Source of the DNA: a virus
Taxonomy: Duplodnaviria; Heunggongvirae; Uroviricota; Caudoviricetes
Length of the DNA: 58,606 bases
Direction: 5' to 3' (one strand)
Virus record (IMG/VR): IMGVR_UViG_3300031992_000010
Shown in pieces: positions 1 to 58,606 of the stretch (positions are counted from its first letter, which is position 1; every line of letters begins with the position of its first letter). A program made the translations under genes and the position numbers. The notes below the pieces were generated by a model. The model did not search any database and was not told the origin of the DNA. It was given only the letters and a program-made list of their open reading frames with translations.

Positions 1-1
1 G

Positions 2-1096
2 GAGGCACGTAAGGCGAAAAAACGTACCGATATGGAAAAGGCCATCACCGATGAATTGGCATCCGCCAAAAAACCATACGATGATGCATTAAAAACATAT
101 ACGGACGATTGGGGTGGTCCCGAAGGCCAGGGTGGTAAGAAACAATCCGAATTAAATGATATCGAAAATAAAATTGCCACCGAGACGGATCCAACCAAAA
201 AACAGGCACTTGAATCCCAACGTGACGCATTGAAGGCCGAGAAGGAATCCGTTAAGGCGGATTTTGATAATAAGAAAAAGGCATTTGATGACGCCAACAA
301 GGCCGCCGATAAAAAACGTGGTGATATTGAGAAAAACGTTGACAAGGAAATCGCCGATGAAAACAAGGAGGCCACGGAGGCATTGAAGGATTTTGATAAA
401 TATTGTAACGATAAGGTTGCCGAAATCCAAAAACCTGAATATCGTAAAAAGGTTATGGACGATAAGAAAAAGGAACAGGAGGCCAAGAAACAGGCGGAGG
501 CCCAAAAAGGTCAGGAGGGAGGAAATAAACAGGGTGGAGAAAAAACCAAGGATCCAAAGGAACCAAAAGACCCCAAAGAACCGGAACCAAAAGACCCTAA
601 AGAACCGGAACCAAAAGACCCCAAAGAACCGGAACCAAAGGAACCAAAAGTAAAGGATGACGATGAAAAATTAAAACAGTCATATAAGGACCTTTTGAAA
701 AAACAAGGTAAATCCGATGAGGACATTGAAAATATTATGAATGATATACCCACGGATGCAACCGGTGAAGATCTTGAAGCCGCAATTGATGCAAGTGCGG
801 AGGAAAACCATATTGACACCAGTGACCTATACGATCCGGATTCCGCGCAGGAGGAGGAAAGTGAGGATGAGGTTGATGATGGGCAAGGTGGTAAAAAGAA
901 GGTTAAAACCAAATTTAGAACCGTAAAGAAAAAGATTGGTAAAGGTGTTAAATATGAACGTTGGAGTGAACAGTCAAATGAATGGCAACCGGCCACAAAG
1001 GATGACTACAAGGCCTGGAAAAAACGACAAAAGAAACAACAACCAACACCAAACGAGTCGTTAAAATCATTTATTGGCAGATTATTATTGGATTAA
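2..1096 (+). CDS. 5'-truncated coiled-coil, acidic low-complexity protein with DPKEPEPK repeats
   Basis: The frame is open from base 2, upstream of the ATG at 32. K/E/D-rich helical N-part, Pro-rich repeat linker, acidic then basic C-terminus. Confidence 0.7.
   Translation, partial: EARKAKKRTDMEKAITDELASAKKPYDDALKTYTDDWGGPEGQGGKKQSELNDIENKIATETDPTKKQALESQRDALKAEKESVKADFDNKKKAFDDANKAADKKRGDIEKNVDKEIADENKEATEALKDFDKYCNDKVAEIQKPEYRKKVMDDKKKEQEAKKQAEAQKGQEGGNKQGGEKTKDPKEPKDPKEPEPKDPKEPEPKDPKEPEPKEPKVKDDDEKLKQSYKDLLKKQGKSDEDIENIMNDIPTDATGEDLEAAIDASAEENHIDTSDLYDPDSAQEEESEDEVDDGQGGKKKVKTKFRTVKKKIGKGVKYERWSEQSNEWQPATKDDYKAWKKRQKKQQPTPNESLKSFIGRLLLD
551..649 (+). repeat. 24-nt tandem repeat encoding DPKEPEPK (about 3 copies plus partial units)
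   Basis: GAC-CC(C/T)-AAAGAACCGGAACCAAAA units start at 569, 593 and 617. Confidence 0.9.
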
Positions 1097-1114
1097 AAAA
1101 AATGAATATATATT

Positions 1115-1480
1115 ATGAAAAGTTTAGTTGAAAAAATAATGGAAGGACAGAATCCTAATTTTGAAAAGGTGAATGATGTATATGTATCAATAGATGACTC
1201 ACCATCGGCATCGAAGGAATACAATAAAAATAAGGAGATGGTTGATGGAATGGTTGATATATATACCCGTTATTTGGGTGAGTGGAAAGTTCCGGTTCGT
1301 ATAACGGTTTCCGGTGTCGGGATTGCATCCATGGAACATGATAGCCGTAAAAATGGATTCAAAAAATTTAAAATGGACTTTTATGAATCCCCCGAATTTA
1401 AGGAACTTGAAAAGTTTGTAAAAACATTCGGTTATAAAGTTATTCCGGGAGTTACATGGGGTATAAATGTATCGAAATAA
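1115..1480 (+). CDS. hypothetical protein with CTS-like leader (MKSLVEKIME-G)
   Basis: 121-aa ORF directly after the previous gene and followed by a terminator hairpin. Confidence 0.75.
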   Translation: MKSLVEKIMEGQNPNFEKVNDVYVSIDDSPSASKEYNKNKEMVDGMVDIYTRYLGEWKVPVRITVSGVGIASMEHDSRKNGFKKFKMDFYESPEFKELEKFVKTFGYKVIPGVTWGINVSK

Positions 1481-1501
1481 TCATTTTAATATAACCAAAA
1501 T

Positions 1502-1536
1502 AAAAGGTTTCCAATTAAATTTGGAAACCTTTTTTT
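1502..1536. terminator. bidirectional intrinsic terminator with TTAAAT loop
   Basis: AAAAGGTTTCCAA-TTAAAT-TTGGAAACCTTTT, between convergent genes. Confidence 0.85.
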
Positions 1537-1543
1537 ATATATT
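1515..1543 (+). promoter_or_regulatory. TTAAAT-N17-TATATT promoter-like site overlapping the terminator
   Basis: Exact match to both hexamers with a 17-nt spacer. Confidence 0.6.
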
Positions 1544-1561
1544 AATATATAACCTTTAAAA

Positions 1562-1771
1562 TTATGACAAAATTTCAATGGTACCTTTCGGGGTATTTTC
1601 CCCTATTTCAATTTTTTTGCCGTTGGATTCGAGTATAAATATGACCTCGTTGAAATCCACCCGGTAGTCAACAATGACACCAACAACATCCATAGGGAAT
1701 AAACAGGAACATTTATAATGGACCTTTTTACCCTTCAAATATTCACCAAATATTTCCTTAAACGTTTTCAT
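1562..1771 (-). CDS. small hypothetical protein
   Basis: 69-aa ORF coupled to the upstream gene; starts MKTFKEIFGE. Confidence 0.6.
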   Translation of the reverse strand: MKTFKEIFGEYLKGKKVHYKCSCLFPMDVVGVIVDYRVDFNEVIFILESNGKKIEIGENTPKGTIEILS

Positions 1772-1965
1772 TAATCCCCTTCGTAGAGGTCTATTTTGGT
1801 TTGTAATTCAAATATGTGACGTTTAATGGCCGCAATATTCCGGTCGATATATTTACACGCAAATACACCCACATCCGAACATTGTTTTACCTTTTCCAAA
1901 GCATCCACCTCATTTTGATATAATTTTATATCATTTTGGATCTTATCAATATCAATTTGAGTCAT
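1771..1965 (-). CDS. small coiled-coil hypothetical protein
   Basis: 64-aa ORF whose stop overlaps the next start. Confidence 0.65.
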   Translation of the reverse strand: MTQIDIDKIQNDIKLYQNEVDALEKVKQCSDVGVFACKYIDRNIAAIKRHIFELQTKIDLYEGD

Positions 1966-1983
1966 AATAATATAATTTTTTTT

Positions 1984-2892
1984 TTATACCCAATACATTG
2001 TTTCATATAACTTGGAAGCCCAATTATGTAAGGCGGTATATATGAAATTTTTATGACTATATGCCGTGCCATTAATAATATATTGATATGCCTGTTTTAA
2101 TTGGAGTAGGATTGACCGCAAGGCCGTATCATCGGCGTTAACACAGGTACAATCGCAGTAATCCAAATTATTCAGATCAAGACGTGATTTTAATGGCAAT
2201 CCGGCATTAAGTATACCATCAATGTATCTTATAATTAATTCACAAAATTCAACCTTTGAGGTCCAAAAATCGATATTACTAAACACCTCCATCATTTTCC
2301 CATAAATGGCGTCCCGGTAAAGTGATATAGGGTCACAATTTTGGGTTCCAAGTGTGGCCAAACCAATCTTAATCGATGTTTGATTACATTTACAGGCCGA
2401 TTTGACATCCGTAGGACGTGGAATGGAGGCAAAATGTGTTAGGGCCATAATGGTGGCGTCCTCCATATTATTTGCATAATATTTTAACATCGTATCCGTT
2501 TCATAATCGTATCCGGATGAATCCGTTTCGTTATCATATACATCCTCCGTAAGTTTAATGAGTGACTCGGCCAACCACGTACGGAATCGTTTAAGGTTAT
2601 CCAATGGGATTTCACCTACGTTATCATTTATGATTTGACATACATTTATTTGGTTATTTATACGCTCGGTGGCCATAATATCCACAAACGAGGAATATTC
2701 CTCCGTATCGAGATACCCAACACCGGTTGGTATTTCATTTAACCTGGATGCCTCCACATATAGGTCGGGGTCCATATCATCGAAGGCAACCGCCCATTTG
2801 CAGTTTACCCACCAGCAGTATTTCCCTTTGTATTTATCATTAAAAACATTATCGTCCGGTTTTATAACGTCCTTGAATTTTATTATATTCAT
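1984..2892 (-). CDS. hypothetical protein
   Basis: Long ORF in a minus-strand operon. Start moved to MNIIKF at 2892 to remove the overlap. Confidence 0.75.
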   Translation of the reverse strand: MNIIKFKDVIKPDDNVFNDKYKGKYCWWVNCKWAVAFDDMDPDLYVEASRLNEIPTGVGYLDTEEYSSFVDIMATERINNQINVCQIINDNVGEIPLDNLKRFRTWLAESLIKLTEDVYDNETDSSGYDYETDTMLKYYANNMEDATIMALTHFASIPRPTDVKSACKCNQTSIKIGLATLGTQNCDPISLYRDAIYGKMMEVFSNIDFWTSKVEFCELIIRYIDGILNAGLPLKSRLDLNNLDYCDCTCVNADDTALRSILLQLKQAYQYIINGTAYSHKNFIYTALHNWASKLYETMYWV

Positions 2893-2905
2893 AATCCTAT
2901 ATTTT

Positions 2906-4150
2906 TTATATATAACTATCATATGTACCACCTTTTTGTGTAATGACATATGTATTGTTATCCTGTTTTTTATTTTGATATTCCTTATATGTACGTTTTC
3001 CTACGGTTTCAGCACTTAAATTACGCAAATCCCTTACATTCGATGCATATTTATATTCAACAAATACCCGATGATTTGATTTATTATAAAGATCAAATAT
3101 TTGTTGTATAATTTTTTCGGTAACCGAATTGCTATCACCAATAACCGAACCACTTCCAATTTTATCAGGATATGATGCGATGTTTGGTTTTGTAAGGTTT
3201 CCCAATAGCAAACATGCATCGGTATCCCCTGGAAAGTTTCCGGAGTGGAATAAAACCAATCCAAAAAGTCCTCCCGCGAGTGTAAATTGCCCGGCCCTAT
3301 TATTCAGGTCACAAACACAAGGTTTTTCCGGTTGGGAACTTTTTGTTCTTTTAATAAGTGTTAACGGACGTTTGCCGGATGGTCTAAATTGAATTTTATA
3401 TTTACCTGTTGGTATGGCGGTTTGTCCGTGAACCTTATAACTTTTAAGTTTAAATCCTGTTCCTTGAACAAATTTATTTGAAAGTGTTTTGCCATCCCAA
3501 ATAAACCCCCTATCAAGGTCCTCACACGTATAACATAATGTTTTTCCATCCAACATCAATCTTCCCAATGTATAATCCTTACCAAGAACGATACGTTCCA
3601 CCACAAGATTGACCCCATTTGAGACATCCACATTTAATGATGAATAATCCTCCATAATATTTGAAATGTCACCAACGGATATAGGGGTGGGTGTAGGTTC
3701 GGGCTGGGGCGGCATCTCCGGCATCATAGGGATTGCATCACCATAATCAACGGGGGCCAGTTCCGCGGGCTGTTCATCCGGAATAGGTAACGCCCCACCG
3801 GTTACCATGGAGGCCAATGCGGTTGCCTTATCGGTTGCCGCACCGGTAACCTTGTCAATCACTTTTTGTGTTATTTCGGCAACCTTTTGTGATATCCAAT
3901 CCTCGATCATTTTTTCCACACCGGCGATAAAATCCTGCACTGCCTGAATAACCTTCATAATGCGTGAGATTAGTTTATTGATTTTATTCATTATATTGGT
4001 TAACACGGCACCTACGGCGGTGAGTGCCTTTTCCTTCAGGTCCTTTATTTTGGCATCAAGATATGCAATGGTATTGAGGAAAGCGCCAACCTTCGCATCA
4101 TACCACGCCTTCAATTCATTATATTTATCATATGCCTCAATAATGGTCAT
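2906..4150 (-). CDS. DUF5675-like domain fused to an N-terminal coiled coil and Pro-rich linker
   Basis: C-terminal half has ER..LGKDYTLGRL, CYTCEDLDR, TAIPTGKY and LFHSGNFPGDTDACLLLG, which I recognise as DUF5675-type motifs. Confidence 0.6.
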   Translation of the reverse strand: MTIIEAYDKYNELKAWYDAKVGAFLNTIAYLDAKIKDLKEKALTAVGAVLTNIMNKINKLISRIMKVIQAVQDFIAGVEKMIEDWISQKVAEITQKVIDKVTGAATDKATALASMVTGGALPIPDEQPAELAPVDYGDAIPMMPEMPPQPEPTPTPISVGDISNIMEDYSSLNVDVSNGVNLVVERIVLGKDYTLGRLMLDGKTLCYTCEDLDRGFIWDGKTLSNKFVQGTGFKLKSYKVHGQTAIPTGKYKIQFRPSGKRPLTLIKRTKSSQPEKPCVCDLNNRAGQFTLAGGLFGLVLFHSGNFPGDTDACLLLGNLTKPNIASYPDKIGSGSVIGDSNSVTEKIIQQIFDLYNKSNHRVFVEYKYASNVRDLRNLSAETVGKRTYKEYQNKKQDNNTYVITQKGGTYDSYI

Positions 4151-4156
4151 TATCTA

Positions 4157-4393
4157 TTAGGAAAATTTAATACCGTTTTGTGTTAGTATTTCCGATGAAA
4201 TAATATTTTTTGAGAATAAACAAATACGTTTGCCATCCTTATAAACTGCATAATTGTTTTTTGGTGTAAGTTTTACCTCTATTGAATTTGGATCATCAAC
4301 ACCATAAACCTTCAACATGGCGGCAAATTGCCTGTATTGGCGTTCATCGTTGGAAATATTATTTTCCATTAGTGTATTAAATAGGTTTTTCAT
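4157..4393 (-). CDS. hypothetical protein with CTS-like leader (MKNLFNTLME-N)
   Basis: 78-aa ORF overlapping the ndk stop by 4 nt. Confidence 0.7.
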   Translation of the reverse strand: MKNLFNTLMENNISNDERQYRQFAAMLKVYGVDDPNSIEVKLTPKNNYAVYKDGKRICLFSKNIISSEILTQNGIKFS

Positions 4394-4791
4394 TTTAAAT
4401 AAATATTTTTTTCTATTATTTTTCTATTTTTTGAATCACTTGAATGCATAACATTCCTCATATCATCCTTACCATATTTTTCCCTGATTTTATCCTTGAA
4501 TGCACCCACATCAATTCCGTGGACGTTTATGCATTCAAAACCGGTTGAAGGACCTGATGTCATATAATCACAAAGATCCTTGTAGAAGTCCTCATCCTTG
4601 TGTGGAAAATAGAACTTTTCCGCCTCCTCCATATTAAGTGTTTTTGTGTTCCATTTAACCGGCATAAGACCTACGGACCGCATTTCATTCAATAATATAG
4701 GTGTAAGTTGAAGGAAACCGGGTTTGATCATTATAAACTCGGTCGATTGTTTTTTGATTCCTTCCAATATGAGGTTATGTAAATGTTTCAT
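4390..4791 (-). CDS. ndk: nucleoside diphosphate kinase
   Basis: FIMIKP, EAEKFY..HK...FYKDL.DYMTSGP, IREKYG and RNVMHSSDS (catalytic His) match NDK motifs. Confidence 0.9.
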   Translation of the reverse strand: MKHLHNLILEGIKKQSTEFIMIKPGFLQLTPILLNEMRSVGLMPVKWNTKTLNMEEAEKFYFPHKDEDFYKDLCDYMTSGPSTGFECINVHGIDVGAFKDKIREKYGKDDMRNVMHSSDSKNRKIIEKNIYLK

Positions 4792-4797
4792 TATGGA

Positions 4798-6921
4798 TTA
4801 ATTTTTTTGCATATATACACCTTTACATCCACGTCTTGCCTCAAATTGTGGCAGGTTGGTAAATAAATTATTATCCAATTCCGGGTAATTAATTTGAACA
4901 CCTTGCGGTATTTCAAACTTATCGTTATTATATTTATCCGAATCATCCGGGAATGTTTGTCCGAATACCTTTGAATTCAGGTCGTTAAACGAAATGAATA
5001 AATATCCCCCATCAACCTCCGTGTAATTGAATAATGGTGTATAAATATAATTAAGATTTAATAACCGGTTTTGTAATATTAACGTAGGAGCCTCCTCAAG
5101 CCCAAGTTGACGTTTGATTATATCGACCATGGAGGTTTCCGCCGATGGAATCCATAACGGTGAATATCCAATAAAATCAAAATATGAATTGTCGCCATTT
5201 TTAACATATTCATAATTCATAATTAATGGTGTAATATTGGTACCTGCCGCATATTTAACAACCGCAATTTTATCACCACCTACAAGGTAATCATATAACA
5301 TTGGTGTGCCGCCCCTACGAATGGAATCAATCCTCGTCCAATTTCCGGTTGTAATTGAAATACCTTGGTTCTCGCCATCCACGAGGAATTTAATATTTAT
5401 ATCCTCATCGTGACGGATTGTTGAACGTATATATGAAAGTATTTCCTGATATGTATTGGTATTTGCATCGTATACATTTAATCCGGCCACCGACATAACA
5501 CCTGTTCTGTCGATATCCATAACCTGTTTATTGAGTTCCGGATTCACCACCGTCAGCGCCTGTGTTTCAAGTTCAATGGTACGGGCGTCCATAACGATGT
5601 CATCAAAGTCATTATATTTCAACCACGACTTTGTCCCGGCAACGTTTTCAAATTCAACGGTATTATTATCATCCACATTTATGAGGTTGTTAACCTTTTC
5701 CGATGGATTGGCGATACCCATATCGCGGCCATTTACAAACCAATGGGTTACGCCTCCGACAACGCGGGTATATGGAACGTTTGCCCTATAGTTTGCAAAC
5801 ATGGCAAGGTGGTTTTTCATGGCCTGACTAAATTCGGTTTGGTTTACCACCATCGTCTCCATTAATGTTTGTGAATCCGCTATGGATGAAAGTAATGCAC
5901 AATAACGGTCGGCCTCCTCGCCATTTAAACCGTTGATTTTTAATACATTAACATCCGTCGTTTGAGGCGTGCATACAAATTTGGTATTTATTCTTAATCC
6001 GTATGAGGTGCCTTGATTATAAATCAATTCATCCGCAACGACCTTGATGACCTCATTTGTTAAGGTTCCATCCGTTGGTGTACCGGTAAAGTAAATACCC
6101 ATAGGGATATCCTTATATAAAATATCGGAATTTGAATCATACACGTCAAAAAATACAATAACGGTATTTATCCTAAATTCCTTTTGAACATCCCCCGAGT
6201 CATCAACGGATTGTGTTATAACACCATCGGCCATTGATGTCAATTCATATGGAATAATTGCCGCCGTTTGGACATCCTCCATATAGTAACCCTTTGTGTT
6301 GGTGTCATTAAAATCAATATATGACATACCGGTGTCCTCGTTGACAATTTTACCATTAAGGTCCGCGTTGGCGGTAGGATAGTTGGTACTATCAAAACCG
6401 CTGATATAATTATCCACACTACCGACAAATTCGGCATTGACCGATTGATTTTCCGGATATGTGGTGTGGTATCTCATTGCCTTGACATTATTATCCACAT
6501 AACACCATAACTCATTATATCCAACGCCATCGATTTCCTCAAAAGGCGTCAGGTTGATATTGCCTATATAATGAAGTTCATTTATAAATGTAAAATTATC
6601 CTTCGATCCGATTGTTATAAATCCATATTTGTATAATGTTTTCCACAACAATTCGTTGGCAAGTTTTCCGGCGGTTAGTATGGATGAATCCTGTTTACGG
6701 AATACCGAGCAGGCATTCTCATAATAATTTTGGAATATTTCACCCACCATTTGAGGGGTTTTTCCCTCATAGTTTAGATTCATCATTGCATACCGGTTAG
6801 GAATAACACGATATTGATTCTCCTGAACATATGATTTGGTAAGGTTCTCCGCATACTCGGAAAACATAAAAAATGTCCCGTTTCCTGTCAAACTTCGAAG
6901 TAGGTTACATTTTGCGGTCAT
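4798..6921 (-). CDS. large hypothetical protein, probably virion structural
   Basis: About 707 aa, N/T/D-rich, divergent from the tail-fibre block. Start moved to MTAKCN at 6921. Confidence 0.6.
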   Translation of the reverse strand: MTAKCNLLRSLTGNGTFFMFSEYAENLTKSYVQENQYRVIPNRYAMMNLNYEGKTPQMVGEIFQNYYENACSVFRKQDSSILTAGKLANELLWKTLYKYGFITIGSKDNFTFINELHYIGNINLTPFEEIDGVGYNELWCYVDNNVKAMRYHTTYPENQSVNAEFVGSVDNYISGFDSTNYPTANADLNGKIVNEDTGMSYIDFNDTNTKGYYMEDVQTAAIIPYELTSMADGVITQSVDDSGDVQKEFRINTVIVFFDVYDSNSDILYKDIPMGIYFTGTPTDGTLTNEVIKVVADELIYNQGTSYGLRINTKFVCTPQTTDVNVLKINGLNGEEADRYCALLSSIADSQTLMETMVVNQTEFSQAMKNHLAMFANYRANVPYTRVVGGVTHWFVNGRDMGIANPSEKVNNLINVDDNNTVEFENVAGTKSWLKYNDFDDIVMDARTIELETQALTVVNPELNKQVMDIDRTGVMSVAGLNVYDANTNTYQEILSYIRSTIRHDEDINIKFLVDGENQGISITTGNWTRIDSIRRGGTPMLYDYLVGGDKIAVVKYAAGTNITPLIMNYEYVKNGDNSYFDFIGYSPLWIPSAETSMVDIIKRQLGLEEAPTLILQNRLLNLNYIYTPLFNYTEVDGGYLFISFNDLNSKVFGQTFPDDSDKYNNDKFEIPQGVQINYPELDNNLFTNLPQFEARRGCKGVYMQKN

Positions 6922-7040
6922 ATAATTTTTTAATATTTTTATATATAATAATTTTGATACAAAATATATTAAAGATTGGCCGTTTGAAATGCTTATTTTT
7001 TTCACCGCCAAGCATTATTATTTATTAAAAAACTAACAAA

Positions 7041-10000
7041 ATGGCAGAAACCAAATACGAAATCGGATTGTTGAATTATACCTGTGATACATACGAATCC
7101 GCCATTGAATTTCTTGATAATTTTGGAAAACATAAACCCGGGCAGCCAATATGTGTTTTATATGGTGAGGAGGGCAATTTGAAGGCGTTGTTCGCCGTCG
7201 GTACGGAGGCCGGTGATGGTTACGATATAGTTGGAAGTGTAAATACAAACGATATTGCCAGGTACGTAAAATGGTTTACGTTGGATGAGAATGGAAACCC
7301 CGTTCCGGATCAAAACCAATTACGATTAATCCATAATCTTCCCGACGATTTTGATTTGGATGAGTTATCAAACGGAAGTAATTTATTATTTATTCCGGTT
7401 AATGATGAAATTGGATATATATACCATAATGGAATATTATACGCCTCGCCATATATTGAGGATAAGATTACCAAAGGTGAATTAACCGTTGGTGAAACCA
7501 CATATGAGGAGGGAACCCCTCTAACCGATATTATTGTGGATATATTAGGAAAAATCGATCCCGATAATATAAAGGTTAAATGGGAAAATATCACCGGAAA
7601 ACCTGAAAAGGTCGAGGATGCATTTAATTGTTCCTCATTCCTAAAAAAGGAAAACAATTTAAGTGAGTTATTAAATAAGCAACTTGCGGCGAGAAACCTT
7701 TTGATTTGGGATGGTATGGTAAATAATACCATATTAAAAATCGAAAACGGTGAAATTAAGTGGGGTAATGTAACAATCGGCTGGTATCACGGGGATGATC
7801 CTATTCCCGGAACGGAGGTAAGATTTGTTAAAATGTCGAAGGCCGAATATGAGGCATTGACTTCGCCAAGTATATACAAACTATATTTTGTTGATGCCGG
7901 AGGCGGAACATTCGAATTATTTTTAGGTCCATATCCTATAAAACCAACATCATATAATATATATAAAAACCCAAATCCACCATCGGATTTACAGGAACAA
8001 TATATGCTTTTGGATAGTGGCGGCAACATCTGCGGGTCAACCATAGACATACCAAAGGATAAATTCGTCACCCACGCCGAATTAAAAACGGTTACCGAAC
8101 CTGATGTACCATATGAAGGGGCAAAGGTTGGGGATGAATATATAGATTTGGAGGTAATGTATTGTGAGGATCATATTTATATCCCACTTGGTGACCTTGA
8201 TGTTCCCCAAAGTGACTGGGGTGAAAATGACCCAACCTCACCCACACATATATTAAACCGTACCCATTGGACGGATGAACCGGTTGAGGAGGAGGTTATC
8301 GTTGCCGAATATACCGGTGGTAGTGATGTAAATATTCCATTAAATGAACCATTGGTTGCCGGGAAGACATATACGGTTGTTTCATCGGGTTATCCTGATG
8401 AACAATACAATTATACGATGGAAATACCGGTATTATATTATGAGAGTGGTGATTATTTCGAAATCCCTTTGCGTTATGGTAATTTTCAATCCATCGAAGG
8501 TATTGATGTAATTAGATTGAATGGTCCTACGGAGGAGAATGCCAATATTGTGATCAAATATACAAAAACAACACAGGAAATCCATTCATTATCACAGGAA
8601 TATATACAAAATCCTTTGGTTGATTGGGGTCAAAGCGATCCAACCGGTGCCGGTTATGTTAAAAATAGAACCCATTACGATGATGGAGGATATGATGATG
8701 TTATAGGTAAAACCTTAACATTTAATAATAGTGGTAATATTGGTGGTGCATATTTTTTCGATCCTTTATTTGAACCAAAGGAGGGTGAAATATATTACTT
8801 CAAGATAGGTAATTATTTGCAAAAATTAAATCCTATGGCATGGTATGAAAACAACGGACTCAAATACCTAAGTTGTAGCGGTGGAAATTATTGGGGAGGA
8901 GGAACATATTTCTTTTTTCCGGATGGAAATACCGACCCAAATTCGGGGGCTAAACGTGCGGTTGTTTCTCCGGGTGGAAACCCTAATTTTTTGAAAGGTC
9001 AAACATTTAATTTGCTTCGTAAAAAGGCTGACGCCACAAAGCCTCTTGATAAGAAATATATTCCGGCGGGTGCTTCCGATTGGAATCAAAATGACCCCAC
9101 AAGACAAGGTTATGTGGAAAATCGTACCCATTATGAGAAAATAACGGATGAGGAATATGCCGTATTTGAAGGGACATTTACAGTTGATGGGAGTTCGTGG
9201 ACGATTCCGGAGGAACATATAACGGATTATAAACTTTGGGAAACCGGTAATGTCGGTTATAATTTATTTGTATTGGAAATTGATGGAATTAGATATGGGC
9301 GTGCATCAACATATATTAGTAACACCGTTGCCTATGGTGGTGGAAATGCATTATATGATCCTACCGAAAATTATGGTGATGTGAGTTTTGGATCATTTAG
9401 TTTCGGTACGAATGGTAGTGGTTTTAATGCATACTTTTATTTTTATGCATCCGGTACAAATATAAATCCGGCAACACAGGAACCTATATTTGATCCAAAT
9501 GAAACACACTCATATAAATTTTACGGTATAAAAACGGTAAAAAATATAAAGGAGATTGAAGGTAAATATCTACCTGCCGGATCAACGTATGTTGAGCACG
9601 TTTATGATGGTGATTTTAGAGCGGAATCCGGGGATTATAATAAATATATATACTTTAATTTGGATAAGGAATACGGATTAAAGGATGCCATATTTACGGT
9701 CAATTTTCTCGGTACCGAATATAAATTAAAGTTTACAAATATATATACATATACCGGGGATTATCACGAAAATATGGAAGATTGGTATGGATCCACCCAA
9801 TATATATATTTTGATCCGAATAATAGTAATTCATATTTTTACATATATTATACGAGTGCATTTTCGACCGGGGATGGATACAATGCGTATTTATATATAT
9901 CAAAAAATAGAAACACCACATATTCAGGTCACGCAACTGTTGATGTGGAATATGTTAAGGTGCTGAATGGAAAATACCTTCCACAGGATATGTTATCCAA

Positions 10001-11486
10001 ATCGATTATTTGTAACACATCGATTTCATCACTTGATATTTCGAATGTGGTTGTTCCAAAGGACGCCAAATCGATAACCGTGGAATCGACATCACATATG
10101 ATTATGTCAAATATATTTAATGGCGATGGTAGTTATCAACGAAATGGTAATAATCCGGGACTTAATATTCCTTCAAGAAGAATGGTTGAATATAACGGAT
10201 ATATTTATTGGGTTGGTGGTGAAAATGATATAAATATTTATAGAACACCAACATCCGGCACCCAATCAGAAACCATTTGGAAAACGTTGGATTCGACCAA
10301 ATTTACATCAACGTTTAGTATTGTATGGATTTCCGGTTATCTTGTTGTTGCCGGTAATGCCTCACACCTGGCATTCATTTCATTGAGCACCGGTGAAATA
10401 ACATATACCCAATTAAATGAAACCAATACAAAATATTATTGGGTGGGTCTTGATGCCGTGGATCAAAATACGTGGGCGATTTCAACCGGATGGGGTAATT
10501 ATAATACATTGGCGGTAATGACATCCGATGGATTAAAACAAATTACACCATTAAAAATATATGGATTTAAATTCATTGATGACGTTCTTTGGATAACCCA
10601 TCAGGGTGGATTTGGTATTGGCACGTATAATTATGGGCTTTCAAAATTGGACCTTAACAATTTGGAACAGGGATTTGTAAATGTTCTTAATTTCTCAACA
10701 ACCGATATATATGGTAATATATATACAATTGGCAAATTCCCAATAAATTTCTTTATTGAGGAAATGCGTAATGCATTATATATAGTATCGTGGAAAGGAT
10801 ATATGCGTATAAGCAAGGATGGGGGTGAGACCTGGAGTCTTTATTCGCTTGGAACTTCAAGTTCCCAAACGGTAACAAAATTGGCTACAAGGTCGGACGG
10901 TACCGCATATATTTTTACAACGACATCCTATGGTATCACCATGTATAAATTAACAGGCCTTAATGGGACGAATTTTTCAAAATCGGAAATGAGAAATCAA
11001 AGTACAACACAAAATTATTCATTCCCTGTCCCGGTACAAAATGGAATATCATTCAATTACCTGTATAAGGAATATATGGGGCAAAATAGATATTCGGACA
11101 CCGCATTATATTATTATGATTTTGATTATTATTCAAAATATAAATCAATTTTAAATCAAAGTGGTTCATATGATTCGAATAAATATATTATAATAGAAAA
11201 TCTTATTGTATCGGATTATACCTATTACAATGTATTATGTAAAGTTAGAAACGCAACCACAACTTTATTTAACCTCGAATTATACTCCGGCCCAAATGAG
11301 ATTTTATTAATAGTTGATTCACCAACATGGCCAAGAAATAATGGTAATGTAGGTTTTTATTCGGCCAAAAAGAACCAATATGCCGGTGTTGAATGGTCAT
11401 TTGACCTATATAACGGCGAGGCGGAGGCAATATCGGAAAGAACATTACTTGCAACCGATGAGGAAATTGATGAAATATGTCAATAA
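7041..11486 (+). CDS. modular tail fibre/adhesin with a C-terminal beta-propeller-like region
   Basis: 1481 aa with three DWxxxD...NRTH motifs, Y/G/N-rich beta domains and an Asp-box (SKDGGETWS). Confidence 0.7.
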   Translation: MAETKYEIGLLNYTCDTYESAIEFLDNFGKHKPGQPICVLYGEEGNLKALFAVGTEAGDGYDIVGSVNTNDIARYVKWFTLDENGNPVPDQNQLRLIHNLPDDFDLDELSNGSNLLFIPVNDEIGYIYHNGILYASPYIEDKITKGELTVGETTYEEGTPLTDIIVDILGKIDPDNIKVKWENITGKPEKVEDAFNCSSFLKKENNLSELLNKQLAARNLLIWDGMVNNTILKIENGEIKWGNVTIGWYHGDDPIPGTEVRFVKMSKAEYEALTSPSIYKLYFVDAGGGTFELFLGPYPIKPTSYNIYKNPNPPSDLQEQYMLLDSGGNICGSTIDIPKDKFVTHAELKTVTEPDVPYEGAKVGDEYIDLEVMYCEDHIYIPLGDLDVPQSDWGENDPTSPTHILNRTHWTDEPVEEEVIVAEYTGGSDVNIPLNEPLVAGKTYTVVSSGYPDEQYNYTMEIPVLYYESGDYFEIPLRYGNFQSIEGIDVIRLNGPTEENANIVIKYTKTTQEIHSLSQEYIQNPLVDWGQSDPTGAGYVKNRTHYDDGGYDDVIGKTLTFNNSGNIGGAYFFDPLFEPKEGEIYYFKIGNYLQKLNPMAWYENNGLKYLSCSGGNYWGGGTYFFFPDGNTDPNSGAKRAVVSPGGNPNFLKGQTFNLLRKKADATKPLDKKYIPAGASDWNQNDPTRQGYVENRTHYEKITDEEYAVFEGTFTVDGSSWTIPEEHITDYKLWETGNVGYNLFVLEIDGIRYGRASTYISNTVAYGGGNALYDPTENYGDVSFGSFSFGTNGSGFNAYFYFYASGTNINPATQEPIFDPNETHSYKFYGIKTVKNIKEIEGKYLPAGSTYVEHVYDGDFRAESGDYNKYIYFNLDKEYGLKDAIFTVNFLGTEYKLKFTNIYTYTGDYHENMEDWYGSTQYIYFDPNNSNSYFYIYYTSAFSTGDGYNAYLYISKNRNTTYSGHATVDVEYVKVLNGKYLPQDMLSKSIICNTSISSLDISNVVVPKDAKSITVESTSHMIMSNIFNGDGSYQRNGNNPGLNIPSRRMVEYNGYIYWVGGENDINIYRTPTSGTQSETIWKTLDSTKFTSTFSIVWISGYLVVAGNASHLAFISLSTGEITYTQLNETNTKYYWVGLDAVDQNTWAISTGWGNYNTLAVMTSDGLKQITPLKIYGFKFIDDVLWITHQGGFGIGTYNYGLSKLDLNNLEQGFVNVLNFSTTDIYGNIYTIGKFPINFFIEEMRNALYIVSWKGYMRISKDGGETWSLYSLGTSSSQTVTKLATRSDGTAYIFTTTSYGITMYKLTGLNGTNFSKSEMRNQSTTQNYSFPVPVQNGISFNYLYKEYMGQNRYSDTALYYYDFDYYSKYKSILNQSGSYDSNKYIIIENLIVSDYTYYNVLCKVRNATTTLFNLELYSGPNEILLIVDSPTWPRNNGNVGFYSAKKNQYAGVEWSFDLYNGEAEAISERTLLATDEEIDEICQ

Positions 11487-11517
11487 ACAATTTTATTATT
11501 ATAAAAAATAGTTTGGT

Positions 11518-13536
11518 ATGTTAGAATACAATCTTAAACAAACATTAATAAAATTTTGGAATAAGGCGAAACAAACATTCGCATTAAAGACCGAGTTGGC
11601 ACAACCTGATTGGAACCAAAATGATGACACCCAACCCGATTATGTAAATAATCGTACGCATTGGGAGGAACCTGAAATATACAACGAGGTATTTAATGGG
11701 GAAAATCTTAATTATACAACCTCCGGCAATTTAACATCATATCAGGTAAATTCAAATATTCCGATTTTATCCGAGGGCAGACATTATGAATTAAATATCG
11801 GGGAATACAATTTTGATGGAATATGTAAAAAATATGAGAATGTTGCAGGTTCCTACGGTTATTACATAGGGAATGGAAGTATTTCAATACAAGGTGAACC
11901 TGATACCGGGGAGGATTTTATAGTTTATACATCGGGCAGATCATTATCCGCGCCTGAAATTATGTGGTTTATAATGAAAAATAACTCCCCTGCCGGAGAA
12001 TATGATACATTATTGGCTCTCCACGAAGGTGGTGTACATCGACTTGATAAAAAATTCCTGCCTGATGATGTGGTGTATAGTGACGATATCACACAATCCG
12101 ATTGGGATCAAAATAACCCCGAGGCAAGTGATTATATAAAGAATCGTACACATTGGGAGATACCTGAAACTGTAATAATGAATAAAACATTTCCTGCTCC
12201 TGGCGACGGAACAGTTTTCTTTAATTTGGATACTCCTTTAATTGCAGGTGAATTATATACTGTATCCATTCAAGGTATTTCTTCAGGATTTGATACCACG
12301 GAAGAAATAGTTGCTGCAGGAGATAGTGATGGTGCATATTTAACTAATTCTAAAGGACTTGAAATAGGGTATTCAGTTACTGGATTTCAGTCAGGATATA
12401 ATGCTTATTATACAGGTATTGGAGCAAATTATGGTGAAGTTGTTACTGTTACAAAAAGTGGAGAATTGCATCGACTTGATAAAAAATTCCTACCCGAGGA
12501 CGTGGTGTATGATGACGATATCGCACAACCTGACTGGAATCAAAATGACAACACCCAACCCGATTTCATTAAAAATAGAACACATTGGACAGAAACTGTG
12601 CACCATGAAGAACTTCTTTTTGAAGGAGATGTTACATATCAACATTATAATATGTATACAGCTTATGGAATTATATCTAATCAATTTACGGTAGATAGTC
12701 TCGAAGATTTATTAAGAATTGAAGTTTATTCGGATGGAGGACGTCTTGAAAAAAATACAAGTGAGGGGTATACATTTTATAGAAATAATAATTGGTGGTC
12801 TTTGTATTTTGTATCCTCCTTTGGAGGAACACCAAACAAATTAGTACATGATACAACAAATCCTATTACACCTACTATTCATTTAGAAATAGATGATAAT
12901 TATAAGGATACTACTCATCATATAGTAATAAAAAAAGAGTGGGATGAACAAATATATTATACTATAGATGAGCATTATATTCCTGATACAATAGCAAGAC
13001 AGTCCGAAATTGATTCCTTGGACTCTACTGCCGGAATTGCTTCTATTCAAAATGATATAATTACTTTAAAACAAGGAATTGTTCAAACTGATGGTTTGGT
13101 GGAAAATAATGGTGAACAGGATATTGAATTGGCAAAGGTTGCCAAAACAGGTAGTTATAATGACTTATTAAATAAAATATTTGTCAAAACGGATACCACC
13201 AATTTAACGCAGGCAATGAATCCAAATACATTATATGTTTGGACAAATGCACTGGTTGAAGGAAATATTCTTGCCCCTACATTGGTTGCCGCCACGGCCA
13301 CCGATATTATTTCCGAATATATGGGGAAATTTACAACAGGTGCAACGGTTCCTACGTTGAGTTTCCCTGACAATATTATATGGCAAACGGGTATACCTAC
13401 ATTACAACCGCTTCACACCTATGAATTTTCCATTATGGATAATATAGGGATATTTAGCCCTATGGGATATGTTACGGAGTCCGAGGTGCAAACCATGATC
13501 AATGCAAATAAATTAAAGTGGACAGTAATAAATTAA
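11518..13536 (+). CDS. modular tail fibre/adhesin protein
   Basis: Three DWNQND..NRTHW modules and an LAKVAKTGSYNDL fibre motif. Confidence 0.7.
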   Translation: MLEYNLKQTLIKFWNKAKQTFALKTELAQPDWNQNDDTQPDYVNNRTHWEEPEIYNEVFNGENLNYTTSGNLTSYQVNSNIPILSEGRHYELNIGEYNFDGICKKYENVAGSYGYYIGNGSISIQGEPDTGEDFIVYTSGRSLSAPEIMWFIMKNNSPAGEYDTLLALHEGGVHRLDKKFLPDDVVYSDDITQSDWDQNNPEASDYIKNRTHWEIPETVIMNKTFPAPGDGTVFFNLDTPLIAGELYTVSIQGISSGFDTTEEIVAAGDSDGAYLTNSKGLEIGYSVTGFQSGYNAYYTGIGANYGEVVTVTKSGELHRLDKKFLPEDVVYDDDIAQPDWNQNDNTQPDFIKNRTHWTETVHHEELLFEGDVTYQHYNMYTAYGIISNQFTVDSLEDLLRIEVYSDGGRLEKNTSEGYTFYRNNNWWSLYFVSSFGGTPNKLVHDTTNPITPTIHLEIDDNYKDTTHHIVIKKEWDEQIYYTIDEHYIPDTIARQSEIDSLDSTAGIASIQNDIITLKQGIVQTDGLVENNGEQDIELAKVAKTGSYNDLLNKIFVKTDTTNLTQAMNPNTLYVWTNALVEGNILAPTLVAATATDIISEYMGKFTTGATVPTLSFPDNIIWQTGIPTLQPLHTYEFSIMDNIGIFSPMGYVTESEVQTMINANKLKWTVIN

Positions 13537-13542
13537 TACATT

Positions 13543-14151
13543 ATGTTTGGTAGAAGAAGAATATTATTTCCTGCACAAGGAGTGGAGACAGGGGAGCCGG
13601 TTACCCCGGGTCCGAAGATACTTTATGATATGCTTGTAGATACATATAATGTAGTTACATCTTATAAATTATCGGATATACATAGTGATGAGGAAACACC
13701 CTGGAAAAAGTTAACATATACATTTAGTGCCCCCAACACATCCCTAAAGGTGGCCATGAAAACCCAGTTAAGTATAATTCAAAGAAATGCCGATGTTATA
13801 TATGATGAGATTACTCATACAGTAACGGATTTAGACGGTTATACCACCACTAAAACAAGTCCTCTACTATGTTTAATCCATACTATAGATTTAGGTTCAA
13901 ATCAAATAGGACGGGAGATTTTATTAAGTGATATGGTTGCATTGGATGGTATTTATGAAAATTTTCCTTTAATAGGCAGTAAACTTGCAATTTATGATAC
14001 GGATGTATCCAAATTTCCTTATTATAAGCAAAATACAATAGAAGTTTATGAAAATAAAATAAAGATTATAGGAAATATATTACTTAATAAGGATTATTTT
14101 TTAGTAAACATGGAGCAAAAAAAGGCCATGCATTTTGTATTTATGGGATAA
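13543..14151 (+). CDS. hypothetical protein in the tail-fibre block
   Basis: 202-aa ORF tightly packed between fibre genes; MFGRRRILF start. Confidence 0.65.
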   Translation: MFGRRRILFPAQGVETGEPVTPGPKILYDMLVDTYNVVTSYKLSDIHSDEETPWKKLTYTFSAPNTSLKVAMKTQLSIIQRNADVIYDEITHTVTDLDGYTTTKTSPLLCLIHTIDLGSNQIGREILLSDMVALDGIYENFPLIGSKLAIYDTDVSKFPYYKQNTIEVYENKIKIIGNILLNKDYFLVNMEQKKAMHFVFMG

Positions 14152-14164
14152 AAAAATTACAATT

Positions 14165-16495
14165 ATGGATAATAATACGGATGTTAAATTTTATGCCTTA
14201 TTAAAGGCTTCGTTGCCTACGGCACCGAAAGTTGATGGGGCATTTTATTTTTGCAAGGATACTGATGAAATGTATATATATGAAGGTTCCGTTGAAAGTG
14301 GCTCCTTTCATTATTTAGGAAAACAATCCGACTGGAATCAAAATAACCCCGAGGTGGGAGATTATATAAAGAATCGCACCCATTGGAAGGAAATAGTTGG
14401 AACCGACTATTCATCCGATATGGACTTTACCCAATTATATTATGGAGTCAATACGGATGATGGAGGTAAAATGGATCATTTTGATTACGGTTATGCAAGA
14501 TTCGATGTGGTGAATCAGGATCCGGAGGCATTTATAGACCGTTCCTTCCACCGGGATTCAACAGGTGATCCGCTTGAAGGTAAAATAGAATGGTATGACG
14601 AGGTTGAGACCGGATGGTTTGAGATGTATGGTGATGGGTACCTTATTGCAGTTCTTGTGACCGACGATTATGATCCACAATCCGTTCAATTTCATACGGT
14701 TGATGAGAATGGTTTCCCGGTTGATTTTACAACAACACCGGGTCTATATGTGGTAAATGCCATAAATGGAAGCGTGGAGGATGGTGAAATACTTGGATTA
14801 TTTGATTTCTTCATCGACCACGAAACAATATATCACACAATAGGCAAGGAATATTTACCTCCTGTTGAATGGGATGAAATCCTAAATAAAACACACGGAA
14901 TTGAGGAAACGACAGGCGAAACCATTGTGATTGAGGCAAGTGCGTTTACCGATGATGATGAATTTTGTACGGCAACATTTGCGGATTCATATACAACCTG
15001 TTACCGTAAATTTGGTTTAATATACGAGGATGGATGGGTTGATGAATGGTATGGTTCATTAAAGATGCTAAAAGCCGGGGAGACCGAGTTTATTGATTGT
15101 AGTGATGGTATCCCAATGTTTGAGGCCGGTGATTTATTATTATTTGGTAACCCGCACCTATATGATAGTACATTTGAGGATAATGGTGAACTATATGTGG
15201 CATATGAGTTGGTTTCAAATCAGGATAACCATTGGAATATAAAAATCGATTCCGAATTTGCCTGGTTGGAAGAATTGACCGAAATGGATATTCAGGATAT
15301 TGCAAATATCAAAAAACTTGATAAGGTATATCTTCCGTCCGATACGGTATACCAACACGACCTTGCACCTGTTGCAACCTCAAATGACTACAATGACTTG
15401 GATAACAAACCAACAATTCCGGTTCAACCTACCAAAACGAGTGATTTAATCAACGATGGTAATGGCGATAGTCCTTCAAATCCTTTTGTTACGGAAAATG
15501 ATTTGGAGGCCGTTCAGGATCTTATTTCCACCGAGGCCTCGGAACAAAATAAACTTATATCACAATCGGAGGCGGAGGAAATGGTACAAACCTTATCACT
15601 CTCACCTATTGTTGCCGACAATACGGGTACAAAATCCTTTGATTTTGAATCGGTTATGTATTCATCGATGGTTCCGGATTCAACCAATCTTGAGATCGGT
15701 CCTTGGTATAAAAACGAGGGTTCGGGTTTTGTTGAATGTGGTTCCACATCGGGGGTATATGTAGGATTGAATGATTCCACGGTCGTGCTTAACGATGAAT
15801 CACTATTCTATTACTTTGCCCACGGCTACCGTTATCAAAGAATAAAAATCGGTGTTGTGGGTGTATATGGTAAGATTAGGACACCATACGGGGAAAATGT
15901 TGACCTAATATATTCCGATGGAACGGGTTTGTCGGGTAAATTTGCAGGTGTACCTTGTATATATTTTTATGACGACCACAACCAGTTTGGTCATAATTCC
16001 CGTGTTATATATGTATGCAGGGTTTCCAACCTTGTATCCAAAACAAACGCGGCCGAGGAATACCTGATGGCAAACGCAACGGATACAATAAACGATATCG
16101 CGGGGGGCGATGATCCGGACGCAACATATGATATTATTTATCCTACAACAAAATATGTATGTACGCAGGCGCAAACGGCCTCATCCGACCCGGTATGGAC
16201 ATATTTATTCACCGTAAATGATACAACATTTTCCAACGAGGAATGGGCCGTATTGAAATCAAAGGCCACAAGGGAAAAGATAGGACAGATAGAAACAAAT
16301 AGACAGGCAATTGAAGGTCTTGCGGATGTGGCAAGGTCGGGTTCCTATAATGATTTGAATGATACACCGTCCATTCCTACCAAAACGAGTGACCTGGTGA
16401 ATGATGGTGAAGGCGATTCGCCTTTGAACCCATATATAAAATCAAGTGATTTGGTGGCAGGTCAAAGTGATTTGGATTATATAATGGGGAATTAA
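14165..16495 (+). CDS. acidic modular tail fibre/adhesin protein
   Basis: One DWNQNN..NRTHW module and two copies of Y/NDL...PTKTSDL.NDG.GDSP.NP. Start moved to MDNNTD at 14165. Confidence 0.65.
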   Translation: MDNNTDVKFYALLKASLPTAPKVDGAFYFCKDTDEMYIYEGSVESGSFHYLGKQSDWNQNNPEVGDYIKNRTHWKEIVGTDYSSDMDFTQLYYGVNTDDGGKMDHFDYGYARFDVVNQDPEAFIDRSFHRDSTGDPLEGKIEWYDEVETGWFEMYGDGYLIAVLVTDDYDPQSVQFHTVDENGFPVDFTTTPGLYVVNAINGSVEDGEILGLFDFFIDHETIYHTIGKEYLPPVEWDEILNKTHGIEETTGETIVIEASAFTDDDEFCTATFADSYTTCYRKFGLIYEDGWVDEWYGSLKMLKAGETEFIDCSDGIPMFEAGDLLLFGNPHLYDSTFEDNGELYVAYELVSNQDNHWNIKIDSEFAWLEELTEMDIQDIANIKKLDKVYLPSDTVYQHDLAPVATSNDYNDLDNKPTIPVQPTKTSDLINDGNGDSPSNPFVTENDLEAVQDLISTEASEQNKLISQSEAEEMVQTLSLSPIVADNTGTKSFDFESVMYSSMVPDSTNLEIGPWYKNEGSGFVECGSTSGVYVGLNDSTVVLNDESLFYYFAHGYRYQRIKIGVVGVYGKIRTPYGENVDLIYSDGTGLSGKFAGVPCIYFYDDHNQFGHNSRVIYVCRVSNLVSKTNAAEEYLMANATDTINDIAGGDDPDATYDIIYPTTKYVCTQAQTASSDPVWTYLFTVNDTTFSNEEWAVLKSKATREKIGQIETNRQAIEGLADVARSGSYNDLNDTPSIPTKTSDLVNDGEGDSPLNPYIKSSDLVAGQSDLDYIMGN

Positions 16496-16527
16496 TTATT
16501 ATTATTATAAAATAAATACTATGGAAT

Positions 16528-19500
16528 ATGGCTTTGGATATAAATTTAAGAAATACATTAAAGGCAGTTGTTAATGAAGTAAAAACCTTTATATCAGGCA
16601 CCTACCTCTCAAAATCAAACAATCTTTCGGATGTGTCAAATAGACAAACCGCCCTCAATACGTTATTGGGTGCGGATACAACAAAGGCAGGTAGTATTCC
16701 TTATGTGGATGCCACCGGAAATATCATATTGACAAATAGATACGAGAGTGGTGCGGGGATGGTTGCCAATGAAGTATCCATCCATGACCATAGAAATAGT
16801 CTTGTAGGACCGTCCGGGGATGTTTACGTTCCCATGATGTATTTCATACATAGGAATTCGATGGACAAATTTGAGTTGGAATTTTCCGTTTTTTCCGTCG
16901 ACAATCAATCCCTACCTACATATTACGGTCGATATGTATTTAACCGCTCAAATGTAGTCGGTATGAGATTCTACTGCCTCGATTGGGTATGTAGCAACAA
17001 TGCGCAGATGGACTATGATGATATTCTTGCAGTTGATTCAGGCAGCATCACCCATGATGGTATACAATATGATACGACGACAATCTACCGCAAAAGATCC
17101 AATACCCCGGATTTTGCCGCATATTGTATACATTCAATGTCCACATATTCATATGATTGGTCAAGGGGATACGTTATTCCGACATATTATACGGGCAATT
17201 ATGACCATGTGCCGTTGAAGGATGGTGAGCAGATTCTTGCGACCACCGACCTAAAATCATTAAATGACCTTACAAATCCGGTTGTCCCAATACGTCAATC
17301 AACACAACCTGACTGGAATCAAAATGATAGTGAAGCAGCCGATCATATAAAGAATAGGATATGTTACAGTGAAACTTCCGGTAGCCCATATAAAAATGGT
17401 GATACTGATGTATCAGTGGAAGTCAATTTGAGTCAAACCGTAACATTTAAATATGATGTATATGATTATTTGGAATCCACTGATGAAATATTAGGTAGAA
17501 CTTTGACACTTAACGCAATGGGTCAAACTATGGAATTAAATATAGATGATTCCGCCATATATGCTGAAACAAATGGTTCATTTCTTATTGTCCAGTCAGG
17601 AAATGAATTGCCATTTGTTGCAAACATAAAGGACTCATCTTTTCAATTTTATCAACTGTTTGGTAGAACAGGATTATTCATTGTTAGTGGTATGATAAAC
17701 CCGGCGCAAGCAGATTATGAATATTATCTATCAGCACAGGAGACAATTCATAAAATAGATGACAAATATTTACCAACACAAGCGGCACGCGTCGGGCATG
17801 GCATAAACTCTGTTGAGGAAAGCAGAGGACTTGCATTTGGTGGGTATTCCCATGCGGAAGGTTTGAGTGATGTTTATGATACACTTGAATTGACATATAG
17901 TAGTACAAATACATATACTGTAGATTATGAGGTTGAAAAAGAATTGATTGGCCGTTATGTGTTTTATAATGGACAATATTATCAAATAACGGATATACAA
18001 TATGATGACGCCAATGACGTATCTACCATCGAATTTGATGGACTCGATGTAAATGATACAATAGAAGTTGATGTTTTTACTGGAGCTTCCGGGGATTATT
18101 CCCATGTGGAAGGATACCGTACAACAGCAATTGGTAATAACTCCCATGCAGAAGGGAAAAATACAATCACAAGTGGAGGTAATTCCCATGCAGAAGGATA
18201 CCTCGCAATAGCAAGTGGCGATGATTCCCATGCGGAAGGATATAATACAATGGCAAGTGGTGAAACTTCCCATGCAGAAGGATATAATACGGCAGCAAGT
18301 GGTAATTATTCTCATGCAGAAGGACAAGCCACAAAAGCAAGTGGTGAAACTTCCCATGCAGAAGGATACCTCACAATAGCAAGTGGTGAAACTTCCCATG
18401 CGGAAGGATACTACACAATAGCAGCGTCAGGCTCCCAACACGTTTTTGGAAAATATAATGTCGAGGATAATTATAAAACGGGTATTCCTGAATGGGTAGG
18501 CGGTACATCATATCAAGTGGGTGATAAAGTCCTTCGAAATAATGAATTATATCAATGCAGGACTGCAAATAATGATTCAAGTTTTGTTTATTCAAAATGG
18601 GATTATAAAGGAGACATTGGTACCTATATCGAAATAGTTGGTAATGGTACATCAAATAACTCCCGCTCAAATGCCCGTACACTTGATTGGGATGGTAATG
18701 AAATATTGAAAGGTAATCTTACAATTGGTAATGCATTAAATACCGGAACAAGTACTTTGACGGGAGCAAATAGTTTAACAATAACAAATACACAAGGCTC
18801 CTATCAAGGTTCAATTCAAAGTTTAAATATTATTAGTAAGTCGCGTTCGGTATTGAATATTCTTTCCGGAGGAACATCAGGTACAACATCAACAATAAAT
18901 ATTAGTACCTGGTCGGATGACCCTACCAATGTATCAAATATGGATTCAGGTTCCGGTGGGGGTATGAATATTTATACGGAGAAATTAAAATTATTTAATC
19001 AAACATCTCCTGCACAAGGTTTATTTATAAATACCTTTGGACACCTACAATCGTCCGGTAATTCATTTACGATTGAAAATACCGGTGAAGGACAAACCGC
19101 CACAAACCTATATCTTATCGCACAACCCGGTGAAGGTGCAACAGGTCCCGGAACCGCATATCTTCAAGGTAAAGGTAATCCAAATTCAGGGGCAGGAGGT
19201 TCGGTTTATGTTGAAGCCACCGGTTCCGGAAGTGGTGGGGGTGGTTACCTAAATTTAACGGCATCAGGCTCGCAGGATACGGCGACATCAGGATCAGGAG
19301 GTACGGTTAATATAACGGCAATTGGTGCAGGTAATGCCGGTGGAGGTACAATTAACATAACATCATACGCCGCCCAAAATGGAACAGGCCGAAGTGGAGG
19401 TGCGATTTATATTTCCGCACAATCGGGTACTTCCGACAGTTCAATAAGTATTGCCGCCGACACCATTACACTTGCCGGTGCGGTTAAACAACTTAAAAAG

Positions 19501-19788
19501 GCCATATCAACATCATCCTGTACACCGGATACATATTACTGTCCAACTGCGGCCATTGCCGCCCTTGTATGTGATGATACAGGTTTTACCGGTGATTACA
19601 ATTATACATTCTCCGGTTGCTTTACTGCAGCCGCAGGTATGACACAAATGCCTACACAAACCGATTATCAATCAATAACAATGACCTGGTATGGTGATAT
19701 CGGTATAGAGACCGGCGAGAGATATATGTTCTGCTCAACAAAGGTATCTGCAACGGAATATGTCGGGGTAGTGACAAAATTAGTATAA
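16528..19788 (+). CDS. tail fibre/adhesin with YadA-head-like SHAEG repeats, a CBM5/12-like motif and a Gly-rich C-terminus
   Basis: 14-aa SHAEG repeats, PEWVGGTSYQVGDKVLRNNELYQC motif and a G/S/T-rich beta region. Confidence 0.7.
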   Translation: MALDINLRNTLKAVVNEVKTFISGTYLSKSNNLSDVSNRQTALNTLLGADTTKAGSIPYVDATGNIILTNRYESGAGMVANEVSIHDHRNSLVGPSGDVYVPMMYFIHRNSMDKFELEFSVFSVDNQSLPTYYGRYVFNRSNVVGMRFYCLDWVCSNNAQMDYDDILAVDSGSITHDGIQYDTTTIYRKRSNTPDFAAYCIHSMSTYSYDWSRGYVIPTYYTGNYDHVPLKDGEQILATTDLKSLNDLTNPVVPIRQSTQPDWNQNDSEAADHIKNRICYSETSGSPYKNGDTDVSVEVNLSQTVTFKYDVYDYLESTDEILGRTLTLNAMGQTMELNIDDSAIYAETNGSFLIVQSGNELPFVANIKDSSFQFYQLFGRTGLFIVSGMINPAQADYEYYLSAQETIHKIDDKYLPTQAARVGHGINSVEESRGLAFGGYSHAEGLSDVYDTLELTYSSTNTYTVDYEVEKELIGRYVFYNGQYYQITDIQYDDANDVSTIEFDGLDVNDTIEVDVFTGASGDYSHVEGYRTTAIGNNSHAEGKNTITSGGNSHAEGYLAIASGDDSHAEGYNTMASGETSHAEGYNTAASGNYSHAEGQATKASGETSHAEGYLTIASGETSHAEGYYTIAASGSQHVFGKYNVEDNYKTGIPEWVGGTSYQVGDKVLRNNELYQCRTANNDSSFVYSKWDYKGDIGTYIEIVGNGTSNNSRSNARTLDWDGNEILKGNLTIGNALNTGTSTLTGANSLTITNTQGSYQGSIQSLNIISKSRSVLNILSGGTSGTTSTINISTWSDDPTNVSNMDSGSGGGMNIYTEKLKLFNQTSPAQGLFINTFGHLQSSGNSFTIENTGEGQTATNLYLIAQPGEGATGPGTAYLQGKGNPNSGAGGSVYVEATGSGSGGGGYLNLTASGSQDTATSGSGGTVNITAIGAGNAGGGTINITSYAAQNGTGRSGGAIYISAQSGTSDSSISIAADTITLAGAVKQLKKAISTSSCTPDTYYCPTAAIAALVCDDTGFTGDYNYTFSGCFTAAAGMTQMPTQTDYQSITMTWYGDIGIETGERYMFCSTKVSATEYVGVVTKLV
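18097..18432 (+). repeat. 42-nt tandem repeat, 8 copies (xSHAEGxxTxASGx)
   Basis: Recurrent TCCCATGC(A/G)GAAGGA core at 42-nt spacing. Confidence 0.9.
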
Positions 19789-19794
19789 AGGATT

Positions 19795-21288
19795 ATGAAT
19801 GAGGTATTATTAACCGGATTATTATTGCGTAAGGCATTAGGAGGATACAAACGTATGATATATGGTACCACCCGACAGGCGAATAAAACCATCGGGTGCC
19901 GTTTTAACAATACGTATACATATAATACCAATGATAGAAAATGGGAATATACCGGAGGAACATTAATTACGGCCACATCGGATTCGGATAAGTATTTCGA
20001 GATAGAAATACCTGAAAATATGGCAATTACCAATTTTACATTCGATTCATCCTTTGGTGCACATCAGGATAATCCTGATCAAATAATAACGATAAACCTT
20101 TCGAATATAGGTAAGGTGAACCGGTTGGAAATGTTGTTGTATGCGTTTTCAAACCTCACACAGGTAACAGCCATAGCCGGATTCAATAAATTCGCACAAT
20201 CACCGTTACTTACAATGGAAGGTTGTTTCCGCGCCTGTGAAAAATTGGTTTCATTGGATTTTACCGGCCTTAACACCGACGATATGGTGGCCGGTTCATC
20301 CGGGGGTAGTGCCCGTTATGGATTTCCAAACTGTTTTTATAATTGTGTTTCATTGGAGCATTTGGTTCTCCCAAAAATTCCTTCAACGTGTTATATGGGC
20401 GGGGGGACATTTTTTGGTTGTGAAAAATTGTCATCCGTGGAATGTAGTGGAGAGGTGGCCAACGACCTTTGGTTGGTAACACAATCCTCATCAACAGGTA
20501 TAACCGGTGGTGCGCCTCTTACAAGGGATTCAATGAGAAATGTTCTTTCCCATCTTTCAGCCACACATCCGGCAACCTGCGAATTTTGGGACGCCGCGTG
20601 GTATTGGACAACGGCCGACCCACAATGTCAAACGCTGGTAACTGCCGCGGAAGGAAATGGTTGGACATTTACACCTACGTATCCGGTATATTGGTTCGAT
20701 GATTGTAAAACATATGACCATTTCCATACCTCATCGGCCGGATGTTATCTTGTAGGCCTTGAAAAATCAACCGATGCAAATCCTTGTACATATATGGTTG
20801 GTAAAACATATATGATATGTAATGAATCCGCTTCAATGACAACACACGACCACGGTGAATATAGGTTTGATTCAGGTATGGATCTCACAAACGCCACCCA
20901 ATTGGATATTGTTATAAAGGATTTTATGTGGACACAGGACCCCGGAACAGGTTCCTCAAATCGTATAGGTCTTACCCGTACAGGTATTGATACAAGGGAT
21001 TCATCCCAAACCCGGCTGACAACGGTAAATGATAACTTCCCATTCTATATAAGGTGGGTTGATTCAAACGGAAATACCGGTTCCTGGACCCTTTTGGAGA
21101 CCATACATACCACACAATATAGTCAATCGGACACAACAACAACACAAATAACGCATACCATTTCATTACCTTCGTCGGGTTTCAATGGTAGTTCCGTGGC
21201 AGGTTTTGATATAATGTATATGAAAACCGATGATAGTGCAAAGGAAAGAATAAAAGGTTGTTGGTATGGGTCAATAATTATTAAATAA
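19795..21288 (+). CDS. BspA-like leucine-rich-repeat protein, tail-associated
   Basis: CFRACEKLVSLDF, CFYNCVSLEHL and TFFGCEKLSSV repeats. Confidence 0.6.
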   Translation: MNEVLLTGLLLRKALGGYKRMIYGTTRQANKTIGCRFNNTYTYNTNDRKWEYTGGTLITATSDSDKYFEIEIPENMAITNFTFDSSFGAHQDNPDQIITINLSNIGKVNRLEMLLYAFSNLTQVTAIAGFNKFAQSPLLTMEGCFRACEKLVSLDFTGLNTDDMVAGSSGGSARYGFPNCFYNCVSLEHLVLPKIPSTCYMGGGTFFGCEKLSSVECSGEVANDLWLVTQSSSTGITGGAPLTRDSMRNVLSHLSATHPATCEFWDAAWYWTTADPQCQTLVTAAEGNGWTFTPTYPVYWFDDCKTYDHFHTSSAGCYLVGLEKSTDANPCTYMVGKTYMICNESASMTTHDHGEYRFDSGMDLTNATQLDIVIKDFMWTQDPGTGSSNRIGLTRTGIDTRDSSQTRLTTVNDNFPFYIRWVDSNGNTGSWTLLETIHTTQYSQSDTTTTQITHTISLPSSGFNGSSVAGFDIMYMKTDDSAKERIKGCWYGSIIIK

Positions 21289-21440
21289 TTTGTATATAAT
21301 TCCAATGGTCAAAATATGCCATTATTTTCAATTTTAATGCGGTTATTTTTGATTTTCTTCCGAAAATAATATAATTATATATTTTTTCCAGGATCTCACG
21401 GTAGAATCAATTTAAATGGAAAATAAATTTTTGTATTCCA

Positions 21441-21502
21441 TTAAATTTTTTCCGGATTCATTATATATTAATATGTAAGTTAAATTTAAAGGATATAGGA
21501 GG
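21441..21502 (+). promoter_or_regulatory. 62-nt promoter plus leader cassette (TTAAAT-N17-TATATT...AAAGGATATAGGAGG)
   Basis: 61 of 62 nt identical to 50852-50913. Confidence 0.85.
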
Positions 21503-21510
21503 AAATTAAA

Positions 21511-21720
21511 ATGAAAAAAGTGGTTGTAAATTTTACAAAATGTAGCGATGATACGTTTGACAAATTGATAGGAGTTGCGATGCAAACCGGCGGGACCGTT
21601 ATGGATGAAGGTAATCCAAAAGGAATCGTAATCGGATTCGATGACTTTAATGAGATCGGGTACGTGGAGGCGATTGCGGAGTTCCGATCGGCCGGCGCAA
21701 CCGTGGAGTGCGTGGAATAG
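21511..21720 (+). CDS. small hypothetical protein
   Basis: Has its own promoter cassette, a GGAGG upstream and a downstream terminator; ends in TAG. Confidence 0.8.
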   Translation: MKKVVVNFTKCSDDTFDKLIGVAMQTGGTVMDEGNPKGIVIGFDDFNEIGYVEAIAEFRSAGATVECVE

Positions 21721-21741
21721 CCAATAAAAAATCAACACCGG

Positions 21742-21768
21742 AGGGTGCCTAATTAGGTACCCTTTTTT
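21742..21768 (+). terminator. intrinsic terminator
   Basis: AGGGTGCCT-AATT-AGGTACCCT followed by a T run. Confidence 0.75.
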
Positions 21769-23389
21769 ATTTATATACAATTTCCCATTTGGTATGGCCT
21801 GAATCATATATGCGGTAATATGGCAGATTCATCATAATATCCTTTTCGGTCATATTTGACGAGGTTGCATATTGTTTAATCCGGTTCTTTTGAAATGAGG
21901 TGCGGTGGTAACGTATATGTGTTGTTTTATGTACATACCAATATGATACGGTCGAACCTCCGTTGGTGAATCCTAATTTTTTATATAGCCCGCCGTTGCT
22001 TATATCATTAGATGAAAATGATACGATTTTTTTAGGATGGTAATTTTTATTAAAATATGTCAGTAATTTTTCGGCACCGCCAACAACCTGCATATTTATT
22101 TTTGTACAAAACCGGTTTAATTCCCAACAATCATCATTCATTCCTCCTGAAACCTTCGACCGGTGGTTGAATGTCATTACACCGACAAGTTCGGTATTAA
22201 AATATAATCCCATGCGAACCTTTGTTTTTGTGCGGCCTTGAATGTGATTGGATTCAAGAAATTCCATACAGGTTGATGGGTCAATTTCCTTTATTAAACA
22301 TTGCCGCGCATATATCCGGGTTTGGTATATGCCCAATTTTGATAATGCAACCGATCGGGCTATATCCGGTGCGGTTATGATTTGATCCTCCCAAATGGTT
22401 ATTAGTTGGATTCCTGCATCCCTACATTTAATATATTTATTATAATGATATTTATTATCCTTTTTTAAATCACTATGCCAATAACATCCGTTACATTCGA
22501 ATGCAATCCCCCTATCCGGAATATAAATATCCAATTCGTAAGGTGATATGACCGACCGTATGTTGGTTTCATATTTTATATTATATTCATCCAAAATATT
22601 TTTTATAAACTTTTCAGGCCAGGTATCCATATTTCCCACGGATTTTATTGGAAGTAATTTGGTGCACGGCTCAATATTAAATTCCCGGCGTGCGAAAAAT
22701 TGGTCGTTTTCTATTATATATGTTTTCTCCTTACATTTATCACATCCACTGTGCGGACACATACATATCCAACCTCCATCCTTCGTATATCCCACAATAT
22801 TGGAATGCCCATTAATATACCTGACCTGATTGGACTTTTTTATTTTATCCTTTACATCCGGTAGGGATTGAACCCGTTCCACACCATATTTACGAATATT
22901 ATTTTTTATTTGGGTCTCCTGGACCTGTTTTGATTGTGATGGATATTCGACACCATAACGTTGTTTGTTGGTATTCCTGATTTTTTGTTTAACATCCTCC
23001 GATTGAAATGGATTTTCCACACCATACCTTTCCAACGTGGTTTGTATGGCCTTTTCCCTATTATTATATGAGGCATCACCATATTTTAACACCTTCGTAT
23101 TTATTATTTTTTGTACCCGGCCCGGATTCATATTCATACACTCCACACTACAACATTCATTGTATCCATAAACCGAATTACGAAATCCCACAGGTTTTCC
23201 ACAATAACATTTTGGTCGTTCCGTAATATCGTGGAGTAGCCAATATATACCCTCCGAAAATGTTATATCCGGAAATTTAAATAATATATAATTGTATACG
23301 TCAGGAAAATGTTTACGTATATATCCTGCGGTTCTTGCATTTGGCTTGATGCCCAAAATTACATTTTTGTATGAAGCTATATCCATCAA
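21767..23389 (-). mobile_element. free-standing Hef-like (PD-(D/E)xK/Vsr-like) homing endonuclease gene, copy 1
   Basis: CxC..CSxxC zinc motif, (K/R)YGV(E/D)N repeats, YELDIYIP...AFECNGCYWH nuclease motif and a GNAT-like C-terminus ending YRIYDSG.TKW. It lies next to the DNA polymerase gene. Confidence 0.7.
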
Positions 23390-23428
23390 CCATTATTTTA
23401 ATAAAAAATAAAAATTATCCATCACTTA

Positions 23429-23457
23429 TTAAATTTTTCGGAAAGGATTTATATATT
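23429..23457 (+). promoter_or_regulatory. TTAAAT-N17-TATATT promoter-like site for the DNA polymerase
   Basis: Exact hexamers and spacer, 25 nt upstream of the ATG. Confidence 0.75.
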
Positions 23458-23482
23458 TAAATAAATTTTTTTATGCACATAT

Positions 23483-26386
23483 ATGATACTTGATTATAAG
23501 TACGATAATAGGGAACGAAAATTTGCGGTTTCCTATATTAACGAACAAGGGGCAAAATCCATATATGATTTCAATGTGGATAAATTTAAGACGTATTATT
23601 ATACACCGGTCGGCAGGTTTATGAGCGATACCGGTGCAAAGTGTGATATACGTTGGACGGAGAAGCCACATAAATTCGATATTAAGACATACCTGATGGA
23701 ATTGGATGATAAATATAAGCAAAAAATCAACCAAAAGGTATTTCCTAAATTATATACATTCGATATTGAAACCGAGTTTGTTCCCGGTGTAAAACCCGAA
23801 CCGGAACTCGCACCGCTCCCAATTACAACAATACAAATCACCTCACCGAACCTGAATACCATTATTTTGGGTACGAAGGCATTGGATGAGGCCGGTATTA
23901 AGGAGGTTGAAACAAATATATCGGAATACCTCGACACCGTTCCATTTTATGAAACAATGGGTATTCCAAAGCCAAGTTTCAAATATGTTAAATTCAATAC
24001 GGAGGAGGAAATGCTGCGGTATTTCCTTCAAAATATTGTTTCGAAGGTTGCGGTATTGGCCGGATGGAACTGTATTCTATTCGACTGGAATTATATTTAT
24101 AACCGCATTCGAAATAATTACCCGGGGTTGTCAATCAATATGGCAAGTTGCAAGAGAACCACGTCGTTGAAAAATTATGTGGATAAAAAAGGTATGAAGA
24201 TAAGTCTTCCAATGCCTGACCACACGCTTATCCTTGATATGATGCAGGTAATCGATGAAAATGACGTTGCCGTAATGCCCATAAAGGAATCGTTATCACT
24301 TGATTATATCGCGAGGGAATCCATTGGAGCCCATAAGATTGAATATTCCGGTTCATTGCAGGACCTATACAAAAACGATTATGGCAAATATGTTTATTAT
24401 GGTGCCATCGATAGTATCCTTGTCCAAATGATTGACCGTAAGTTCAAGACATTGAATAACATATACCTTGAGTCCTTATATTGTAATGAAAAGGTAGGTA
24501 AATGTTTTAGTAAAATCCAATTGACGGAATCGTTGGTATTCAATGATTTTTACTCACACGGTATTAAAATCGTACCGGAGGAACGTGGTGATGTGGATCG
24601 TGGCAGATTGATTGGGGCGTATGTTAAAATCCCAATGAAGGGACTACATAATTATGTTTGTTGCAACGACTTCGCGTCCCTTTATCCATCAACCATAATC
24701 ACCTGCAACCTTTCATTCGAAAACTGGGTTGGCGCCTTCTATGATACCGATAAATTGACCCCATACCTACGTGATCCGCATTATATAGTAATTGGGGGAC
24801 TTGTATATAAGAATGCGGGGACGATTGATAAACCCAAATTGGGATCGTTTGTCAATAAGCTCCTGGATGAGGAAAAGTTGGAAAAATACCGCAAGGATCC
24901 AAACTATTTTGTATCGGTAAATGGTCACGTATATCGGAACGACCGCGACTATACCTTCCGTCGAATCCAAAGTACATTAAAGGCCACACGCGATATATCA
25001 AAATATTTGGCGAAGGATTTGGATGCAACCGTTATGTTGGATATACATAATATTTTAAAAACTGGTAAATGTAAAAACCAAACATATGCGGACGAATGTG
25101 TCAAGGTAATGAAGGAAATGGGGATGACGATAACCTGTTCCGGGGATCTTTTGAAAATGAAAAAATCCGAATTGGAGGATTTCTCAACAAGATTACAGGC
25201 CGAAATTGTTTACTACGTTTGTAACGAGCAAACAATGAAACTGTTGGGTAACAGTATGTATGGCGGATGTTCCCACGCCTCATTTTATTGGTATAATATG
25301 GGCCTTGCCAACGATATCACCGGCGAGGCGCGTAACCTTACACATATGATGGAACACCATATTCCGGGGTTTTGGAAGGATAATTGGTTGAAGATGAAGG
25401 ATTTACATAAAATGCTGGGTCGTGAGGTCGACGAGGTGAAGGCAAAACAAATACTCGGAACCGTGCCTTACGTAACGGCCGAACAGGATCCGGATGCATT
25501 TAACGAACGTAGTTGGGTATATGCGGCGTATGGCGATACGGATTCATTATATCTTTGTTATCAATACCTGATGGAGACGTTGAAGGATTACGACACCATG
25601 ACCGACGACGAACGTTTACAATGGCTGGTGGATCTTAATACCAAATTTTTCGACCAACACAATAAGGAATTTATCGCCGATTATTATGAAAAACGTCACG
25701 TCAAATCCGTACATAAATTTGAATTGGAAACAATCAACAAGTCGGGTATTTGGTTGGATGTTAAGAAACGATATGCACAGGTATTGTTATGGAAGGATGG
25801 TAAGTTCTTCCCGAAGGATGAGTTGCCAATAAAAACGAAGGGACTGGAAATGATTAAATCACAATATCCAAGTCTATCACGTAAAATCCTAAAACGCGCG
25901 GTACAATTCCTTCTAACAAATTCGGACGATAAATATATCGTTCAAAAAATCAATATGGAGGTCCAAAAAATGAAACAGGAATGGATGACGGCCGATATAG
26001 AGGATATATGTGAAAATGTAAACATAAATGGGTACACAACATACGTGATAAATAAGGAGGACGGTGTCGATTTTGCCAACCACGCCTCATTTGGTGTAAA
26101 ATCGTTGGCAAACTATAATGAAATTATCCGGAAAAATAATTTACCGGATGATATGATTTACGGTGGCAAGTTGAAGTTATATATTGTAAAAGGTACCAAT
26201 GATAAAAACCGTGTGGGATTTGCCTTTATGTCGGGCTCGTATCCAAAATGGGCGGAAAAATATGCCCCGGTAAACCGTCACGCCATGTTTCAAAAATATG
26301 TCCTCGATCCGTTGAATCGTATAACGGATGCGGCCAACCTGCCTAAATTGAATGTGGATGGAAGTATTCAAATAAGTCTTTTTTAA
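23483..26386 (+). CDS. gp43: family B DNA polymerase (T4 gp43-like)
   Basis: Exonuclease motifs FDIET and GWN..LFDWNY. Polymerase motifs DFASLYPS, KLLGNSMYG, YGDTDS and KKRY. Confidence 0.95.
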   Translation: MILDYKYDNRERKFAVSYINEQGAKSIYDFNVDKFKTYYYTPVGRFMSDTGAKCDIRWTEKPHKFDIKTYLMELDDKYKQKINQKVFPKLYTFDIETEFVPGVKPEPELAPLPITTIQITSPNLNTIILGTKALDEAGIKEVETNISEYLDTVPFYETMGIPKPSFKYVKFNTEEEMLRYFLQNIVSKVAVLAGWNCILFDWNYIYNRIRNNYPGLSINMASCKRTTSLKNYVDKKGMKISLPMPDHTLILDMMQVIDENDVAVMPIKESLSLDYIARESIGAHKIEYSGSLQDLYKNDYGKYVYYGAIDSILVQMIDRKFKTLNNIYLESLYCNEKVGKCFSKIQLTESLVFNDFYSHGIKIVPEERGDVDRGRLIGAYVKIPMKGLHNYVCCNDFASLYPSTIITCNLSFENWVGAFYDTDKLTPYLRDPHYIVIGGLVYKNAGTIDKPKLGSFVNKLLDEEKLEKYRKDPNYFVSVNGHVYRNDRDYTFRRIQSTLKATRDISKYLAKDLDATVMLDIHNILKTGKCKNQTYADECVKVMKEMGMTITCSGDLLKMKKSELEDFSTRLQAEIVYYVCNEQTMKLLGNSMYGGCSHASFYWYNMGLANDITGEARNLTHMMEHHIPGFWKDNWLKMKDLHKMLGREVDEVKAKQILGTVPYVTAEQDPDAFNERSWVYAAYGDTDSLYLCYQYLMETLKDYDTMTDDERLQWLVDLNTKFFDQHNKEFIADYYEKRHVKSVHKFELETINKSGIWLDVKKRYAQVLLWKDGKFFPKDELPIKTKGLEMIKSQYPSLSRKILKRAVQFLLTNSDDKYIVQKINMEVQKMKQEWMTADIEDICENVNINGYTTYVINKEDGVDFANHASFGVKSLANYNEIIRKNNLPDDMIYGGKLKLYIVKGTNDKNRVGFAFMSGSYPKWAEKYAPVNRHAMFQKYVLDPLNRITDAANLPKLNVDGSIQISLF

Positions 26387-26395
26387 GGATTTCCA

Positions 26396-26454
26396 TTAAA
26401 TTTTTTAATGAATCTTTATATATTAATGTGTAAGTTAAATTTAAAGGATGGAGG
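26396..26454 (+). promoter_or_regulatory. promoter plus leader cassette variant
   Basis: TTAAAT-N17-TATATT followed by AATGTGTAAGTTAAATTTAAAGGATGGAGG. Confidence 0.85.
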
Positions 26455-26462
26455 ATTAAGTT

Positions 26463-26708
26463 ATGACAATCGAGGAATTAAAAAAGGAAATGCAAAACGG
26501 AGTCGTTGAGTTCCAATTTATTAAAAAGGATGGGTCAATCCGTAACGCAAAGGGCACGACAAATATGGGTATTATTCCGGAGGAAAACCACCCGACAGGA
26601 ACTGATAAACCATTGAGTGACAACGTTGTACGTTTTTATGACGTGGAAAAATCCGAATGGCGCTCATTCTGCATTGCAAACTACATTGAAAATCCTGCAA
26701 TCGAATAG
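26463..26708 (+). CDS. SH3-like beta-barrel protein (WYL_2/DUF2693-like)
   Basis: VEFQFIKKDGSIRNAKGT...FYDVEKSEWRSF. Confidence 0.75.
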   Translation: MTIEELKKEMQNGVVEFQFIKKDGSIRNAKGTTNMGIIPEENHPTGTDKPLSDNVVRFYDVEKSEWRSFCIANYIENPAIE

Positions 26709-26710
26709 GT

Positions 26711-27037
26711 ATGGATATTAATAACGAAATAAAGGAAATATATGAGACCACCCTCAAAGGGGGTGGTTTCGAAGGTTCAATCGAAACCGGATTCACCCGC
26801 AAGGTAAAAAAGGTCGTAAGTACGATGATTGTGAATGGTGTAAAACAAAACCAATATGCGGAAATGACACTCACGGTTAAATATATCGGTGAAGGTTCGA
26901 TTGAAGGAACCCCGGAGGAAATTATTTATGGCACAAATATAACCGTAAATAATTCCGATGGCGATGATTGGTGGTTTAATAAGGAGGACCTCCAACTATT
27001 TCTATCGAAAAATTTTGGAAATACAAATGAAAAATAA
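26711..27037 (+). CDS. hypothetical protein
   Basis: 108-aa ORF in the operon. Confidence 0.7.
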   Translation: MDINNEIKEIYETTLKGGGFEGSIETGFTRKVKKVVSTMIVNGVKQNQYAEMTLTVKYIGEGSIEGTPEEIIYGTNITVNNSDGDDWWFNKEDLQLFLSKNFGNTNEK

Positions 27038-27167
27038 TATGAAGATACGCGTTCCGCAGGTGGATGTCAGGAATTGGAACGCCGGTGAGATGAAATTTGA
27101 CCCATTTTGGGCGGATCTTTTAGTACCACAAAAAACCAAACAACGATGCAAATCATTAATAAAATAA
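27027..27167 (+). CDS. possible small hypothetical protein
   Basis: A 46-aa ORF fills the gap and overlaps both neighbours. Confidence 0.35.
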   Translation: MKNNMKIRVPQVDVRNWNAGEMKFDPFWADLLVPQKTKQRCKSLIK

Positions 27168-27688
27168 AAATCAAAAAGTTTTTTTATAGCACCTTACAAG
27201 GTATATTGCTATTGTATATCGCCATTTGTTCCACATTTGTAATTTGGAACTCATACCAATCATTCCAAATCGAGCATGATTATGATGCCTTATATGCGAA
27301 GGTTGATTACCTTGAACAATTAATAAAGATACGGACACAGGAGGTTGATGTATTGAGTTTGGAATTGAATAAGGACAACTTTTTCCGGGTATGTGCCTAT
27401 TATAACGTCCAATTCGATAGCATTGTTTATCGTCAGGCCGTGTTGGAAAGTGGTAACTTTACCTCATATCTTTGCAGGCAACACAATAACTTTTTAGGTC
27501 TATACAACTCCTCCATCCACGATTACTATAAGTTTGACCATTGGTCGGAATGTATACGTGGCTATAGGGATTTGGTTCAATATAAATATTCCGTCGAAAA
27601 ATATGGCGGGGATTATTATAATTTCCTTAAAAAACTGCCATATGCGGAGGATTCTTTATATATACAAAAATTAAAGGGATTATTTTAA
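27146..27688 (+). CDS. membrane-anchored glucosaminidase (GH73-like)
   Basis: N-terminal hydrophobic helix and coiled coil, then QAVLESG (catalytic Glu), NNFLGL and YAED..YIQKLK. Confidence 0.75.
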   Translation: MQIINKIKIKKFFYSTLQGILLLYIAICSTFVIWNSYQSFQIEHDYDALYAKVDYLEQLIKIRTQEVDVLSLELNKDNFFRVCAYYNVQFDSIVYRQAVLESGNFTSYLCRQHNNFLGLYNSSIHDYYKFDHWSECIRGYRDLVQYKYSVEKYGGDYYNFLKKLPYAEDSLYIQKLKGLF

Positions 27689-28701
27689 TGAAAACCGTTA
27701 TTATTACCGATACACATTACGGTATAAAAAAGAATAACAAACTGTGGTGTGATTTCCAATTAAAGTATATAGACAAAACCATTATACCATTAATAAAAAA
27801 ATTAAAGGCCGGAGGTGATGATGTCCGGGTGGTACATTGTGGTGATGTATTCGAATCGAAGGAGTTGCTGAACGTATATATTATGGATAGGGTAATATCC
27901 AAATTCAAGGAGTTGATACATTTATGCCCAATATATATCGTTGCCGGAAACCACGACTTTTATTCCATGACCGACGATTCAATATGCGCGTTGGATTTAT
28001 TGTTCGGTGAAATCAAGGATGAAAACCTCCATTATGTTGCCCGTGGTTATATTGCGGATAAGTCCCGAAAGGAATTAATGTTGCCATTTTTTTCAACCGA
28101 GAATGTGGAAACCGCGGAGAAAATATATGGTGAACTTGACTTTAAGCCGGAGATTGTTTATTGTCATACCGACCTTGAACATATTAATCCACGTTTGAAG
28201 GCATTATTTGTCGGAAGCAATATAATTTCCGGCCATATACATATACCTTACATGCACGATAATTATTATACCATTGGTTCCACCTATCCATTGGCCTTTT
28301 CTGACTCCAATACCCCGCACGGATGTTATGTTATGGATGACAATAACGTGGAGGGTATGGTATTCATTGAAAATAATGATTCGATGAAATTTTGGCGTTT
28401 GTATGATAATGAAATATTTGACGATGCCAAAACCGGTCAAATCCGTACGGATGATTATATCGAGGTATACGTCAATAAGGCCAACCTGTTGGAGGATTTG
28501 TATATAACCAAATTGGGTGAACTCAAGAAAAAATATCGTAATTGTGATGTAATTCCTAACGATGTTGTTGTTGAAAATTGTGGAAGTGCCCCTATTGATT
28601 TTGGGGATTTTGATATACAAAGGATTATAGCCCAAAATATACCGGAAAAATTAAAGGGGAAATTTCAAATTATTCTTGAACGTATTAAAGATATTTCGTA
28701 A
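27688..28701 (+). CDS. gp47: Mre11/SbcD-like recombination nuclease (T4 gp47-like)
   Basis: Metallophosphoesterase motifs TDTHYG, GDVF, GNHD and SGHIH. Confidence 0.85.
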   Translation: MKTVIITDTHYGIKKNNKLWCDFQLKYIDKTIIPLIKKLKAGGDDVRVVHCGDVFESKELLNVYIMDRVISKFKELIHLCPIYIVAGNHDFYSMTDDSICALDLLFGEIKDENLHYVARGYIADKSRKELMLPFFSTENVETAEKIYGELDFKPEIVYCHTDLEHINPRLKALFVGSNIISGHIHIPYMHDNYYTIGSTYPLAFSDSNTPHGCYVMDDNNVEGMVFIENNDSMKFWRLYDNEIFDDAKTGQIRTDDYIEVYVNKANLLEDLYITKLGELKKKYRNCDVIPNDVVVENCGSAPIDFGDFDIQRIIAQNIPEKLKGKFQIILERIKDIS

Positions 28702-28735
28702 TAGGATTTATTTTTATATTAAATAAATTCCTATA

Positions 28736-29191
28736 ATGTTAAAACATAACATCATAATGGGCAAACCCCGGATATTCTCCGAGGAGGTTGGTGAACAAAT
28801 GATTAATCTTTGTAGTCAAACGTTCCTCCTACCCCCAAACGCGGAATATCACCTATTTATTACGACACCGGATTATATCGGCCGTCCGGATTTGGTTTCC
28901 CAGTTCCTATATAATACCACGGCATACACGGATATTATTTGTAAGATAAATGGTATCTCAAATCCATTTGAATTAAATGCGGATAAAATCCTTGTATGTC
29001 CTACGGAGGCCAATATAGGTGATTTTTACCTACCTTCGGAGGATGATTATGAGGATGATGTAAATGGAATCCCATTAACAGGTAATAAACCCCAACCAAA
29101 ACAGGTCGATGAAAAACGTTCGGCAAACGATAGTGTCGTTAACGATAAACGTTTCGATATCGATAAGGAAAATAGAGTGGTAGTATACTAA
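28736..29191 (+). CDS. baseplate wedge protein (T4 gp53-like, LysM-like)
   Basis: YIGRPDLVSQFLY...DIICKINGISNPFEL. Confidence 0.7.
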   Translation: MLKHNIIMGKPRIFSEEVGEQMINLCSQTFLLPPNAEYHLFITTPDYIGRPDLVSQFLYNTTAYTDIICKINGISNPFELNADKILVCPTEANIGDFYLPSEDDYEDDVNGIPLTGNKPQPKQVDEKRSANDSVVNDKRFDIDKENRVVVY

Positions 29192-30546
29192 TGGCGGCAC
29201 CGGTGGTAATATTCGATCCTTCAATGGATCTTCCAAAAATAACGCACAACCTATACCTTTCGGGTGGCGACGGCCCGGATCCAAGTGTAAATTCCGTGGA
29301 TCAAACGATGGTGGATGGTATTGTTATGCCATTAATTCGGTTGAATAATATGTCGTTGAACTTTGCACAGGTTTCATTTTTTGAATTGTCAAGTGTTGAA
29401 TTTGTACCCCGTTTGCGCATTTCCATCAAGGATAGTGAAAAGATAATGAAAATCTTTAATAAAACGGAGGCGGATAATTATATTCAGGTACAAATATTAC
29501 CTCCTTTTGATGGGGCATATAGAAAAATAAATATGGTTTTTTATGTGGTCAACCACGAAACCCACGGTGATAGGGCAACGTTTGATTGTATTTATAAGGC
29601 ACAAGGTTTCCGGGATAGCCGATTGGAAAGTTTTGGTGAGTTAACCACGTTTGAATTATTTGAGAAAATTGCAGGCGAACTGGGATTGGGTTTTGTATCA
29701 AATGTTAAGGAGACCCACGATAAACGTTGGATATATTGTGATAATTGCTCATTTCAGGACCTAATTAAACGTGAAATGGATTATTCCGGAACGGCCACCG
29801 AGATATTTGATTCGTGGATAGATTTTAGGAATAACCTGACATTATTGGATATATATGAGCGTCAAAATACCATCGACGAAAACCTGACAATATGGACGAC
29901 GAGGTCCAAGGCCGTGGCCGTATCCAATGAATTTGGCGATATCAATAAACCGGTCAAGGTACCGGCCACATTGACGAATCATTATACAATGAGGAGTACC
30001 CCACTATATATTGCCAGGTATGAGAATATTATGAATAGTGAGGGTTCCGTTATTAATGGTACGGATGAGGTAAGTATTTGTTATAGTTTTGATAATAGTG
30101 CGGAGGATAATATGTATCTTGCCGATGGAAGTATTGAATCGGATACCACCATTAAATATAAATATGTAGGCGAATACTTTGGAACATTTAATTACCTGAC
30201 CCAACAAAGGGCCGTAAAAAAATTCAAGGACAAAATCAACAAGGATTGTATTTCCGTCACACTCCATACAATTTGTCTTGGCCTGATGCGTGGCGATAAG
30301 GTAAATATCCGATGGTATGAGGGAAGTACCACTGTTAACGATGCGGTACAAAAAAACAACAAGGATTATGAATCCAATATACCAACAGGTGAGGATGATC
30401 CAAACTCCGGTTATGAAACACAGGTTATAAATAAGGCCGTGTCCGGGCAATATTTAATAAAGGATATTATTATATCCTATAAGGACGCCACGTGGAATCA
30501 AAAGTTAACATTAATAAAGGTAAAAGGTGACATTGAAATGTCATAA
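29191..30546 (+). CDS. putative baseplate hub/tail protein
   Basis: Coupled to the gp53-like gene; beta-rich, with GLMRGDKVNI and VSGQYLIKDI hub-like motifs. Confidence 0.45.
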   Translation: MAAPVVIFDPSMDLPKITHNLYLSGGDGPDPSVNSVDQTMVDGIVMPLIRLNNMSLNFAQVSFFELSSVEFVPRLRISIKDSEKIMKIFNKTEADNYIQVQILPPFDGAYRKINMVFYVVNHETHGDRATFDCIYKAQGFRDSRLESFGELTTFELFEKIAGELGLGFVSNVKETHDKRWIYCDNCSFQDLIKREMDYSGTATEIFDSWIDFRNNLTLLDIYERQNTIDENLTIWTTRSKAVAVSNEFGDINKPVKVPATLTNHYTMRSTPLYIARYENIMNSEGSVINGTDEVSICYSFDNSAEDNMYLADGSIESDTTIKYKYVGEYFGTFNYLTQQRAVKKFKDKINKDCISVTLHTICLGLMRGDKVNIRWYEGSTTVNDAVQKNNKDYESNIPTGEDDPNSGYETQVINKAVSGQYLIKDIIISYKDATWNQKLTLIKVKGDIEMS

Positions 30547-30561
30547 AAAATATAAAATAAA

Positions 30562-32031
30562 ATGGCTATTGAAAGTTTAACACAATTGGGTGATAATTTA
30601 AAACAATTAATGGGAAAGGATACCGCCGTGGATTCCAATCCACTTTCATATTCCCATATATTGGAGGACGTAAAACGATTCCGTAACCAAATGGATCGGG
30701 ATTATGTCGGTGCCCAATTTGACGATCCGGGTAGATTTTATTTTAAGGTATTTTTCTATTTTAATAACTCACACCGCGATGATGGTTCGGACTCCAACCT
30801 TTTGGGCGTATCAATGCTTCCGGATCTTGATTGGGATTGGAAATCAAAGGGTTCGGGTAACCAACGTCACCAATATGGCGCAAACGCACCACAGATATGG
30901 AATAGTTATAAGGGATATGGCAACACGGCATTTGGATATTTAATGAACATAGCGCAGGAGGAACGTGCGCAGGAGTTGATGACATTTATATCGTTATTAA
31001 GCAATATATCAAACGAAACCCCGTGGATGATTAAGGAGGTAAGCGGATTGAAGGATGTTTTGACCGGATATTTTCACCCCATGGCCGGATTCAAAATCGA
31101 GGAGGAACCGAAGGTAATTACATTAAAAATGTTACAGGAGCCTTACGATATGAGAATTTCCACCATGTTAAATGCATATCGCGATGCGGTTGTGGATAGA
31201 TATAGGAAATTGGTGGTCATACCGGAGAATCTACGTAAATTTGATATGGGTATATATATTTTCCCGGCGCCTTATTACCACCTGAATCGTATGGAACATA
31301 CCGCAGTTGGTGGTCTTTCCGCATCACAAAACTATTATCGTACCGGTAGTTTATATATTGAATTACACGACTGTGAGTTTGACATCCTTAACGGTTTTGA
31401 GGCCATCGATACCTTATCGAACGAGGAGGGTAATATGTTGGAGTATTCAATAAATATAACGGTAGGTCAGGCATTGTTGACAAATTATAATGAGTTCCTT
31501 GATGCCTGCTTTGGCGACTATTTCCGTGCCGCCCCAAATCCGGAACACTCATTGAATAACGACCAATCGGTAAATACCATATATAATTTCCATAAGGGTA
31601 TATTATCCAAAATGTTCGGCCAATTAATGGAAAAAGGCAAAAGCAAATTAAATAACTTCGTCAAGCGTGTTACACTTGGGAACCTGTATGGTCTATCGCC
31701 AAAGAATGTTTGGGATAACCTCACAAGTGGAAATGTGGGTCTCCAATCCATCGGACAGGTAAAAAAGGTGATGGATAATATGGGTGTCCGCCCGTTGACA
31801 AAAAAAGGTGCGGTCCGTAATTTATATGATAAGGTTGAACAAGGCGCAAATAATGCGATTCGTACCGCCCTCGATTGGGATACAAATAGACGCCGCGGTG
31901 GTAGGACCGGTGGGAAATTATCCGGATATCCGACACCCGATAATGCCGCACAAAATTTATTTGGGTTTTCAGTCGGGCAATCCGAGCCGGAAACAAACCC
32001 ATTAAAAGGTGCAAAATTATCAGGTTATTAA
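30562..32031 (+). CDS. putative virion structural protein (tail-tube/baseplate-like fold?)
   Basis: Operon context and beta-strand segments such as RKFDMGIYIF and LYIELHDCEF. The function is weakly supported. Confidence 0.4.
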   Translation: MAIESLTQLGDNLKQLMGKDTAVDSNPLSYSHILEDVKRFRNQMDRDYVGAQFDDPGRFYFKVFFYFNNSHRDDGSDSNLLGVSMLPDLDWDWKSKGSGNQRHQYGANAPQIWNSYKGYGNTAFGYLMNIAQEERAQELMTFISLLSNISNETPWMIKEVSGLKDVLTGYFHPMAGFKIEEEPKVITLKMLQEPYDMRISTMLNAYRDAVVDRYRKLVVIPENLRKFDMGIYIFPAPYYHLNRMEHTAVGGLSASQNYYRTGSLYIELHDCEFDILNGFEAIDTLSNEEGNMLEYSINITVGQALLTNYNEFLDACFGDYFRAAPNPEHSLNNDQSVNTIYNFHKGILSKMFGQLMEKGKSKLNNFVKRVTLGNLYGLSPKNVWDNLTSGNVGLQSIGQVKKVMDNMGVRPLTKKGAVRNLYDKVEQGANNAIRTALDWDTNRRRGGRTGGKLSGYPTPDNAAQNLFGFSVGQSEPETNPLKGAKLSGY

Positions 32032-32188
32032 AAATGTAATTTTTATTCGTTTTAACAGGAGATTTTTGAACGGATGATGTTTTATATTATTTTATGAAGA
32101 TCTTTCCGTAGGGCTTAAATAAATGGCAAAAAATAAGGTGTTTCGGATTGACCAAAACACCTTCTTTTTTTTATTTGGAAAAAAATGA

Positions 32189-32560
32189 TTAATTTTCCGT
32201 CGGCATAACCTGTAATAATTTGTACACGGCATCACCATTTTGTGTTCCATATTGTCCCGATAGTTGATACATTTTGAAAAAATCGGCCAAGGTGGGGATT
32301 TTTGTAGCCTGTTTAAAGGAATATACGCCCCAATTTTCGGCATTTATAAATTTATCAAAAAGTTCCGGTTGACGAATCATCGAACCGGTAATAACATAAC
32401 CATCCTCGTGTTGAACCATATGGGTATCCGATACGGAACCCCATACGTTATTGTATAGGCGGCAAATTCCGTTGGAACCTGATGATTGTTCCTTAAATGT
32501 ATCCGTTTTATACGGCGATTGTGCTATGCCTTGTTTTAAAAGTTCCGTAAATCTATTCAT
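32189..32560 (-). CDS. hypothetical protein
   Basis: Last gene of the sigma-factor operon. Confidence 0.7.
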   Translation of the reverse strand: MNRFTELLKQGIAQSPYKTDTFKEQSSGSNGICRLYNNVWGSVSDTHMVQHEDGYVITGSMIRQPELFDKFINAENWGVYSFKQATKIPTLADFFKMYQLSGQYGTQNGDAVYKLLQVMPTEN

Positions 32561-32572
32561 AATAATATTTTT

Positions 32573-32824
32573 TTATTTACGTATGCGCATATATGTGGTA
32601 TATTCATCCGCCATATATGTTTCACCAACCTTCAATTTTTTAATTTCCGAAATGGGATCACCATCCCAGTCCATATCGGGATCGAAAAAGTCGGTTATGT
32701 CATCATCACTAAAGAATGACAACATATTGGTTTCAACATTAATCATTAAAAATTTTGAATCCTTATCCAGTTCCTGACCCAATTCCCAATTTGCTGAATT
32801 GATGCCTTCAAAAATATGTCTCAT
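32573..32824 (-). CDS. hypothetical protein with CTS-like leader (MRHIFE-G)
   Basis: 83-aa ORF in the operon. Confidence 0.7.
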   Translation of the reverse strand: MRHIFEGINSANWELGQELDKDSKFLMINVETNMLSFFSDDDITDFFDPDMDWDGDPISEIKKLKVGETYMADEYTTYMRIRK

Positions 32825-32833
32825 ATTAATATA

Positions 32834-33163
32834 TTATTTTTCACCAAATGATTTATTCAACACACCGATCAATTTACCCCAATCACCTTTATCGGCGGCA
32901 TCCTTATTGTCATTTAGAATACCATCGATGGTTTCCTTCATTTGTTTTTCATCCAAATCATCACCGAATACCTCCTTGAATTTATTTTCGGCATAATCAC
33001 GGAATGATTTTTCGTCCTTAATTGATTCCTCCGCCTTATTTGCCTCCTTTTCGGCGTCCTCGGCCTTATCCTCAACCTTATCAATTTTCTTTTCAAGTTC
33101 CTTTATTTTGGCATCATCCGATTCCAAAAGGGATTTTTTTAAACTTTCAACCAAATTCATCAT
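32834..33163 (-). CDS. charged helical protein with CTS-like leader (MMNLVESLKKSLLE-S), possible core/scaffold protein
   Basis: K/E/D-rich coiled coil. Confidence 0.6.
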   Translation of the reverse strand: MMNLVESLKKSLLESDDAKIKELEKKIDKVEDKAEDAEKEANKAEESIKDEKSFRDYAENKFKEVFGDDLDEKQMKETIDGILNDNKDAADKGDWGKLIGVLNKSFGEK

Positions 33164-33165
33164 CT

Positions 33166-34596
33166 TTATATAGTTTTTTTGTATTTTTGATATAATAAAG
33201 TTATTTCGGTAAATTTTTCCATAACATATTCATCCGGTTTTCTTATAAATGATTCCGTTGGATATATATTGGATAAAAATTCCTTAATTATTTTTACATT
33301 CTCCTTATAATTGGCATTCAGATATTCACCATTATTTTCGAGGAATGGATTAATCGTTGTTTCAATACCTTTTGATGCACCCTCAACCGCGCTAAATAAC
33401 ATTTCCGGATTTCTCCAACGGTTGACCTCCTCAAGCATCAAATATACATCGTCATTAAGCAATACCTCATACATTTCCTCGCTCGATTTGTACATATTGT
33501 TTGCCATTAAGGATTCACTATATACATCCAAAAGGTCGCTCAAAATATCCATTAATTCCTCATTGGATTTCATAAAAGGTATGATTTTCTTGGTAACTAT
33601 ATGTGTTACCATGGCCGGTGTCATATTAAACTCGGCGGCAATATCCTTTCCCTTTTCCTGCTTTTCCCCACCAAGTCCGAAATATTTAAGGAATACAATC
33701 ACATCACGTTTAGAAAAATGTTTACCTAACTCATCAAATAAACGGTTCCATTTTTCCTGTTGTTCGGTGGCGCTTATTTTATCGGTAACACCAAGTGATG
33801 CCTGATGGTCCTGTGCATAGTCATCATCCTTACCCATAATACCATCAAGTGATTTCGTTAAATGTGTTGTCTCACCCTTTGTGTATGCATTTCGACGATC
33901 ATTATAACTCATTCGGATTGTGCGTGAGTTATTATATATTTCGGATAGAATGGAGTAGCGGATCATATATGAGGCATATTGTTTAAATGAGGTTGTTCTT
34001 GCCTTTTCGGCGCCTTCCCTGTCCTCCTTATCCTCAACATCATTTGCCTGTACCGGTTTCTTATATGTATTTATTGCCTTTGTCAATCCCTCAAATCCGG
34101 CACTTATAAGTTCCGCCTTATCGAGGTTTTCCTTTCCAATAAATTGATTTACAATCTTATACACCAACTGACCATATTGTTTTACAACGGCCGTACGTCC
34201 ACGCTCGGAATCAAGATCCATCGTCAGGTCATCCATGGCCAATTTTCCGGCCTCCAACTCGGCACGTTCGGCCTTTGACATTTTCATTGGTAATAAACGT
34301 ATGTTTGTACCCAACGATGCAAGAATGGATTTAAGTTCCTGTAAATCCTGAATATTTAGGTTTAATTCGGCGGCCAATTGTTTTAGACGGGAATTATTTG
34401 CGGCCACAATATCATCGACCACAATGTCGCTCGTAATATTATATTTTTGTAATAAATATAATGCCTTTTGTACATCCTCCGGTAGTTTACGGGACATTTT
34501 CTTTGCATAATCCGCTATCTCGTGGGATAATAACGTAACACCATCGGTGCTCGTTCTCATTCTACCTTCGGAAATTATATTGGTGAGTTGTTTCAT
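33166..34596 (-). CDS. phage-encoded sigma-70 family (RpoD-like) sigma factor with N- and C-terminal extensions
   Basis: Region 2: LVYKIV..F...AELISAGFEGLTKAINTY...SFKQYASYMIRYSI...SRTIRM. Region 4 HTH: RDVIVFLKYFGLGG...KDIAAEFNMTPAMVTHI. Confidence 0.85.
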   Translation of the reverse strand: MKQLTNIISEGRMRTSTDGVTLLSHEIADYAKKMSRKLPEDVQKALYLLQKYNITSDIVVDDIVAANNSRLKQLAAELNLNIQDLQELKSILASLGTNIRLLPMKMSKAERAELEAGKLAMDDLTMDLDSERGRTAVVKQYGQLVYKIVNQFIGKENLDKAELISAGFEGLTKAINTYKKPVQANDVEDKEDREGAEKARTTSFKQYASYMIRYSILSEIYNNSRTIRMSYNDRRNAYTKGETTHLTKSLDGIMGKDDDYAQDHQASLGVTDKISATEQQEKWNRLFDELGKHFSKRDVIVFLKYFGLGGEKQEKGKDIAAEFNMTPAMVTHIVTKKIIPFMKSNEELMDILSDLLDVYSESLMANNMYKSSEEMYEVLLNDDVYLMLEEVNRWRNPEMLFSAVEGASKGIETTINPFLENNGEYLNANYKENVKIIKEFLSNIYPTESFIRKPDEYVMEKFTEITLLYQKYKKTI

Positions 34597-34713
34597 CTAA
34601 CGCAATAAATATTTACCTAAAAAATAAAATGTACGGAAGGAAAAATTAAGTTTTTTCCGGAATACCTTAAAAAACATCCCGAAACATTTATTTTTTTCAT
34701 AAATATTGAGGAA

Positions 34714-35172
34714 ATGAACCTAACATTTTTCAGGTATATAAAACTTTCGAGGATGGTTAAACAAATAGTTAAAAACGAAAACCTCCTTGATAACCTTTCA
34801 AAATTATATGGATTCAATTTCAAAATTGATTGGGTTGGTAGAATTTATGCGGTCATTAATCCATTAATAAAAAATGGTGTATTTGATCAGGCCGGGCAAA
34901 TCTATGGTTATGATGAATTGGAAGGCCGCAATACAAAGGATTTTATTAATAATTGGGTAATGTCCCGGTTGGATATTGCGCAGGAGTTTATATTTGAAAA
35001 GGATTTATTTAATATACTCACATATAACCTGACAAAGTTGGATGAAAGTGAAAATTATCTATTGGTGATGTCACCGATTGGTTATGATAATTTTAAGAAA
35101 ACATTAAAATTTTTGACAGGACTTTTTATTGGTATTTTGTTAACAAGTTTATCAATAATTTTATTTATATAA
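34714..35172 (+). CDS. hypothetical membrane protein
   Basis: C-terminal hydrophobic helix FLTGLFIGILLTSLSIILFI. Confidence 0.7.
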   Translation: MNLTFFRYIKLSRMVKQIVKNENLLDNLSKLYGFNFKIDWVGRIYAVINPLIKNGVFDQAGQIYGYDELEGRNTKDFINNWVMSRLDIAQEFIFEKDLFNILTYNLTKLDESENYLLVMSPIGYDNFKKTLKFLTGLFIGILLTSLSIILFI

Positions 35173-35190
35173 CAAATTAAATTTTTTTAT

Positions 35191-35808
35191 ATGGAAAAAC
35201 AAAAGGAAATCAACGAAACGGTTCAGGAGTTGTTCAAACAAATGGACGAGGAGGTAAAGAACTACAAGGAGGAAATCGACAAAATTGACGAGGTATCCGG
35301 ACTTGAGGAAAAGGAACAGGAACTCATTAAGGAAATGGATGCCAATGATGAGTATATAAAAGGTATTAAATACCCATTACAGGAAAGCGTCCAATTTGGC
35401 GGCCGTGTATATAAAAAGGATGAGGTGGCAAAATATATTGTCAACCAATTCAAAAAGTTGGAAATCAATTGGCAAATGACCTTGGGCTACCACCTTTTGA
35501 CCGAATTTTGGAAATCAAATCCATCGGATATTAAATACGGTGAATTGGATACCACTTTGAGAACGTTACAACAATTAAAATTTAAAGGCCCTGATGATTG
35601 GAAGTCAATTTTGGTCATCAATGAATACTTCAAATTTAACCACGAGGATTATACGAAGGACCTTGCAAAATCGATGTTACTTGCCGAGAAACATAATATC
35701 ATCCTTGATAGAATGAAATTAATCAGTAAGAAGGTTGATCCAAATGAGGTTGTACAGGAGGAAATGTTTAACGATGCCATGAAGCAGGCGGAAAAAAATA
35801 ACCAATAA
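35191..35808 (+). CDS. hypothetical protein
   Basis: 205-aa ORF with genome-typical codon usage. Confidence 0.75.
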   Translation: MEKQKEINETVQELFKQMDEEVKNYKEEIDKIDEVSGLEEKEQELIKEMDANDEYIKGIKYPLQESVQFGGRVYKKDEVAKYIVNQFKKLEINWQMTLGYHLLTEFWKSNPSDIKYGELDTTLRTLQQLKFKGPDDWKSILVINEYFKFNHEDYTKDLAKSMLLAEKHNIILDRMKLISKKVDPNEVVQEEMFNDAMKQAEKNNQ

Positions 35809-35809
35809 T

Positions 35810-36040
35810 ATGTTTACGGCAACAGCAAAATATAGAACGGATAATCATACCGAGTTTTACGAATTGGGGGAGGTATTCTCCATTTATGAAGGTGATGATG
35901 AAAAAATGGCCGAATATAAAAGCCAATATCCGGACGCAACGTCCTTTATGGTTGGTGCCAAAATTGCAATACCAATTATGAAGGATATAACCTACGAAAT
36001 TTACAATTCAAAAGGTACCATTATTAAGACCCTTTATTAA
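35810..36040 (+). CDS. small hypothetical protein
   Basis: 76-aa ORF followed by a terminator. Confidence 0.7.
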   Translation: MFTATAKYRTDNHTEFYELGEVFSIYEGDDEKMAEYKSQYPDATSFMVGAKIAIPIMKDITYEIYNSKGTIIKTLY

Positions 36041-36061
36041 AAAATTGTAATACAATTCATT

Positions 36062-36094
36062 AAAGGTGAGGCACAAAAAACCTCACCTTTTTTT
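36062..36094 (+). terminator. intrinsic terminator
   Basis: AAAGGTGAGG-N9-CCTCACCTTT followed by a T run. Confidence 0.8.
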
Positions 36095-36106
36095 ATCCCC
36101 CAACCA

Positions 36107-36135
36107 TTAAATTTGTCCAAAAATCTTTATATATT
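36107..36135 (+). promoter_or_regulatory. TTAAAT-N17-TATATT promoter-like site for nrdD
   Basis: Exact hexamers and spacer. Confidence 0.75.
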
Positions 36136-36176
36136 TATCCCAAAATTTATATTATATTTAAAAACGAAATTTATAT

Positions 36177-38339
36177 ATGAAGGTTAGAAAAAGGAACGGT
36201 AAAATCGAGGATTTCGATGCCGGGAAAATTAGAAACGTACTTGAAAAGGTATTTCGTTCAACCCGACATTCCGCCCCGGTTAGAAATGCGAAGGAGTTAA
36301 CCAAACAGGTAATGGAATCGTTGGAACAAAAATCGAAGGATAAGGAAACAATCCTGCCCATCGATACAATACAGGATGAGATTAGGAACATATTGATGAT
36401 AAATCAATTTTGTGACGAGGCGGAGGAGTTCATTACCTACCGAACCAATAGGGAACATATTAGATTCATAGCCAAACAACAGGATGACTTTATTAAAAAA
36501 TATATGGGTACCCAAACCAACGCGGACGCCACGGTTGATGACAATTCAAACGTCACCACAAAAAATATCGCCACCATGGGTGCCGAAATGTGGAAACCAC
36601 GTAATATAGACGTAAACCGGGAACGTGTGATGAATAAAATCCGGGAAATATGTCCTGATTTTGATGCGAAGGAATATGTCCGAATGTTAAAGGACCATAT
36701 TATATATAAAAATGATGAAAATGGGCAAGGAACAAATCCGCCTTATTGTGTATCAACCTCAATGTATAGATTCCTCATCGATGGCCTGGAGGGTATCGAT
36801 GGTAAGTCGGCAAAACCAACAAACCTTGATAGTTACTGTGGATTATATGTAAATTATATTTTTGCGGTATCCACCCAATTTGCAGGTGCGGTTGCCACAA
36901 GTGAGTTCCTATTATATTTTGATTATTTTGCCCGTAAGGAGTGGGGTGATGATTATTATAAACATACCGATGCCACAATTACAACCGATATATGCAAACA
37001 CCAAAAAACAATCATATACCAAATACACCAACACTACCAACAGGTTGTTTATGGTATAAATCAACCTATGGGTGCGAGAGGTTTTCAATCGGCGTTTGTA
37101 AATTTCTCATATTTTGATAAGGCATTTTTTGATGGAATGTTCGGGTCGTTTATGTTCCCGGATGGAACGAAACCGGAATGGGAATCGCTTTGTTGGCTGC
37201 AAAAGGATTTTATGATGTGGTTTAACGAGGAAAGATTGAAGACGTTGTTGACATTCCCGGTTGAAAGTGTTGCGTTGGTTTACCGCGATGGCGAATGGGC
37301 CGACCCGGATATGTTTAATTTTGTATGCGAGGAATATGCAAGAGGTCATTCATTCTTTACATATATAAGTGATACCGTTGATTCATTAAGTTCCTGCTGC
37401 CGCCTAAAAAATATGGTACAAACGAAGGAATTTAATTTCACAAACGGAAATATGGGTATAATGACCGGTTCAAAATCGGTTATTACCTTGAACCTGAATA
37501 GAATAATTCAAAAGGCACACCTCGAATGGATGAATAAACCGGACGATATTGATTATATGGATTACCTTAAACCATATTTAATTGACATCCTCGAAAAGGT
37601 TTATATTTTCCACGAAGCCTATAACGAAATATTGTGGGATTACTACAATGCCAATATGTTGCCGGTATACAAGGCCGGATTCATTGACCTGAATAAACAA
37701 TACCTGACGATTGGCTTAAATGGATTAAATGAGGCCGCCGAATTTTTAGGAATGGAATGTAGTGATAATAAGGAATATGAGGAATTTTGTCAATTTATAT
37801 TCTCAACCATTAAGGAGCAAAACCAATTACATAAGACCAAAAAGTTGACATTCAATACCGAACAGGTACCGGCCGAGTCGCTTGCCATTAAGAATTATAA
37901 TTGGGATAAGGAGGATGGGTATTGGGTTCCGGAGGATAGAAACCTATACGCCTCATATATTTATATACCAAGTGATAACCAACGTTCCATTTTGGAAAAG
38001 ATACGTATGCACGGCAAAAACTTTATTGGAAACTACCTCGACGGAGGTTCGGCCGCACATTTAAATTTAAGCGAGCACCTTTCCAAAAAACAATATGAAT
38101 ATGTATTAACATACGCCGCCAACGAAGGTTGTCAATATTTAACATTTAATATCCCAAACAGTGAATGCGATGATTGTGGTTTTATAGCAAAACAACCATT
38201 TGAAACCTGCCCTAAATGTGGATCGGCAAACATTACCTGGTGGGATAGGGTTATTGGTTATATGACACCGATAAAATCGTGGTCCACAGGCCGTAAGATT
38301 GAACAAAAGACCCGTATATACGAAACGGTGGATATATAA
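36177..38339 (+). CDS. nrdD: anaerobic ribonucleoside-triphosphate reductase
   Basis: ATP cone (VRKRNG..EDFD..KI), PYCVS, SSCCRL, CxxC...CPKCG and the glycyl-radical motif RVIGY. Confidence 0.95.
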   Translation: MKVRKRNGKIEDFDAGKIRNVLEKVFRSTRHSAPVRNAKELTKQVMESLEQKSKDKETILPIDTIQDEIRNILMINQFCDEAEEFITYRTNREHIRFIAKQQDDFIKKYMGTQTNADATVDDNSNVTTKNIATMGAEMWKPRNIDVNRERVMNKIREICPDFDAKEYVRMLKDHIIYKNDENGQGTNPPYCVSTSMYRFLIDGLEGIDGKSAKPTNLDSYCGLYVNYIFAVSTQFAGAVATSEFLLYFDYFARKEWGDDYYKHTDATITTDICKHQKTIIYQIHQHYQQVVYGINQPMGARGFQSAFVNFSYFDKAFFDGMFGSFMFPDGTKPEWESLCWLQKDFMMWFNEERLKTLLTFPVESVALVYRDGEWADPDMFNFVCEEYARGHSFFTYISDTVDSLSSCCRLKNMVQTKEFNFTNGNMGIMTGSKSVITLNLNRIIQKAHLEWMNKPDDIDYMDYLKPYLIDILEKVYIFHEAYNEILWDYYNANMLPVYKAGFIDLNKQYLTIGLNGLNEAAEFLGMECSDNKEYEEFCQFIFSTIKEQNQLHKTKKLTFNTEQVPAESLAIKNYNWDKEDGYWVPEDRNLYASYIYIPSDNQRSILEKIRMHGKNFIGNYLDGGSAAHLNLSEHLSKKQYEYVLTYAANEGCQYLTFNIPNSECDDCGFIAKQPFETCPKCGSANITWWDRVIGYMTPIKSWSTGRKIEQKTRIYETVDI

Positions 38340-38361
38340 TTAAAAATATTATATAATATTC

Positions 38362-38396
38362 AAAGGTTTGGGAATTAAATTTCCCGAACCTTTTTT
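38362..38396 (+). terminator. intrinsic terminator with TTAAAT loop
   Basis: AAAGGTTTGGGAA-TTAAAT-TTCCCGAACCTTT followed by a T run. Confidence 0.85.
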
Positions 38397-38403
38397 GTAT
38401 ATT
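38375..38403 (+). promoter_or_regulatory. TTAAAT-N17-TATATT promoter-like site overlapping the terminator
   Basis: Exact hexamers and spacer. Confidence 0.7.
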
Positions 38404-38428
38404 ATTATGTAATTAAGAGGATTGTATT

Positions 38429-38782
38429 ATGGATGGAATTTATGAATATTTGATTGGTGGGAAGAAAATCGGTAAAAGAAACGTTCCAGCATTTAATGAA
38501 TTGGAGGTTGGTGATATTTTTTATGTTTACCAATATAAAAAACCCGACGAATGTATTAAACGATATAAAATAAAAAAAATTTACAAGGATGTACATAGTT
38601 CAATGATTGATTTTAAGGTTGATGCGGATATACATTGGTACCTACCATTAATTGAGGCAACAAAAACATTCCATAAAAATATCGATATGCCGGATACAAG
38701 GATTTATTTCGCAACAACGGAGAATGAATTGAAAAAACATATTAAATCCCAAAATATAGAAATAAAGGATATTAATTTATAA
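38429..38782 (+). CDS. hypothetical protein, paralogue of 39480-39878
   Basis: Shared IYEYLIGG.K.G, L.VGDI.Y and Y.ATT.NEL motifs. Confidence 0.75.
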   Translation: MDGIYEYLIGGKKIGKRNVPAFNELEVGDIFYVYQYKKPDECIKRYKIKKIYKDVHSSMIDFKVDADIHWYLPLIEATKTFHKNIDMPDTRIYFATTENELKKHIKSQNIEIKDINL

Positions 38783-38783
38783 A

Positions 38784-39248
38784 ATGTTAAAATATTATAA
38801 TGCATTATTAACATTTCGGGAGGTGCCTAACGAGGTAACATTATGTATTAACATAAGTAATTGCCCGGTACATTGTCCCGATTGTCATTCCAAGTGGCTT
38901 TGGAAGGATGAGGGATATGATTTAACACCAAGTTCGATTGATAAACTTATTGAGGCAAATCCCGGTATAACTTGTGTCGCCATAATGGGGGGCGATCAGG
39001 ATAAGGTATATGTTATGGGTATAGGCCGGTATATCAAAATTCACCATAAACTAAAAACAGCCTGGTATAGTGGCTGTGACCGTCAAATGGTTAGCCCAAA
39101 TTGTTTTGATTTTTATAAATACGGACCGTATATTAATTCCCGGGGAGGACTTGATAATCCTAATACAAATCAGGTTTTTCTTAAATGGAATGGAAAGTTT
39201 TGGGAGGACCAAACACATTTATTTTATAATAAAAAAGGGGTTTTTTAA
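38784..39248 (+). CDS. nrdG: anaerobic RNR activating radical-SAM enzyme
   Basis: FREVPNEVTL.INISNCPVHCPDCHS, MGGD, KYGPY and NTNQ. Confidence 0.9.
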   Translation: MLKYYNALLTFREVPNEVTLCINISNCPVHCPDCHSKWLWKDEGYDLTPSSIDKLIEANPGITCVAIMGGDQDKVYVMGIGRYIKIHHKLKTAWYSGCDRQMVSPNCFDFYKYGPYINSRGGLDNPNTNQVFLKWNGKFWEDQTHLFYNKKGVF

Positions 39249-39257
39249 CCCCCTTTT
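39231..39257. terminator. bidirectional terminator
   Basis: AAAAAAGGGGTT-TTTT-AACCCCCTTTT between convergent genes. Confidence 0.65.
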
Positions 39258-39471
39258 AGTATACGCTTACCTCGTATGAGGTATCGCGTTCATAACTAAC
39301 CAACACCCTTCCGGAACGTCTCATTTTCCCCTTTATGACACCAATATTTGGTGCATATTCATAACTCGTAACGACGTTATCCGGATATTGTTTCCGATAC
39401 CAGGTGCATATATATAATCTCGTTGCGTTTTGTTTCGAGCCGTCAAGTATGGATGATTTTAATGTCCTCAT
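39256..39471 (-). CDS. small hypothetical protein
   Basis: 71-aa ORF starting MRTLKSSILDG. Confidence 0.6.
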   Translation of the reverse strand: MRTLKSSILDGSKQNATRLYICTWYRKQYPDNVVTSYEYAPNIGVIKGKMRRSGRVLVSYERDTSYEVSVY

Positions 39472-39479
39472 ATTTTATG

Positions 39480-39878
39480 TTATTTTTTTGTCAAATCACT
39501 TATTTTTGCGGTTTTAAAAAATTTCACCGGAACTATTTTTTCCAATTCATTGAAAGTTGTTGCACAATATAATTTTAATCCATCATTATCAACCATTTTA
39601 CCCGTGGATGAATGGCCACCTGCAAAATTAAAGGTATTATCATCATCACCCCCATTAAGGGCCACCGTGGTGATGGTCACAATACCATTTGTGATTTTTA
39701 TATTTTTAATGTTTAAAATCATAATTGCATTTACATCGGTTTCAGGTGCCTTATTGAAGGAGGAATCCGCATAAGCCCAATAATATACGATATCCCCAAC
39801 CCCGAGATCCTCCCATTTAGGGGTTTGTCGTATCCCTGTTTTCCTTCCACCTATTAAATATTCATATATATGTTCCAT
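39480..39878 (-). CDS. hypothetical protein, paralogue of 38429-38782
   Basis: Start moved to MEHIYEYLIGG at 39878. Confidence 0.75.
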   Translation of the reverse strand: MEHIYEYLIGGRKTGIRQTPKWEDLGVGDIVYYWAYADSSFNKAPETDVNAIMILNIKNIKITNGIVTITTVALNGGDDDNTFNFAGGHSSTGKMVDNDGLKLYCATTFNELEKIVPVKFFKTAKISDLTKK

Positions 39879-39882
39879 AATA

Positions 39883-40734
39883 TTAAATTGTATTTGGTTG
39901 CATAAGAATTGCCGATCCACGATGGGACTTAACTTCCTCCTTGATGGATTCAAGTTCATTATCGGCCTCATCGTTAAATAATGAGTAATTTATGGTCACA
40001 CCACCTGGATATTTGAATTCAAATGTACCGTAAATTGTTGATAATGACTTCTTTACCAGGCACACTACGTATCTTTGAAAATAATAATTATCATACAGGT
40101 CCTGAATCCTGCAACGAATGAATGTTTGTATTAATATATCACTACCACCAACGGCTCCCAATAATACCAATTTGTGTGAGAATTGGTTAAAGTTGAATGT
40201 TACCGGCGGATTAAGGATTTGATCAAAGGTGTCAATTTCATACATGGTGGCGACGACCTCCGGAAGTGTATATCCATATCCATTCCCCGGTCCTAATCCG
40301 GCACCGATGGCACCAACACCACCAAACATTGAATAAGTGGAAAGCATCATTCTCTCCAATGAAAAATCCCCCATGGCACCATATGCCATCGCCGATTGAC
40401 GTTTATATACACCCCAAACGGCCATAATTTGTTGTGGTAGTTGTACTATTTTATTAAGACCTTGACCTTTTCCAACACCTTTACATATTTCCTTATTTGG
40501 AATGGCGTACATTCTTTCCTCCAAAGACCAGTCATCGTTTTGCCAAAACCAACGGGCGGCCTGCAAAATCAACGCTGGGATGCGCTCCAATGGAACGGCC
40601 ATTGGTAATGCGCAGGATTGGGTTACCTCCTGTGAAATCAATGTCATAAATGCGGTATCAACCTCATTTTGCCACGTTGCATAATTAATATCATTTATAT
40701 TTGCCTTCTCGCCACAACCGCAGGATGGATTCAT
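39883..40734 (-). CDS. neck/head-completion protein (T4 gp13-like)
   Basis: LPQQIMAVWGV, FNFNQFSHKL and YGTFEFKYPGGVTINY resemble the gp13 C-terminus. Start moved to MNPSCG at 40734. Confidence 0.7.
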   Translation of the reverse strand: MNPSCGCGEKANINDINYATWQNEVDTAFMTLISQEVTQSCALPMAVPLERIPALILQAARWFWQNDDWSLEERMYAIPNKEICKGVGKGQGLNKIVQLPQQIMAVWGVYKRQSAMAYGAMGDFSLERMMLSTYSMFGGVGAIGAGLGPGNGYGYTLPEVVATMYEIDTFDQILNPPVTFNFNQFSHKLVLLGAVGGSDILIQTFIRCRIQDLYDNYYFQRYVVCLVKKSLSTIYGTFEFKYPGGVTINYSLFNDEADNELESIKEEVKSHRGSAILMQPNTI

Positions 40735-40853
40735 ATATACACAATTTTTTATAAAAATAACATAAACCCACATAAAATATAAGTGGACCTGAAAAATATT
40801 TATTTTATTAAAAATTTCATTGGTAGTTTTATTATTAGAAAAATAAGGGAAAT

Positions 40854-41680
40854 ATGAATTATCCGCAATCATTACAATCAATAAGGACAGGCAGATCCAG
40901 TTTGGAAAAATGGCTTCAAAAAAACTATCCGGAATTTAAGTTATTTTTGGATGAAAAATATCCGGGCACCTCATATCAATGTGGGTTATATATGTTTTAT
41001 AACGGAATTGATTCCATACCATTATGTGATTGTGGAAAACCTGTTAAATTTTACGGGAACCAATATGGTTTTGCCCGTTGGTGTAGCCCCACCTGTGCCC
41101 AAACAAGTAATGAAATATTAAATAAGCACAAATCCACCTGTTTGGAACGATATGGTGTTGAATATTCATTACAAAATGATAAAATAAGAATGAAGGCAAT
41201 CCAAACAAAGGAGGAAAAATATGGTGATCGAAATTATAATAATAAACAAAAATATAAATCCACCTGTTTGGAACGATATGGTGTGGATAATCCACAAAAA
41301 TCCCAAATTATAAGGAAAAAGGTGGAAAATACCTGTTTGGAACGATATGGCGAGACCTCATTTTTGAAGACACAAACGGTAAAAAAAATAAATGATGAAA
41401 AATTTATTTTAAATAACCCATATTTTATCTCAAAGGTTGGTGATGTATATAAATTCAAATGTTCAAATCCAAACTGCAATAAATGTTCCGAAAAGGAATA
41501 TGAAACAAATTATGATCTTCATTATCAACGAATAAATGTATATAACATCGAGCCGTGCCCAAAATGTATAGGCATTGGTGAGTCGGTCCAAATAAAACGG
41601 AGGAACAAATAATGTTGGAGACCGGTTATCTAAAAATATATGATACCGGACAAAGCAAATGGGTATTTAAAAACCATTAA
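40854..41680 (+). pseudogene. Hef-like endonuclease copy 2, internally deleted
   Basis: The N-terminal zinc and YGV repeats are intact (ORF ends at 41612). The family C-terminus (TEEQIMLETGYLKIYDTGQSKW) lies in another frame at 41582-41680. Nuclease and GNAT-like domains are absent. Confidence 0.8.
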
Positions 41681-41699
41681 AAAATATTATTATTCAAAT

Positions 41700-43577
41700 A
41701 TGAATAAAAAACAGGCAAAAATAGGTAATTTTAATCCCATAAAGGAGGACGAATCAGGCAAAAGGGCGAAACGTGTTATTTGGTCCACGAATGTTATAAA
41801 TATGGCACTTGAAGGATTGGATAAAGGTAAACGCCTTGTTGCCAATCCTTTTTATGAGAATAATTCCAAATTATTGAAGGCCGGTCTCGTATTTCACCGC
41901 ACACCGGAGGAGATTGAGGAATGGAAAAAATGTGCCGCCGATGTTATTTATTTTGCCAAACAATGTAAATTGATGACCCCGGAGGGTATTCAATATATTG
42001 AGTTGCGTCCATATCAGGAAAAATATTTACGGCATCTCGAACAACATAATATGAGTATATATCTTGCAGCCCGCCAAAGCGGTAAGACAACAACCTCCGC
42101 AATATTCCTATTGTGGTATATATTATTCAATTTTGATAAAAATGCCCTCGTTTTGGGTAATAAAGGTAAAACGGCAAAGGAAATTTTGGATAAAATCAAA
42201 AAGATATTTTATGAACTTCCATTTTATTTAAGACCCGGTGTGGAAAAATGGAATGAAATGGAGTTGGTATTTGATAATGGATGTAGAATTATGGCCGAGA
42301 CCACAACAACACGTTCCGGTATTTCGTTTACATTCCACTGTGTACTTGCGGATGAGTTTGCACACATAATGCCAAATATTTTGGATGAATTTTATGAAAA
42401 CCTTTTACCTGTAATTACGGCGGCAAAGGCCCGGTTAATCCTATCATCCACCCAAAATGGACGTAATCTTTTTTATCGTTTATACACGGCGGCCGTGGCA
42501 GGGGAAAATGAATATTCACCATTTAAAACCGATTGGTATGAGGTGCCGGAATGGAATCCGGATAAACGTTGTTGGGAGAAACGTGATGAGGCGTGGAGGA
42601 GACGTCAGGTTGCCAATTATGGTAGTGAGGAGGCATTTAACCGTCAATTTGGAACATCATTCGATTCCAATTCCAACACATTAATATCAAATCAGCGGTT
42701 ACGTGAGGTTGATAACAATCGGGTCAATTTTGTGGAAAAATACCTGCCGGGATGGCAGCAGTATTTTGTATGGAGGGAGGATTATGAACCGGCGGAGATG
42801 CTCCGTAAGGATCCAATAATTATCACCTGTGACCTTGCCGAAGGTGGTGGAAATGATTATACCACATTCCTTTTTAATCGTATATATATTGATGAAAATG
42901 ATATGGTTAGATATGAATGTGTGGGTATGTTCCATAGTAATGAGATCCCGCTGGAAAAGGCCGCATATATATTGAGGGGATTATGTTTGGCATATATGGT
43001 GAAATATAATTTTTATATCTCCGTGGAAATGAATACATACGGTGATTTATTTATCCGGTATATGAAGGATATGATCGACGGCGATGGTACTTGGGAAAAA
43101 TTTAGTATGGATTGTTTCCTTAAATTTAAAAAGGAACGTATGGTGGGTAATAAAATGAAAGTGGAATATAAAATCGGTGTTCGATTGGACGCGAAGGAAA
43201 AGTTATTCGCCTGTATGAATTTTAAGACCAAATTTGAACGCCGGGAAATTGACAATTATAACACATTATTTCTCAACGAGGCATATAATTTTTGCGATAC
43301 CGAAGGTCATAATACATACAAGGCCGCGTATGGGCACGATGATATATTTATGGCCCAAATGCAGTTGGTATTCTTTGAACGCTCCAACGTATATAATAAT
43401 TTTATTCAATCCATTCGTGCCGGAAAAGGCCATATTGAACAAAAAAGAACGGTAAGTATATATGATATGCTTGACCAATATACACCAAACGGTTACCTGT
43501 CGCCGAATTTCCAGTCAATGAATGAGGAAATGTACGAAAATCAGGTATTTGAACGGTTTGGACGTCATCTTTCCTAA
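41700..43577 (+). CDS. terL: terminase large subunit (T4 gp17-like)
   Basis: LRPYQ, AARQSGKTT (Walker A), LADEFAH (Walker B), CDLAEG and GHDD nuclease motifs. Start moved to MNKKQ at 41700. Confidence 0.95.
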   Translation: MNKKQAKIGNFNPIKEDESGKRAKRVIWSTNVINMALEGLDKGKRLVANPFYENNSKLLKAGLVFHRTPEEIEEWKKCAADVIYFAKQCKLMTPEGIQYIELRPYQEKYLRHLEQHNMSIYLAARQSGKTTTSAIFLLWYILFNFDKNALVLGNKGKTAKEILDKIKKIFYELPFYLRPGVEKWNEMELVFDNGCRIMAETTTTRSGISFTFHCVLADEFAHIMPNILDEFYENLLPVITAAKARLILSSTQNGRNLFYRLYTAAVAGENEYSPFKTDWYEVPEWNPDKRCWEKRDEAWRRRQVANYGSEEAFNRQFGTSFDSNSNTLISNQRLREVDNNRVNFVEKYLPGWQQYFVWREDYEPAEMLRKDPIIITCDLAEGGGNDYTTFLFNRIYIDENDMVRYECVGMFHSNEIPLEKAAYILRGLCLAYMVKYNFYISVEMNTYGDLFIRYMKDMIDGDGTWEKFSMDCFLKFKKERMVGNKMKVEYKIGVRLDAKEKLFACMNFKTKFERREIDNYNTLFLNEAYNFCDTEGHNTYKAAYGHDDIFMAQMQLVFFERSNVYNNFIQSIRAGKGHIEQKRTVSIYDMLDQYTPNGYLSPNFQSMNEEMYENQVFERFGRHLS

Positions 43578-43644
43578 AATTTTATATATAAAACCTTAAA
43601 AATTGTAACTTTCGGATTATTTAATAAGAAAAATAATTCCGAAT

Positions 43645-44757
43645 ATGAATGATAATGAAAATGATGCACTCGAAAAACAAATAGGCAACTTGGGTGCACC
43701 GGGGGGGTCAACAAATAAAAACGAGGAAACCCCTACACTTACAGGAAAGAAATTAAAACACATTACCAAAAAGAATACATTATCGGAGGAGGACGAACAA
43801 TCTATGAAGGATTTTCTCGCAAGAACCGACGGTAAAAGTGTATTCCAATCGGGACCAAAATTGATAGGCTCGCAGGCCGAAATAATTGAAAATGACGGCG
43901 ATGCACCAATTTCAGGAGGATGGATTCCAATCGATCGTGCCGGATTGGGTGAACGTGATATTTTCTATCCTGCCGAGTGGGAGTTCCGTGTAAAACCGGC
44001 GAGTGTATCGGTTTGTAAAAAATGGTCACAAATCGATGAAAATGCCCGCGATGTTAAACTCCAAATTTGGAATGTGTTTAATGAAATCATCAAACAATGT
44101 GTTAAAATCCAAACACCAACAGGTAGTTTGAATTGGGGTCACATCAATAGTTGGGATAGATTTTGGTTTGTAAAACGTATCCACGATTATACCTACGCCA
44201 AGAGTAATAAGATTGAATTTACCGATATATGTGAAAATTGCGGCGAGGAATTGACATTCTCATTGGAAACCAATAGTTTATTATTCGAAACACCGGATGA
44301 ATCGGTTATTGACAAGCATTGGGATACGGTTGAATATTGTTGGAAAATCGATCCAAAGGAATATGATATGACCGGCCCGATTATTAAACTTTATACACCA
44401 ACAATGGGCAAGGATGATATCATCGTTCAATGGGCATATGCACAGGCACAAAATGGCCGTGTTGTGGACGAAGGTTTTATTAAGTTCCTTCCGTGGATGA
44501 TGAAATCGGCTCCAAAGGATTTAAAACTTGCCGATAAAATTATCCGTGAATGTGAACGTCAATATAAATCCTGGGATATGGAAACGTTCAGTTTTTACGA
44601 TGAAATTATTAGAAACATTGAGGTGGTTCCGGAGGAAAAATTAAGAACTGTATGTCCACATTGCGGTGAAGAGGTCCGCAGTGCCGCCCAGTTTCAAAAT
44701 GGATTTAAGTCATTATTTTCAATGGAAACTCGACATAAGAAGTTTGGTACGAAGTAA
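43645..44757 (+). CDS. baseplate hub assembly protein (T4 gp26-like)
   Basis: CENCG and CPHCG zinc motifs; sits upstream of a gp51-like ORF. Confidence 0.5.
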   Translation: MNDNENDALEKQIGNLGAPGGSTNKNEETPTLTGKKLKHITKKNTLSEEDEQSMKDFLARTDGKSVFQSGPKLIGSQAEIIENDGDAPISGGWIPIDRAGLGERDIFYPAEWEFRVKPASVSVCKKWSQIDENARDVKLQIWNVFNEIIKQCVKIQTPTGSLNWGHINSWDRFWFVKRIHDYTYAKSNKIEFTDICENCGEELTFSLETNSLLFETPDESVIDKHWDTVEYCWKIDPKEYDMTGPIIKLYTPTMGKDDIIVQWAYAQAQNGRVVDEGFIKFLPWMMKSAPKDLKLADKIIRECERQYKSWDMETFSFYDEIIRNIEVVPEEKLRTVCPHCGEEVRSAAQFQNGFKSLFSMETRHKKFGTK

Positions 44758-44962
44758 GGCGTGGTTGGTTAAAAACTTTCATTTACAGCCGTCGGAAATT
44801 GATAGGATGGATATGTGGGAATGGAATTATTTTATTGACGACATAAATGAAATGGTTAAACGTGAGGAGGAGCAACACAAGAAGGAGGAGGCAAAATACA
44901 AATCATCCTTCAAAATGCCAAAATCACCGACCATACCGAAGGTATCAGGTATAAAATATTAG
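44699..44962 (+). CDS. baseplate hub assembly catalyst (T4 gp51-like)
   Basis: KNFHLQPSEIDRMDMWEWNYFI resembles the gp51 motif SEIENM.PWE. The start is uncertain. Confidence 0.5.
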   Translation: MDLSHYFQWKLDIRSLVRSKAWLVKNFHLQPSEIDRMDMWEWNYFIDDINEMVKREEEQHKKEEAKYKSSFKMPKSPTIPKVSGIKY

Positions 44963-44970
44963 AATGAAAT

Positions 44971-45567
44971 ATGAAATTTTTTATTGTAGGGGCACAAGGA
45001 ACAGGAAAACGGGAACTGTTGGATATTCTCCAACAGGACCATCCTGAAATCCGCATAGCCAAATTATTCTCAAACGTCAATCCGGAGCAAAAAGGCCTAT
45101 ATCGCAACATTAATGACTATATGCCTTATAATGAGGCCGATATACGTCTTATGTTTGAAAACAATGCATATTTATTTATGAAGGAAATTGATGAAATATC
45201 CTACGACATATATGAGGGCGTTTCATTATTTGAATTTAATAATAGCGACATTGTTATGTTAACGCCGGATGAGATGGTACGTATTCCAAGCCAAAGTATA
45301 AACGAGGAAATTTGTTTCATTTGGTTGGATAATAATACCAAAAATAGATTCAATAGATATAAAAGTGATAAACCAAACTATTCATTCCAACAACGTGAGG
45401 CGACCGAAAAATTGTGTATGAATGATTTTGTGACCAATATTTATTCGTTCCCAAATTCCAAACTCATATATTTTTATAATGAGGAGCCTTCGCGGGTAAG
45501 TGCCATATTATATGCACTATATAAGGATAATTCACTTGTGGATGAGTTTTCAAAAAAATTTAATTAA
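44971..45567 (+). CDS. P-loop nucleotide-kinase-like protein (guanylate kinase-like, degenerate)
   Basis: N-terminal FFIVGAQGTGKRE, with later FIWLD and RFNRY segments. Confidence 0.45.
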   Translation: MKFFIVGAQGTGKRELLDILQQDHPEIRIAKLFSNVNPEQKGLYRNINDYMPYNEADIRLMFENNAYLFMKEIDEISYDIYEGVSLFEFNNSDIVMLTPDEMVRIPSQSINEEICFIWLDNNTKNRFNRYKSDKPNYSFQQREATEKLCMNDFVTNIYSFPNSKLIYFYNEEPSRVSAILYALYKDNSLVDEFSKKFN

Positions 45568-45569
45568 TA

Positions 45570-46493
45570 ATGTTTGATAATGGTATGATGATTGAGGGAG
45601 GCGGGCCAATGTTAACAGGTAATTGGGTAAATCCCAAAACCGGTGACTTTTTTACGGTCCGCGATAGTTTCTTTGAGGATGATGATTGTATTATAATCAC
45701 AACCGATGGAAGACGATTGAATTATAAATTAATACAGGATTACGTTGGGACAAAGGATTCCGTTGAGCAACTTAAACGTGTAAAGGAAAGTATGGGAAAA
45801 CGTGATGAACAACTCCCGCCGGAGGTTGCCAATTTGATTGACGATAATCCATTGGATAAACCGGTTCCTCCACGTAAGGATTCCAAACCACGGCAAACGG
45901 TGCCGGTGGTTGAGCCGGGCATGGATCCAAGTATGGATTACGATCCCGATTTACAGGAGGCGCTTGGTAATTATGGTAAGAAACCTGCATATGACCCATT
46001 AAATTCACCGATGGCGACAAAACGTGAGGAACAGCCCCGTGGGATTGTGGTTCAACCACAAAAACCAATTATTCAGGATGCCGATATCATTGAACGTGCA
46101 ATGCGTAGGGTAAATGCACCTAAAATAAATATCTCGATGGTATTTGATAAATACCCGGAGAAACAACTTGATATGCTTGTTAACCTTATGGGATGTGAAT
46201 ATGAGGACATAGCCGCCTGGATATATGAATCATATTTTTCAAAGGACTTCCGTGCCATTATTATTAAGGAAATAACAAAAATATTGGAAAATGGACCGGA
46301 ACCGGTTGAAACCCAAAAGGATAAATGGGAGCCACCATTCGGCAACGAGGGTGAATTGTGTAAAGACCCATATTTCACAAAGCCACACGAGGAGGAGATG
46401 CCTGTAATTGAGGAAAACCCTGTTGAAAAGCCGGTGGTAAAGGCCAAACCGGTTAAAAAGCCAACAACCAAAAAGAAAAAAACTAAAAAATAA
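45570..46493 (+). CDS. hypothetical Pro-rich protein
   Basis: 307-aa ORF with a basic C-terminal tail. Confidence 0.75.
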   Translation: MFDNGMMIEGGGPMLTGNWVNPKTGDFFTVRDSFFEDDDCIIITTDGRRLNYKLIQDYVGTKDSVEQLKRVKESMGKRDEQLPPEVANLIDDNPLDKPVPPRKDSKPRQTVPVVEPGMDPSMDYDPDLQEALGNYGKKPAYDPLNSPMATKREEQPRGIVVQPQKPIIQDADIIERAMRRVNAPKINISMVFDKYPEKQLDMLVNLMGCEYEDIAAWIYESYFSKDFRAIIIKEITKILENGPEPVETQKDKWEPPFGNEGELCKDPYFTKPHEEEMPVIEENPVEKPVVKAKPVKKPTTKKKKTKK

Positions 46494-46495
46494 TT

Positions 46496-47077
46496 ATGGA
46501 CAACAAAACAAAGGATATGCCGTTTGATGTGGATACCACCACAACCGATATAATGGATCTTGTGGACGATACCGATGGTATAGTTGACATTCCTTTGGAC
46601 GTCATTAATACCGAGTCGGTCAATGAGGCCGACTCGATTATTTATCACCTTATACGTGAAAAATATGGTAAGGATTATTTAACATTACATCCGGATTTGA
46701 AAAAATATGTGGATGTGGAAACCGAGGGATTGAGAAATCTCATCAAAATGAGAAAATCCAATGAAACGTTACACGATATCCTTATACGGGCAATCGGCGG
46801 AAATTCCAATAATGCGTCGTTATATATGGCCTTATCACGTATGCAGGGTGCAAATCTATCCATTCAAAAACAAATAGATGAAAAAATGGATAGTATCCGG
46901 AAATTAATTAAAAACTATCAGGCGGAACTCGATTTGGACCTTGATAGGGAGGATGAGGATGAGGAACCGGGGGATGAGACCGATATTACAATTACACGTG
47001 GTACGAGGGATTTTATCCGTCAAATAAAACAGGAGGAGGCCAACAAGCAACTCCAAATGGACGAACTTTTAAAATAG
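46496..47077 (+). CDS. putative terminase small subunit
   Basis: Helical core followed by TITRGTRDFIRQIK, reminiscent of the gp16 C-terminus; directly upstream of the portal. Confidence 0.35.
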   Translation: MDNKTKDMPFDVDTTTTDIMDLVDDTDGIVDIPLDVINTESVNEADSIIYHLIREKYGKDYLTLHPDLKKYVDVETEGLRNLIKMRKSNETLHDILIRAIGGNSNNASLYMALSRMQGANLSIQKQIDEKMDSIRKLIKNYQAELDLDLDREDEDEEPGDETDITITRGTRDFIRQIKQEEANKQLQMDELLK

Positions 47078-47124
47078 ATTAAACTTTGACCATAAATACA
47101 TTATTTTTTAAATAAAAAATCGAA

Positions 47125-48966
47125 ATGGCTGAACAAACTGATGGAGTAAGTGGAAAATACGTACAACCCGAAGGCTATATGGAGGTTCGTACCCAACAAC
47201 CGGGTACATCCTTAAATGAGGCCGCCGTGGATCCAATGAATATCCCGGGGTTTAGAAAAACCACAAACTTCCACCCAAATTATGCCGGTAGTGAACCAAA
47301 GAAAAAGAAGAAACGTCTAATCAACCAATTTTTCTCCGACCTATCACGTTGGGGTATGAATTATGAGGAGGACGTAATCAAAAATATGCAGGCCATACCT
47401 GCGGATAAAAACCTTATACCTAAACAAAACCAATTATTGATGCAGGATTTGTTTGCAAACAATAATTGGAAGGTAAAAACCAATAGGGATAGAAGTTTTT
47501 ATGAAAAGGATTTCGCCTCGAAACGTGAGGTTCTCCGTAACCTTGCATTGCAGCCGGAATTGGAGGATATTTTGGATACACTTGCAAACGAGGCCGTTGT
47601 TTATGACTCCAATTATACATATTTTATCGAGCCATATATCGATGAAAATGAAACGAAGGAATTGGATAAAAAGGCCAACGAGGAACTCCGCAAAAATATG
47701 TCCGACTGGTTTGCCAAATTATATAAAATGTTGGAGTGGAAAACGAAGGCTTGGGATGATTTCAAACGATTTGCCGTGGAGGGTGAACTTGCGTGGGAAA
47801 TTGTTTATGACAATGTGACAAATCCAACTAAAATTATTGGCCTCGTTCCACTTGATACCGCCACGCTGACGCGTACATTTAAGAATGGCAAGTGGTATTA
47901 TATTCAATTCAAGGGTGTTATGGGTAAGGAACGCGAATTATTGGATTCCCGTGTGGTGTTTATCCAATATCAGGAAACCAATTGTATTTCACGTATGTCA
48001 TACCTGGAACGATTGGTTCGCCCATTTAATATTTATCGTATTATTGAGCAGGCCCAAATTATTTGGACCGTATCCAACGCACAAAGCAAAATGATGTTTA
48101 CCATTCCTACAAATGGTATGTCACAGGCGGAGAGTGCCATGACTGTTGCCTCCATGATGAATAGATATCGCGAGGTAATCAAATTCAAACAGGAATCCGG
48201 TGAGTTGGAAATTAACGGTCAATCAAATATTCCGGGAAATAAGGAATATTGGGTTGCATCAAATGAGGCCGGTGAACCTCAAATTGAAACCATAGCGGGT
48301 GAAGGACCTGAATTGAATGATAATGACCAATTGAAATACTTTTATAACCGTCTTATAAAGGCCTCAAAAATTCCGCTTGATCGTTTTGACGCGGAATCAG
48401 GTACAACATGGTTTGGCACCGATGGTTCGAGTGTGGCACGTGCCGAGATTTCATTCTCCCGTTTTGTGGATAGGATGCGTAATACATTCGTTCAGGCCAT
48501 ATTGAAGCCACTTCAAATCCAAATGATGCTATTGCAGCCGGAATTGAAGGAATATCTTGATATTGTAAATTCAATCTCAATCCACTTTAATTCATACAAT
48601 CCTTTTGAGGAAATGCTTGAAATGGAGATGACCCAAAAACGTGTGGAATTTATCCAAACAATGAAGGAATCGTTGGTGGATATGGATGCGGAAGGAAATG
48701 ATGTCAAATTCTTCTCAAGTGAGTTTTTGGTTAAGAAATATTTACATTACTCGGATGCCGACATTGCCCTTAATAAACGAATGAAGCAGAAGGAGGATGT
48801 GGAAATGGGTCTTGCCGGTGGTGAGAACGCCGACGAACAACTTGAATCCACGGACGAACAACTTGCAAATCTTCTTGAACAGGTTGAAAAACGTAAATCC
48901 GAACTAAAGGAGGAGATAAAGAAAAGAAAAAAGAAAACCAAACCTAAAAAGGACGAGGAGGAATAA
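47125..48966 (+). CDS. gp20: portal protein (T4 gp20-like)
   Basis: LALQPELEDILD..ANEAV, F..EGELAWE, SYLERL.RPFN..RIIE and LIKASKIPLDRF. Confidence 0.9.
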   Translation: MAEQTDGVSGKYVQPEGYMEVRTQQPGTSLNEAAVDPMNIPGFRKTTNFHPNYAGSEPKKKKKRLINQFFSDLSRWGMNYEEDVIKNMQAIPADKNLIPKQNQLLMQDLFANNNWKVKTNRDRSFYEKDFASKREVLRNLALQPELEDILDTLANEAVVYDSNYTYFIEPYIDENETKELDKKANEELRKNMSDWFAKLYKMLEWKTKAWDDFKRFAVEGELAWEIVYDNVTNPTKIIGLVPLDTATLTRTFKNGKWYYIQFKGVMGKERELLDSRVVFIQYQETNCISRMSYLERLVRPFNIYRIIEQAQIIWTVSNAQSKMMFTIPTNGMSQAESAMTVASMMNRYREVIKFKQESGELEINGQSNIPGNKEYWVASNEAGEPQIETIAGEGPELNDNDQLKYFYNRLIKASKIPLDRFDAESGTTWFGTDGSSVARAEISFSRFVDRMRNTFVQAILKPLQIQMMLLQPELKEYLDIVNSISIHFNSYNPFEEMLEMEMTQKRVEFIQTMKESLVDMDAEGNDVKFFSSEFLVKKYLHYSDADIALNKRMKQKEDVEMGLAGGENADEQLESTDEQLANLLEQVEKRKSELKEEIKKRKKKTKPKKDEEE

Positions 48967-48973
48967 AAAAATG

Positions 48974-49008
48974 ATACCCGGGAATTAAATTTTCCGGGTA
49001 TTTTTTTT
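48974..49008 (+). terminator. intrinsic terminator with TTAAAT loop
   Basis: ATACCCGGGAA-TTAAAT-TTTCCGGGTAT followed by a T run. Confidence 0.85.
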
Positions 49009-49013
49009 ATTTT
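48985..49013 (+). promoter_or_regulatory. degenerate promoter-like site TTAAAT-N17-TATTTT
   Basis: One mismatch in the -10 element; upstream of endonuclease copy 3. Confidence 0.45.
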
Positions 49014-49035
49014 AATTATTGAAATAATATTGGAA

Positions 49036-50709
49036 ATGGACATAACATATTTATTGCAACAACCAAGGACAAGATGTAAGGAGGTTCATATAAGCAAATG
49101 GTTCCCACAGGATTACAACGAAATACTTAAACAACCCGGTACAAAATTTACGGAGAAATTATACCAATATATGTATAATAATCCGGAACATATATGTCCT
49201 GTATGTGGTAAACAAACCCCATTTCAAAATTTTATTTCCGGTTATTCCAAATATTGTAGTGTTAAATGTAGTGCCAACGATGAGGAATGTACAAAATTAA
49301 AAAAGGAAACCATATTGGAAAAATATGGTGTTGACAATATATCCAAATTGGAATCCATCAAACAGGTAAAAAAGGATATAATGAATGAACGGTATGGCGG
49401 CTTTTACAATAACAGGGATAAGGCAAGGAAAACAATGTTGGAAAAATATGGTGTTGACAATATATCCAAATTGGAATCCATCAAACAGGTAAAAAAGGAT
49501 ATAATGAATGAACGGTATGGCGGCTTTTATAACAATAGGGATAAGGCAACGAAAACAATGCTGGAAAAATATGGTATAAAAAGCACGTTGGCCTTGCCGG
49601 AGGTTAGACAAAAGGCATTGGAAACCAAAAGAAAACGGTTTCTTGACATAAATGATGATATAATTGATTATGATGGTGATTTGTGGATAATGAAATGTCC
49701 ACACCCGGAATGTCAAAAATGTAAGGAAAAAACATTTAAAACACCACAAGGTATATATCACGATAGAAAACGTGACGGGTATGAATTATGTACAAATATA
49801 TTACCAATACAGGATATCCGGGTATCAAATACATCGATCGAAATTTTTGTTAAACAAATTTTGGATGAATATGGTATTAAATATGAGGAAAATGTAAGAA
49901 ATATAATTCCACCAAAGGAGTTGGATATTTATATTCCCGATATGCATATTGCGTTTGAATGTAACGGGTGTTATTGGCATAGTGATTTTAGGGATCACCG
50001 GCCAAAACGTCATTATGAAAAATATAAATTATGCCGGGATAAAGGGATTCAATTAATTACAATTTGGGAGGATTGGACCTATAATAAATCGGATATTTTA
50101 AAATCCATTATAAAAACAAAATTGGGTTTAATTGAAAATAAAATTTACGCAAGGAAATGTGAATTGGTGGATATATCAAACCAAAAAACATTGGTAAATA
50201 ATTTCCTTGATGTAAACCATATACAAGGCCATACCGTTTTTGAAAAATGTATTGGTGCCTATTATTGTGGTGAGTTGGCCGCCGTGATGACCTTTGGACA
50301 TAAACGGGGATGTCGTGGGGGTGCCGGTAAGGTATCAAATGAATGGGAATTAAGTAGGTTTTGTACAAAAATGGATGTGATTATTCCCGGCATTGCAAGC
50401 AGGTTATTGAAAAAATTCGAATATGAATTTAAACCGGAAATAATATATTCATTTTCATCCAACGATATTAGTTCCGGTAATTTATATAAAATACTTGGAT
50501 TTGAGGAGGAACAAACAACGATTCCATATTGGTACATTGAACCCAAAACATTAAAACGTTACCATAGAACGGCATTTACAAAAAGGGAGATGATACGGAA
50601 ACAAATGGCATCCGACTCGGATAATTTTACGGAATCCGAAATAATGAAAAAATATCATTTTTATAAGATTTATGATTCCGGAATGACCAGGTGGGAAAAA
50701 CATCCTTGA
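49036..50709 (+). mobile_element. free-standing Hef-like homing endonuclease gene, copy 3
   Basis: Same architecture as copy 1 (KELDIYIP..AFECNGCYWH and YKIYDSG.TRW); downstream of the portal. Confidence 0.7.
49317..49563 (+). repeat. 123-nt near-perfect tandem duplication (41 aa)
   Basis: EKYGVDNISKLESIKQVKKDIMNERYGGFYNNRDKA occurs twice, starting at 49318 and 49441. Confidence 0.95.
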
Positions 50710-50851
50710 TTTTATAATTTATTTTGTGTTTAAGGAGAGATCTCCGCGTGGATAATGATTTCATCATTTTTATGACGATCTCCTCAAATAGGCCATTTAA
50801 AATCGAAAATAATAAATGAATGAATTTTATATAAAAAATTAAACCAATTTG

Positions 50852-50913
50852 TTAAATTTTTTCCGGATTCTTTATATATTAATATGTAAGTTAAATTTAA
50901 AGGATATAGGAGG
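50852..50913 (+). promoter_or_regulatory. 62-nt promoter plus leader cassette
   Basis: 61 of 62 nt identical to 21441-21502. Confidence 0.85.
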
Positions 50914-50921
50914 ACAAGGAT

Positions 50922-51227
50922 ATGAAAGCAAGTGTATATAATGGTGATAGTGTAACATATAGAATCAAGGTAAATGATAGAATTGCCGATAAATCGAGAT
51001 TCCCTTGGGGGCGTAGTGAAATGTTCTATGGCGGTTTAACCGAGGATGTCATTGAGGACTATGGATGCTTTAAATATGTAAAAATTTGGGCCTGCCGAAG
51101 TTCGAGGAAAACATTGCGTACACTTATTTATGAGTGCCGGAATGGTAAATGGTTCGGATATGATGGTAAGGAGAAGTTTGAGACCACAAAGGAGGAAATT
51201 ATCAGGGCACACAAACCGCTTTTATGA
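50922..51227 (+). CDS. small hypothetical protein
   Basis: Has its own promoter cassette and terminator. Confidence 0.8.
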   Translation: MKASVYNGDSVTYRIKVNDRIADKSRFPWGRSEMFYGGLTEDVIEDYGCFKYVKIWACRSSRKTLRTLIYECRNGKWFGYDGKEKFETTKEEIIRAHKPLL

Positions 51228-51259
51228 TATGGTTGTACCCCGGCTCCAATTTTGGAATA

Positions 51260-51292
51260 AAAAAACCATAAGTTATTGACTTATGGTTTTTT
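51260..51292. terminator. bidirectional terminator
   Basis: AAAAAACCATAAGT-TATTG-ACTTATGGTTTTTT. Confidence 0.85.
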
Positions 51293-51303
51293 GTTATCCT
51301 ATA

Positions 51304-52293
51304 TTAACCCCATAATGTGTGGTATATGTTAAAGACACCTTTTTCCTTATTACGGACTTCGAAAGGCCCATAAAATTTATTGTCATAATCCGAATAATAA
51401 TACAATTCCTTTGGTACCTCATCGGTAAATCCAATCATCGGGACAAGGTTCCCGTCATTCAGTTCCTTCTTTGTATAAATATATCCGGAATTTGCCTTTA
51501 CCGATGGCATATCACCACTACGGGTGGCAAACCCAAATAGTGCATCGCGGATGGTATCACCTTTCAATTCCGTCCCTTCCGGTCCAAAATTGTATTTATC
51601 GTATATTTCATTCAGTTCCTTTTCATTGGTGACATTGAACTCATTTAGGTCAATCCATTTAACCTGCCAATGGGTTGTGTGATAATTGCCGAGAATTAAA
51701 TAACGATGCATCAGGATTTCCTCTATCCAGGCATTTGTTTGTTGTAATCTATTGTTATGCTCGGTTTGGGCCTTCCAAAATTTCTCCCTCATTGCCGTTA
51801 TCCTACCATCAAGGTTAACAGGCAGTTTTTTCCCACCATTTAACTTCATAAGGGTGTCGTACAATTTGGTAAGTAACTTGTTTTTGGCGTCATCATCCGT
51901 TTTGATTCGCCATATATTTGTGGTGATGGCATCCACGGCGGCCGTTATCCAAAATAAGGTCTCACCCGGTGCCACTTCGGCAAAGCCGCGTTTTTTTACA
52001 AATTTTACCCCATCATCGATGATGAATTTTGCGAGTTTCCATATATTGGAAGTTGTCGCATCCTTACGTACCTCCGAGTAAAGTTTATTATATTGGCTCA
52101 ATACCTTCGGATCGTTATTGTCCAGCCACCCCCGGAGATTATTTTCGGCCTCATCGTCAATACCCCCATATAGGTCGTATTGTTTTGAAATTTGCAACAA
52201 TTTTTGTACCCCCTGTTTATCAACCGGAAGATTTTCCATTTCCCGGTCAAAATCAAAGAAACTTGCCTCGACTATATTTATTAGATGTTTCAT
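51304..52293 (-). CDS. hypothetical protein with CTS-like leader (MKHLINIVE-A)
   Basis: 329-aa ORF at the end of the minus-strand cluster. Confidence 0.75.
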   Translation of the reverse strand: MKHLINIVEASFFDFDREMENLPVDKQGVQKLLQISKQYDLYGGIDDEAENNLRGWLDNNDPKVLSQYNKLYSEVRKDATTSNIWKLAKFIIDDGVKFVKKRGFAEVAPGETLFWITAAVDAITTNIWRIKTDDDAKNKLLTKLYDTLMKLNGGKKLPVNLDGRITAMREKFWKAQTEHNNRLQQTNAWIEEILMHRYLILGNYHTTHWQVKWIDLNEFNVTNEKELNEIYDKYNFGPEGTELKGDTIRDALFGFATRSGDMPSVKANSGYIYTKKELNDGNLVPMIGFTDEVPKELYYYSDYDNKFYGPFEVRNKEKGVFNIYHTLWG

Positions 52294-52344
52294 ATTTTCC
52301 TCTATTTTTTAAAACAATTATTTTTTGCAAATTTCCCATATTTA

Positions 52345-52392
52345 TTATATTCGTAATAAGGATTCGTTGATTCTTTGGTTCAAATGTTTCAT
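52345..52392 (-). other. 15-codon mini-ORF MKHLNQRINESLLRI (leader-only peptide or gene remnant)
   Basis: Hand-translated. It fills the gap between two leader-bearing genes. Confidence 0.5.
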
Positions 52393-52402
52393 AGTTCCAA
52401 TT

Positions 52403-52684
52403 TTATTTTAATCTTTTGACTTGTTCCTCAACCCATTCGTTTGGATACTGTTTTATGTCCTCAATATCAAAATACATTAATTCACCCAAATATGAAAAAT
52501 CTTTGGGAAGAGATTTGGATTTATTATCATAATCCATATATTTTTTACGTTTCCAAACTTGGACCATATATTGATTTCCGTGTTTAACCTCAACGAATTT
52601 ATACATACCATCGGACAAGCCCTTTATTACAACTTTACCATTATGTGGTTTTGATTCTAACATAATTTCATTCAAATGTCTCAT
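52403..52684 (-). CDS. hypothetical protein with CTS-like leader (MRHLNEIMLE-S)
   Basis: 93-aa ORF in the cluster. Confidence 0.75.
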   Translation of the reverse strand: MRHLNEIMLESKPHNGKVVIKGLSDGMYKFVEVKHGNQYMVQVWKRKKYMDYDNKSKSLPKDFSYLGELMYFDIEDIKQYPNEWVEEQVKRLK

Positions 52685-52686
52685 AT

Positions 52687-53109
52687 TTATATGTTTTTAT
52701 TTCTTATCATTAATCTTACGGTACAAACACCATACCGGGGTGCACTAAAATGCATCAAATATTGTTTACCGGTTTTTGGGTCATAATGTCCACACGCGGT
52801 GGATGGAGTCCACTTTGCGATTGCATTCAAATTTTTCCTTATACCGGGATGACCGGCATACATTGTACCAAATATAGGTTCATACAAACTATCCAGGGTG
52901 CACCATACCCGGTCAAACATATCGACCACCCAAGGTTTTTTCTCTATGTTCACCCTAAACTCATAGTAACCAAGAGGGTAGTCCTTGTCGTCCTTCTTGG
53001 AATATGAGAAATATTTCTCCACCTGCGAAATAAGTACCTCCCAACTTTTGGTAATTGTATCCGTGTCCGTGAGTTTAGGTGCCGATATGGATTCGTATAA
53101 ATGCCTCAT
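52687..53109 (-). CDS. hypothetical protein with CTS-like leader (MRHLYE-S)
   Basis: 140-aa ORF in the cluster. Confidence 0.75.
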   Translation of the reverse strand: MRHLYESISAPKLTDTDTITKSWEVLISQVEKYFSYSKKDDKDYPLGYYEFRVNIEKKPWVVDMFDRVWCTLDSLYEPIFGTMYAGHPGIRKNLNAIAKWTPSTACGHYDPKTGKQYLMHFSAPRYGVCTVRLMIRNKNI

Positions 53110-53172
53110 ATTTATGTGTTTTTTCGATTACATTTTCCTTATTTTCAATATTATGAATAATTATATTTTTAA

Positions 53173-53568
53173 TTACACACCAAAACCATTTTCCCAATCA
53201 TTCATAACAATATCCACCCATTTTTCTAAATCCTTGGTAATTTTAGCCGGGTAACTATATGCATCTATAAAACCTCCTGAAAAATTCCGGAACGTTTTAA
53301 TGTCATTTATATAATTAGATTGGGCTTTAATAATATCATTATTTAAATTATACTCTATCAAAATATCCACATCATATTCTTGCATCATCTCAATGGTACA
53401 ATAGAATATATTGTTTTTTATTTTAATATCTTTTATATTGTCGCATTCAAATAAATTTTTCAAAATTTGTTCTATATCATCTATAGGAAAATTTGATTTC
53501 GCTTCATTTATCAATCCTATTTCCCCATCAATTAATTCAAATAATATATTTTCACTTAAATGTTTCAT
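53173..53568 (-). CDS. AT-rich hypothetical protein with CTS-like leader (MKHLSENILFE)
   Basis: 131-aa ORF, visibly more AT-rich than its neighbours. Confidence 0.7.
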   Translation of the reverse strand: MKHLSENILFELIDGEIGLINEAKSNFPIDDIEQILKNLFECDNIKDIKIKNNIFYCTIEMMQEYDVDILIEYNLNNDIIKAQSNYINDIKTFRNFSGGFIDAYSYPAKITKDLEKWVDIVMNDWENGFGV

Positions 53569-53578
53569 ATCATTTTGC

Positions 53579-54076
53579 TTATTTTCCTAAATAACCTTGT
53601 GATTTCCAACCTGTTATTATTTGTTTTAATGTGGCCGTTGCGTAATGTCGGCGATAAAATGATAGACGTTTGCCATATTGATCGTATAGTCTATCCAATT
53701 CGGATTTTTTAATGGTTGCCGAATATACAAATAATTCATATTTTGGGGGCTCCCCTATGGAACCGGCATATGAGTATTTGAGTGATACCTTACCCAAATC
53801 CTTCCATTTTTGCTTACCTATAATTTTCTCAATATCCTTAATCGATCTCCATTCCTGACCATCATTAAAGCGTATACCTCCATTGGCACACATATAACCC
53901 TTATCGTCCTCGGGGGACCAAATAAGACATGCCCTGTTTCTTCCGGTGGTAAGGTCAAGGTTACTATCGATATAATCATTTGTTTCCAATGCAATTACCT
54001 TTACCTCATCATTATTGACCATTGGCCGGGTTAGGCCTCCAAGTGCCTCCATTATTTTATTTTTGAGTGTTTCCAT
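53579..54076 (-). CDS. hypothetical protein with CTS-like leader (METLKNKIME-A)
   Basis: 165-aa ORF downstream of a minus-strand promoter. Confidence 0.75.
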   Translation of the reverse strand: METLKNKIMEALGGLTRPMVNNDEVKVIALETNDYIDSNLDLTTGRNRACLIWSPEDDKGYMCANGGIRFNDGQEWRSIKDIEKIIGKQKWKDLGKVSLKYSYAGSIGEPPKYELFVYSATIKKSELDRLYDQYGKRLSFYRRHYATATLKQIITGWKSQGYLGK

Positions 54077-54122
54077 ATTTTATATTTCCTTTTTTTATAA
54101 ATGGATTATCCCAGTTGATTGT

Positions 54123-54151
54123 AATATATAGGGAAATACCAAAAAATTTAA
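54123..54151 (-). promoter_or_regulatory. TTAAAT-N17-TATATT promoter-like site on the minus strand
   Basis: The plus strand reads AATATA-N17-ATTTAA. Confidence 0.7.
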
Positions 54152-54159
54152 GGTAATAA

Positions 54160-54834
54160 TTATAAATTTTTCACATCCGTATCGCAAACAAATGATTTTG
54201 CCTGAATATTGGCCTTCATAGCGTAATATTTTGTGATTTTTCCCGGATTTCCGGTACATTTAAAGGTACCATCTATTTTGGCACATCCAATCAGGCCGTC
54301 AATGCCTTCAATGCCACAATCGCAAACATTATATACGCCGCCCAATTCATCGGTGCCGCAAATTGTTTTTGGTCCCTCCTTCAATGATGTCAATCTTGGA
54401 TTATGATGTGCTATGAATTGTACACAACATTTTGGTGCTCCGGTTAAGGCCGTCAAATTATTATTTGAACAATTATACACATCCACAACAAGCGGTCCGC
54501 CACGTAATGTTCTTAATGCCGGATTATTTGCACAATTAAATGCATTGCATTCCTCCGGACAGCCACGTAATACCTTCAAGTCATTATTACTTATATCAAA
54601 ATTACCTGCTATATATTTGAATTGGATAAATGATGGGAATGACGATAATCCCTTTCCGGATAAATCCACATCACCATCAACGTTGATTGTCATATCGCCA
54701 TTAATGCGGTAGTTTTTTAATCCCATTTTCTTACACCAACCAACAATTTTTAGATATGTATCATTACCCTCTATATTAAGTGGTGTATTACCAATATGTT
54801 TTTGTTCGGTTATAAAATTATAAAGATGTTCCAT
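54160..54834 (-). CDS. LRR-like repeat protein with CTS-like leader (MEHLYNFITE-Q)
   Basis: About 22-aa repeats: F.C.NN.L..L.G.P. Confidence 0.65.
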   Translation of the reverse strand: MEHLYNFITEQKHIGNTPLNIEGNDTYLKIVGWCKKMGLKNYRINGDMTINVDGDVDLSGKGLSSFPSFIQFKYIAGNFDISNNDLKVLRGCPEECNAFNCANNPALRTLRGGPLVVDVYNCSNNNLTALTGAPKCCVQFIAHHNPRLTSLKEGPKTICGTDELGGVYNVCDCGIEGIDGLIGCAKIDGTFKCTGNPGKITKYYAMKANIQAKSFVCDTDVKNL

Positions 54835-54895
54835 TATATATCTTTTATTTAAATAAAAATAGGGAGTTGCCCCCCTATTTTTAGGAATTTGTTAA

Positions 54896-57505
54896 TTATT
54901 CAATTATTTGTGAACTTAAACCACCTGTTTTGTAAAGTGTTAACTCCTGTACCATCTTACCGGCACACATAGCAGGTTCAATATTAATTGAGATAACCAA
55001 CATTTCGTTATCGATAATTTCATTTGTGTTATTGCTTCTATCACAAACGTTTTCGAAGCGTGTAATACCACCATTTGTAACACAGGTTTCACAAATCTTA
55101 TCGGCGCGCGATTTAAGTGTATCACGTAATGAGGCCGTGTTCTTATCCCAGTGGTAGGCCTTCATCATATTTTCGATTTCATCCTGTAGGAATATCGTCA
55201 ACTCACGTACGTGGATTTTACTCAAAGCCGTTTCCGGTTTTTGTTTTGCCGTTTGGTTTGAGTTGATATATGTACCGATAAGTGGCTCGTATACCATGGC
55301 ATTTACACCCATTGGTTCCAATATATCCAAATCGGCACGTGAGAAGTTGTAATCAGGTCCGACCAATCCCGGAGCCGTTAGATAACCATATTTTGCACCC
55401 GCAACGGCGTCAAATACGTGACGTGTTGTAAATTTATCCATAAATAGGTTACTTACCAACGCTGCGGCAGGAACAACGGTATTAACGGTTCCATCCGAAA
55501 ATACAAGCGGGGTGTTATATGAGCAGAAACTTGCGCCATTTCCTTCACCGACCAACGAGAATCTTACACTTGCAGGTTTTTGTTTATTACATCCATCGGC
55601 AATGTATTTAACCTGGAATCTGCCATTTGAATCCTTGAATGATGTGTATGGGCATGTCTTAAATGTATTAACCGATGGGAAGTTAACGAATGCGAATGCA
55701 TCGCCATTTTCCTTCGCAATTAATGAAATTGTCGACTGACACTCGGCCTCAACCAAACCTTCGAATGTTGAAACAATATATCTCCACGTTACATCCTTAC
55801 GGTTTGTCAATCCAATACGGATACCTTCATAATCGGTCAATGCCGAAAGAATTGTTTTCTGCCATTGGAGTTTATCCCATTGATTCAACGATGCAGGCTT
55901 CATATCGGAATCCATTTGTGTATAACCTTCAATATAAATTGGTTCACTATTGGTATTGATATCACCCATTGTGTGTGAATACAAATAAATACCATCAGGT
56001 TCGGTACCAAATATGTCGCGGCTGAATTTGATTGTTATATCGGTTGGCTCGGCATCGTCACCATCCGCATATCCAACGGTAACCTCCGAAATTGTTGATA
56101 AACGGCCATCCTTTGCGATTACACGATCACCAACGGCAAGCCCAGATGCAATCCATTTTTGGGCATTTCCACTTTGTAAATATGCAGGGGAATCACCTTG
56201 TGCCGCAACATATGTATCACCATCACCAAATGAGTATTTGTAGAAGTTGATTGAAGCGGAATCACCTTCGATTGTATTAAATTCGAATGACCCGGTTACA
56301 GGGGAACCTTCGGTTTCAACCCATTCACCTACGGAAATTGTTGCCGTAACACCATTAGGAATATTGAATATACCATTTTTAATACCAATCATTTCAGGGG
56401 AACCCGGTAACATTTCAAGCGATCCGACACCTGTTGTTGAAATCATATCAACCGTAAATGGTTTATCCTCACCTTTTATTTTATATACACCATTATCCAA
56501 CAAATCACTATTGAAATTCATCATCATTTTGTGGATTGAATAATCCGCGTTGAATAATAAATCCAATGAAATGTAATTTTCACGTGAATCCTTGAAGAAT
56601 GGTAATGTCACACCGGTGTATACATTAATAAAGTTGGATGCATCATCCTCCGAAAGGGCCTCCAACGTATTAACCTTGTCACCGAATGAATTTTCAATAT
56701 ATGGTTTCAAAACAACGTTACCATCATTCGTAATATCGAAATAACGTTTTAAATTTGAGGTTGAAACTACATCCTTTGTGAATTTACCTCTAAATACATA
56801 TATCTTCATAAGGAAATCCGAAACCATCATATCCTCATAACCCTCAAAGTATGTAGGCATTTCCTCCGATGCAACAGCCGAATACCATTCCTTGATTGTA
56901 ACATCATAACGGTTGTCGGTATATCCGCACATAAAGATTGTATTTGATGAATCCTTTGAATCCGCTGCAACAACGGAAACATATTTATTTAATATTTGGT
57001 TTCCTTTTTCATCAACGGCCTCAATGGCTGTCGAAGGACTTAAAGCCCAAAATCTTGTGGTATCATAAATATCCTCGATTTTAAGATCCTTCAATTCGAA
57101 TGCCTTAAATTCATCAGGATTTTCACCACCCGCCTCAATCAATTCATCCTTAACCGGATTGAATGTAATACCTTTTACATAACTATACTTTTTGGCATCC
57201 TCACCTTCACCATATGTGAATTTTTTAAGGTTCAATGCCAAAATAGGGCCACGTTCAAGTGCCTGTAATGCATTACGATGGAAGTACACACCACGTTTCT
57301 CCAATTGTCTTGAGATACCACCGAAAATACGGATAAATTCCGTTTGGTTTTTAACGTAAACCGGTGTATTGAATGGGCCTTTGTTGGAATAACCAACGAC
57401 CAATCTTAATATCTCCGCAGTTGGATTGTCACGTTGTGACTTATCCCAAACAAAGCGATAAAAACCGCTCGATTTGATGTTTGCTAAATAACTTGGTATA
57501 CTCAT
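54896..57505 (-). CDS. gp18: tail sheath protein (T4 gp18-like)
   Basis: N-terminal SSGFYRFVWD and GPFNTPVYV. C-terminal VAGAKYG, LSKIHVREL and VCDRSNNTNEIIDNEML. Confidence 0.85.
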   Translation of the reverse strand: MSIPSYLANIKSSGFYRFVWDKSQRDNPTAEILRLVVGYSNKGPFNTPVYVKNQTEFIRIFGGISRQLEKRGVYFHRNALQALERGPILALNLKKFTYGEGEDAKKYSYVKGITFNPVKDELIEAGGENPDEFKAFELKDLKIEDIYDTTRFWALSPSTAIEAVDEKGNQILNKYVSVVAADSKDSSNTIFMCGYTDNRYDVTIKEWYSAVASEEMPTYFEGYEDMMVSDFLMKIYVFRGKFTKDVVSTSNLKRYFDITNDGNVVLKPYIENSFGDKVNTLEALSEDDASNFINVYTGVTLPFFKDSRENYISLDLLFNADYSIHKMMMNFNSDLLDNGVYKIKGEDKPFTVDMISTTGVGSLEMLPGSPEMIGIKNGIFNIPNGVTATISVGEWVETEGSPVTGSFEFNTIEGDSASINFYKYSFGDGDTYVAAQGDSPAYLQSGNAQKWIASGLAVGDRVIAKDGRLSTISEVTVGYADGDDAEPTDITIKFSRDIFGTEPDGIYLYSHTMGDINTNSEPIYIEGYTQMDSDMKPASLNQWDKLQWQKTILSALTDYEGIRIGLTNRKDVTWRYIVSTFEGLVEAECQSTISLIAKENGDAFAFVNFPSVNTFKTCPYTSFKDSNGRFQVKYIADGCNKQKPASVRFSLVGEGNGASFCSYNTPLVFSDGTVNTVVPAAALVSNLFMDKFTTRHVFDAVAGAKYGYLTAPGLVGPDYNFSRADLDILEPMGVNAMVYEPLIGTYINSNQTAKQKPETALSKIHVRELTIFLQDEIENMMKAYHWDKNTASLRDTLKSRADKICETCVTNGGITRFENVCDRSNNTNEIIDNEMLVISINIEPAMCAGKMVQELTLYKTGGLSSQIIE

Positions 57506-57629
57506 TTTATAATATTTTTTTTAATATAAAAATAAATGAAGTGCCATACAAAATTAAATTTTACCATATATTAGGAGAAACAATTAAAAAAAATAATATC
57601 CGGACTTATTTTTTAGAAAAATATTCCCT

Positions 57630-58241
57630 ATGAATTTTTGGATTTTTGGCTCAAATAGAACTGTTATTGCATACGGCAAAACACCGGTCATTAAGGCCGT
57701 TAGTGCACGTTGGGCAAGTTTATTGGTAATTGATTTAAATTTGGGTATTAAAAACTTTACCCTTAATAATAATACTATAACATGTCATAAACAAAAGGTT
57801 GCGACCGTAATTTCGAAATATGAATTTATTAATAATATTTTCAATCCGAAACCAAAGCCACAACCAAAACCTCAACCGGTAAACCCTATTGAGGTGATTG
57901 GGACAATCCAACCGGAGGAACCTATAATTATAGAGGAAATCCCGGAGGAGGAAATTAAGGTGGAGGAAATTAAGGTGGAGGAAAAGGTTAAGAAACCAAA
58001 GTTTCTTCCACATATCGTAGTACGTGATGAGGAAAAGGTTGTGGAACCGGTATATGGCCCGGGATTTGAGGTCATTATTAAACCACCGGTTGAACAACCG
58101 GAACCAATCGTTGAGGAACCTGCCGTAATTGAGGAGGTAAAACCTGAACCGGTTGAGGAAAAGGTTGAGGAAAAGGTTGAGGAACCGAAACCTAAAAAGA
58201 AACGTAAATATACAAAACGAAAAAAATCCAATAAGGAGTAA
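57630..58241 (+). CDS. hypothetical P/E/K/V-rich protein
   Basis: 203-aa low-complexity ORF with a basic tail. Confidence 0.65.
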   Translation: MNFWIFGSNRTVIAYGKTPVIKAVSARWASLLVIDLNLGIKNFTLNNNTITCHKQKVATVISKYEFINNIFNPKPKPQPKPQPVNPIEVIGTIQPEEPIIIEEIPEEEIKVEEIKVEEKVKKPKFLPHIVVRDEEKVVEPVYGPGFEVIIKPPVEQPEPIVEEPAVIEEVKPEPVEEKVEEKVEEPKPKKKRKYTKRKKSNKE

Positions 58242-58245
58242 AAAT

Positions 58246-58278
58246 AAGGTCCATAATTAAATTTATGGACCTTTTTTT
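58246..58278 (+). terminator. intrinsic terminator with TTAAAT loop
   Basis: AAGGTCCATAA-TTAAAT-TTATGGACCTT followed by a T run. Confidence 0.85.
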
Positions 58279-58312
58279 ATATATTAATATGTAAGTTAAA
58301 TTTAAAGGATGG
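58257..58312 (+). promoter_or_regulatory. promoter plus leader cassette overlapping the terminator
   Basis: TTAAAT-N17-TATATT followed by AATATGTAAGTTAAATTTAAAGGATGG. Confidence 0.85.
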
Positions 58313-58316
58313 AAAT

Positions 58317-58606
58317 ATGAAGTCAACGGTTAGATTTTGGAATGGTGAATTAAGTAACATCGATGGTTGGGAATGTTTTATTTACGATAGAATGACCAAT
58401 ACCGATAAAACCCGCAAGGATAAAACCAACCGTCGGTATTACCGTTATTATAATGACGGCGATTTTCCACGTGGCCTAAAACAGGAAAATGGTAATCCAA
58501 TTTATGGTTGGATGAACGGCTCCGCCGCAGGCAGACAAATTATCGAAACCGCCTTGGAAAAAACGGTTGAGAATAATGCAAGATATATGATTAAAAAATA
58601 TATGAC
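58317..58606 (+). CDS. 3'-truncated hypothetical protein (MKSTVRFWNGEL...)
   Basis: Hand-translated. Open to the window end and preceded by a promoter cassette. Confidence 0.75.
   Translation, partial: MKSTVRFWNGELSNIDGWECFIYDRMTNTDKTRKDKTNRRYYRYYNDGDFPRGLKQENGNPIYGWMNGSAAGRQIIETALEKTVENNARYMIKKYM

Follow-up and report, generated by a model that had tools for sequence, protein, structure and literature searches.

A probable capsid targeting sequence shared by numerous unrelated proteins of an uncultivated T4-like phage, among them a sigma factor and a nucleoside diphosphate kinase

At least 13 unrelated proteins encoded by an uncultivated T4-like phage begin with a short leader that is probably the counterpart, in this phage lineage, of the capsid targeting sequence (CTS) of T4. 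The tagged proteins are mostly lineage-specific orphans of 70–330 aa, accompanied by a nucleoside diphosphate kinase (NDK) and a sigma-70-family sigma factor. The most likely explanation is the known CTS/gp21 mechanism, applied in this phage far more extensively and to unusual cargo; in kind, the idea is not a new one. The genome of the source phage is 210 kb, and the region analysed, referred to below as the window, is a stretch of 58.6 kb.

The leader and the genes that carry it

A first-pass annotation had quoted 12 N-termini, and all of them are present where it placed them, i.e. at 1115 on the plus strand and at 4393, 4791, 32824, 33163, 34596, 52293, 52684, 53109, 53568, 54076 and 54834 on the minus strand (Table 1). 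Beyond these 12, the leader was found on the 69-aa ORF that starts at 1771 and on the mini-ORF (52392–52345), as well as in a borderline form at 39471, bringing the tagged genes in the window to about 14, i.e. 13 ORFs and one mini-ORF. Its consensus reads M-[KRE]-[HTSNQ]-L-x-[NE]-x-I-x-E, with G, S or A as the next residue; it is mostly 10 aa long, although a 6-aa short form is also common. Among nine window leaders, Leu4 occurs in eight, Ile8 in six and Glu10 in all nine and, leaving aside the borderline Asp member, every window leader has Ile, Leu, Met or Phe at P3 and Glu at P1. In T4, a CTS with Asp10 still allows targeting, whereas processing is blocked (PMC9026906). Residues 1–6 of the 69-aa ORF are identical to the start of T4 IPI (MKTFKEF...), and its leader-like start is kept by the orthologues in two relatives, G1 and G4. 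The orthologues of the 78-aa ORF start MKHLIDIINE/S in G1 and MKHLAQIINE/G in G4, and the G1 orthologue of the 109-aa ORF starts MKDITVFLNE/Q.

The tagged genes are scattered in accessory islands and, as the annotation had said, the leader is absent from PolB, NrdD, TerL, the sheath and the fibre proteins; the portal likewise lacks it. Its description of the tagged proteins as otherwise unrelated also holds, since pairwise blastp of 13 core proteins minus their leaders gave E values that were all >0.05, and most of the tagged proteins are without any known family. As to other gene content, QueE, which lies within a 7-deazaguanine cluster, is the sole radical-SAM gene in the vicinity of the window.

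Table 1. Leader-bearing genes and the portal gene in the window (slashes mark putative cleavage points)
Feature	Coordinates	Strand	Leader (coordinates)	Remarks
Orphan ORF, 121 aa	1115–1480	+	MKSLVEKIME/G (1115–1144)	No Pfam or PHROG match
ORF, 69 aa	1562–1771	-	MKTFKEIFGE/Y (1742–1771)	
ORF, 78 aa	4157–4393	-	MKNLFNTLME/N (4364–4393)	
NDK, 133 aa	4390–4791	-	MKHLHNLILE/G (4762–4791)	5-aa linker follows
Orphan ORF, 83 aa	32573–32824	-	MRHIFE/G (32807–32824)	Short 6-aa form
ORF, 109 aa	32834–33163	-	MMNLVE/SLKKSLLE/S (33122–33163)	Two [L]xE sites
Sigma-70-family sigma factor, 476 aa	33166–34596	-	MKQLTNIISE/G (34567–34596)	
Borderline member, 71 aa	39256–39471	-	MRTLKSSILD/G	Position 10 Asp, not Glu
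T4-type portal protein	47125–48966	+		phrog_213, E = 1e-68; PF07230 Portal_T4
Orphan ORF, 329 aa	51304–52293	-	MKHLINIVE/A (52267–52293)	9-aa form; no family in search
Leader-only mini-ORF, 15 aa	52345–52392	-	MKHLNQRINE/SLLRI	Then stop codon
Orphan ORF, 93 aa	52403–52684	-	MRHLNEIMLE/S (52655–52684)	
Orphan ORF, 140 aa	52687–53109	-	MRHLYE/S (53092–53109)	6-aa form
Orphan ORF, 131 aa	53173–53568	-	MKHLSE/NILFE/L (53536–53568)	
ORF, 165 aa	53579–54076	-	METLKNKIME/A (54047–54076)	TTAAAT-N17-TATATT site upstream
Orphan ORF, 224 aa	54160–54834	-	MEHLYNFITE/Q (54805–54834)	

Enrichment at gene starts

A loose pattern matched 12 gene starts versus none of ~2,500 other ATGs in a six-frame scan of the window, and a second pattern, defined post hoc, matched 12 of 86 gene-start ATGs versus 2 of 1,484 others (Fisher p = 3e-14). 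A position-specific scoring matrix (PSSM) trained on nine window leaders only was applied to G1, G4, T4 and PTm1, an AT-rich control phage that also has a Bacteroidota host. It gave 11 matches at gene starts versus one elsewhere in G1 and 11 versus two in G4, as opposed to two versus two in PTm1. Position-specific enrichment in the window is 8.2-fold for His3 and 3.1-fold for Leu4, and also involves Glu/Asn6, Ile8, Glu10 and Gly11; this enrichment is absent altogether from PTm1. Both the gene-start versus other-ATG counts and the PTm1 control indicate that the motif is commoner than in random AT-rich N-termini.

It is very improbable that the motif is a by-product of AT-rich codons and translation-start selection in a host that does not use Shine-Dalgarno sites, or that it reflects paralogues sharing an N-terminal helix. 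Many residues of the leader do have AT-rich codons (K, N, I, L, E and H), the upstream regions are A-rich and devoid of Shine-Dalgarno sites, and the tagged genes of G4 often lie in tandem arrays that resemble paralogue families. However, PTm1 has a generic Lys bias only, it is specifically positions 3, 4, 8 and 10 that are enriched, non-genic ATGs of the same DNA almost never yield the pattern, and the NDK, the sigma factor and the orphans are mutually unrelated. Moreover, synonymous codons vary, Leu4 being encoded by TTA, TTG, CTA, CTC or CTT and Lys/Arg2 by AAA, AGA or AGG, and conservation is therefore at the protein level and not the DNA level. Together, the PTm1, codon, non-genic ATG and blastp controls largely refute both versions of this explanation.

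Identity with the T4 capsid targeting sequence

The annotation had likened the leader to the start of T4 IPII and IPIII, which is confirmed to be MKTYQEFIAE/A; IPI starts MKTFKEF. The window-trained PSSM placed IPIII first and IPII second among 3,979 ATG-started 11-mers of T4 (19.9 versus 14.5 for the next). The endings of the window leaders agree with the gp21 rule, [L/I]-x-E, and the T4 head-protein propeptides, which are 6–10 aa long, are MAKINELLRE/S in gp24, MLKEQLIAE/A in gp22, MEGLIE/A in gp67, MLLIPE/T in gp68 and ..LLIE/T in gp21. Mullaney & Black reportedly described the CTS of T4 internal proteins, and its removal by gp21, in 1996. Positions 4 and 7 of the T4 CTS are required for targeting (PMC9026906), and at least 10 internal proteins of T-even phages have already been recognised by such a leader (PMC12373910, PMC9026906). 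Judged objectively, on sequence, the window leader and the CTS of IPII and IPIII are one motif. The window combines this CTS pattern and a short N-terminal leader on unrelated proteins with a T4-type head module, and the original suggestion of a T4-like CTS that would be removed after Glu by a gp21-like protease is supported, all the computational tests run being in agreement with it.

The head module and the prohead protease

The T4-like head module includes the portal (PF07230), TerL and a gp13-family protein. Family searches of the 58.6 kb window did not find a prohead protease; a major capsid gene was not found there either, the gp23 family (PF07068) being found in relatives only. The complete relative G004 (240 kb), whose portal is 62% identical to that of the window, encodes a 492-aa protein that scores 31.2 bits for Peptidase_S77 and 29.5 bits for Peptidase_S80, both above the cut-offs. 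Its GELEHP and ISSR motifs align to T4 gp21, and the sole fold match of its AF2 model is PDB 5JBL (T4 gp21; E = 3e-5, TM up to 0.65). This protease has >2,288 homologues, including one on the 221-kb parent contig of G1, and the window phage's own enzyme is not among the 120 homologues listed; judging from the relatives, a prohead protease would be encoded by the window phage's own genome. The clade protease itself begins ..YIYE/T, with Ile6, Tyr7 and Glu8 invariant. A gp21-family protease is also present in PTm1 and in the cultured phage PAU. PTm1 has the same kind of protease–scaffold fusion, yet lacks a shared leader, and therefore the protease alone does not predict the tag.

Relatives and the cultured phage PAU

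PAU infects a Bacteroidota host (PMC3738902), a Sphingobacterium, and its portal is 38% identical to the window portal. Nineteen of its 297 genes start with a sister leader, MK[TS][LI]xxL[YF]E; 13 of the 19 are located at 100–121 kb, in the neighbourhood of portal gp147 and protease gp151, and these 13 include the annotated scaffold (gp152) and two annotated 'internal capsid proteins' (gp142 and gp154). A homologue of the tagged sigma factor or NDK was not detected in PAU. In relatives of the window phage, 12–20% of all genes bear the leader or a companion motif, [SG][LIV]F[DNS]x[DN][LI], which stands after the leader or alone directly behind Met1 and is carried by ~30 genes in tandem arrays.

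The companion motif might itself be a binding motif and the tagged genes are very numerous, both of which would fit a shared helix that serves as a recognition tag for a machine other than the head, e.g. a chaperone or modifying enzyme, a system for degradation or export, tail or baseplate loading, or a common host target. Such a role is unlikely, however, as a partner enzyme is not consistently nearby, the motif is identical to the CTS defined by experiment in T4, and the leader of PAU is found on the scaffold and within the head module.

The tagged sigma factor and NDK

The annotation had counted a sigma factor and an NDK among the leader-bearing proteins, and both identifications stand. The sigma factor matches phrog_351 (E = 2e-18) and has the fold of sigma regions 2–4; Sigma70_r2 is below threshold in the window copy, yet is called in orthologues, and the top 50 matches in a fold search were all primary or group-2 sigmas, with 270–400 aligned columns and a probability of 1.00. 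Among 32 orthologues (35–80% identity), Met1 and Glu10 are two of only 19 invariant columns, a sign of purifying selection on the leader. The NDK domain (PF00334; E = 1.4e-16, 61 bits versus a cut-off of 27) spans residues 19–132, so that the leader lies outside it. At least 20 of ~55 small cluster representatives among the diverged NDK relatives have the leader and a linker of 3–20 aa, and some of the others begin directly at the core, without a leader. Since residues 1–19 of the sigma model are unpacked, outside the folded core and below 50 in pLDDT, the start of the NDK domain, the NDK linkers and the sigma model together indicate that the leader is a separable module.

The invariant Glu that ends the sigma leader fits a cleavage site as well as it does a targeting signal, and enzymes and a sigma factor are unusual as head cargo. 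The leader might then be just a removable pro-sequence, by which the prohead protease or another Glu-specific protease times activation or inactivation and nothing is delivered in the virion; pro-sigma-E and pro-sigma-K of Bacillus are precedents for pro-sequence removal at a set time. This is quite unlikely. T4 gp21 is not known to be active outside the assembled prohead, which means that a substrate would have to enter the prohead in order to be cut. In addition, targeting by the T4 CTS needs position 4 (PMC9026906), which is the best-conserved position here, with Leu in eight of nine leaders.

Under the CTS reading, it is possible, though doubtful, that the clade packages the sigma factor in the head via its leader and injects it with the DNA. 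A TTAAAT-N17-TATATT sequence at 54151–54123 is the only strong promoter-like site before the tagged island, and the same class precedes polB and nrdD. This class, whose spacing we take to be sigma-70-like rather than like that of Bacteroidota sigma-A promoters, may represent the promoters served by the injected sigma factor.

Proposed mechanism and significance

We infer docking, cleavage, encapsidation and injection of the cargo. An amphipathic N-terminal peptide of 10 aa, or of 6 aa in the short form, with a hydrophobic position 4 and an [I/L/M/F]-x-Glu end, would dock a freshly synthesised protein to the scaffolding core during prohead assembly; a gp21-family serine protease, which in relatives has a coiled-coil scaffold-like tail, would cut after the Glu; and the freed cargo would remain in the head and enter the host together with the DNA. 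By analogy with the T4 internal proteins, the orphan cargo probably comprises anti-defence or host-takeover factors. Among the points that count against the model are a promoter of the polB/nrdD class, as packaging needs late expression, and the 12–20% of genes tagged in relatives, which is much cargo for one head. In some of these genes of the relatives, above all in the MSIFD-only arrays, the helix may have another use.

If the leader works as it does in T4, candidate injected proteins can be listed directly from genomes, about 14 in the window and 30–70 per genome in relatives. The clade is uncultivated and very large, its members being T4-like phages of roughly 200–240 kb, and it has >2,300 capsid and protease homologues in public metagenomes. 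For thousands of uncultivated jumbo phages of the gut and rumen, the set of injected proteins would become readable from sequence, including enzymes such as the NDK and an RNA-ligase-like protein. New anti-defence and host-takeover functions are most likely to be found among such injected proteins, and a sigma factor and an NDK as cargo would broaden the range of proteins known to be delivered by phages at time zero. Such a sigma factor would be the first one delivered in a virion, and it would redirect host core RNA polymerase to phage promoters as soon as infection begins. The leaders also show that T-even coliphages are not alone in having a CTS: it goes far back in T4-type head assembly, is shared with Bacteroidota phages such as PAU and is greatly expanded in some lineages.

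Comparison with known systems

The closest likeness is to the CTS of T4 and the T-even phages (PMC9026906, PMC3012670, PMC12373910), in which a 10-aa N-terminal leader is likewise found on unrelated, mostly small, lineage-specific proteins. The pattern, M-K-[T/H/S]-hydrophobic-x-[E/N]-x-I-x-E, is shared, as are the [I/L]-x-E cleavage-type end followed mostly by a small residue and the accompanying T4-type portal (in the window) and gp21-family protease (in relatives). The internal proteins of T-even phages also resemble the window cargo in being mutually unrelated and mostly without a family (PMC12373910). The systems differ in scale, as T4 has three such genes and the T-evens ~10 in total, whereas there are 13–14 in 58.6 kb here and 34 of 176 and 41–70 of 343 in two relatives. 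They differ as well in cargo (a sigma factor and an NDK in the window; DUF285 repeat proteins and an RNA-ligase-like protein in relatives), in the commonness here of the 6-aa form, and in the fusion of the relatives' protease to a long coiled-coil tail. The propeptides of the T4 prohead core and shell are also short N-terminal peptides ending in [L/I]-x-E, and the 6-aa leaders MRHIFE/G and MRHLYE/S resemble MEGLIE/A of gp67; however, those proteins are structural parts of the head, whereas here they are accessory proteins and enzymes. In PAU, the sister leader (MKTLTQLYE/A) is again on genes clustered around the portal, protease and scaffold, but it is 9 aa long with L-[YF]-E, and its genes are in the head module and not in accessory islands. 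Finally, in phiKZ-like giant phages, the protease (phiKZ gp175, SPN3US gp245) also cuts after Glu, many head-internal ejection proteins are processed, and transcription machinery is carried in the virion (PMC9026906, PMC7411985); the clade protease, too, scores above the Peptidase_S80 cut-off. Those phages, however, have long propeptides without a shared 10-aa N-terminal tag, and they deliver a whole multisubunit RNA polymerase, whereas the phages considered here would deliver a sigma factor for the host enzyme.

The phage and its relatives

The 58.6-kb window, which has a GC content of 37 %, is part of a 210,090-bp metagenomic contig and encodes a T4-type portal (phrog_213, E = 1e-68; PF07230), as well as a large terminase, tail sheath, family-B DNA polymerase, SbcD, NrdD, a gp13-family neck protein and long fibre genes. 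A-rich tracts lie upstream of its gene starts, without Shine-Dalgarno sites. At the DNA level, no similar GenBank phage was found by blastn in either near or distant mode, and a scan of IMG/VR with the window portal likewise gave no close relative. The records closest in portal protein sequence, at 30-39 % identity, belong to uncultured huge phages, Tenacibaculum phage PTm1, phage PAU and Prevotella Lak phages. The named hosts of these records are all Bacteroidota, the true host of PAU being a Sphingobacterium (PMC3738902). Two further relatives, here G1 (a 112-kb contig) and G4 (a complete 239.8-kb genome), were reached, respectively, with a degenerate DNA pattern for the leader described below, scanned over IMG/VR, and via the G1 capsid protein; their portals are 59-62 % identical to that of the window, and many genes are syntenic.

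Three homing-endonuclease-like genes are inserted in the window, with several more in the relatives, and a PTPS/radical-SAM (QueE-like)/GTP cyclohydrolase I cluster plus a ParB_N gene appear in the gene list past its right end. Judging from the gene calls of a near-identical contig, the longest-ORF starts used for the gp13-family and glucosaminidase genes are probably too far upstream (Table).

A Glu-terminated leader on unrelated proteins

The first-pass annotation had quoted 12 N-termini as sharing a short leader that ends in Glu, and all 12 were found in the window, to which two members and a borderline case can be added (Table); the added leader-only mini-ORF was probably left behind when cargo was lost or exchanged. 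The leader measures exactly 10 aa in nine cases and 6 (MRHIFE/G, MRHLYE/S), 9, 11 or 14 aa in the remainder. The columns of the nine read M; K, R or E; H, T, S, N or Q; L (8/9); x; N, E or Q; x; I (6/9); x; and E (9/9), while in all window leaders P3 is I, L, M or F and P1 is Glu. Since Leu4 is specified by five different codons and position 2 by AAA, AGA or AGG, it is the peptide, not the DNA, that is under selection.

The same annotation held that the bearers of the leader are otherwise unrelated, a statement that stands, and the leader is also commoner at gene starts than chance would allow. A loose form of the pattern occurs at 12 gene starts vs none of approximately 2,500 other ATGs in the six frames of the window, and a second form, defined post hoc, at 12 of 86 gene-start ATGs vs 2 of 1,484 others (p = 3e-14). 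A position-specific scoring matrix (PSSM) trained on the nine window leaders was run as an independent test on G1 and G4, relatives found later, and hit gene starts vs elsewhere 11 to 1 in G1 and 11 to 2 in G4, vs 2 to 2 in AT-rich PTm1. Position-specific L4, E6, I8 and E10 recur in the window, G1 and G4; PTm1, the negative control, has no shared leader, only a generic Lys bias at positions 2-5. These controls largely refute the idea that the leader is an artefact of composition or paralogy, which is highly improbable. Once leaders are trimmed, the tagged proteins, among them one NDK and one sigma factor, have no significant mutual similarity. A pair of paralogues in the window (Table) has first six residues that resemble a short leader, yet their similarity runs on into the body.

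For most tagged window proteins Pfam and PHROG gave no family, and an Atlas look-up of the 329-aa orphan returned nothing usable on function. When the tagged proteins of the window, G1 and G4 were pooled (103 in all), Pfam recognized only DUF285 (4), Sigma70_r2 (3), NDK (2) and, weakly, RNA_ligase (1); the others are orphans, which matches expectation for fast-evolving accessory cargo. A single pattern covering the leader or a companion motif marks 34 of 176 genes in G1 and 70 of 343 in G4, the leader alone accounting for 31 and 41, respectively. That companion, a second N-terminal module of the form [SG][LIV]F[DNS]x[DN][LI], occurs in the relatives in three settings: right after Met1 (MSIFDKDI...; approximately 30 genes in G4, including one tandem array of 16), after a 6-aa leader (MKSLVE/SLFDKDL) and after a 10-aa leader (MKSLSEFINE/GVFNDNI). 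It is near-absent from the window, with a single instance, and may either repeat the targeting helix or form a binding motif of its own.

Table. Coordinates of features in the window and related records (window numbering unless a record is named; a slash marks the putative cut site)
Feature	Position (strand)	Detail
Tagged NDK	4390-4791 (-)	
Tagged sigma factor	33166-34596 (-)	
329-aa orphan	51304-52293 (-)	second module at 52293 (-), ..VE/ASFFDFD
Added member, 69-aa ORF	start 1771 (-)	MKTFKEIFGE/Y
Added member, 15-aa leader-only mini-ORF	52392-52345 (-)	MKHLNQRINESLLRI; 10 nt past preceding stop codon, between two tagged genes
Borderline member	start 39471 (-)	Asp at position 10
Paralogues (E = 3.5e-9)	38429-38782 (+), 39480-39878 (-)	MDGIYEYLIGG, MEHIYEYLIGG
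TTAAAT-N17-TATATT sites	23429-23457, 26396-26424, 36107-36135, 38375-38403, 50852-50880 (+); 54151-54123 (-)	26-47 nt upstream of polB, WYL_2 gene, nrdD, 38429, 50922 and tagged gene starting 54076
Homing-endonuclease-like genes (phrog_3339, HNH, DUF7487)	21767-23389 (-), 40854-41612 (+), 49030-50709 (+)	beside polB, terminase and portal
T4 gp13-family protein	39883-40881 (-)	283 aa in near-identical contig
Glucosaminidase	27107-27688 (+)	180 aa in near-identical contig
Rejected protease candidate	1984-2949 (-)	proposed by position; no family, poor Atlas model
Smaller sigma-like gene, 305 aa	L001:3851-4768 (+)	PF04542; ~5 kb upstream of window; MESTDKNIIQ...
Second module, G4	G004 L028-L039, e.g. 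985-8175	
Second module, G1	L016:6548-9075	
T4 gp61.1	AF158101 18966-19130	54-aa hypothetical protein

The leader as a separable module

Orthologues of the tagged sigma factor at 35-80 % identity nearly all keep the leader, and in an alignment of 32 sequences no more than 19 columns are invariant, M1 and E10 being two of them. In its AF2 model (pLDDT 75.5) residues 1-19 fall below pLDDT 50, and the remainder has primary sigma factors in all of its top 50 matches. Similarly, the domain of the tagged NDK begins at residue 19, and among small representatives of NDK-related 50 %-identity clusters, at least 20 start MKxLxxYIxE/[SA] and then have 3-20 aa of linker ahead of the first NDK strand, while others begin directly at the core. 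Orthologues of the 69-aa, 78-aa and 109-aa proteins differ in leader sequence and keep the same pattern. The leader behaves as a module that can be separated from its cargo and is kept by selection. PAU, PTm1 and T4 yielded no homologue of either the tagged sigma factor or the tagged NDK.

A second, smaller sigma-like gene, without the leader, is possibly a late sigma. The sole clear promoter-like site before the tagged island, at 54151-54123, belongs to the same TTAAAT-N17-TATATT class as the polB and nrdD sites, and the T4-type late promoter TATAAATA gave no consistent pattern upstream of tagged or structural genes.

Prohead protease and probable routing to the head

No prohead protease was found in the window, and none of the 120 homologues listed for the G4 enzyme comes from the genome of the window. 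The G4 protein, of 492 aa, matches Peptidase_S77 (31.2 bits, cut-off 27) and Peptidase_S80 (29.5 bits, cut-off 23.4) over residues 26-163. Aligned with gp21, the prohead protease of T4, it keeps GELEHP (T4 GELNHP), ISSR (T4 VSSRG) and YDLVG.PG; it also has an N-terminal YIYE/T (T4 LLIE/T) and an LNE/SQ site where the protease domain ends (T4 ITE/SQ). None of these motifs varies among 31 homologues. Because a clade profile reached T4 gp21 among PDB sequences at E = 0.37 only, the link to that structure needed a fold search: the modest AF2 model (pLDDT 57) matched only the three chains of PDB 5JBL (T4 gp21), with E = 3e-5 to 1e-4 and TM up to 0.65, the next match being at E = 0.1. Homologues number more than 2,288, one of them on the 221-kb parent contig of G1. 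A predicted complex of the G4 protease domain with the leader-bearing NDK of that phage scored 0.16 vs a mark of 0.34, which speaks neither for nor against the pairing. In the clade capsid protein, HE[VI][YF]E/[AG] is conserved near residue 45, a motif compatible with a predicted gp23-like loss of the N-terminal segment.

In PAU, a cultured relative with the most informative context, a sister leader, MK[TS][LI]xxL[YF]E followed by S, A, G, N or D, starts 19 of 297 genes, 13 of which lie at 100-121 kb, around portal gp147 and the "capsid maturation protease" gp151 (Peptidase_S77, E = 3e-11); they include the depositor-named scaffolding protein gp152 and internal capsid proteins gp142 and gp154. 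These annotations and positions indicate that the sister leader marks prohead-core components, exactly where it would be expected under the T4 model.

The leader would thus dock a protein on the prohead scaffolding core, a gp21-type protease would then cut after its Glu, and the cargo would remain in the head and be injected. This sequence of docking, cleavage, packaging and injection is the probable explanation. Its caveats are the promoter findings given above, the very high number of tagged genes in the relatives, and PTm1, which has a similar protease-scaffold fusion yet no shared tag. That the leader instead serves another recognition system is unlikely, no partner enzyme being seen here, and it is slightly less likely still that it is a mere pro-sequence, cut off from its protein without any delivery.

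Comparison with the T4 capsid targeting sequence

In the T4 record the internal proteins IPII and IPIII start MKTYQEFIAE/A, as the first-pass annotation had stated, and IPI starts MKTFKEF. When the window-trained PSSM was applied to all 11-mers that begin at an ATG on either strand of T4 (3,979 peptides), IPIII and IPII took ranks 1 and 2 (score 19.9). Rank 3 (score 14.5) fell to the uncharacterized gp61.1 (MKTFKEFIKE/D), which may be an unrecognized protein bearing the capsid targeting sequence (CTS). Short [L/I]-x-E starts also occur on T4 head proteins, namely gp24 (MAKINELLRE/S), gp22 (MLKEQLIAE/A), gp67 (MEGLIE/A), gp68 (MLLIPE/T) and gp21 (..LLIE/T), so that T4 has counterparts of the 10-aa as well as of the 6-aa form. 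At the level of primary structure, the window leader is the T4 CTS motif. For IPIII the first 10 residues are enough for packaging; within the T4 CTS, targeting depends on residues 4 and 7 and processing on residues 8 and 10, and with Asp10 processing is blocked while targeting is kept (PMC9026906). In T-even phages at least 10 internal proteins are recognized by this leader, of which Ip1-3 are injected and inhibit GmrSD restriction enzymes (PMC12373910, PMC3012670).

The CTS principle is established in T-even phages. Among the papers searched, none describes its use in this lineage, on this scale and with this cargo. What is new is the lineage, an abundant clade of uncultivated phages with genomes of 200-240 kb; the scale, the tag being present on 13-14 genes of the 58.6-kb window and on 12-20 % of genes in the relatives; and the cargo, which comprises a sigma-70-family sigma factor, an NDK and, in G4, an RNA-ligase-like protein. 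The main interest lies in a possible virion-delivered sigma factor.

Follow-up and report, generated by a model that had tools for sequence, protein, structure and literature searches.

The fibre-like gene cluster and its repeated motifs

The window, that is, the whole stretch of 58,606 nucleotides analysed here (IMG/VR record IMGVR_UViG_3300031992_000010), comes from an uncultured, large myovirus of about 210 kb from sheep gut. It carries a cluster of genes located between an NDK-like gene block and a DNA polymerase, far from the sheath gene, and in the source genome the cluster does not adjoin recognised baseplate genes. The genes were as follows:

7041-11486, + strand: gene A, fibre-like, 1481 aa; an N-terminal region followed by A1-A3, which are modules bracketed by both motifs, A4 with a closing motif only, C-terminal region carrying an Asp-box
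11518-13536, + strand: gene B, 672 aa; modules B1-B3, then a C-terminal cap
13543-14151, + strand: gene C, 202 aa, without the motif
14135-16495, + strand: gene D, about 776-786 aa; D1, D2 (degenerate opening at 14870), conserved middle domain, short shaft repeats at 15428 and 16376
16528-19788, + strand: gene E, 1086 aa; E1, 14-aa YadA-head-like repeats, CBM5/12-like segment, C-terminal cap
19795-21288, + strand: gene F, 497 aa; forms the conserved right border of the cluster and weakly matches BspA-type LRR

Eight opening motifs in four genes, each of 19 codons from D to a final aromatic residue, and ten closing motifs were confirmed, in line with the original prediction. Their positions were as follows:

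8214-8270, + strand: opening of A1; closing at 8580-8609
8622-8678, + strand: opening of A2; closing at 9036-9065
9078-9134, + strand: opening of A3; closing at 9546-9575
9954-9983, + strand: closing of A4, without a canonical opening
11608-11664, + strand: opening of B1, the module modelled as monomer and trimer; closing at 12034-12063
12100-12156, + strand: opening of B2; closing at 12466-12495
12532-12588, + strand: opening of B3; closing at 12955-12984
14330-14386, + strand: opening of D1; closing at 14831-14860
15308-15337, + strand: closing of D2, without a canonical opening
17311-17367, + strand: opening of E1; closing at 17746-17775

The cores between the opening and closing motifs measured 103-148 aa. 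A relaxed opening pattern gave 8 matches compared with 0 in 2,000 shuffles, and the closing pattern gave 10 matches compared with 0.011 expected. All eight opening motifs were on the + strand in open genes, and none was found elsewhere in the six frames. Not one of the eight copies fitted the literal consensus proposed earlier, DWxQND-x5-YxKNRTH(W/Y), and the last three residues at 17311 are I-C-Y. The proposed bracketing by both motifs applied to most modules, with A4 and D2 as the exceptions. When tested, the alternation of conserved structural motifs with variable segments held in these fibre-like genes. A literature search with the motif strings returned unrelated papers only.

Pfam and PHROG scans of the cluster genes gave no strong tail-fibre match, and no tail-attachment domain was detected by them in the window's own fibre-like genes. 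In addition, gene B had no match among GenBank phages, and the upstream 737-aa gene had none in IMG/VR. The homologues of the cluster proteins carry Phage_fiber_2, BppU_N, Mtd_N, PTR and YadA_head domains and are located between tail and lysis genes. In line with these domains and this position, genes A, B, D and E would encode phage fibres, predicted to be homotrimeric and probably tail fibres.

Predicted structure of the module and the repeat family

Module B1 was modelled as a monomer by AlphaFold2 with an alignment of 110 rows. The model was all-beta with a mean pLDDT of 91 and had long first (22-42) and last (133-147) strands. The three-copy prediction scored 0.71 against 0.01 for the best control; one of the three runs scored 0.00, the agreement covered at least 11% of contacts, and the partner pLDDT was at least 67. 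In the calibration, which used two copies, 20 of 30 solved homo-pairs and 1 of 23 single chains attained the score mark. All confident inter-chain contacts of the B1 trimer fell within residues 1-23 and 146-156, which are the two motifs, while the variable part of the module formed a lateral beta-sandwich, a knob without confident inter-chain contacts in the model. The prediction thus supports a module that would form a homotrimer through its shaft motifs.

The 5-residue spacer inside the opening motif was the same in 297 of 297 copies from diverse phages. The fixed 57 nt is therefore no evidence of a cassette signal at the DNA level. With an invariant spacing and predicted chain-to-chain contacts that fall in the motifs, protein structure accounts best for the constant length.

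The fold search against 48,161 PDB representatives gave weak, generic beta-sandwich matches, with a best Z of 5.3 for B1 and 4.7 for E1. No clear match was obtained in the PDB and Atlas searches, and such absence does not establish a new fold. In BFVD there was one unnamed match (E 1e-6), together with two siphovirus proteins near 1e-3, both uncharacterised. Across 110 modules, no Pfam or PHROG family was found. The repeat family is large: in a 50%-identity library, it was represented by 14,994 sequences at E<=0.001 and by 8,239 at 1e-10. Two core families, with 304 and 42 of 451 cores, shared the same brackets and no profile similarity (hhalign probability <2%), and 19 proteins mixed both. 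A common fold of the two was negative by hhalign, yet both models listed several of the same weak PDB matches. Among the window's cores, only B1 (family 0) and E1 (family 1) were assigned significantly, and A1, B2 and D2 were borderline. Among the searched proteins of 597-1901 aa, none qualified as a donor of the E1 cassette or as closely related to it.

Nucleotide identity at borders and variation among relatives

The regions compared among strains and relatives were as follows:

8736-9009, + strand: allele block in the A2 core
12037-12117, + strand: B1/B2 junction (closing, linker and opening start), 85% identical to 12469-12549
12469-12549, + strand: B2/B3 junction; the B1/B2 junction of the relative L018 shares 97.5% identity with it
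17299-17778, + strand: E1 cassette, 480 nt or 160 codons, both motifs included

The earlier suggestion that the borders keep nucleotide identity was found to be true of three pairs (82-86%); most borders showed no excess. The 23-nt exact repeat at 12037 and 12469 was confirmed. The opening of B2 at 12100 resembled that of D1 at 14330, in a different gene, with 86% identity over 66 nt. The openings of B1 at 11608 and B3 at 12532 were likewise 82% identical over 66 nt, but they lie in the same gene, so this resemblance crosses no gene boundary as had been supposed. Overall, the 28 pairs of opening motifs within the genome had a mean nucleotide identity of 63%. In 96 pairs formed with motifs of other phages, the mean was 61%, and most borders were therefore no more identical as DNA than protein constraint would give. 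For synonymous identity, no opening pair survived correction for 28 tests (best P 0.009), and the B1/B2 and B2/B3 junctions gave P 0.005 over 63 nt.

The proposed domain shuffling found support at these two junctions, where paralog-directed variants occurred among strains. Eight of the ten variant sites copied the paralogous junction, with a Fisher P of 3e-6 and, at third positions, a P of 0.005. Variant sites made up 19 of 240 nt in junctions versus 14 of 1048 nt in cores (P 7e-7). Furthermore, of 12 informative sites in the B1/B2 junction of L018, 11 followed the B2/B3 junction of the window. The strain loci came from few samples and short-read assemblies.

Module content was not invariant in the relatives, as whole modules were gained, lost and fused at the motifs, both in close relatives and across the family. 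The content thus varied as anticipated, but no reordering was seen for this phage, and the shared modules were colinear in all relatives compared. L018 has a gene A orthologue with the same four modules and is without gene C, B3, the B cap, D1 and D2. Its genes B and D are joined into one at closing motifs, so that B2 runs into the sequence after D2, and the switch from B-type to D-type occurs inside the B2 closing motif, at about 12480-12490. The E1 cassette was absent in frame from the loci L020 and L026, whose strain is 96-99% identical. The E allele without the cassette also differed in its flanks, at about 17000-18750. The cassette ends carry an 8-nt repeat, but a simple deletion through it would leave a junction unlike that of L020 and was rejected for this reason. 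In view of the flank differences and this mismatch, the gain or loss of E1 is not explained by junction-to-junction recombination. In addition, the core at the E site of L023 was a different one and its gene D had a single cassette, and a bovine contig matched only 14333-15427, starting at the D1 opening. Joints in contigs, for the most part short matches that were AT-rich and stemmed from other organisms, were set aside.

An exception to the border rule was the A2 allele swap, whose breakpoints lie inside the core. This block was about 40-70% identical in nucleotides to L024, with flanks at 88-98%, and the L024 version matched the distant relative L018 at 86-98%. Across the family, 18 of 20 in-array mosaic ends were no more than 8 aa away from a border, against an expectation of 47% (P 8e-5), although conserved motifs extend alignments and bias such ends towards borders. 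With that bias, the breakpoints near motifs that characterise T-even exchanges were also present here in the L018 fusion, the E1 indel and these 18 ends, A2 excepted.

Probable recombination at the shaft motifs

As a whole explanation, we consider it probable that the fibre is of a knob-on-shaft type and that ordinary recombination at its junctions, without a dedicated system, produced the variation. The fibre would consist of repeats of about 150 aa in a homotrimer, in which the 19-residue opening and the closing of about 10 residues may be two halves of one shaft segment. A beta-sandwich of 100-150 aa would loop out between these halves, and the three chains are predicted to pack only via the motifs. 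Shaft packing would fix the motif length and let the knobs diverge or give way to others. Homology-directed recombination of the ordinary sort, whether among repeats or among co-infecting phages, would resolve mostly at the junctions, because closing, linker and opening are the only sequence common to non-orthologous modules. Whole modules could in this way be added, deleted or fused in frame, and short conversion tracts could homogenise neighbouring junctions; both outcomes were seen by comparison, and the route to them is the putative part. Survivors would be filtered by selection for an intact trimer register, and no dedicated recombinase or reverse transcriptase would be needed. No recombinase was found among the ORFs scanned and the flanking genes scanned or annotated, and no reverse transcriptase among the 29 ORFs scanned, which are part of the genome. 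Glycans or proteins of the host surface are the probable ligands of the knobs.

Diversity-generating retroelements and invertible switches, such as Mu Gin and P1 Cin, diversify host-binding proteins of phages. In 6.5-21.5 kb, no template and variable repeat pair with adenine-only changes was found, and 6 of the 12 differences in the closest junction pair were T/C or T/G, against the adenine pattern of such retroelements. Inverted sites of a switch or shufflon were represented in the same region only by short, imperfect, AT-rich inverted matches. A dedicated cassette-shuffling system, with the 57-nt motif as the site of a specific phage or host enzyme and cassettes varying within the population, would suit the exact length of all copies, the precise presence or absence of 160 codons and two junctions that might be actively homogenised. 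It is highly improbable, since no DNA core is invariant (63% identity in the average pair, similar to pairs between genomes), and there is no flanking inverted repeat or silent cassette in 6.5-21.5 kb, no recombinase among the ORFs scanned and no well-supported motif-to-motif joint among those listed in contigs of four other runs, and the shared modules stay colinear. It is also improbable that protein constraint and selection act alone, with illegitimate recombination anywhere, border events alone folding and the motifs not serving as homology. The borders without excess synonymous identity agree with this, as do the E1 indel, which takes both motifs at a site without a partner repeat, the A2 breaks within the core and the motifs as predicted interface. 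However, the paralog-directed variants, silent ones included, and the raised variant density in junctions conserved as protein require DNA exchange between junction copies, and the L018 fusion passes from one closing motif to a homologous one.

It is hardly plausible that the junction variants and module indels come from faulty assembly over the 23-nt and 81-nt repeats. Logan contigs do break at 12035 and within the 14-aa repeats, but the same variants were present in separate assemblies (L024/L025; L027/L028; L020/L026) as short patches with unexchanged flanks, and the E1 indel and the L018 fusion are not at exact repeats and keep the frame. Another reading concerns location and leaves the module mechanism as it is: the proteins could form trimeric appendages elsewhere on the virion (fibres of the head, collar or whisker type), whose targets would be feed particles, mucus or glycans and not the infection receptor. 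The distance of the cluster from the sheath gene, the CBM5/12-like, YadA-like and LRR segments as generic adhesion parts and the lack of a strong Pfam or PHROG tail-fibre match point that way. We regard it as unlikely, because the homologues in other phages are fused to BppU_N or Mtd_N and are encoded where fibres usually are, ahead of lysis genes.

The likeliest mechanism is thus homologous recombination of the ordinary kind, acting at the structural motifs of the shaft in the manner of T-even gp37/gp38, and recombination of fibre genes at conserved structural motifs has been known in principle since the T-even work. According to Trojet et al. 2011 (PMC3157838), citing Tetart et al. 1998, exchanges in gp37/gp38 often occur in or near conserved motifs. 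As there, structural motifs form the core, variable segments loop out and exchanges lie near motifs. However, gp38 is described as monomeric (PMC12032242) and has four short segments, fixed in number, whose deletion is not viable, whereas whole folded domains of 100-150 aa on a predicted trimer shaft vary in number here and several paralogous genes take part in the exchange. No sequence match to gp37/gp38 was found. In E. coli phage tailspikes, motifs of 63-81% DNA identity flank a swappable receptor-binding domain and were proposed as recombination hotspots (PMC10408124). Those have one terminal domain each, in contrast to the many internal modules per protein here, where the motifs are the repeat's own shaft. 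Antireceptors of Streptococcus thermophilus phages are reported to contain variable regions and collagen-like repeats (Duplessis and Moineau 2001, cited in PMC5601072). In the present proteins, trimer-type repeats would likewise separate variable domains of a probable tail protein, but a split motif brackets an inserted domain instead of a collagen-like spacer standing between domains. The T4 gp34 distal region and pyocin knobs are mobile pseudo-domains of tail fibres (RBPseg, PMC12143355), and Bdellovibrio MAT fibres are trimeric and built from reused mobile domains (PMC10769870). The present fibres resemble these as predicted trimers of reused, mobile domains and differ in the lack of a structural match and of confident inter-chain contacts of the knob in the model.

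To the known principle, our results add an abundant repeat family of about 15,000 clusters without a Pfam or PHROG model or a name that we found, and a structural reason for the fixed border, with the motifs as the predicted trimer axis and the knob lateral. They also add strain-level snapshots of one wild lineage, including cassette presence and absence, cross-gene fusion and junction conversion. More tentatively, the split shaft motif might be a socket common to gut phages that differ in morphotype and host phylum, into which any compatible beta-sandwich fits. The roughly 15,000 clusters would then be one exchangeable pool of knobs, kept recombinable by junction conversion, and the knob folds may be undescribed lectin-like domains; we think this possible but doubtful. 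A short profile could annotate many 'hypothetical' genes of gut phages as probable fibres, and it could cut fibres into units of about 150 aa, well folded in prediction, for expression and ligand screening. Such screening could link uncultured rumen phages to host surfaces.

The probable fibre gene cluster and its modules

Genes for a T4-like B-family polymerase, a terminase, a portal and a tail sheath lie in the window, gene B was also found on a 210-kb contig, and the runs containing the stretch were gut metagenomes from sheep or other ruminants. Therefore, the source is an uncultured jumbo myovirus. The genes of the cluster, under the names given in this analysis, were as follows.

7041-21288, + strand: six genes, A to F

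Eight 19-codon opening motifs (0 in shuffles) and ten closing motifs (0.011 in shuffles) were present where they had been predicted, in numbers far above chance. The literal consensus of the original prediction fitted none of the copies exactly, and modules A4 and D2, numbered by gene, had no canonical opening. In all 297 copies compared, the inner spacer of the opening motif was five residues long, and module length was for the most part 130-176 aa; the constant 57 nt is therefore a property of the protein and no evidence for a DNA-level cassette signal. Nucleotide identity at the borders, also claimed, was found in three pairs (82-86%): the B1/B2 and B2/B3 junctions (85% over 81 nt), the B2 and D1 openings (86%), and the B1 and B3 openings (82%). 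However, identity averaged 63% over the 28 opening pairs and 61% when copies were paired with those of other phages; at synonymous sites, most pairs stood close to the codon-usage expectation.

Other features were observed in the cluster. A second short shaft repeat, P-T-K-T-S-D-L with a glycine/proline tail, occurred at 15428 and 16376, in genes A, B and E of the related phage locus L018, and in gene E of another, L023; its copy number varies and fibre paralogues have it in common. Many homologues, as well as L018 gene A, had a sister opening motif that ends in N-K-P. In its C-terminal region (10812-10835), gene A has an Asp-box motif, which suggests a beta-propeller head. A short cap domain closes each of genes B and E, and a smaller gene, C and F respectively, comes next (13200-14151, 19500-21288); the B cap and gene C were lost jointly in L018, so these may be fibre-tip plus adhesin pairs. 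Outside the cluster, DUF7487/homing-endonuclease-like genes lay at 21767-23389, 40854-41612 and 49030-50709, and the one adjoining the polymerase was missing from another compared locus, L021. In L018 (18811-22573) the polymerase was split, with a weak intein-splicing match, while that of the window was a 967-aa gene without such a split.

Junction homology and module content among relatives

The evidence from sequence comparison is good that two junctions (closing motif, linker and next opening), B1/B2 and B2/B3, are used as DNA homology. Over 81 nt, the B1/B2 junction of L018 and the B2/B3 junction of the window were 97.5% identical; the L018 junction tracked the latter at 11 of 12 informative sites and then reverted to the orthologous copy. 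In strains of 98-99% identity, 8 of the 10 variant sites in both B junctions had changed to the paralogue's base (P 3e-6; P 0.005 with third positions only), and the remaining two, from one strain, carried an identical new base in both copies. Furthermore, variant sites were about six times as dense in junctions as in cores, though junctions are the protein-conserved part. Such paralogue-copying and dense variants are not predicted by protein constraint alone. Across the family, near-identical cores lay next to unrelated neighbours (e.g., P0014/P0104, core 99% identical), and of 20 in-array ends of high-identity segments, 18 were no more than 8 aa from a border (47% expected), an observed share that motif conservation inflates. 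The B2 core (12166-12462) had a GC3 of 0.10 and the B3 core (12598-12951) one of 0.14, whereas backbone segments and the polymerase had 0.35-0.44; the low values are consistent with import.

Module content, as judged from the compared loci, varies between strains and relatives and was not invariant. The strain locus L020 (96-97% identical) lacked precisely 17299-17778, i.e., the E1 core plus both motifs (160 codons, in frame), as did Logan contig L026, and a 953-aa gene E in a third data set fitted E1 absence by length only. The flanks differed too, over about 17000-18750, so the E1-less allele moves as a larger block. L018 had three fibre genes where the window has five; its gene B was 92% identical through B2, but from a point within the closing motif onwards it was homologous to the region downstream of the D2 closing motif, and it thereby lacked B3, the B cap, C, D1 and D2. 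The more distant L023 carried a single cassette in its D orthologue, and at the E site its core was a different one. In strain L024 the A2 core resembled that of L018, although it was flanked by sequence almost the same as in the window; the switches lay within the core. Neither reordering nor duplication was observed in the window's lineage, and module number varied while shared modules were always colinear.

Variability within the cluster was highest at 18057-18465, where tandem repeats of 14 codons, which match YadA-head weakly and differ in copy number and sequence in L020, precede a CBM5/12-like segment. A 3,864-nt bovine-gut contig (run X8, record 20) matched the window only at 14333-15427, the D1-D2 block, starting at the D1 opening motif, with both flanks unmatched.

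The repeat family and its predicted structure

Gene B had 368 homologues among 8,000 scored candidates, and a profile from 110 modules retrieved 14,994 representatives (E<=0.001) from 1.84 billion proteins; no Pfam or PHROG family spans the module. The 451 motif-free cores formed at least two families (304 and 42 members; 105 unassigned) with no profile similarity between them, frequently mixed within one protein. Homologues bear BppU_N, Mtd_N, Phage_fiber_2, PTR and YadA_head domains and are positioned between the tail genes and the lysis genes; this speaks for a tail-fibre role without proving it. Among species genomes, 24 loci of the family were found; most of the bins were labelled Clostridia or Bacteroidales, and wherever a title states the sample, it was from the gut. 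Another member (L056, 10001-12559) lay in a 192-kb contig translatable only with TAG = Q, probably a recoded phage.

AlphaFold2 gave beta-rich models that were confident or usable for B1 (pLDDT 91) and E1 (pLDDT 76), with only weak generic beta-sandwich matches (Z at most 5.3), tailspike C-terminal domains included. The three-copy prediction of B1 scored 0.71 (best control 0.01), and the score mark used was reached by 20 of 30 solved homo-pairs but by just 1 of 23 single chains; one of three runs failed, contact agreement was at least 11% and pLDDT at least 67. All confident inter-chain contacts fell within residues 1-23 or 146-156, the two motifs, and the model is thus a predicted trimeric shaft built from the motifs, with knobs at the side.

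Proposed mechanism and significance

Comparison of the loci showed that modules are gained or lost, that different genes fuse at closing motifs, that core alleles are exchanged and that junctions are homogenised. These changes probably arise by general recombination, the phage's or the host's, on 30-120 nt of junction homology; recombinants would be filtered by selection for shaft register, and the knobs would bind ligands. A dedicated cassette-shuffling system is unlikely, because no invariant DNA site among motif copies, inverted or silent cassettes, or adenine-specific repeat pair was found, and no recombinase or RT occurred among the ORFs scanned, which cover a minor part of the genome. 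The feature is real and its original interpretation, recombinational domain shuffling without RT or invertase, is partly supported: content changes at motifs, including gain/loss and fusion, agree with it, but the constant order and the lack of excess DNA identity at most borders do not.

Fibre domain swapping is well documented (PMC12143355; bioRxiv 10.64898/2026.05.12.724579). In T-even fibre adhesins, exchanges often occur in or near conserved motifs forming the structural core (PMC3157838), and exchange at conserved structural motifs is a likeness to the present modules; motif-flanked tailspike domains (PMC10408124) and collagen-spaced antireceptors (PMC5601072) work in a similar way. The likeness is in the way they work, with homology shown to none of them. 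What gives the finding its value is the large repeat family, so far without annotation, together with its split-shaft architecture and the evidence at strain level.

Follow-up and report, generated by a model that had tools for sequence, protein, structure and literature searches.

The minus-strand open reading frame at 33166..34596 encodes a sigma-70-family protein of 476 amino acids (plus a stop codon), an assignment that is well supported, and its first ten residues form a leader that is conserved among its homologs. Positions are those of the window, by which we mean the whole stretch of 58,606 nucleotides that was analysed. The long sigma gene, as we call it, together with its leader and the promoter boxes of the window, fits a closed sigma cascade, and it is plausible that the long sigma is packaged in the capsid. 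As we infer packaging, cleavage, ejection, and the pairing of sigma factors with promoter classes, a precursor of the long sigma would be synthesised in late infection, its leader would dock it to the prohead core in the manner of the T4 capsid-targeting sequence (CTS), and a T4-type prohead protease would cut the leader off after Glu10; the mature protein would then remain in the filled head and be ejected along with the DNA. Once inside the next cell, it would bind the host core RNA polymerase and steer it to promoters of the form TTAAATTT, about 13 nt, TATATATT, which would drive the replication genes and a short leaderless sigma. The short sigma, or a third sigma-like protein, would activate late promoters (TTATT[AT]T[TA]) that serve the structural genes and the long sigma itself, thus closing the loop. 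The complete reading, in which a late-made, packaged, and injected long sigma reads the two-box early promoters, is a tentative one; it may well prove right, but we would not yet call it probable.

Domains of the long sigma

The long sigma has two domains characteristic of the sigma-70 family, namely sigma2 (regions 1.2-2.4, with the conserved -10-recognition segment) and sigma4, the helix-turn-helix domain that in this family serves the -35 element. Region 1.2 and sigma2 span residues 119-225 (33922..34242, minus strand; Z 12.9 against RpoS and 11.8 against an E. coli sigma70 fragment), and sigma4 spans residues 274-354 (33535..33777, minus strand; Z about 8.8 against sigma4 domains). They are joined by a low-confidence linker (residues 226-273; 33778..33921, minus strand), in which no sigma3 domain is predicted; the pLDDT of the structure model is below 50 at residues 224-230 and 245-272. 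Every top match of this model in Foldseek was sigmaA in RNA polymerase holoenzymes. Using VIA-align, residues 119-223 superimposed on sigma1.2-2 of RpoS with a Z score of 12.9 and an rmsd of 1.7 A (86 aligned residues, 26% identity), and residues 274-354 gave Z 8.1-8.9 with sigma4 domains. PHROG 351, "RNA polymerase sigma factor", matches the long sigma with E 2e-18; as a single sequence it scores 41.1 bits with TIGR02937, slightly below the cut-off of 42.9, and 20.5 bits with Pfam Sigma70_r2, below the cut-off of 24. The TIGR02937 and PHROG 351 matches extend up to residue 336. No match was obtained with phmmer when the single sequence was searched against the PDB; the family profile aligned with RpoS/SigA in the PDB with E 1.8e-9 over positions 130-224, and the conserved segment YA..IR..I....RTI falls in that alignment.

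The initial annotation had described an RpoD-like sigma with regions 2 and 4, and PHROG 351, the profile, Foldseek, and VIA-align all agree with it. "RpoD-like" is apt for the likeness in region 2 but does not extend to group 1 membership, as regions 1.1 and 3, which mark that group, were not found in the long sigma. Because only a low-confidence linker lies between sigma2 and sigma4, and because the N-terminal domain has essentially no fold matches, the protein as modelled is RpoD-like in region 2 but is not a group 1 (primary, RpoD-type) sigma.

About 110 N-terminal and 115 C-terminal extra residues had also been noted earlier, and these were found as residues 1-118 and 355-476. Following the leader, the helical N-terminal extension (residues 11-118; 34243..34566, minus strand) is conserved family-wide and has been assigned no known fold; a fold search with residues 20-118 gave essentially no matches, the rows concentrating on residues 119-354. 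The C-terminal helical domain (residues 355-476; 33169..33534, minus strand) is family-specific. A structure prediction of the extensions had been called for at the outset, and the C-terminal domain, folded by itself, is confidently helical (pLDDT 88), but no convincing fold match was found among PDB representatives (best Z 6.3, to helical hairpins only), AlphaFold DB clusters (all E above 1), or the ESM Atlas. In a search of 1.84 billion representatives, its profile was found only at the C-end of sigma proteins of 455-500 amino acids; since the domain is thus confined to the long-sigma family, the search yields no functional lead. The whole architecture, from the leader and N-terminal domain through sigma2 and sigma4, without sigma3, to the C-terminal domain, is conserved across more than 60 full-length metagenomic homologs. 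The family comprises 113 clusters at 50% identity in metagenomes, mainly of gut and rumen, and tblastn of the long sigma against 50,697 GenBank phage records (E 1e-5) gave no match.

The C-terminal domain starts at Y359-S360-E361-S362, near which the initial annotation had placed the beginning of the extension. The second cleavage site proposed there, YSE-S, is weak, and cleavage is judged unlikely: Glu361 is replaced by Ile in three of the 27 aligned homologs, P3 is Tyr and not Ile or Leu, and the site sits within a confidently predicted helix. As T4 Alt undergoes processing at its C-end (PMC9026906), such a cut is still conceivable.

A leader resembling the T4 capsid-targeting sequence

Codons 1-10 of the long sigma gene (34567..34596, minus strand) encode MKQLTNIISE, which, judged by its sequence, resembles the T4 CTS, MKTYQEFIAE (PMC8442874). 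In T4, these ten residues suffice, residues 4 and 7 setting targeting and residues 8 and 10 setting processing (PMC9026906), and it is at positions 4, 7, 8, and 10 that the leader is conserved. MKQLTNIISE has the form of an N-terminal propeptide of ~10-20 residues with targeting residues 4 and 7, and it contains an I-S-E motif; Met1 and Glu10 are invariant in the 27 aligned homologs, which span 34-80% identity. Despite insertions, an [IL]-x-E motif near residues 9-15 is kept in every full-length homolog (more than 60).

A strict leader pattern (M, [KREMN], x, [LFIV], xxx, [ILMFV], x, E) occurs at eight of the 53 N-termini in the window; internally, it fits 0.16% of positions (P about 3e-14) and only one of 452 Met residues. 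About 15 ORFs qualify once looser variants are admitted, and 14 of these are on the minus strand; leader-bearing ORFs, which encode otherwise unrelated proteins, thus make up over a quarter of those in the window. The leaders are conserved as protein, whereas the DNA before them is not conserved. The CTS-like leader claimed for the sigma in the initial annotation is upheld by the N-terminal enrichment, the invariance of Met1 and Glu10, and the match to the T4 positions. The complete relative G002 has the pattern in 17 ORFs, about 15 of which have a clear MK[SN]L-type leader, and immediately upstream of its prohead protease region is an unbroken row of nine MKSL-type genes. Among the sigma genes, the leader is limited to the long sigma: the short sigmas of this phage and its relatives, and the third sigma-like ORFs, are without it. 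The small leader-bearing ORFs gave almost no matches when scanned with PHROG and Pfam. The leader is also present on a nucleoside diphosphate kinase (NDK) and, in relatives, on an AAA ATPase and a peptidase-like protein. These carriers count against packaging, as does the sheer share of leader-bearing ORFs, which is many for capsid cargo.

A gp21-like Peptidase_S77 scores above the Pfam cut-off in all four related complete genomes, and the portal matches T4-type portals. The prohead protease was found only in the relatives and not in the 58.6-kb window; it is the only protease known in the lineage to cut after Glu.

Two promoter classes and their possible readers

The lineage has two promoter classes, a two-box early type and a single-box late type. 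The late-type box TTATTTTT (34620..34627, minus strand) starts 31 nt upstream of the long sigma ATG, and the same box is found at the same position before portal, sheath, and tail-fibre genes. In G002, 32 of the 69 boxes with the consensus TTATT[AT]T[TA] lie within 60 nt upstream of ORF starts (4.5% expected), and the genes behind them include those for sheath, capsid, portal, protease, and tail fibre; the corresponding figure for the window is 21 of 114 (2.7% expected), the genes including tail fibres, portal, and sheath. Across the nine distinct long-sigma loci examined, the window included, the box occurs at -29 to -37 in seven. Its presence before the long sigma would fit the timing of a structural gene, as packaging requires, but the box is a short AT-rich word and may act in translation and not as a promoter. 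Enrichment of k-mers in the upstream regions of the window gave A-rich words only. Two further candidates upstream of the sigma gene were rejected. An early motif with one mismatch (34621-34649) was considered as a weak early promoter, but its weight-matrix score is low and its downstream half is the late-type box common to sheath and portal; a perfect T4 late consensus, TATAAATA, is present only in two relatives (L001 and L011) and is not general.

The long sigma gene opens a four-gene minus-strand operon. The second gene (109 amino acids; 32834..33163, minus strand) has the leader-like N-terminus MMNLVESL..., the third (83 amino acids; 32573..32824, minus strand) has a short one, MRHIFEG, and the fourth (123 amino acids; 32189..32560, minus strand) begins MNRFTELLKQG and has homologs downstream of the sigma gene in relatives. 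A hairpin between an A-run and a T-run at 32135..32163, read from the sequence, is likely a bidirectional terminator that closes both this operon and the convergent plus-strand genes.

A late-made long sigma could also act late in the same infection. Left unpackaged, it might transcribe a very-late gene set or sustain transcription once the host sigma is disabled, and the leader would have another role, whether as a tag for timed proteolysis, in the assembly of an intracellular complex, or as a selected translation-start context. The late-type box upstream of the gene also suits this reading, as does a leader found on so many ORFs and on enzymes of a housekeeping type, NDK among them, that have no obvious role in a capsid; Bacillus pro-sigmaK, with its cleaved N-terminal pro-sequence, is a precedent, and the structural matches include the SpoIVFB:pro-sigmaK complex. 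We nevertheless consider it unlikely, if deserving of serious attention, because what is conserved in the leader is protein and not upstream DNA, at the key positions of the T4 CTS, with [IL]-x-E kept across indels in more than 60 homologs. Furthermore, the clusters of leader genes adjoin the protease gene, and the one after-Glu protease of the lineage is the prohead protease, which in T4 works inside proheads (PMC5694885).

The early-type motif was first noted as ten TTAAAT-N17-TAT(A/T)TT sites, and these are real: ten exact sites are present in the window against 0.51 expected, none of 100 shuffles reached ten, and with a weight matrix the ten score above 31 and everything else 16.7 or less. 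The full motif, given above as two boxes about 13 nt apart, is longer than the hexamers originally written. Nine sites are on the plus strand. At 1515..1543, 38375..38403, 48985..49013 (before a homing endonuclease gene), and 58257..58285, the loop of a strong hairpin (11-13 bp, -15 to -19 kcal/mol, z -4 to -6) forms the upstream box; the loop has six nt, UUAAAU, and a U-run follows. Sites that lack a hairpin have an unchanged box. A 45-nt 5' UTR cassette is shared by the last of these sites and by those at 21441..21469, 26396..26424, and 50852..50880. The site at 23429..23457 ends about 25 nt short of the DNA polymerase B gene and that at 36107..36135 precedes an anaerobic ribonucleotide reductase gene, neither having a hairpin. 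The sole minus-strand site (54123..54151) precedes the leader-bearing gene at 53579-54076; an early-type site on a leader gene counts against the packaging model. The motif also precedes ligase, SSB, and SbcC genes as well as that of DNA polymerase. Four of the ten "-35 hexamers" thus double as terminator loops, and at these four sites a stem-loop terminator is fused to a repeated early promoter, as in the PeSL elements (composites of a terminator and an early promoter) of T4-type phages (PMC2839356, PMC4122927).

Genomes of the lineage have three sigma-like genes each. In the phage of the window, the early-type motif precedes an operon of a helicase-like gene and the short sigma gene (L041; 305 amino acids, leaderless); it is likewise found before the short sigma of G002, and early-like boxes lie upstream of the short sigmas of G001 and G003. 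The third sigma-like genes, like the short sigmas, are behind early-type motifs in several genomes. The early motif could also belong to the short sigma, to the third sigma-like protein, or to the host sigma. Were the long sigma packaged and injected but the TTAAATTT/TATATATT promoters read by the short or third sigma, it might act in host takeover, for instance by competing with the host sigma for core, or by reading a small immediate-early set elsewhere in the genome of roughly 210 kb. The leader and the late-class evidence would apply just as in our preferred reading, three sigma-like genes per genome allow more than one assignment of classes, and the N- and C-terminal domains are without known function. 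However, genes that are themselves behind early-type motifs cannot encode the first readers of those motifs unless another promoter feeds them, and we regard this division of labour as improbable.

The DNA comes from a large uncultured rumen phage that is related to T4 and has a genome of roughly 210 kb. Shine-Dalgarno-like cores are not enriched in the window (13 of 53, against 18% at random) or in G002 (9 of 178, against 14%), and Bacteroidota are described as lacking such sequences (PMC6847099, PMC3155529). By portal, the closest cultured relatives are phages of Tenacibaculum and Prevotella. Relatives that infect Bacteroidota, and a use of Shine-Dalgarno sequences that is weak or absent, together make a Bacteroidota host likely on sequence grounds. 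A Bacteroidota primary sigma is not expected to read either the early- or the late-type box, and the window shows no enrichment of the Bacteroidota -7 motif TAnnTTTG (92 against 79 expected). The early-type motif has an invariant 8-mer as its upstream box, which corresponds neither to TTGACA nor to the Bacteroidota signals TTTG / TAnnTTTG, and a divergent relative keeps the motif with its own variant of that box. These observations make it very improbable that the host holoenzyme reads the two-box sites, with phage sigmas serving only middle and late genes and the leader being irrelevant to early transcription, even though hexamers 17 nt apart with a TATATT-like downstream box resemble ordinary sigma-70 promoters, T4 PeSL elements of the same layout are read by host sigma-70 (PMC4122927), and a Bacteroidota host is something that we only infer.

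Comparison with known systems

The jumbo phages of "group 2", which lack an RNA polymerase and include the Lak and PTm1 phages of Bacteroidota, encode RpoD-like sigmas (PMC7824862, Iyer et al. 2021). They share with the present lineage a gp23-type capsid, the nature of a T4-like myovirus, the lack of a polymerase of their own, and the encoding of both fuller and minimal sigma factors, but the long-sigma family differs from their sigmas in having the leader, the N-terminal domain, and the family-specific C-terminal domain. As far as we searched the literature, no virion route has been proposed for the RpoD-like sigmas of group 2, and a capsid-packed, injected sigma factor has no earlier description. 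That the long sigma is the first sigma to be delivered as a capsid internal protein, within a closed three-sigma cascade of a Bacteroidota T4-like jumbo phage, is possible, and we put it forward with slightly more reserve than the cascade model itself.

The PeSL cassettes of T4-type phages are, like the early-type sites, compact elements of terminator and early promoter that are repeated genome-wide. Unlike in PeSL elements, the terminator loop here is itself the upstream promoter box, and the boxes do not match the consensus of the probable Bacteroidota host. The likeness of the leader to the T4 CTS, which is borne by the internal proteins and Alt and processed by the prohead protease gp21, is one of sequence, and consists of ten residues, an MK start, hydrophobic residues at 4 and 7-8, and Glu at 10; both are common to otherwise unrelated proteins, and both occur with a T4-type portal and a gp21-family protease. 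T4 genes 67 and 68 adjoin the prohead protease gene, as do the small leader-bearing genes of the relatives. In contrast, the T4 cargo consists of small basic proteins or an ADP-ribosyltransferase, whereas here the leader is on a sigma, NDK, an ATPase, and a peptidase-like protein, and leader-bearing genes are far more numerous. Should the packaged-sigma model be true, the proteins under the leader would become a large, unexplored pool of candidates for ejected factors of host takeover, and the leader itself might be put to use, as the T4 CTS already is, as a practical tag by which to load foreign proteins into phages of this kind.

In Bacillus, an N-terminal pro-sequence is removed from pro-sigmaE and pro-sigmaK by a dedicated protease, and in our model the long sigma would likewise lose its pro-sequence to a dedicated protease; the protease class, cellular setting, and purpose differ, and the leader here is common to many non-sigma proteins. 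Phages are known to obtain their first transcripts either from promoters for the host holoenzyme or by injecting a complete RNA polymerase, the virion RNA polymerases being those of N4, the phiKZ-like phages, and AR9, and gp66 of the crAss-like phages. An injected sigma would be a third and cheaper solution, replacing both the dependence on host sigma seen in T4 and the virion RNA polymerase of N4, phiKZ, and crAss-like phages, and it would help to explain the spread of T4-like phages into Bacteroidota, in which the primary sigma recognises unusual promoters. As with the virion RNA polymerases, an injected component would free early transcription from the promoter specificity of the host; those phages inject a whole polymerase, whereas here the specificity subunit alone would enter the cell, and the host core would still be needed.

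The phage and its likely host

By gene content, the window belongs to a distant T4-like myovirus. The portal protein matches T4-type portals, and other genes specify a large terminase, tail sheath, family B DNA polymerase, anaerobic ribonucleotide reductase, and SbcD. The nearest portal records come from 460-735-kb uncultured phages, Tenacibaculum phage PTm1, Sphingomonas phage PAU, and the Prevotella Lak megaphages. The gp23-type, RNAP-less jumbo phages, termed "group 2", encode both minimal and RpoD-like sigma factors (Iyer et al., PMC7824862), and a phage sigma is therefore to be expected here; unlike the sigma itself, a leader and extra domains on it are not.

The host is likely a member of the Bacteroidota. 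Shine-Dalgarno-like cores show no excess before start codons over random sequence (13/53 vs. 18% in the window; 9/178 vs. 14% in G002, a related complete genome of 197.5 kb), and an absence of this kind is a pattern reported for Bacteroidota (PMC6847099 and PMC3155529). Tenacibaculum and Prevotella are hosts of the portal relatives, and Mfa-like and DUF285 genes are present on one relative's contig. TAnnTTTG, the -7 signal of Bacteroidota, shows no enrichment in the window. Contigs from sheep-rumen metagenomes, one of them 210 kb, carry an identical long sigma.

Two full-length paralogous HNH homing endonucleases (21767-23389, minus strand; 49030-50709, plus strand) and a shorter relative (40854-41612, plus strand) adjoin the DNA polymerase, portal, and terminase genes. 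In G002, the matches to ribonucleotide reductase and to the large terminase are each split over two ORFs, which suggests that mobile elements inserted there. Between two minus-strand genes, the 411 nt at 39472-39882 contain no convincing ORF, the plus strand offering just two TTG-start ORFs of 49 and 74 aa; the stretch may represent an overlooked gene, a pseudogene, or an RNA. The 213-nt gap after a 370-aa gene (44758-44970) is coding-like, being GAGGAG-rich and without AT-rich signals, and may be a frameshifted or unannotated extension.

The long sigma and its extra domains

The 476-residue product of ORF 33166-34596 (minus strand), here the long sigma, is a sigma-70-family protein. Residues 129-336 match PHROG 351, "RNA polymerase sigma factor" (E 2e-18); TIGR02937 (41.1 bits, cut-off 42.9) and Pfam Sigma70_r2 (20.5, cut-off 24) score below threshold. 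A 27-homolog profile searched against the PDB matched RpoS and SigA chains (E 1.8e-9), aligning the region 2.3-2.4 segment, and the Foldseek matches of an AlphaFold2 model made from the family alignment (mean pLDDT 72) are sigmaA chains of RNAP holoenzymes. VIA-align superimposed residues 119-223 on RpoS sigma1.2-2 (Z 12.9, rmsd 1.7 Å, 86 residues) and residues 274-354 on sigma4 domains (Z about 8.8), bearing out the regions 2 and 4 recognized in the initial annotation. The interval between them is modeled only as a linker of low confidence, which leaves no predicted sigma3 domain; the protein is therefore RpoD-like in region 2 without being a primary sigma. Two stretches, residues 1-118 and 355-476, lie outside the sigma domains, close in length to the ~110 and ~115 extra residues originally estimated.

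A word-indexed search yielded 66 homologs, nearly all 453-505 aa long and 33-99% identical over their full length; the remaining, shorter ones are probably partial sequences. Both extensions are conserved among the homologs, and no match to the long sigma was found in GenBank phage records. Folded alone, the C-terminal domain gave a pLDDT of 88 and a pTM of 0.72, and structure searches returned no convincing relative. Its profile, run against 1.84 billion representatives, hit 113 clusters and, fragments and two long repetitive proteins excepted, only at the C-end of proteins of the same size class; the domain is integral to the long sigma and specific to its family. The YSE-S sequence at its start, originally put forward as a possible second cleavage site, is unlikely to be one: Glu361 is Ile in 3/27 homologs, the site lies within a confident helix of the predicted structure, and P3 is Tyr. 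An outside chance is kept for it because T4 Alt is processed at its C-end.

The N-terminal leader

The long sigma begins MKQLTNIISE, and the likeness of this leader to the T4 capsid-targeting sequence (CTS), first remarked by eye, proved real. All 27 aligned sequences have Met1 and Glu10, and every full-length homolog, including those with leader insertions, keeps [IL]-x-E near residues 9-15. About 15 of the 53 called window ORFs, 14 of these on the minus strand and many of them small ORFans, start with a similar 10-mer. The strict leader pattern occurs at 8/53 N-termini vs. 0.16% of internal positions (P about 3e-14), and at 1/452 internal Met codons. Leader genes do not have similar upstream DNA in the window, and conservation is therefore at the protein level.

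Related genomes use the leader in their own dialect. Seventeen ORFs of G002 fit the pattern, and in about 15 of them the leader is clearly of the MK[SN]L type. Nine MKSL-type genes stand in a row just upstream of a 527-aa ORF and the gene for the prohead protease; an AAA ATPase and a MATCAP-like peptidase are among the larger leader proteins. The leader MKHLHNLILE is found on a window nucleoside diphosphate kinase (4390-4791, minus strand; Pfam NDK, E 1e-16), whose G002 ortholog (188909-189334) also carries the leader, the sigmas of the two phages being only about 35% identical. This enzyme would be an odd candidate for capsid cargo. Window ORF 38429-38782 (plus strand) starts with MDGIYEYLIGGKK, a second, different shared leader, and the phage may use two tag systems.

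The T4 CTS is MKTYQEFIAE (PMC8442874). Its ten residues suffice; the main determinants are residues 4 and 7 for targeting and residues 8 and 10 for processing, and Asp at position 10 blocks processing while targeting is kept (PMC9026906). It has M1, K2, I8, and E10 in common with the sigma leader, which is hydrophobic at positions 4 and 7. Cleavage by gp21 and related giant-phage proteases is C-terminal to Glu (PMC5694885). Peptidase_S77 (gp21-type) exceeds the Pfam cut-off in 4/4 related complete genomes, a count that refers to relatives, the window phage's own protease gene lying outside the 58.6-kb window; major capsid proteins in these four genomes have I-I-x-E at residues 13-16. The leader is probably a capsid-targeting and cleavage signal.

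Two promoter classes and a possible sigma cascade

The ten exact TTAAAT-N17-TAT(A/T)TT matches reported initially hold up (0.51 expected in the window), and the full motif is longer than that pattern: TTAAATTT, about 13 nt, TATATATT. By weight matrix, all ten score >31, vs. 16.7 for the next best site and 14.4 or less for shuffles. Nine are on the plus strand, and the genes that follow include DNA polymerase, ribonucleotide reductase, a homing endonuclease, and small ORFs. Four sites are strong terminator hairpins (-15 to -19 kcal/mol, z -4 to -6) with the upstream box as the 6-nt loop; sites without a hairpin have the same box, which is therefore a sequence signal and not merely a loop. PeSL (promoter-early stem-loop) elements of T4-type phages have a matching terminator-promoter layout (PMC4122927). 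Near-identical 45-nt 5' UTRs follow four early-type promoters (21470-21510, 26425-26462, 50881-50921, and 58286-58316, plus strand) and contain a strong ribosome-binding site of AGGAGG-like sequence; elsewhere, the genome lacks Shine-Dalgarno sequences. A variant of the two-box motif (CAyTAAAgATTT, spacer, TATATAyAC) recurs about 20 times in G002, preceding DNA ligase, SSB, SbcC, a cytidyltransferase-like protein, and DNA polymerase.

A single box, TTATT[AT]T[TA], is a candidate late promoter of this lineage. In the window, 21/114 copies lie within 60 nt upstream of starts (2.7% expected), most at -22 to -35, and precede genes including portal, sheath, and three tail-fibre genes (e.g., 7015-7022, 11493-11503, 16496-16509, 47101-47108, and 57528-57535). 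For TTATTAT[TA] in G002, the count is 32/69 within 60 nt upstream of a same-strand ORF start (4.5% expected), at genes for sheath, major capsid protein, portal, prohead protease, tail fibre, head-closure protein, and several proteins of about 1,000 aa. It has no conserved box upstream of it in G002; T4 late promoters likewise have none, but their sequence, TATAAATA, differs. As a short AT-rich word, the box might instead be a translation signal. The putative late box begins 31 nt upstream of the long sigma ATG, and it stands at -29 to -37 in 7/9 distinct long-sigma loci examined, the window among the seven.

In addition to the long sigma, each related genome encodes a short sigma (211-223 aa) and a third sigma-like ORF (about 400 aa), which reaches the Pfam Sigma70_r2 cut-off in its G002 copy; none of these relatives' proteins has the leader. 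An early-type motif lies upstream of the G002 short sigma, and early-like boxes were seen by eye upstream of the short sigmas of two other relatives, G001 and G003, and of the third ORFs. The window phage's own short sigma was seen on L041, a near-identical contig extending 8.9 kb past the window start: it is a 305-aa protein (L041 3851-4768, about 5.1-6.0 kb before the window start) without leader or C-terminal domain. A TTAAAT-N17-TATATT site heads a 1,092-aa helicase-like gene, after which the short sigma comes as second gene, and the two appear to be co-transcribed from this early-type promoter.

These features are consistent with a closed cascade, the likeliest of the mechanisms considered. 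The long sigma would be synthesized late, alongside structural proteins, enter the prohead core by its leader, be trimmed after Glu10 by the prohead protease, and be ejected together with the DNA. With host core polymerase it would then read the two-box early promoters of replication genes and the short sigma, plus the third sigma-like protein; one or both of these would turn on the single-box late promoters, the long sigma's own included. If the leader is a capsid-targeting and cleavage signal, retention and ejection of the long sigma are very probable, and, given these, it is reasonably likely that the ejected protein reads the two-box class. The cascade as a whole is a tentative proposal that we rate somewhat short of probable: we infer every step past the sequence features, and promoter classes are assigned to particular sigmas by logic only. 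Its weak points are that many proteins, NDK among them, carry the leader, that one leader gene has an early-type site, and that the late box is short and AT-rich. Literature searches found no earlier description of a CTS-type leader on a sigma factor with a gene layout implying virion delivery; already known are sigma factors in group 2 jumbo phages, CTS-tagged internal proteins, PeSL cassettes, and virion-delivered transcription enzymes.

Follow-up and report, generated by a model that had tools for sequence, protein, structure and literature searches.

Between the tail sheath and portal genes of a large uncultured sheep-rumen phage (IMGVR_UViG_3300031992_000010), the stretch at 51304–54834 of the 58,606-nt DNA analysed (the window) comprises two things: a conserved core gene for a leucine-rich-repeat (LRR)-like protein and a variable island of five genes, here called cassettes A–E (Table 1). 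The island proper lies 3′ of a TTAAAT-N17-TATATT promoter motif, with the LRR-like gene outside it. The six minus-strand open reading frames (ORFs) and the 15-codon mini-ORF listed in an earlier, sequence-only reading are all present and all begin with a common leader; as that reading also stated, they share no similarity beyond it, the best pair after trimming of 12 residues reaching a BLASTP E of 0.026 over 16 residues. Spacers between the island genes measure 2–63 nt, and cassette E is the last gene in every locus in which the end of the array was visible. The start codons of C and D each lie within an imperfect direct repeat of about 25 nt that flanks cassette C.

Table 1 Genes and signals of the locus, in window coordinates
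Feature	Position	Strand	Remarks
Tail sheath gene, 869 aa	54896..57505	-	phrog_34521 tail sheath, E 2.7e-86; PF17482; core, upstream anchor, without leader
Terminator-like hairpin between sheath and LRR-like genes	54854..54883	-	z about -4.25
LRR-like protein, 224 aa, leader-tagged	54160..54834	-	Conserved core gene
Promoter motif TTAAAT-N17-TATATT at island head	54123..54151	-	9 in window versus 0.28 expected
Cassette A, 165 aa, pI 9.2	53579..54076	-	ORF; leader E at 10; without family or fold match
Cassette B, 131 aa, pI 4.3, net charge -12	53173..53568	-	ORF; L-x-E at 9-11, I-x-E at 20-22
Cassette C, 140 aa, pI 9.1	52687..53109	-	ORF with leader; missing or shifted behind D in relatives
Cassette D, 93 aa, pI 9.0	52403..52684	-	ORF; leader E at 10
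Leader-only mini-ORF, 15 codons	52345..52392	-	Leader without cargo
Cassette E, 329 aa, pI 5.8	51304..52293	-	ORF; N-terminal half helical, C-terminal half beta-rich
Bidirectional terminator-like hairpin at island end	51260..51292	.	z -6.7 and -5.9
Leaderless 101-aa gene with opposite-strand promoter motif (50852-50880)	50852..51227	+	Missing at island-empty loci
DUF7487/Vsr-like endonuclease gene adjoining island	49030..50709	+	0-2 copies in relatives
Portal gene	47125..48966	+	phrog_213, E 1.2e-68; core, downstream anchor

At the DNA level, the leader pattern matches five times in the window (0.06 expected), four of these within 51304–54834. All seven starts have L4 and I/L/M-x-E within the first 11 residues, the glutamate falling at 6, 9 or 11 in C, E and B instead of at 10. 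Among 147 leader N-termini picked by positions 1–4 only, 39 carry [ILVM]8-x-E10, compared with 38 of 1,228 others (odds ratio 11, p 5e-20), and the residue after E10 is mostly A or S. In the capsid-targeting signal of T4, residues 4 and 7 target, and residues 8 and 10 direct cutting after L/I-X-E (PMC9026906); judged by sequence, the register of the rumen leader matches that of the T4 signal. It differs in that the targeting residue 7 is not conserved, being aromatic only in the LRR-like protein among the window leaders and Y or F in 59 of the 147 family leaders. The same phage (G001) encodes a gp21-type protease (Peptidase_S77, PF03420) and a Gp23 capsid protein (PF07068), both above cut-off, the latter with a predicted site L-T-E↓G at about residue 50. 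From the leader register together with this protease, we consider it quite probable that the mature cargo proteins are packaged in the head by means of the leader and injected. The leader is also found on a sigma factor, a nucleoside diphosphate kinase (NDK) and the core LRR-like gene and is therefore no marker of anti-defence function; it was not found on DNA polymerase, NrdD, terminase, portal, sheath, tube or the deazaguanine enzymes.

All six genes had been proposed to form an exchangeable arsenal of injected anti-defence effectors, with variability across relatives as one way to check. The proposal stands as regards exchange for A–E, five of the six genes, which vary across relatives; for the first gene it is refuted. 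The LRR-like gene is 79–100% identical and lies directly 3′ of the sheath gene in L001–L015, that is, in every relative with a sheath at least 60% identical, making it a tagged yet fixed core gene and no member of the variable island. It adjoins the sheath gene as described, with a strong hairpin standing in between. An AT-rich element resembling TATAAATA lies 3′ of that hairpin and is exact in three of eight relative loci. The LRR-like protein gives weak matches to the leucine-rich repeats of SspH1/YopM (E 0.008–0.01) and has relatives in other large phages; a scan of JGI metagenomes for the gene gave no match.

The promoter motif that had been reported for the remaining genes is present at its given position on the minus strand. 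The same motif lies 5′ of the DNA polymerase and nrdD genes and, among the relatives compared, occurs behind the LRR-like gene only at loci carrying cassette A. It is single and at the island head: the individual cassette borders have no such motif, and no terminator-like hairpin is listed between the island genes. A sequence like the hairpin at the island end recurs 3′ of E at another site (L017). The island is also present in two metatranscriptome runs, from whose contigs neither transcription nor its level can be read. Cassette B, earlier described as compositionally foreign, does have the lowest GC content (25.3%) of the 52 window ORFs ranked, but about two thirds of its deficit is explained by amino acids (29.5% expected), its GC3 z is only −2.5 and cassette E deviates equally in the opposite direction (z +3.2); we rejected composition, in view of the amino-acid effect and of E, as weak proof of a separate origin of B.

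Across relatives, the island locus takes eight arrangements, the empty one included. Gene orders A-B-D-mini-E, A-B-D-C-E and A-D-C-B-F-E are joined by A-C followed by genes of 150 and 155 aa, by G alone and, at a different site behind a helicase gene (L017, a 5.8-kb contig), by G-A-B-E. Three lineages (sheath identity 97%, 73% and 60%) are empty 3′ of the LRR-like gene, a statement that applies to this site only, and some relatives extend the island with further leader-tagged genes. Two arrangements occur side by side in one run at depths of 19 and 7. Compared with L004, identity at four-fold sites is 55% for sheath and 49% for the LRR-like gene and 64–88% for A–E, with small site counts for B (16) and D (21); the higher values for A–E point to lateral exchange.

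The breakpoints place this exchange precisely. The 40 nt before each start codon go with the preceding gene, such that every gene keeps its trailing spacer: that of B leads into C, D, F or E, and that of A into B, D or C. Runs X4 and X5 contain three read-supported joints, all six ends of which lie within 3–11 nt of a start codon, as do 4.6% of island positions; X4 and L009/L010/L018 probably come from one sample, so that X4 is not independent of them. Because the spacers trail each gene and the joint ends lie so close to starts, exchange takes place at leader-coding DNA. The mini-ORF is probably what a deleted cassette left behind; a parallel scar in L018, L019, X4 and X5 fuses a leader start to the 3′ tail of cassette F.

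As to what the cargoes do, family searches of Pfam, PHROGs, NCBIfam and PADLOC gave no significant hit for A–E, F and G (the lowest PADLOC E value, 0.0015, was not relied on), and no homology of the cargoes to T4 Ip1–3 was detected. A and C had no tblastn match in GenBank phages, nor was there an Atlas feature match at 0.9 or above for A or a usable one for C; scans of viral contigs gave none for C, D, G and E, and B had no relative in the bacterial and archaeal genomes scanned. A 46%-identical homologue of A is located before a portal gene and retains L4 and E10, and one of two remote homologues of E carries the leader. AlphaFold models are weak (pLDDT 66 for E, 59 for A); E gives only generic helical matches (best Z 9.1) in fold searches that bore little on its C-terminal half, and A reaches Z ≤3.4. 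With such models, the absence of fold matches does not show new folds. The net charge of B was considered as a sign of DNA mimicry, for which we found no support.

We consider it probable that A–E constitute an accessory array, each cassette a capsid-cargo gene, that is analogous to the T-even ip loci and turns over by leader recombination. A single early/middle-type phage promoter would drive the polycistronic row up to the terminator, the motifs being observed and their activity predicted. The leader of about ten residues would bind the prohead core and the gp21-type protease would cut after I/L-x-E, after which the mature cargo would enter the head and be injected together with the DNA. The near-identical A-rich initiation region and leader codons would serve as 11–25-nt microhomologies for phage recombination, deleting, inserting and reordering whole genes so that a newcomer is at once placed in frame behind a functional start and tag; here, the breakpoints are observed and the route is proposed. 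The selective driver would most likely be host defence. TGT-like, FolE2, radical-SAM and PTPS genes lie 4–10 kb upstream of the sheath gene, and defences against 7-deazaguanine-type DNA, as well as phage inhibitors of one of them, have been described (10.1101/2025.10.29.685425; PMC12191111). As the phage encodes a 7-deazaguanine pathway, enzymes attacking modified DNA are a plausible target; that host defence drives selection and at least one cargo is anti-defence, plausibly against such enzymes, is a tentative suggestion by analogy, to which we give slightly less than even weight. Its boldest form is unlikely: leader DNA would also act as the site at which an integron-like array recombines without an integrase, a gene captured behind it would immediately be expressed, packaged and injected, and the cargoes would be new injected inhibitors of anti-7-deazaguanine-DNA defences.

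The T-even ip loci (Ip1–3, cut by gp21; PMC9026906, PMC3012670, PMC12373910) likewise combine unrelated cargoes with a common leader of about ten residues (hydrophobic at 4, I/L at 8, E at 10), a gp21-type protease and gp23-type capsid, and a hypervariable clustered locus with an early-type promoter in phages with DNA-modification genes. They vary at per-gene promoter/stem-loop elements, whereas the rumen phage has one promoter per row and joints at start and leader codons; in this it also differs from the PeSL shuffling of T4-type phages, in which short border repeats similarly excise, insert and reorder accessory genes, sparing the genes themselves (Arbiol et al. 2010, PMC2839356), PeSLs being intergenic promoter and stem-loop units of about 100 bp and the rumen repeat an initiation region plus leader codons with neither promoter nor hairpin between genes. 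T4 internal proteins are small and basic, as are A, C and D (pI about 9), in contrast to B (pI 4.3) and E (pI 5.8, 329 aa). The rumen tag, unlike that of the ip loci, also sits on core genes; T-even DNA carries glucosyl-hmC rather than products of a 7-deazaguanine pathway, and the rumen cargoes are known from sequence alone. Phages with modified DNA meet modification-dependent defences and some encode inhibitors, as in the END-nuclease and Dag glycosylase systems (PMC12191111; 10.1101/2025.10.29.685425), which are a candidate target class for the rumen cargoes, with no sequence link found. Should the leader indeed target the capsid, it would offer a simple sequence handle on injected proteins of gut jumbo phages that have not been cultured, and new counter-defence factors would best be sought among the variable tagged proteins. 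The concept is already known from T-even phages, which limits surprise; the breakpoints add a concrete, testable turnover route, recombination inside tag-coding DNA.

Packaging through the leader could instead serve host take-over or head assembly, as with T4 Alt and IPIII, rather than counter-defence, with variation reflecting host range or drift. The tag on the sigma factor, NDK and LRR-like protein, the head-assembly defects of IPIII mutants, the modification of RNA polymerase by Alt (PMC9026906) and the lack of anti-defence homology in the searches speak for this reading, which we nevertheless regard as rather unlikely, for fast gain, loss, allele swap and coexisting variants better fit frequency-dependent selection, and all three T4 Ips inhibit GmrSD variants (PMC12373910). 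It is improbable that the leader is only a start for efficient translation, rich in A/T, which recombination itself has spread among ordinary cytoplasmic, unpackaged early accessory proteins. Its first codons are A/T-rich and coincide with crossover sites, and the island promoter motif is common to DNA polymerase and nrdD; against this, I/L-x-E at 8–10 lies outside the 11-nt stretch of common DNA and is 11-fold enriched, leader codons show synonymous variation, L4 and E10 are retained in the homologue of A, enzymes in strong demand are leaderless, and T-even ip genes are likewise under early promoters (PMC2839356).

Two further accounts concern the rearrangements rather than the proteins. Were the adjacent DUF7487/Vsr-like endonucleases the main driver, through break repair and co-conversion, the leader repeats would only mark repair ends. 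The varying number of such genes beside the island (Table 1) and their joint absence with the island in L002 are in keeping with this, yet L011 has an endonuclease and no island, the array behind the helicase gene has none in its contig, and the changed order of C and D inside the island is left unexplained, which makes such a driver distinctly improbable. That the differing gene orders are assembly mis-joins at repeated starts is hardly credible. Every joint does lie at a repeat and the data are all metagenome assemblies; however, the repeats are imperfect and only about 11–25 nt long, rearranged copies carry substitutions of their own, and mis-joining could not produce the new genes F and G or empty loci. 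Identical joints recur across separate assemblies and studies, and an RNA run of another study bridges the B–C and C–D joints of the window.

The source phage is a T4-like jumbo myophage of about 200–210 kb, found in sheep rumen samples; near-identical sheath proteins occur on 204–210 kb contigs. The stretch of leader-tagged genes lies between the tail sheath and portal genes, and the region past the window's end was taken from G001, a contig of 64 kb from a phage with 99% identity. The six ORFs, mini-ORF, shared N-terminal leader and TTAAAT-N17-TATATT promoter motif described in a sequence-only reading are all present in the window sequence (table), as is the lack of any further similarity: with the first 12 residues removed, the genes have nothing in common. 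Gene B, described there as compositionally foreign, has a higher AT content than any other ORF of the window, though its amino acids account for two thirds of this.

Leader-tagged genes of the stretch
Gene	Position	Strand	Description
LRR	54160-54834	-	leader-tagged ORF
A	53579-54076	-	leader-tagged ORF
B	53173-53568	-	leader-tagged ORF
C	52687-53109	-	leader-tagged ORF
D	52403-52684	-	leader-tagged ORF
mini	52345-52392	-	leader-tagged mini-ORF
E	51304-52293	-	leader-tagged ORF

The LRR gene, first of the six, had been counted as part of the exchangeable set, but it stands outside the variable island, being conserved directly behind the sheath gene (79–100% identity) in every relative whose sheath is at least 60% identical. 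In comparison with the relative locus L004, identity is only 49% at its four-fold sites but 84% for the protein, so it has descended vertically under purifying selection. Between it and the sheath gene lies a terminator-like hairpin. Judging from weak SspH1 and YopM matches, the LRR product may contain leucine-rich repeats and, as it carries the leader, may be a fixed head protein.

Exchangeability holds for the five genes behind the promoter, A–E, which form a variable array with eight arrangements, the window's included. In relatives, the LRR gene is followed by no cassette (sheath 97%, 73% or 60% identical), by a different leader-tagged gene, G, alone, by A-B-D-mini-E, by A-B-D-C-E, by A-D-C-B-F-E, in which F is new, or by A-C plus two genes encoding 150 and 155 residues; G-A-B-E is located elsewhere, following a helicase gene and its own promoter-like motif. 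The promoter behind the LRR gene is present only in loci in which A comes next. Sequence comparison indicates that cassettes move between lineages, because four-fold identity between L004 and the window is 64–88% for island genes (site counts for B and D being small) versus 49–55% for core genes, and because in locus L015 a gene A of 87% identity adjoins a sheath of 99% identity.

Alignment of 31 gene starts showed that the sequence 5′ of each start codon goes with the preceding gene: the spacer of B runs into C, D, F or E, that of A into B, D or C, and that of D into mini or C. Assembled reads aligned to the island revealed three clean joints, in which C is lost, moved behind D or linked to E by 36 inserted nucleotides. 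All six joint ends lie at 3–11 nt from a start codon, a zone that takes in 4.6% of positions, in a test devised after the pattern was seen. As joints sit at starts and spacers follow the preceding gene, what is exchanged is a leader with its cargo and trailing spacer, and joining takes place within the shared leader codons. Phage recombination would carry out the exchange; in T4 it acts on patches of <50 bp (PMC2839356). The differing gene orders could instead reflect mis-assembly, but this is improbable given short, imperfect repeats and recurring joints. Two arrangements coexist within one run, probably from the same sample as loci L009 and L018; run X5 comes from another study. The 36-nt insert consists of the 3′ tail of F behind a leader start and is thus a deletion scar, so the window's mini-ORF is likely one as well. 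Right after the mini-ORF, behind an A-rich spacer, a second, decayed leader-like start (52253-52339, minus strand) is out of frame with E and may be a further scar; L009 is the only locus in which this sequence was found.

The T4 capsid-targeting sequence spans ten residues, of which 4 and 7 serve targeting, and gp21 cuts after L/I-X-E at 8–10 (PMC9026906). Leaders of LRR, A, D, mini, F and G have L4 and E10, with the glutamate at position 9 in E, 11 in B and 6 in C. Across the fetched loci, [ILVM]8-x-E10 occurs in 39 of 147 N-termini selected on positions 1–4 alone versus 38 of 1,228 others; these loci are related, so the p-value overstates independence. A 46% identical homologue of A retains L4 and E10, and a remote homologue of E also has a leader. 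The gene set of the window's phage includes a gp21-type protease as well as a gp23-type capsid protein that has a matching predicted site. The leader is lacking in those replication, nucleotide, packaging and tail genes that were examined, whereas two other products, a nucleoside diphosphate kinase and a sigma factor, carry it. On these grounds we consider it quite likely that the leader is a targeting tag.

The homologue of A (L132 10001-10492) is found by itself, immediately ahead of the portal gene, in a phage that is more distant. The protease (L134 508-1911; 467 aa) has a long scaffold-like C-terminal region with many I/L/V-x-E sites. In the kinase (window 4390-4791, minus strand), a complete leader with E at 10 precedes the Pfam domain, which starts at residue 19. 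The sigma factor (window 33166-34596, minus strand; phrog_351, E 2e-18) may be delivered with the virion and is a possible reader of the TTAAAT-N17-TATATT promoters. Two motif copies on the plus strand (window 1515-1543 and 21441-21469) have no long plus-strand gene ahead and point into minus-strand gene ends.

Family, homologue and fold searches yielded no family, homologue of known function or fold for any cargo. T4 Ip1–3 have only the leader in common and occupy hotspots, and each of them inhibits one GmrSD variant (PMC12373910; PMC3012670); by this analogy, at least one cargo may be anti-defence, a reading that we hold at slightly below even confidence. TGT-like, FolE2, radical-SAM and PTPS genes lie 4–10 kb upstream of the sheath gene, so the phage DNA is probably 7-deazaguanine-modified. 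Published work describes defences against modified guanines as well as inhibitors of a nuclease that senses modification (10.1101/2025.10.29.685425; PMC12191111), which together with these genes helps the anti-defence reading. The cluster, at L001 196-5786 past the window's end, also includes a ParB-like gene and is conserved in relatives with sheaths 73–99% identical.

The array would work like a T-even ip locus and shares most of its sequence-level features; membership, which would also take packaging and inhibition, is not claimed. Variation at ip loci occurs at promoter/stem-loop elements (PMC2839356), whereas here crossover falls in tag-coding DNA, which, by that description, sets the array apart. 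A PeSL array was rejected, there being one promoter only and no hairpin at the joints.

A second leader-tagged cluster of about seven genes (L136 246-8223), with only faint Pfam hints, lies upstream of tail-tube-like and capsid genes. Behind the tail tube gene, the aquatic relatives L074, L078 and L079 have runs of genes whose first ten residues are identical, which suggests an array of this kind built on a different leader. DUF7487/Vsr-like endonuclease genes are gained or lost at several core-gene borders among near-identical phages (window 49030-50709; L001 1524-3116; L009 16363-19757).
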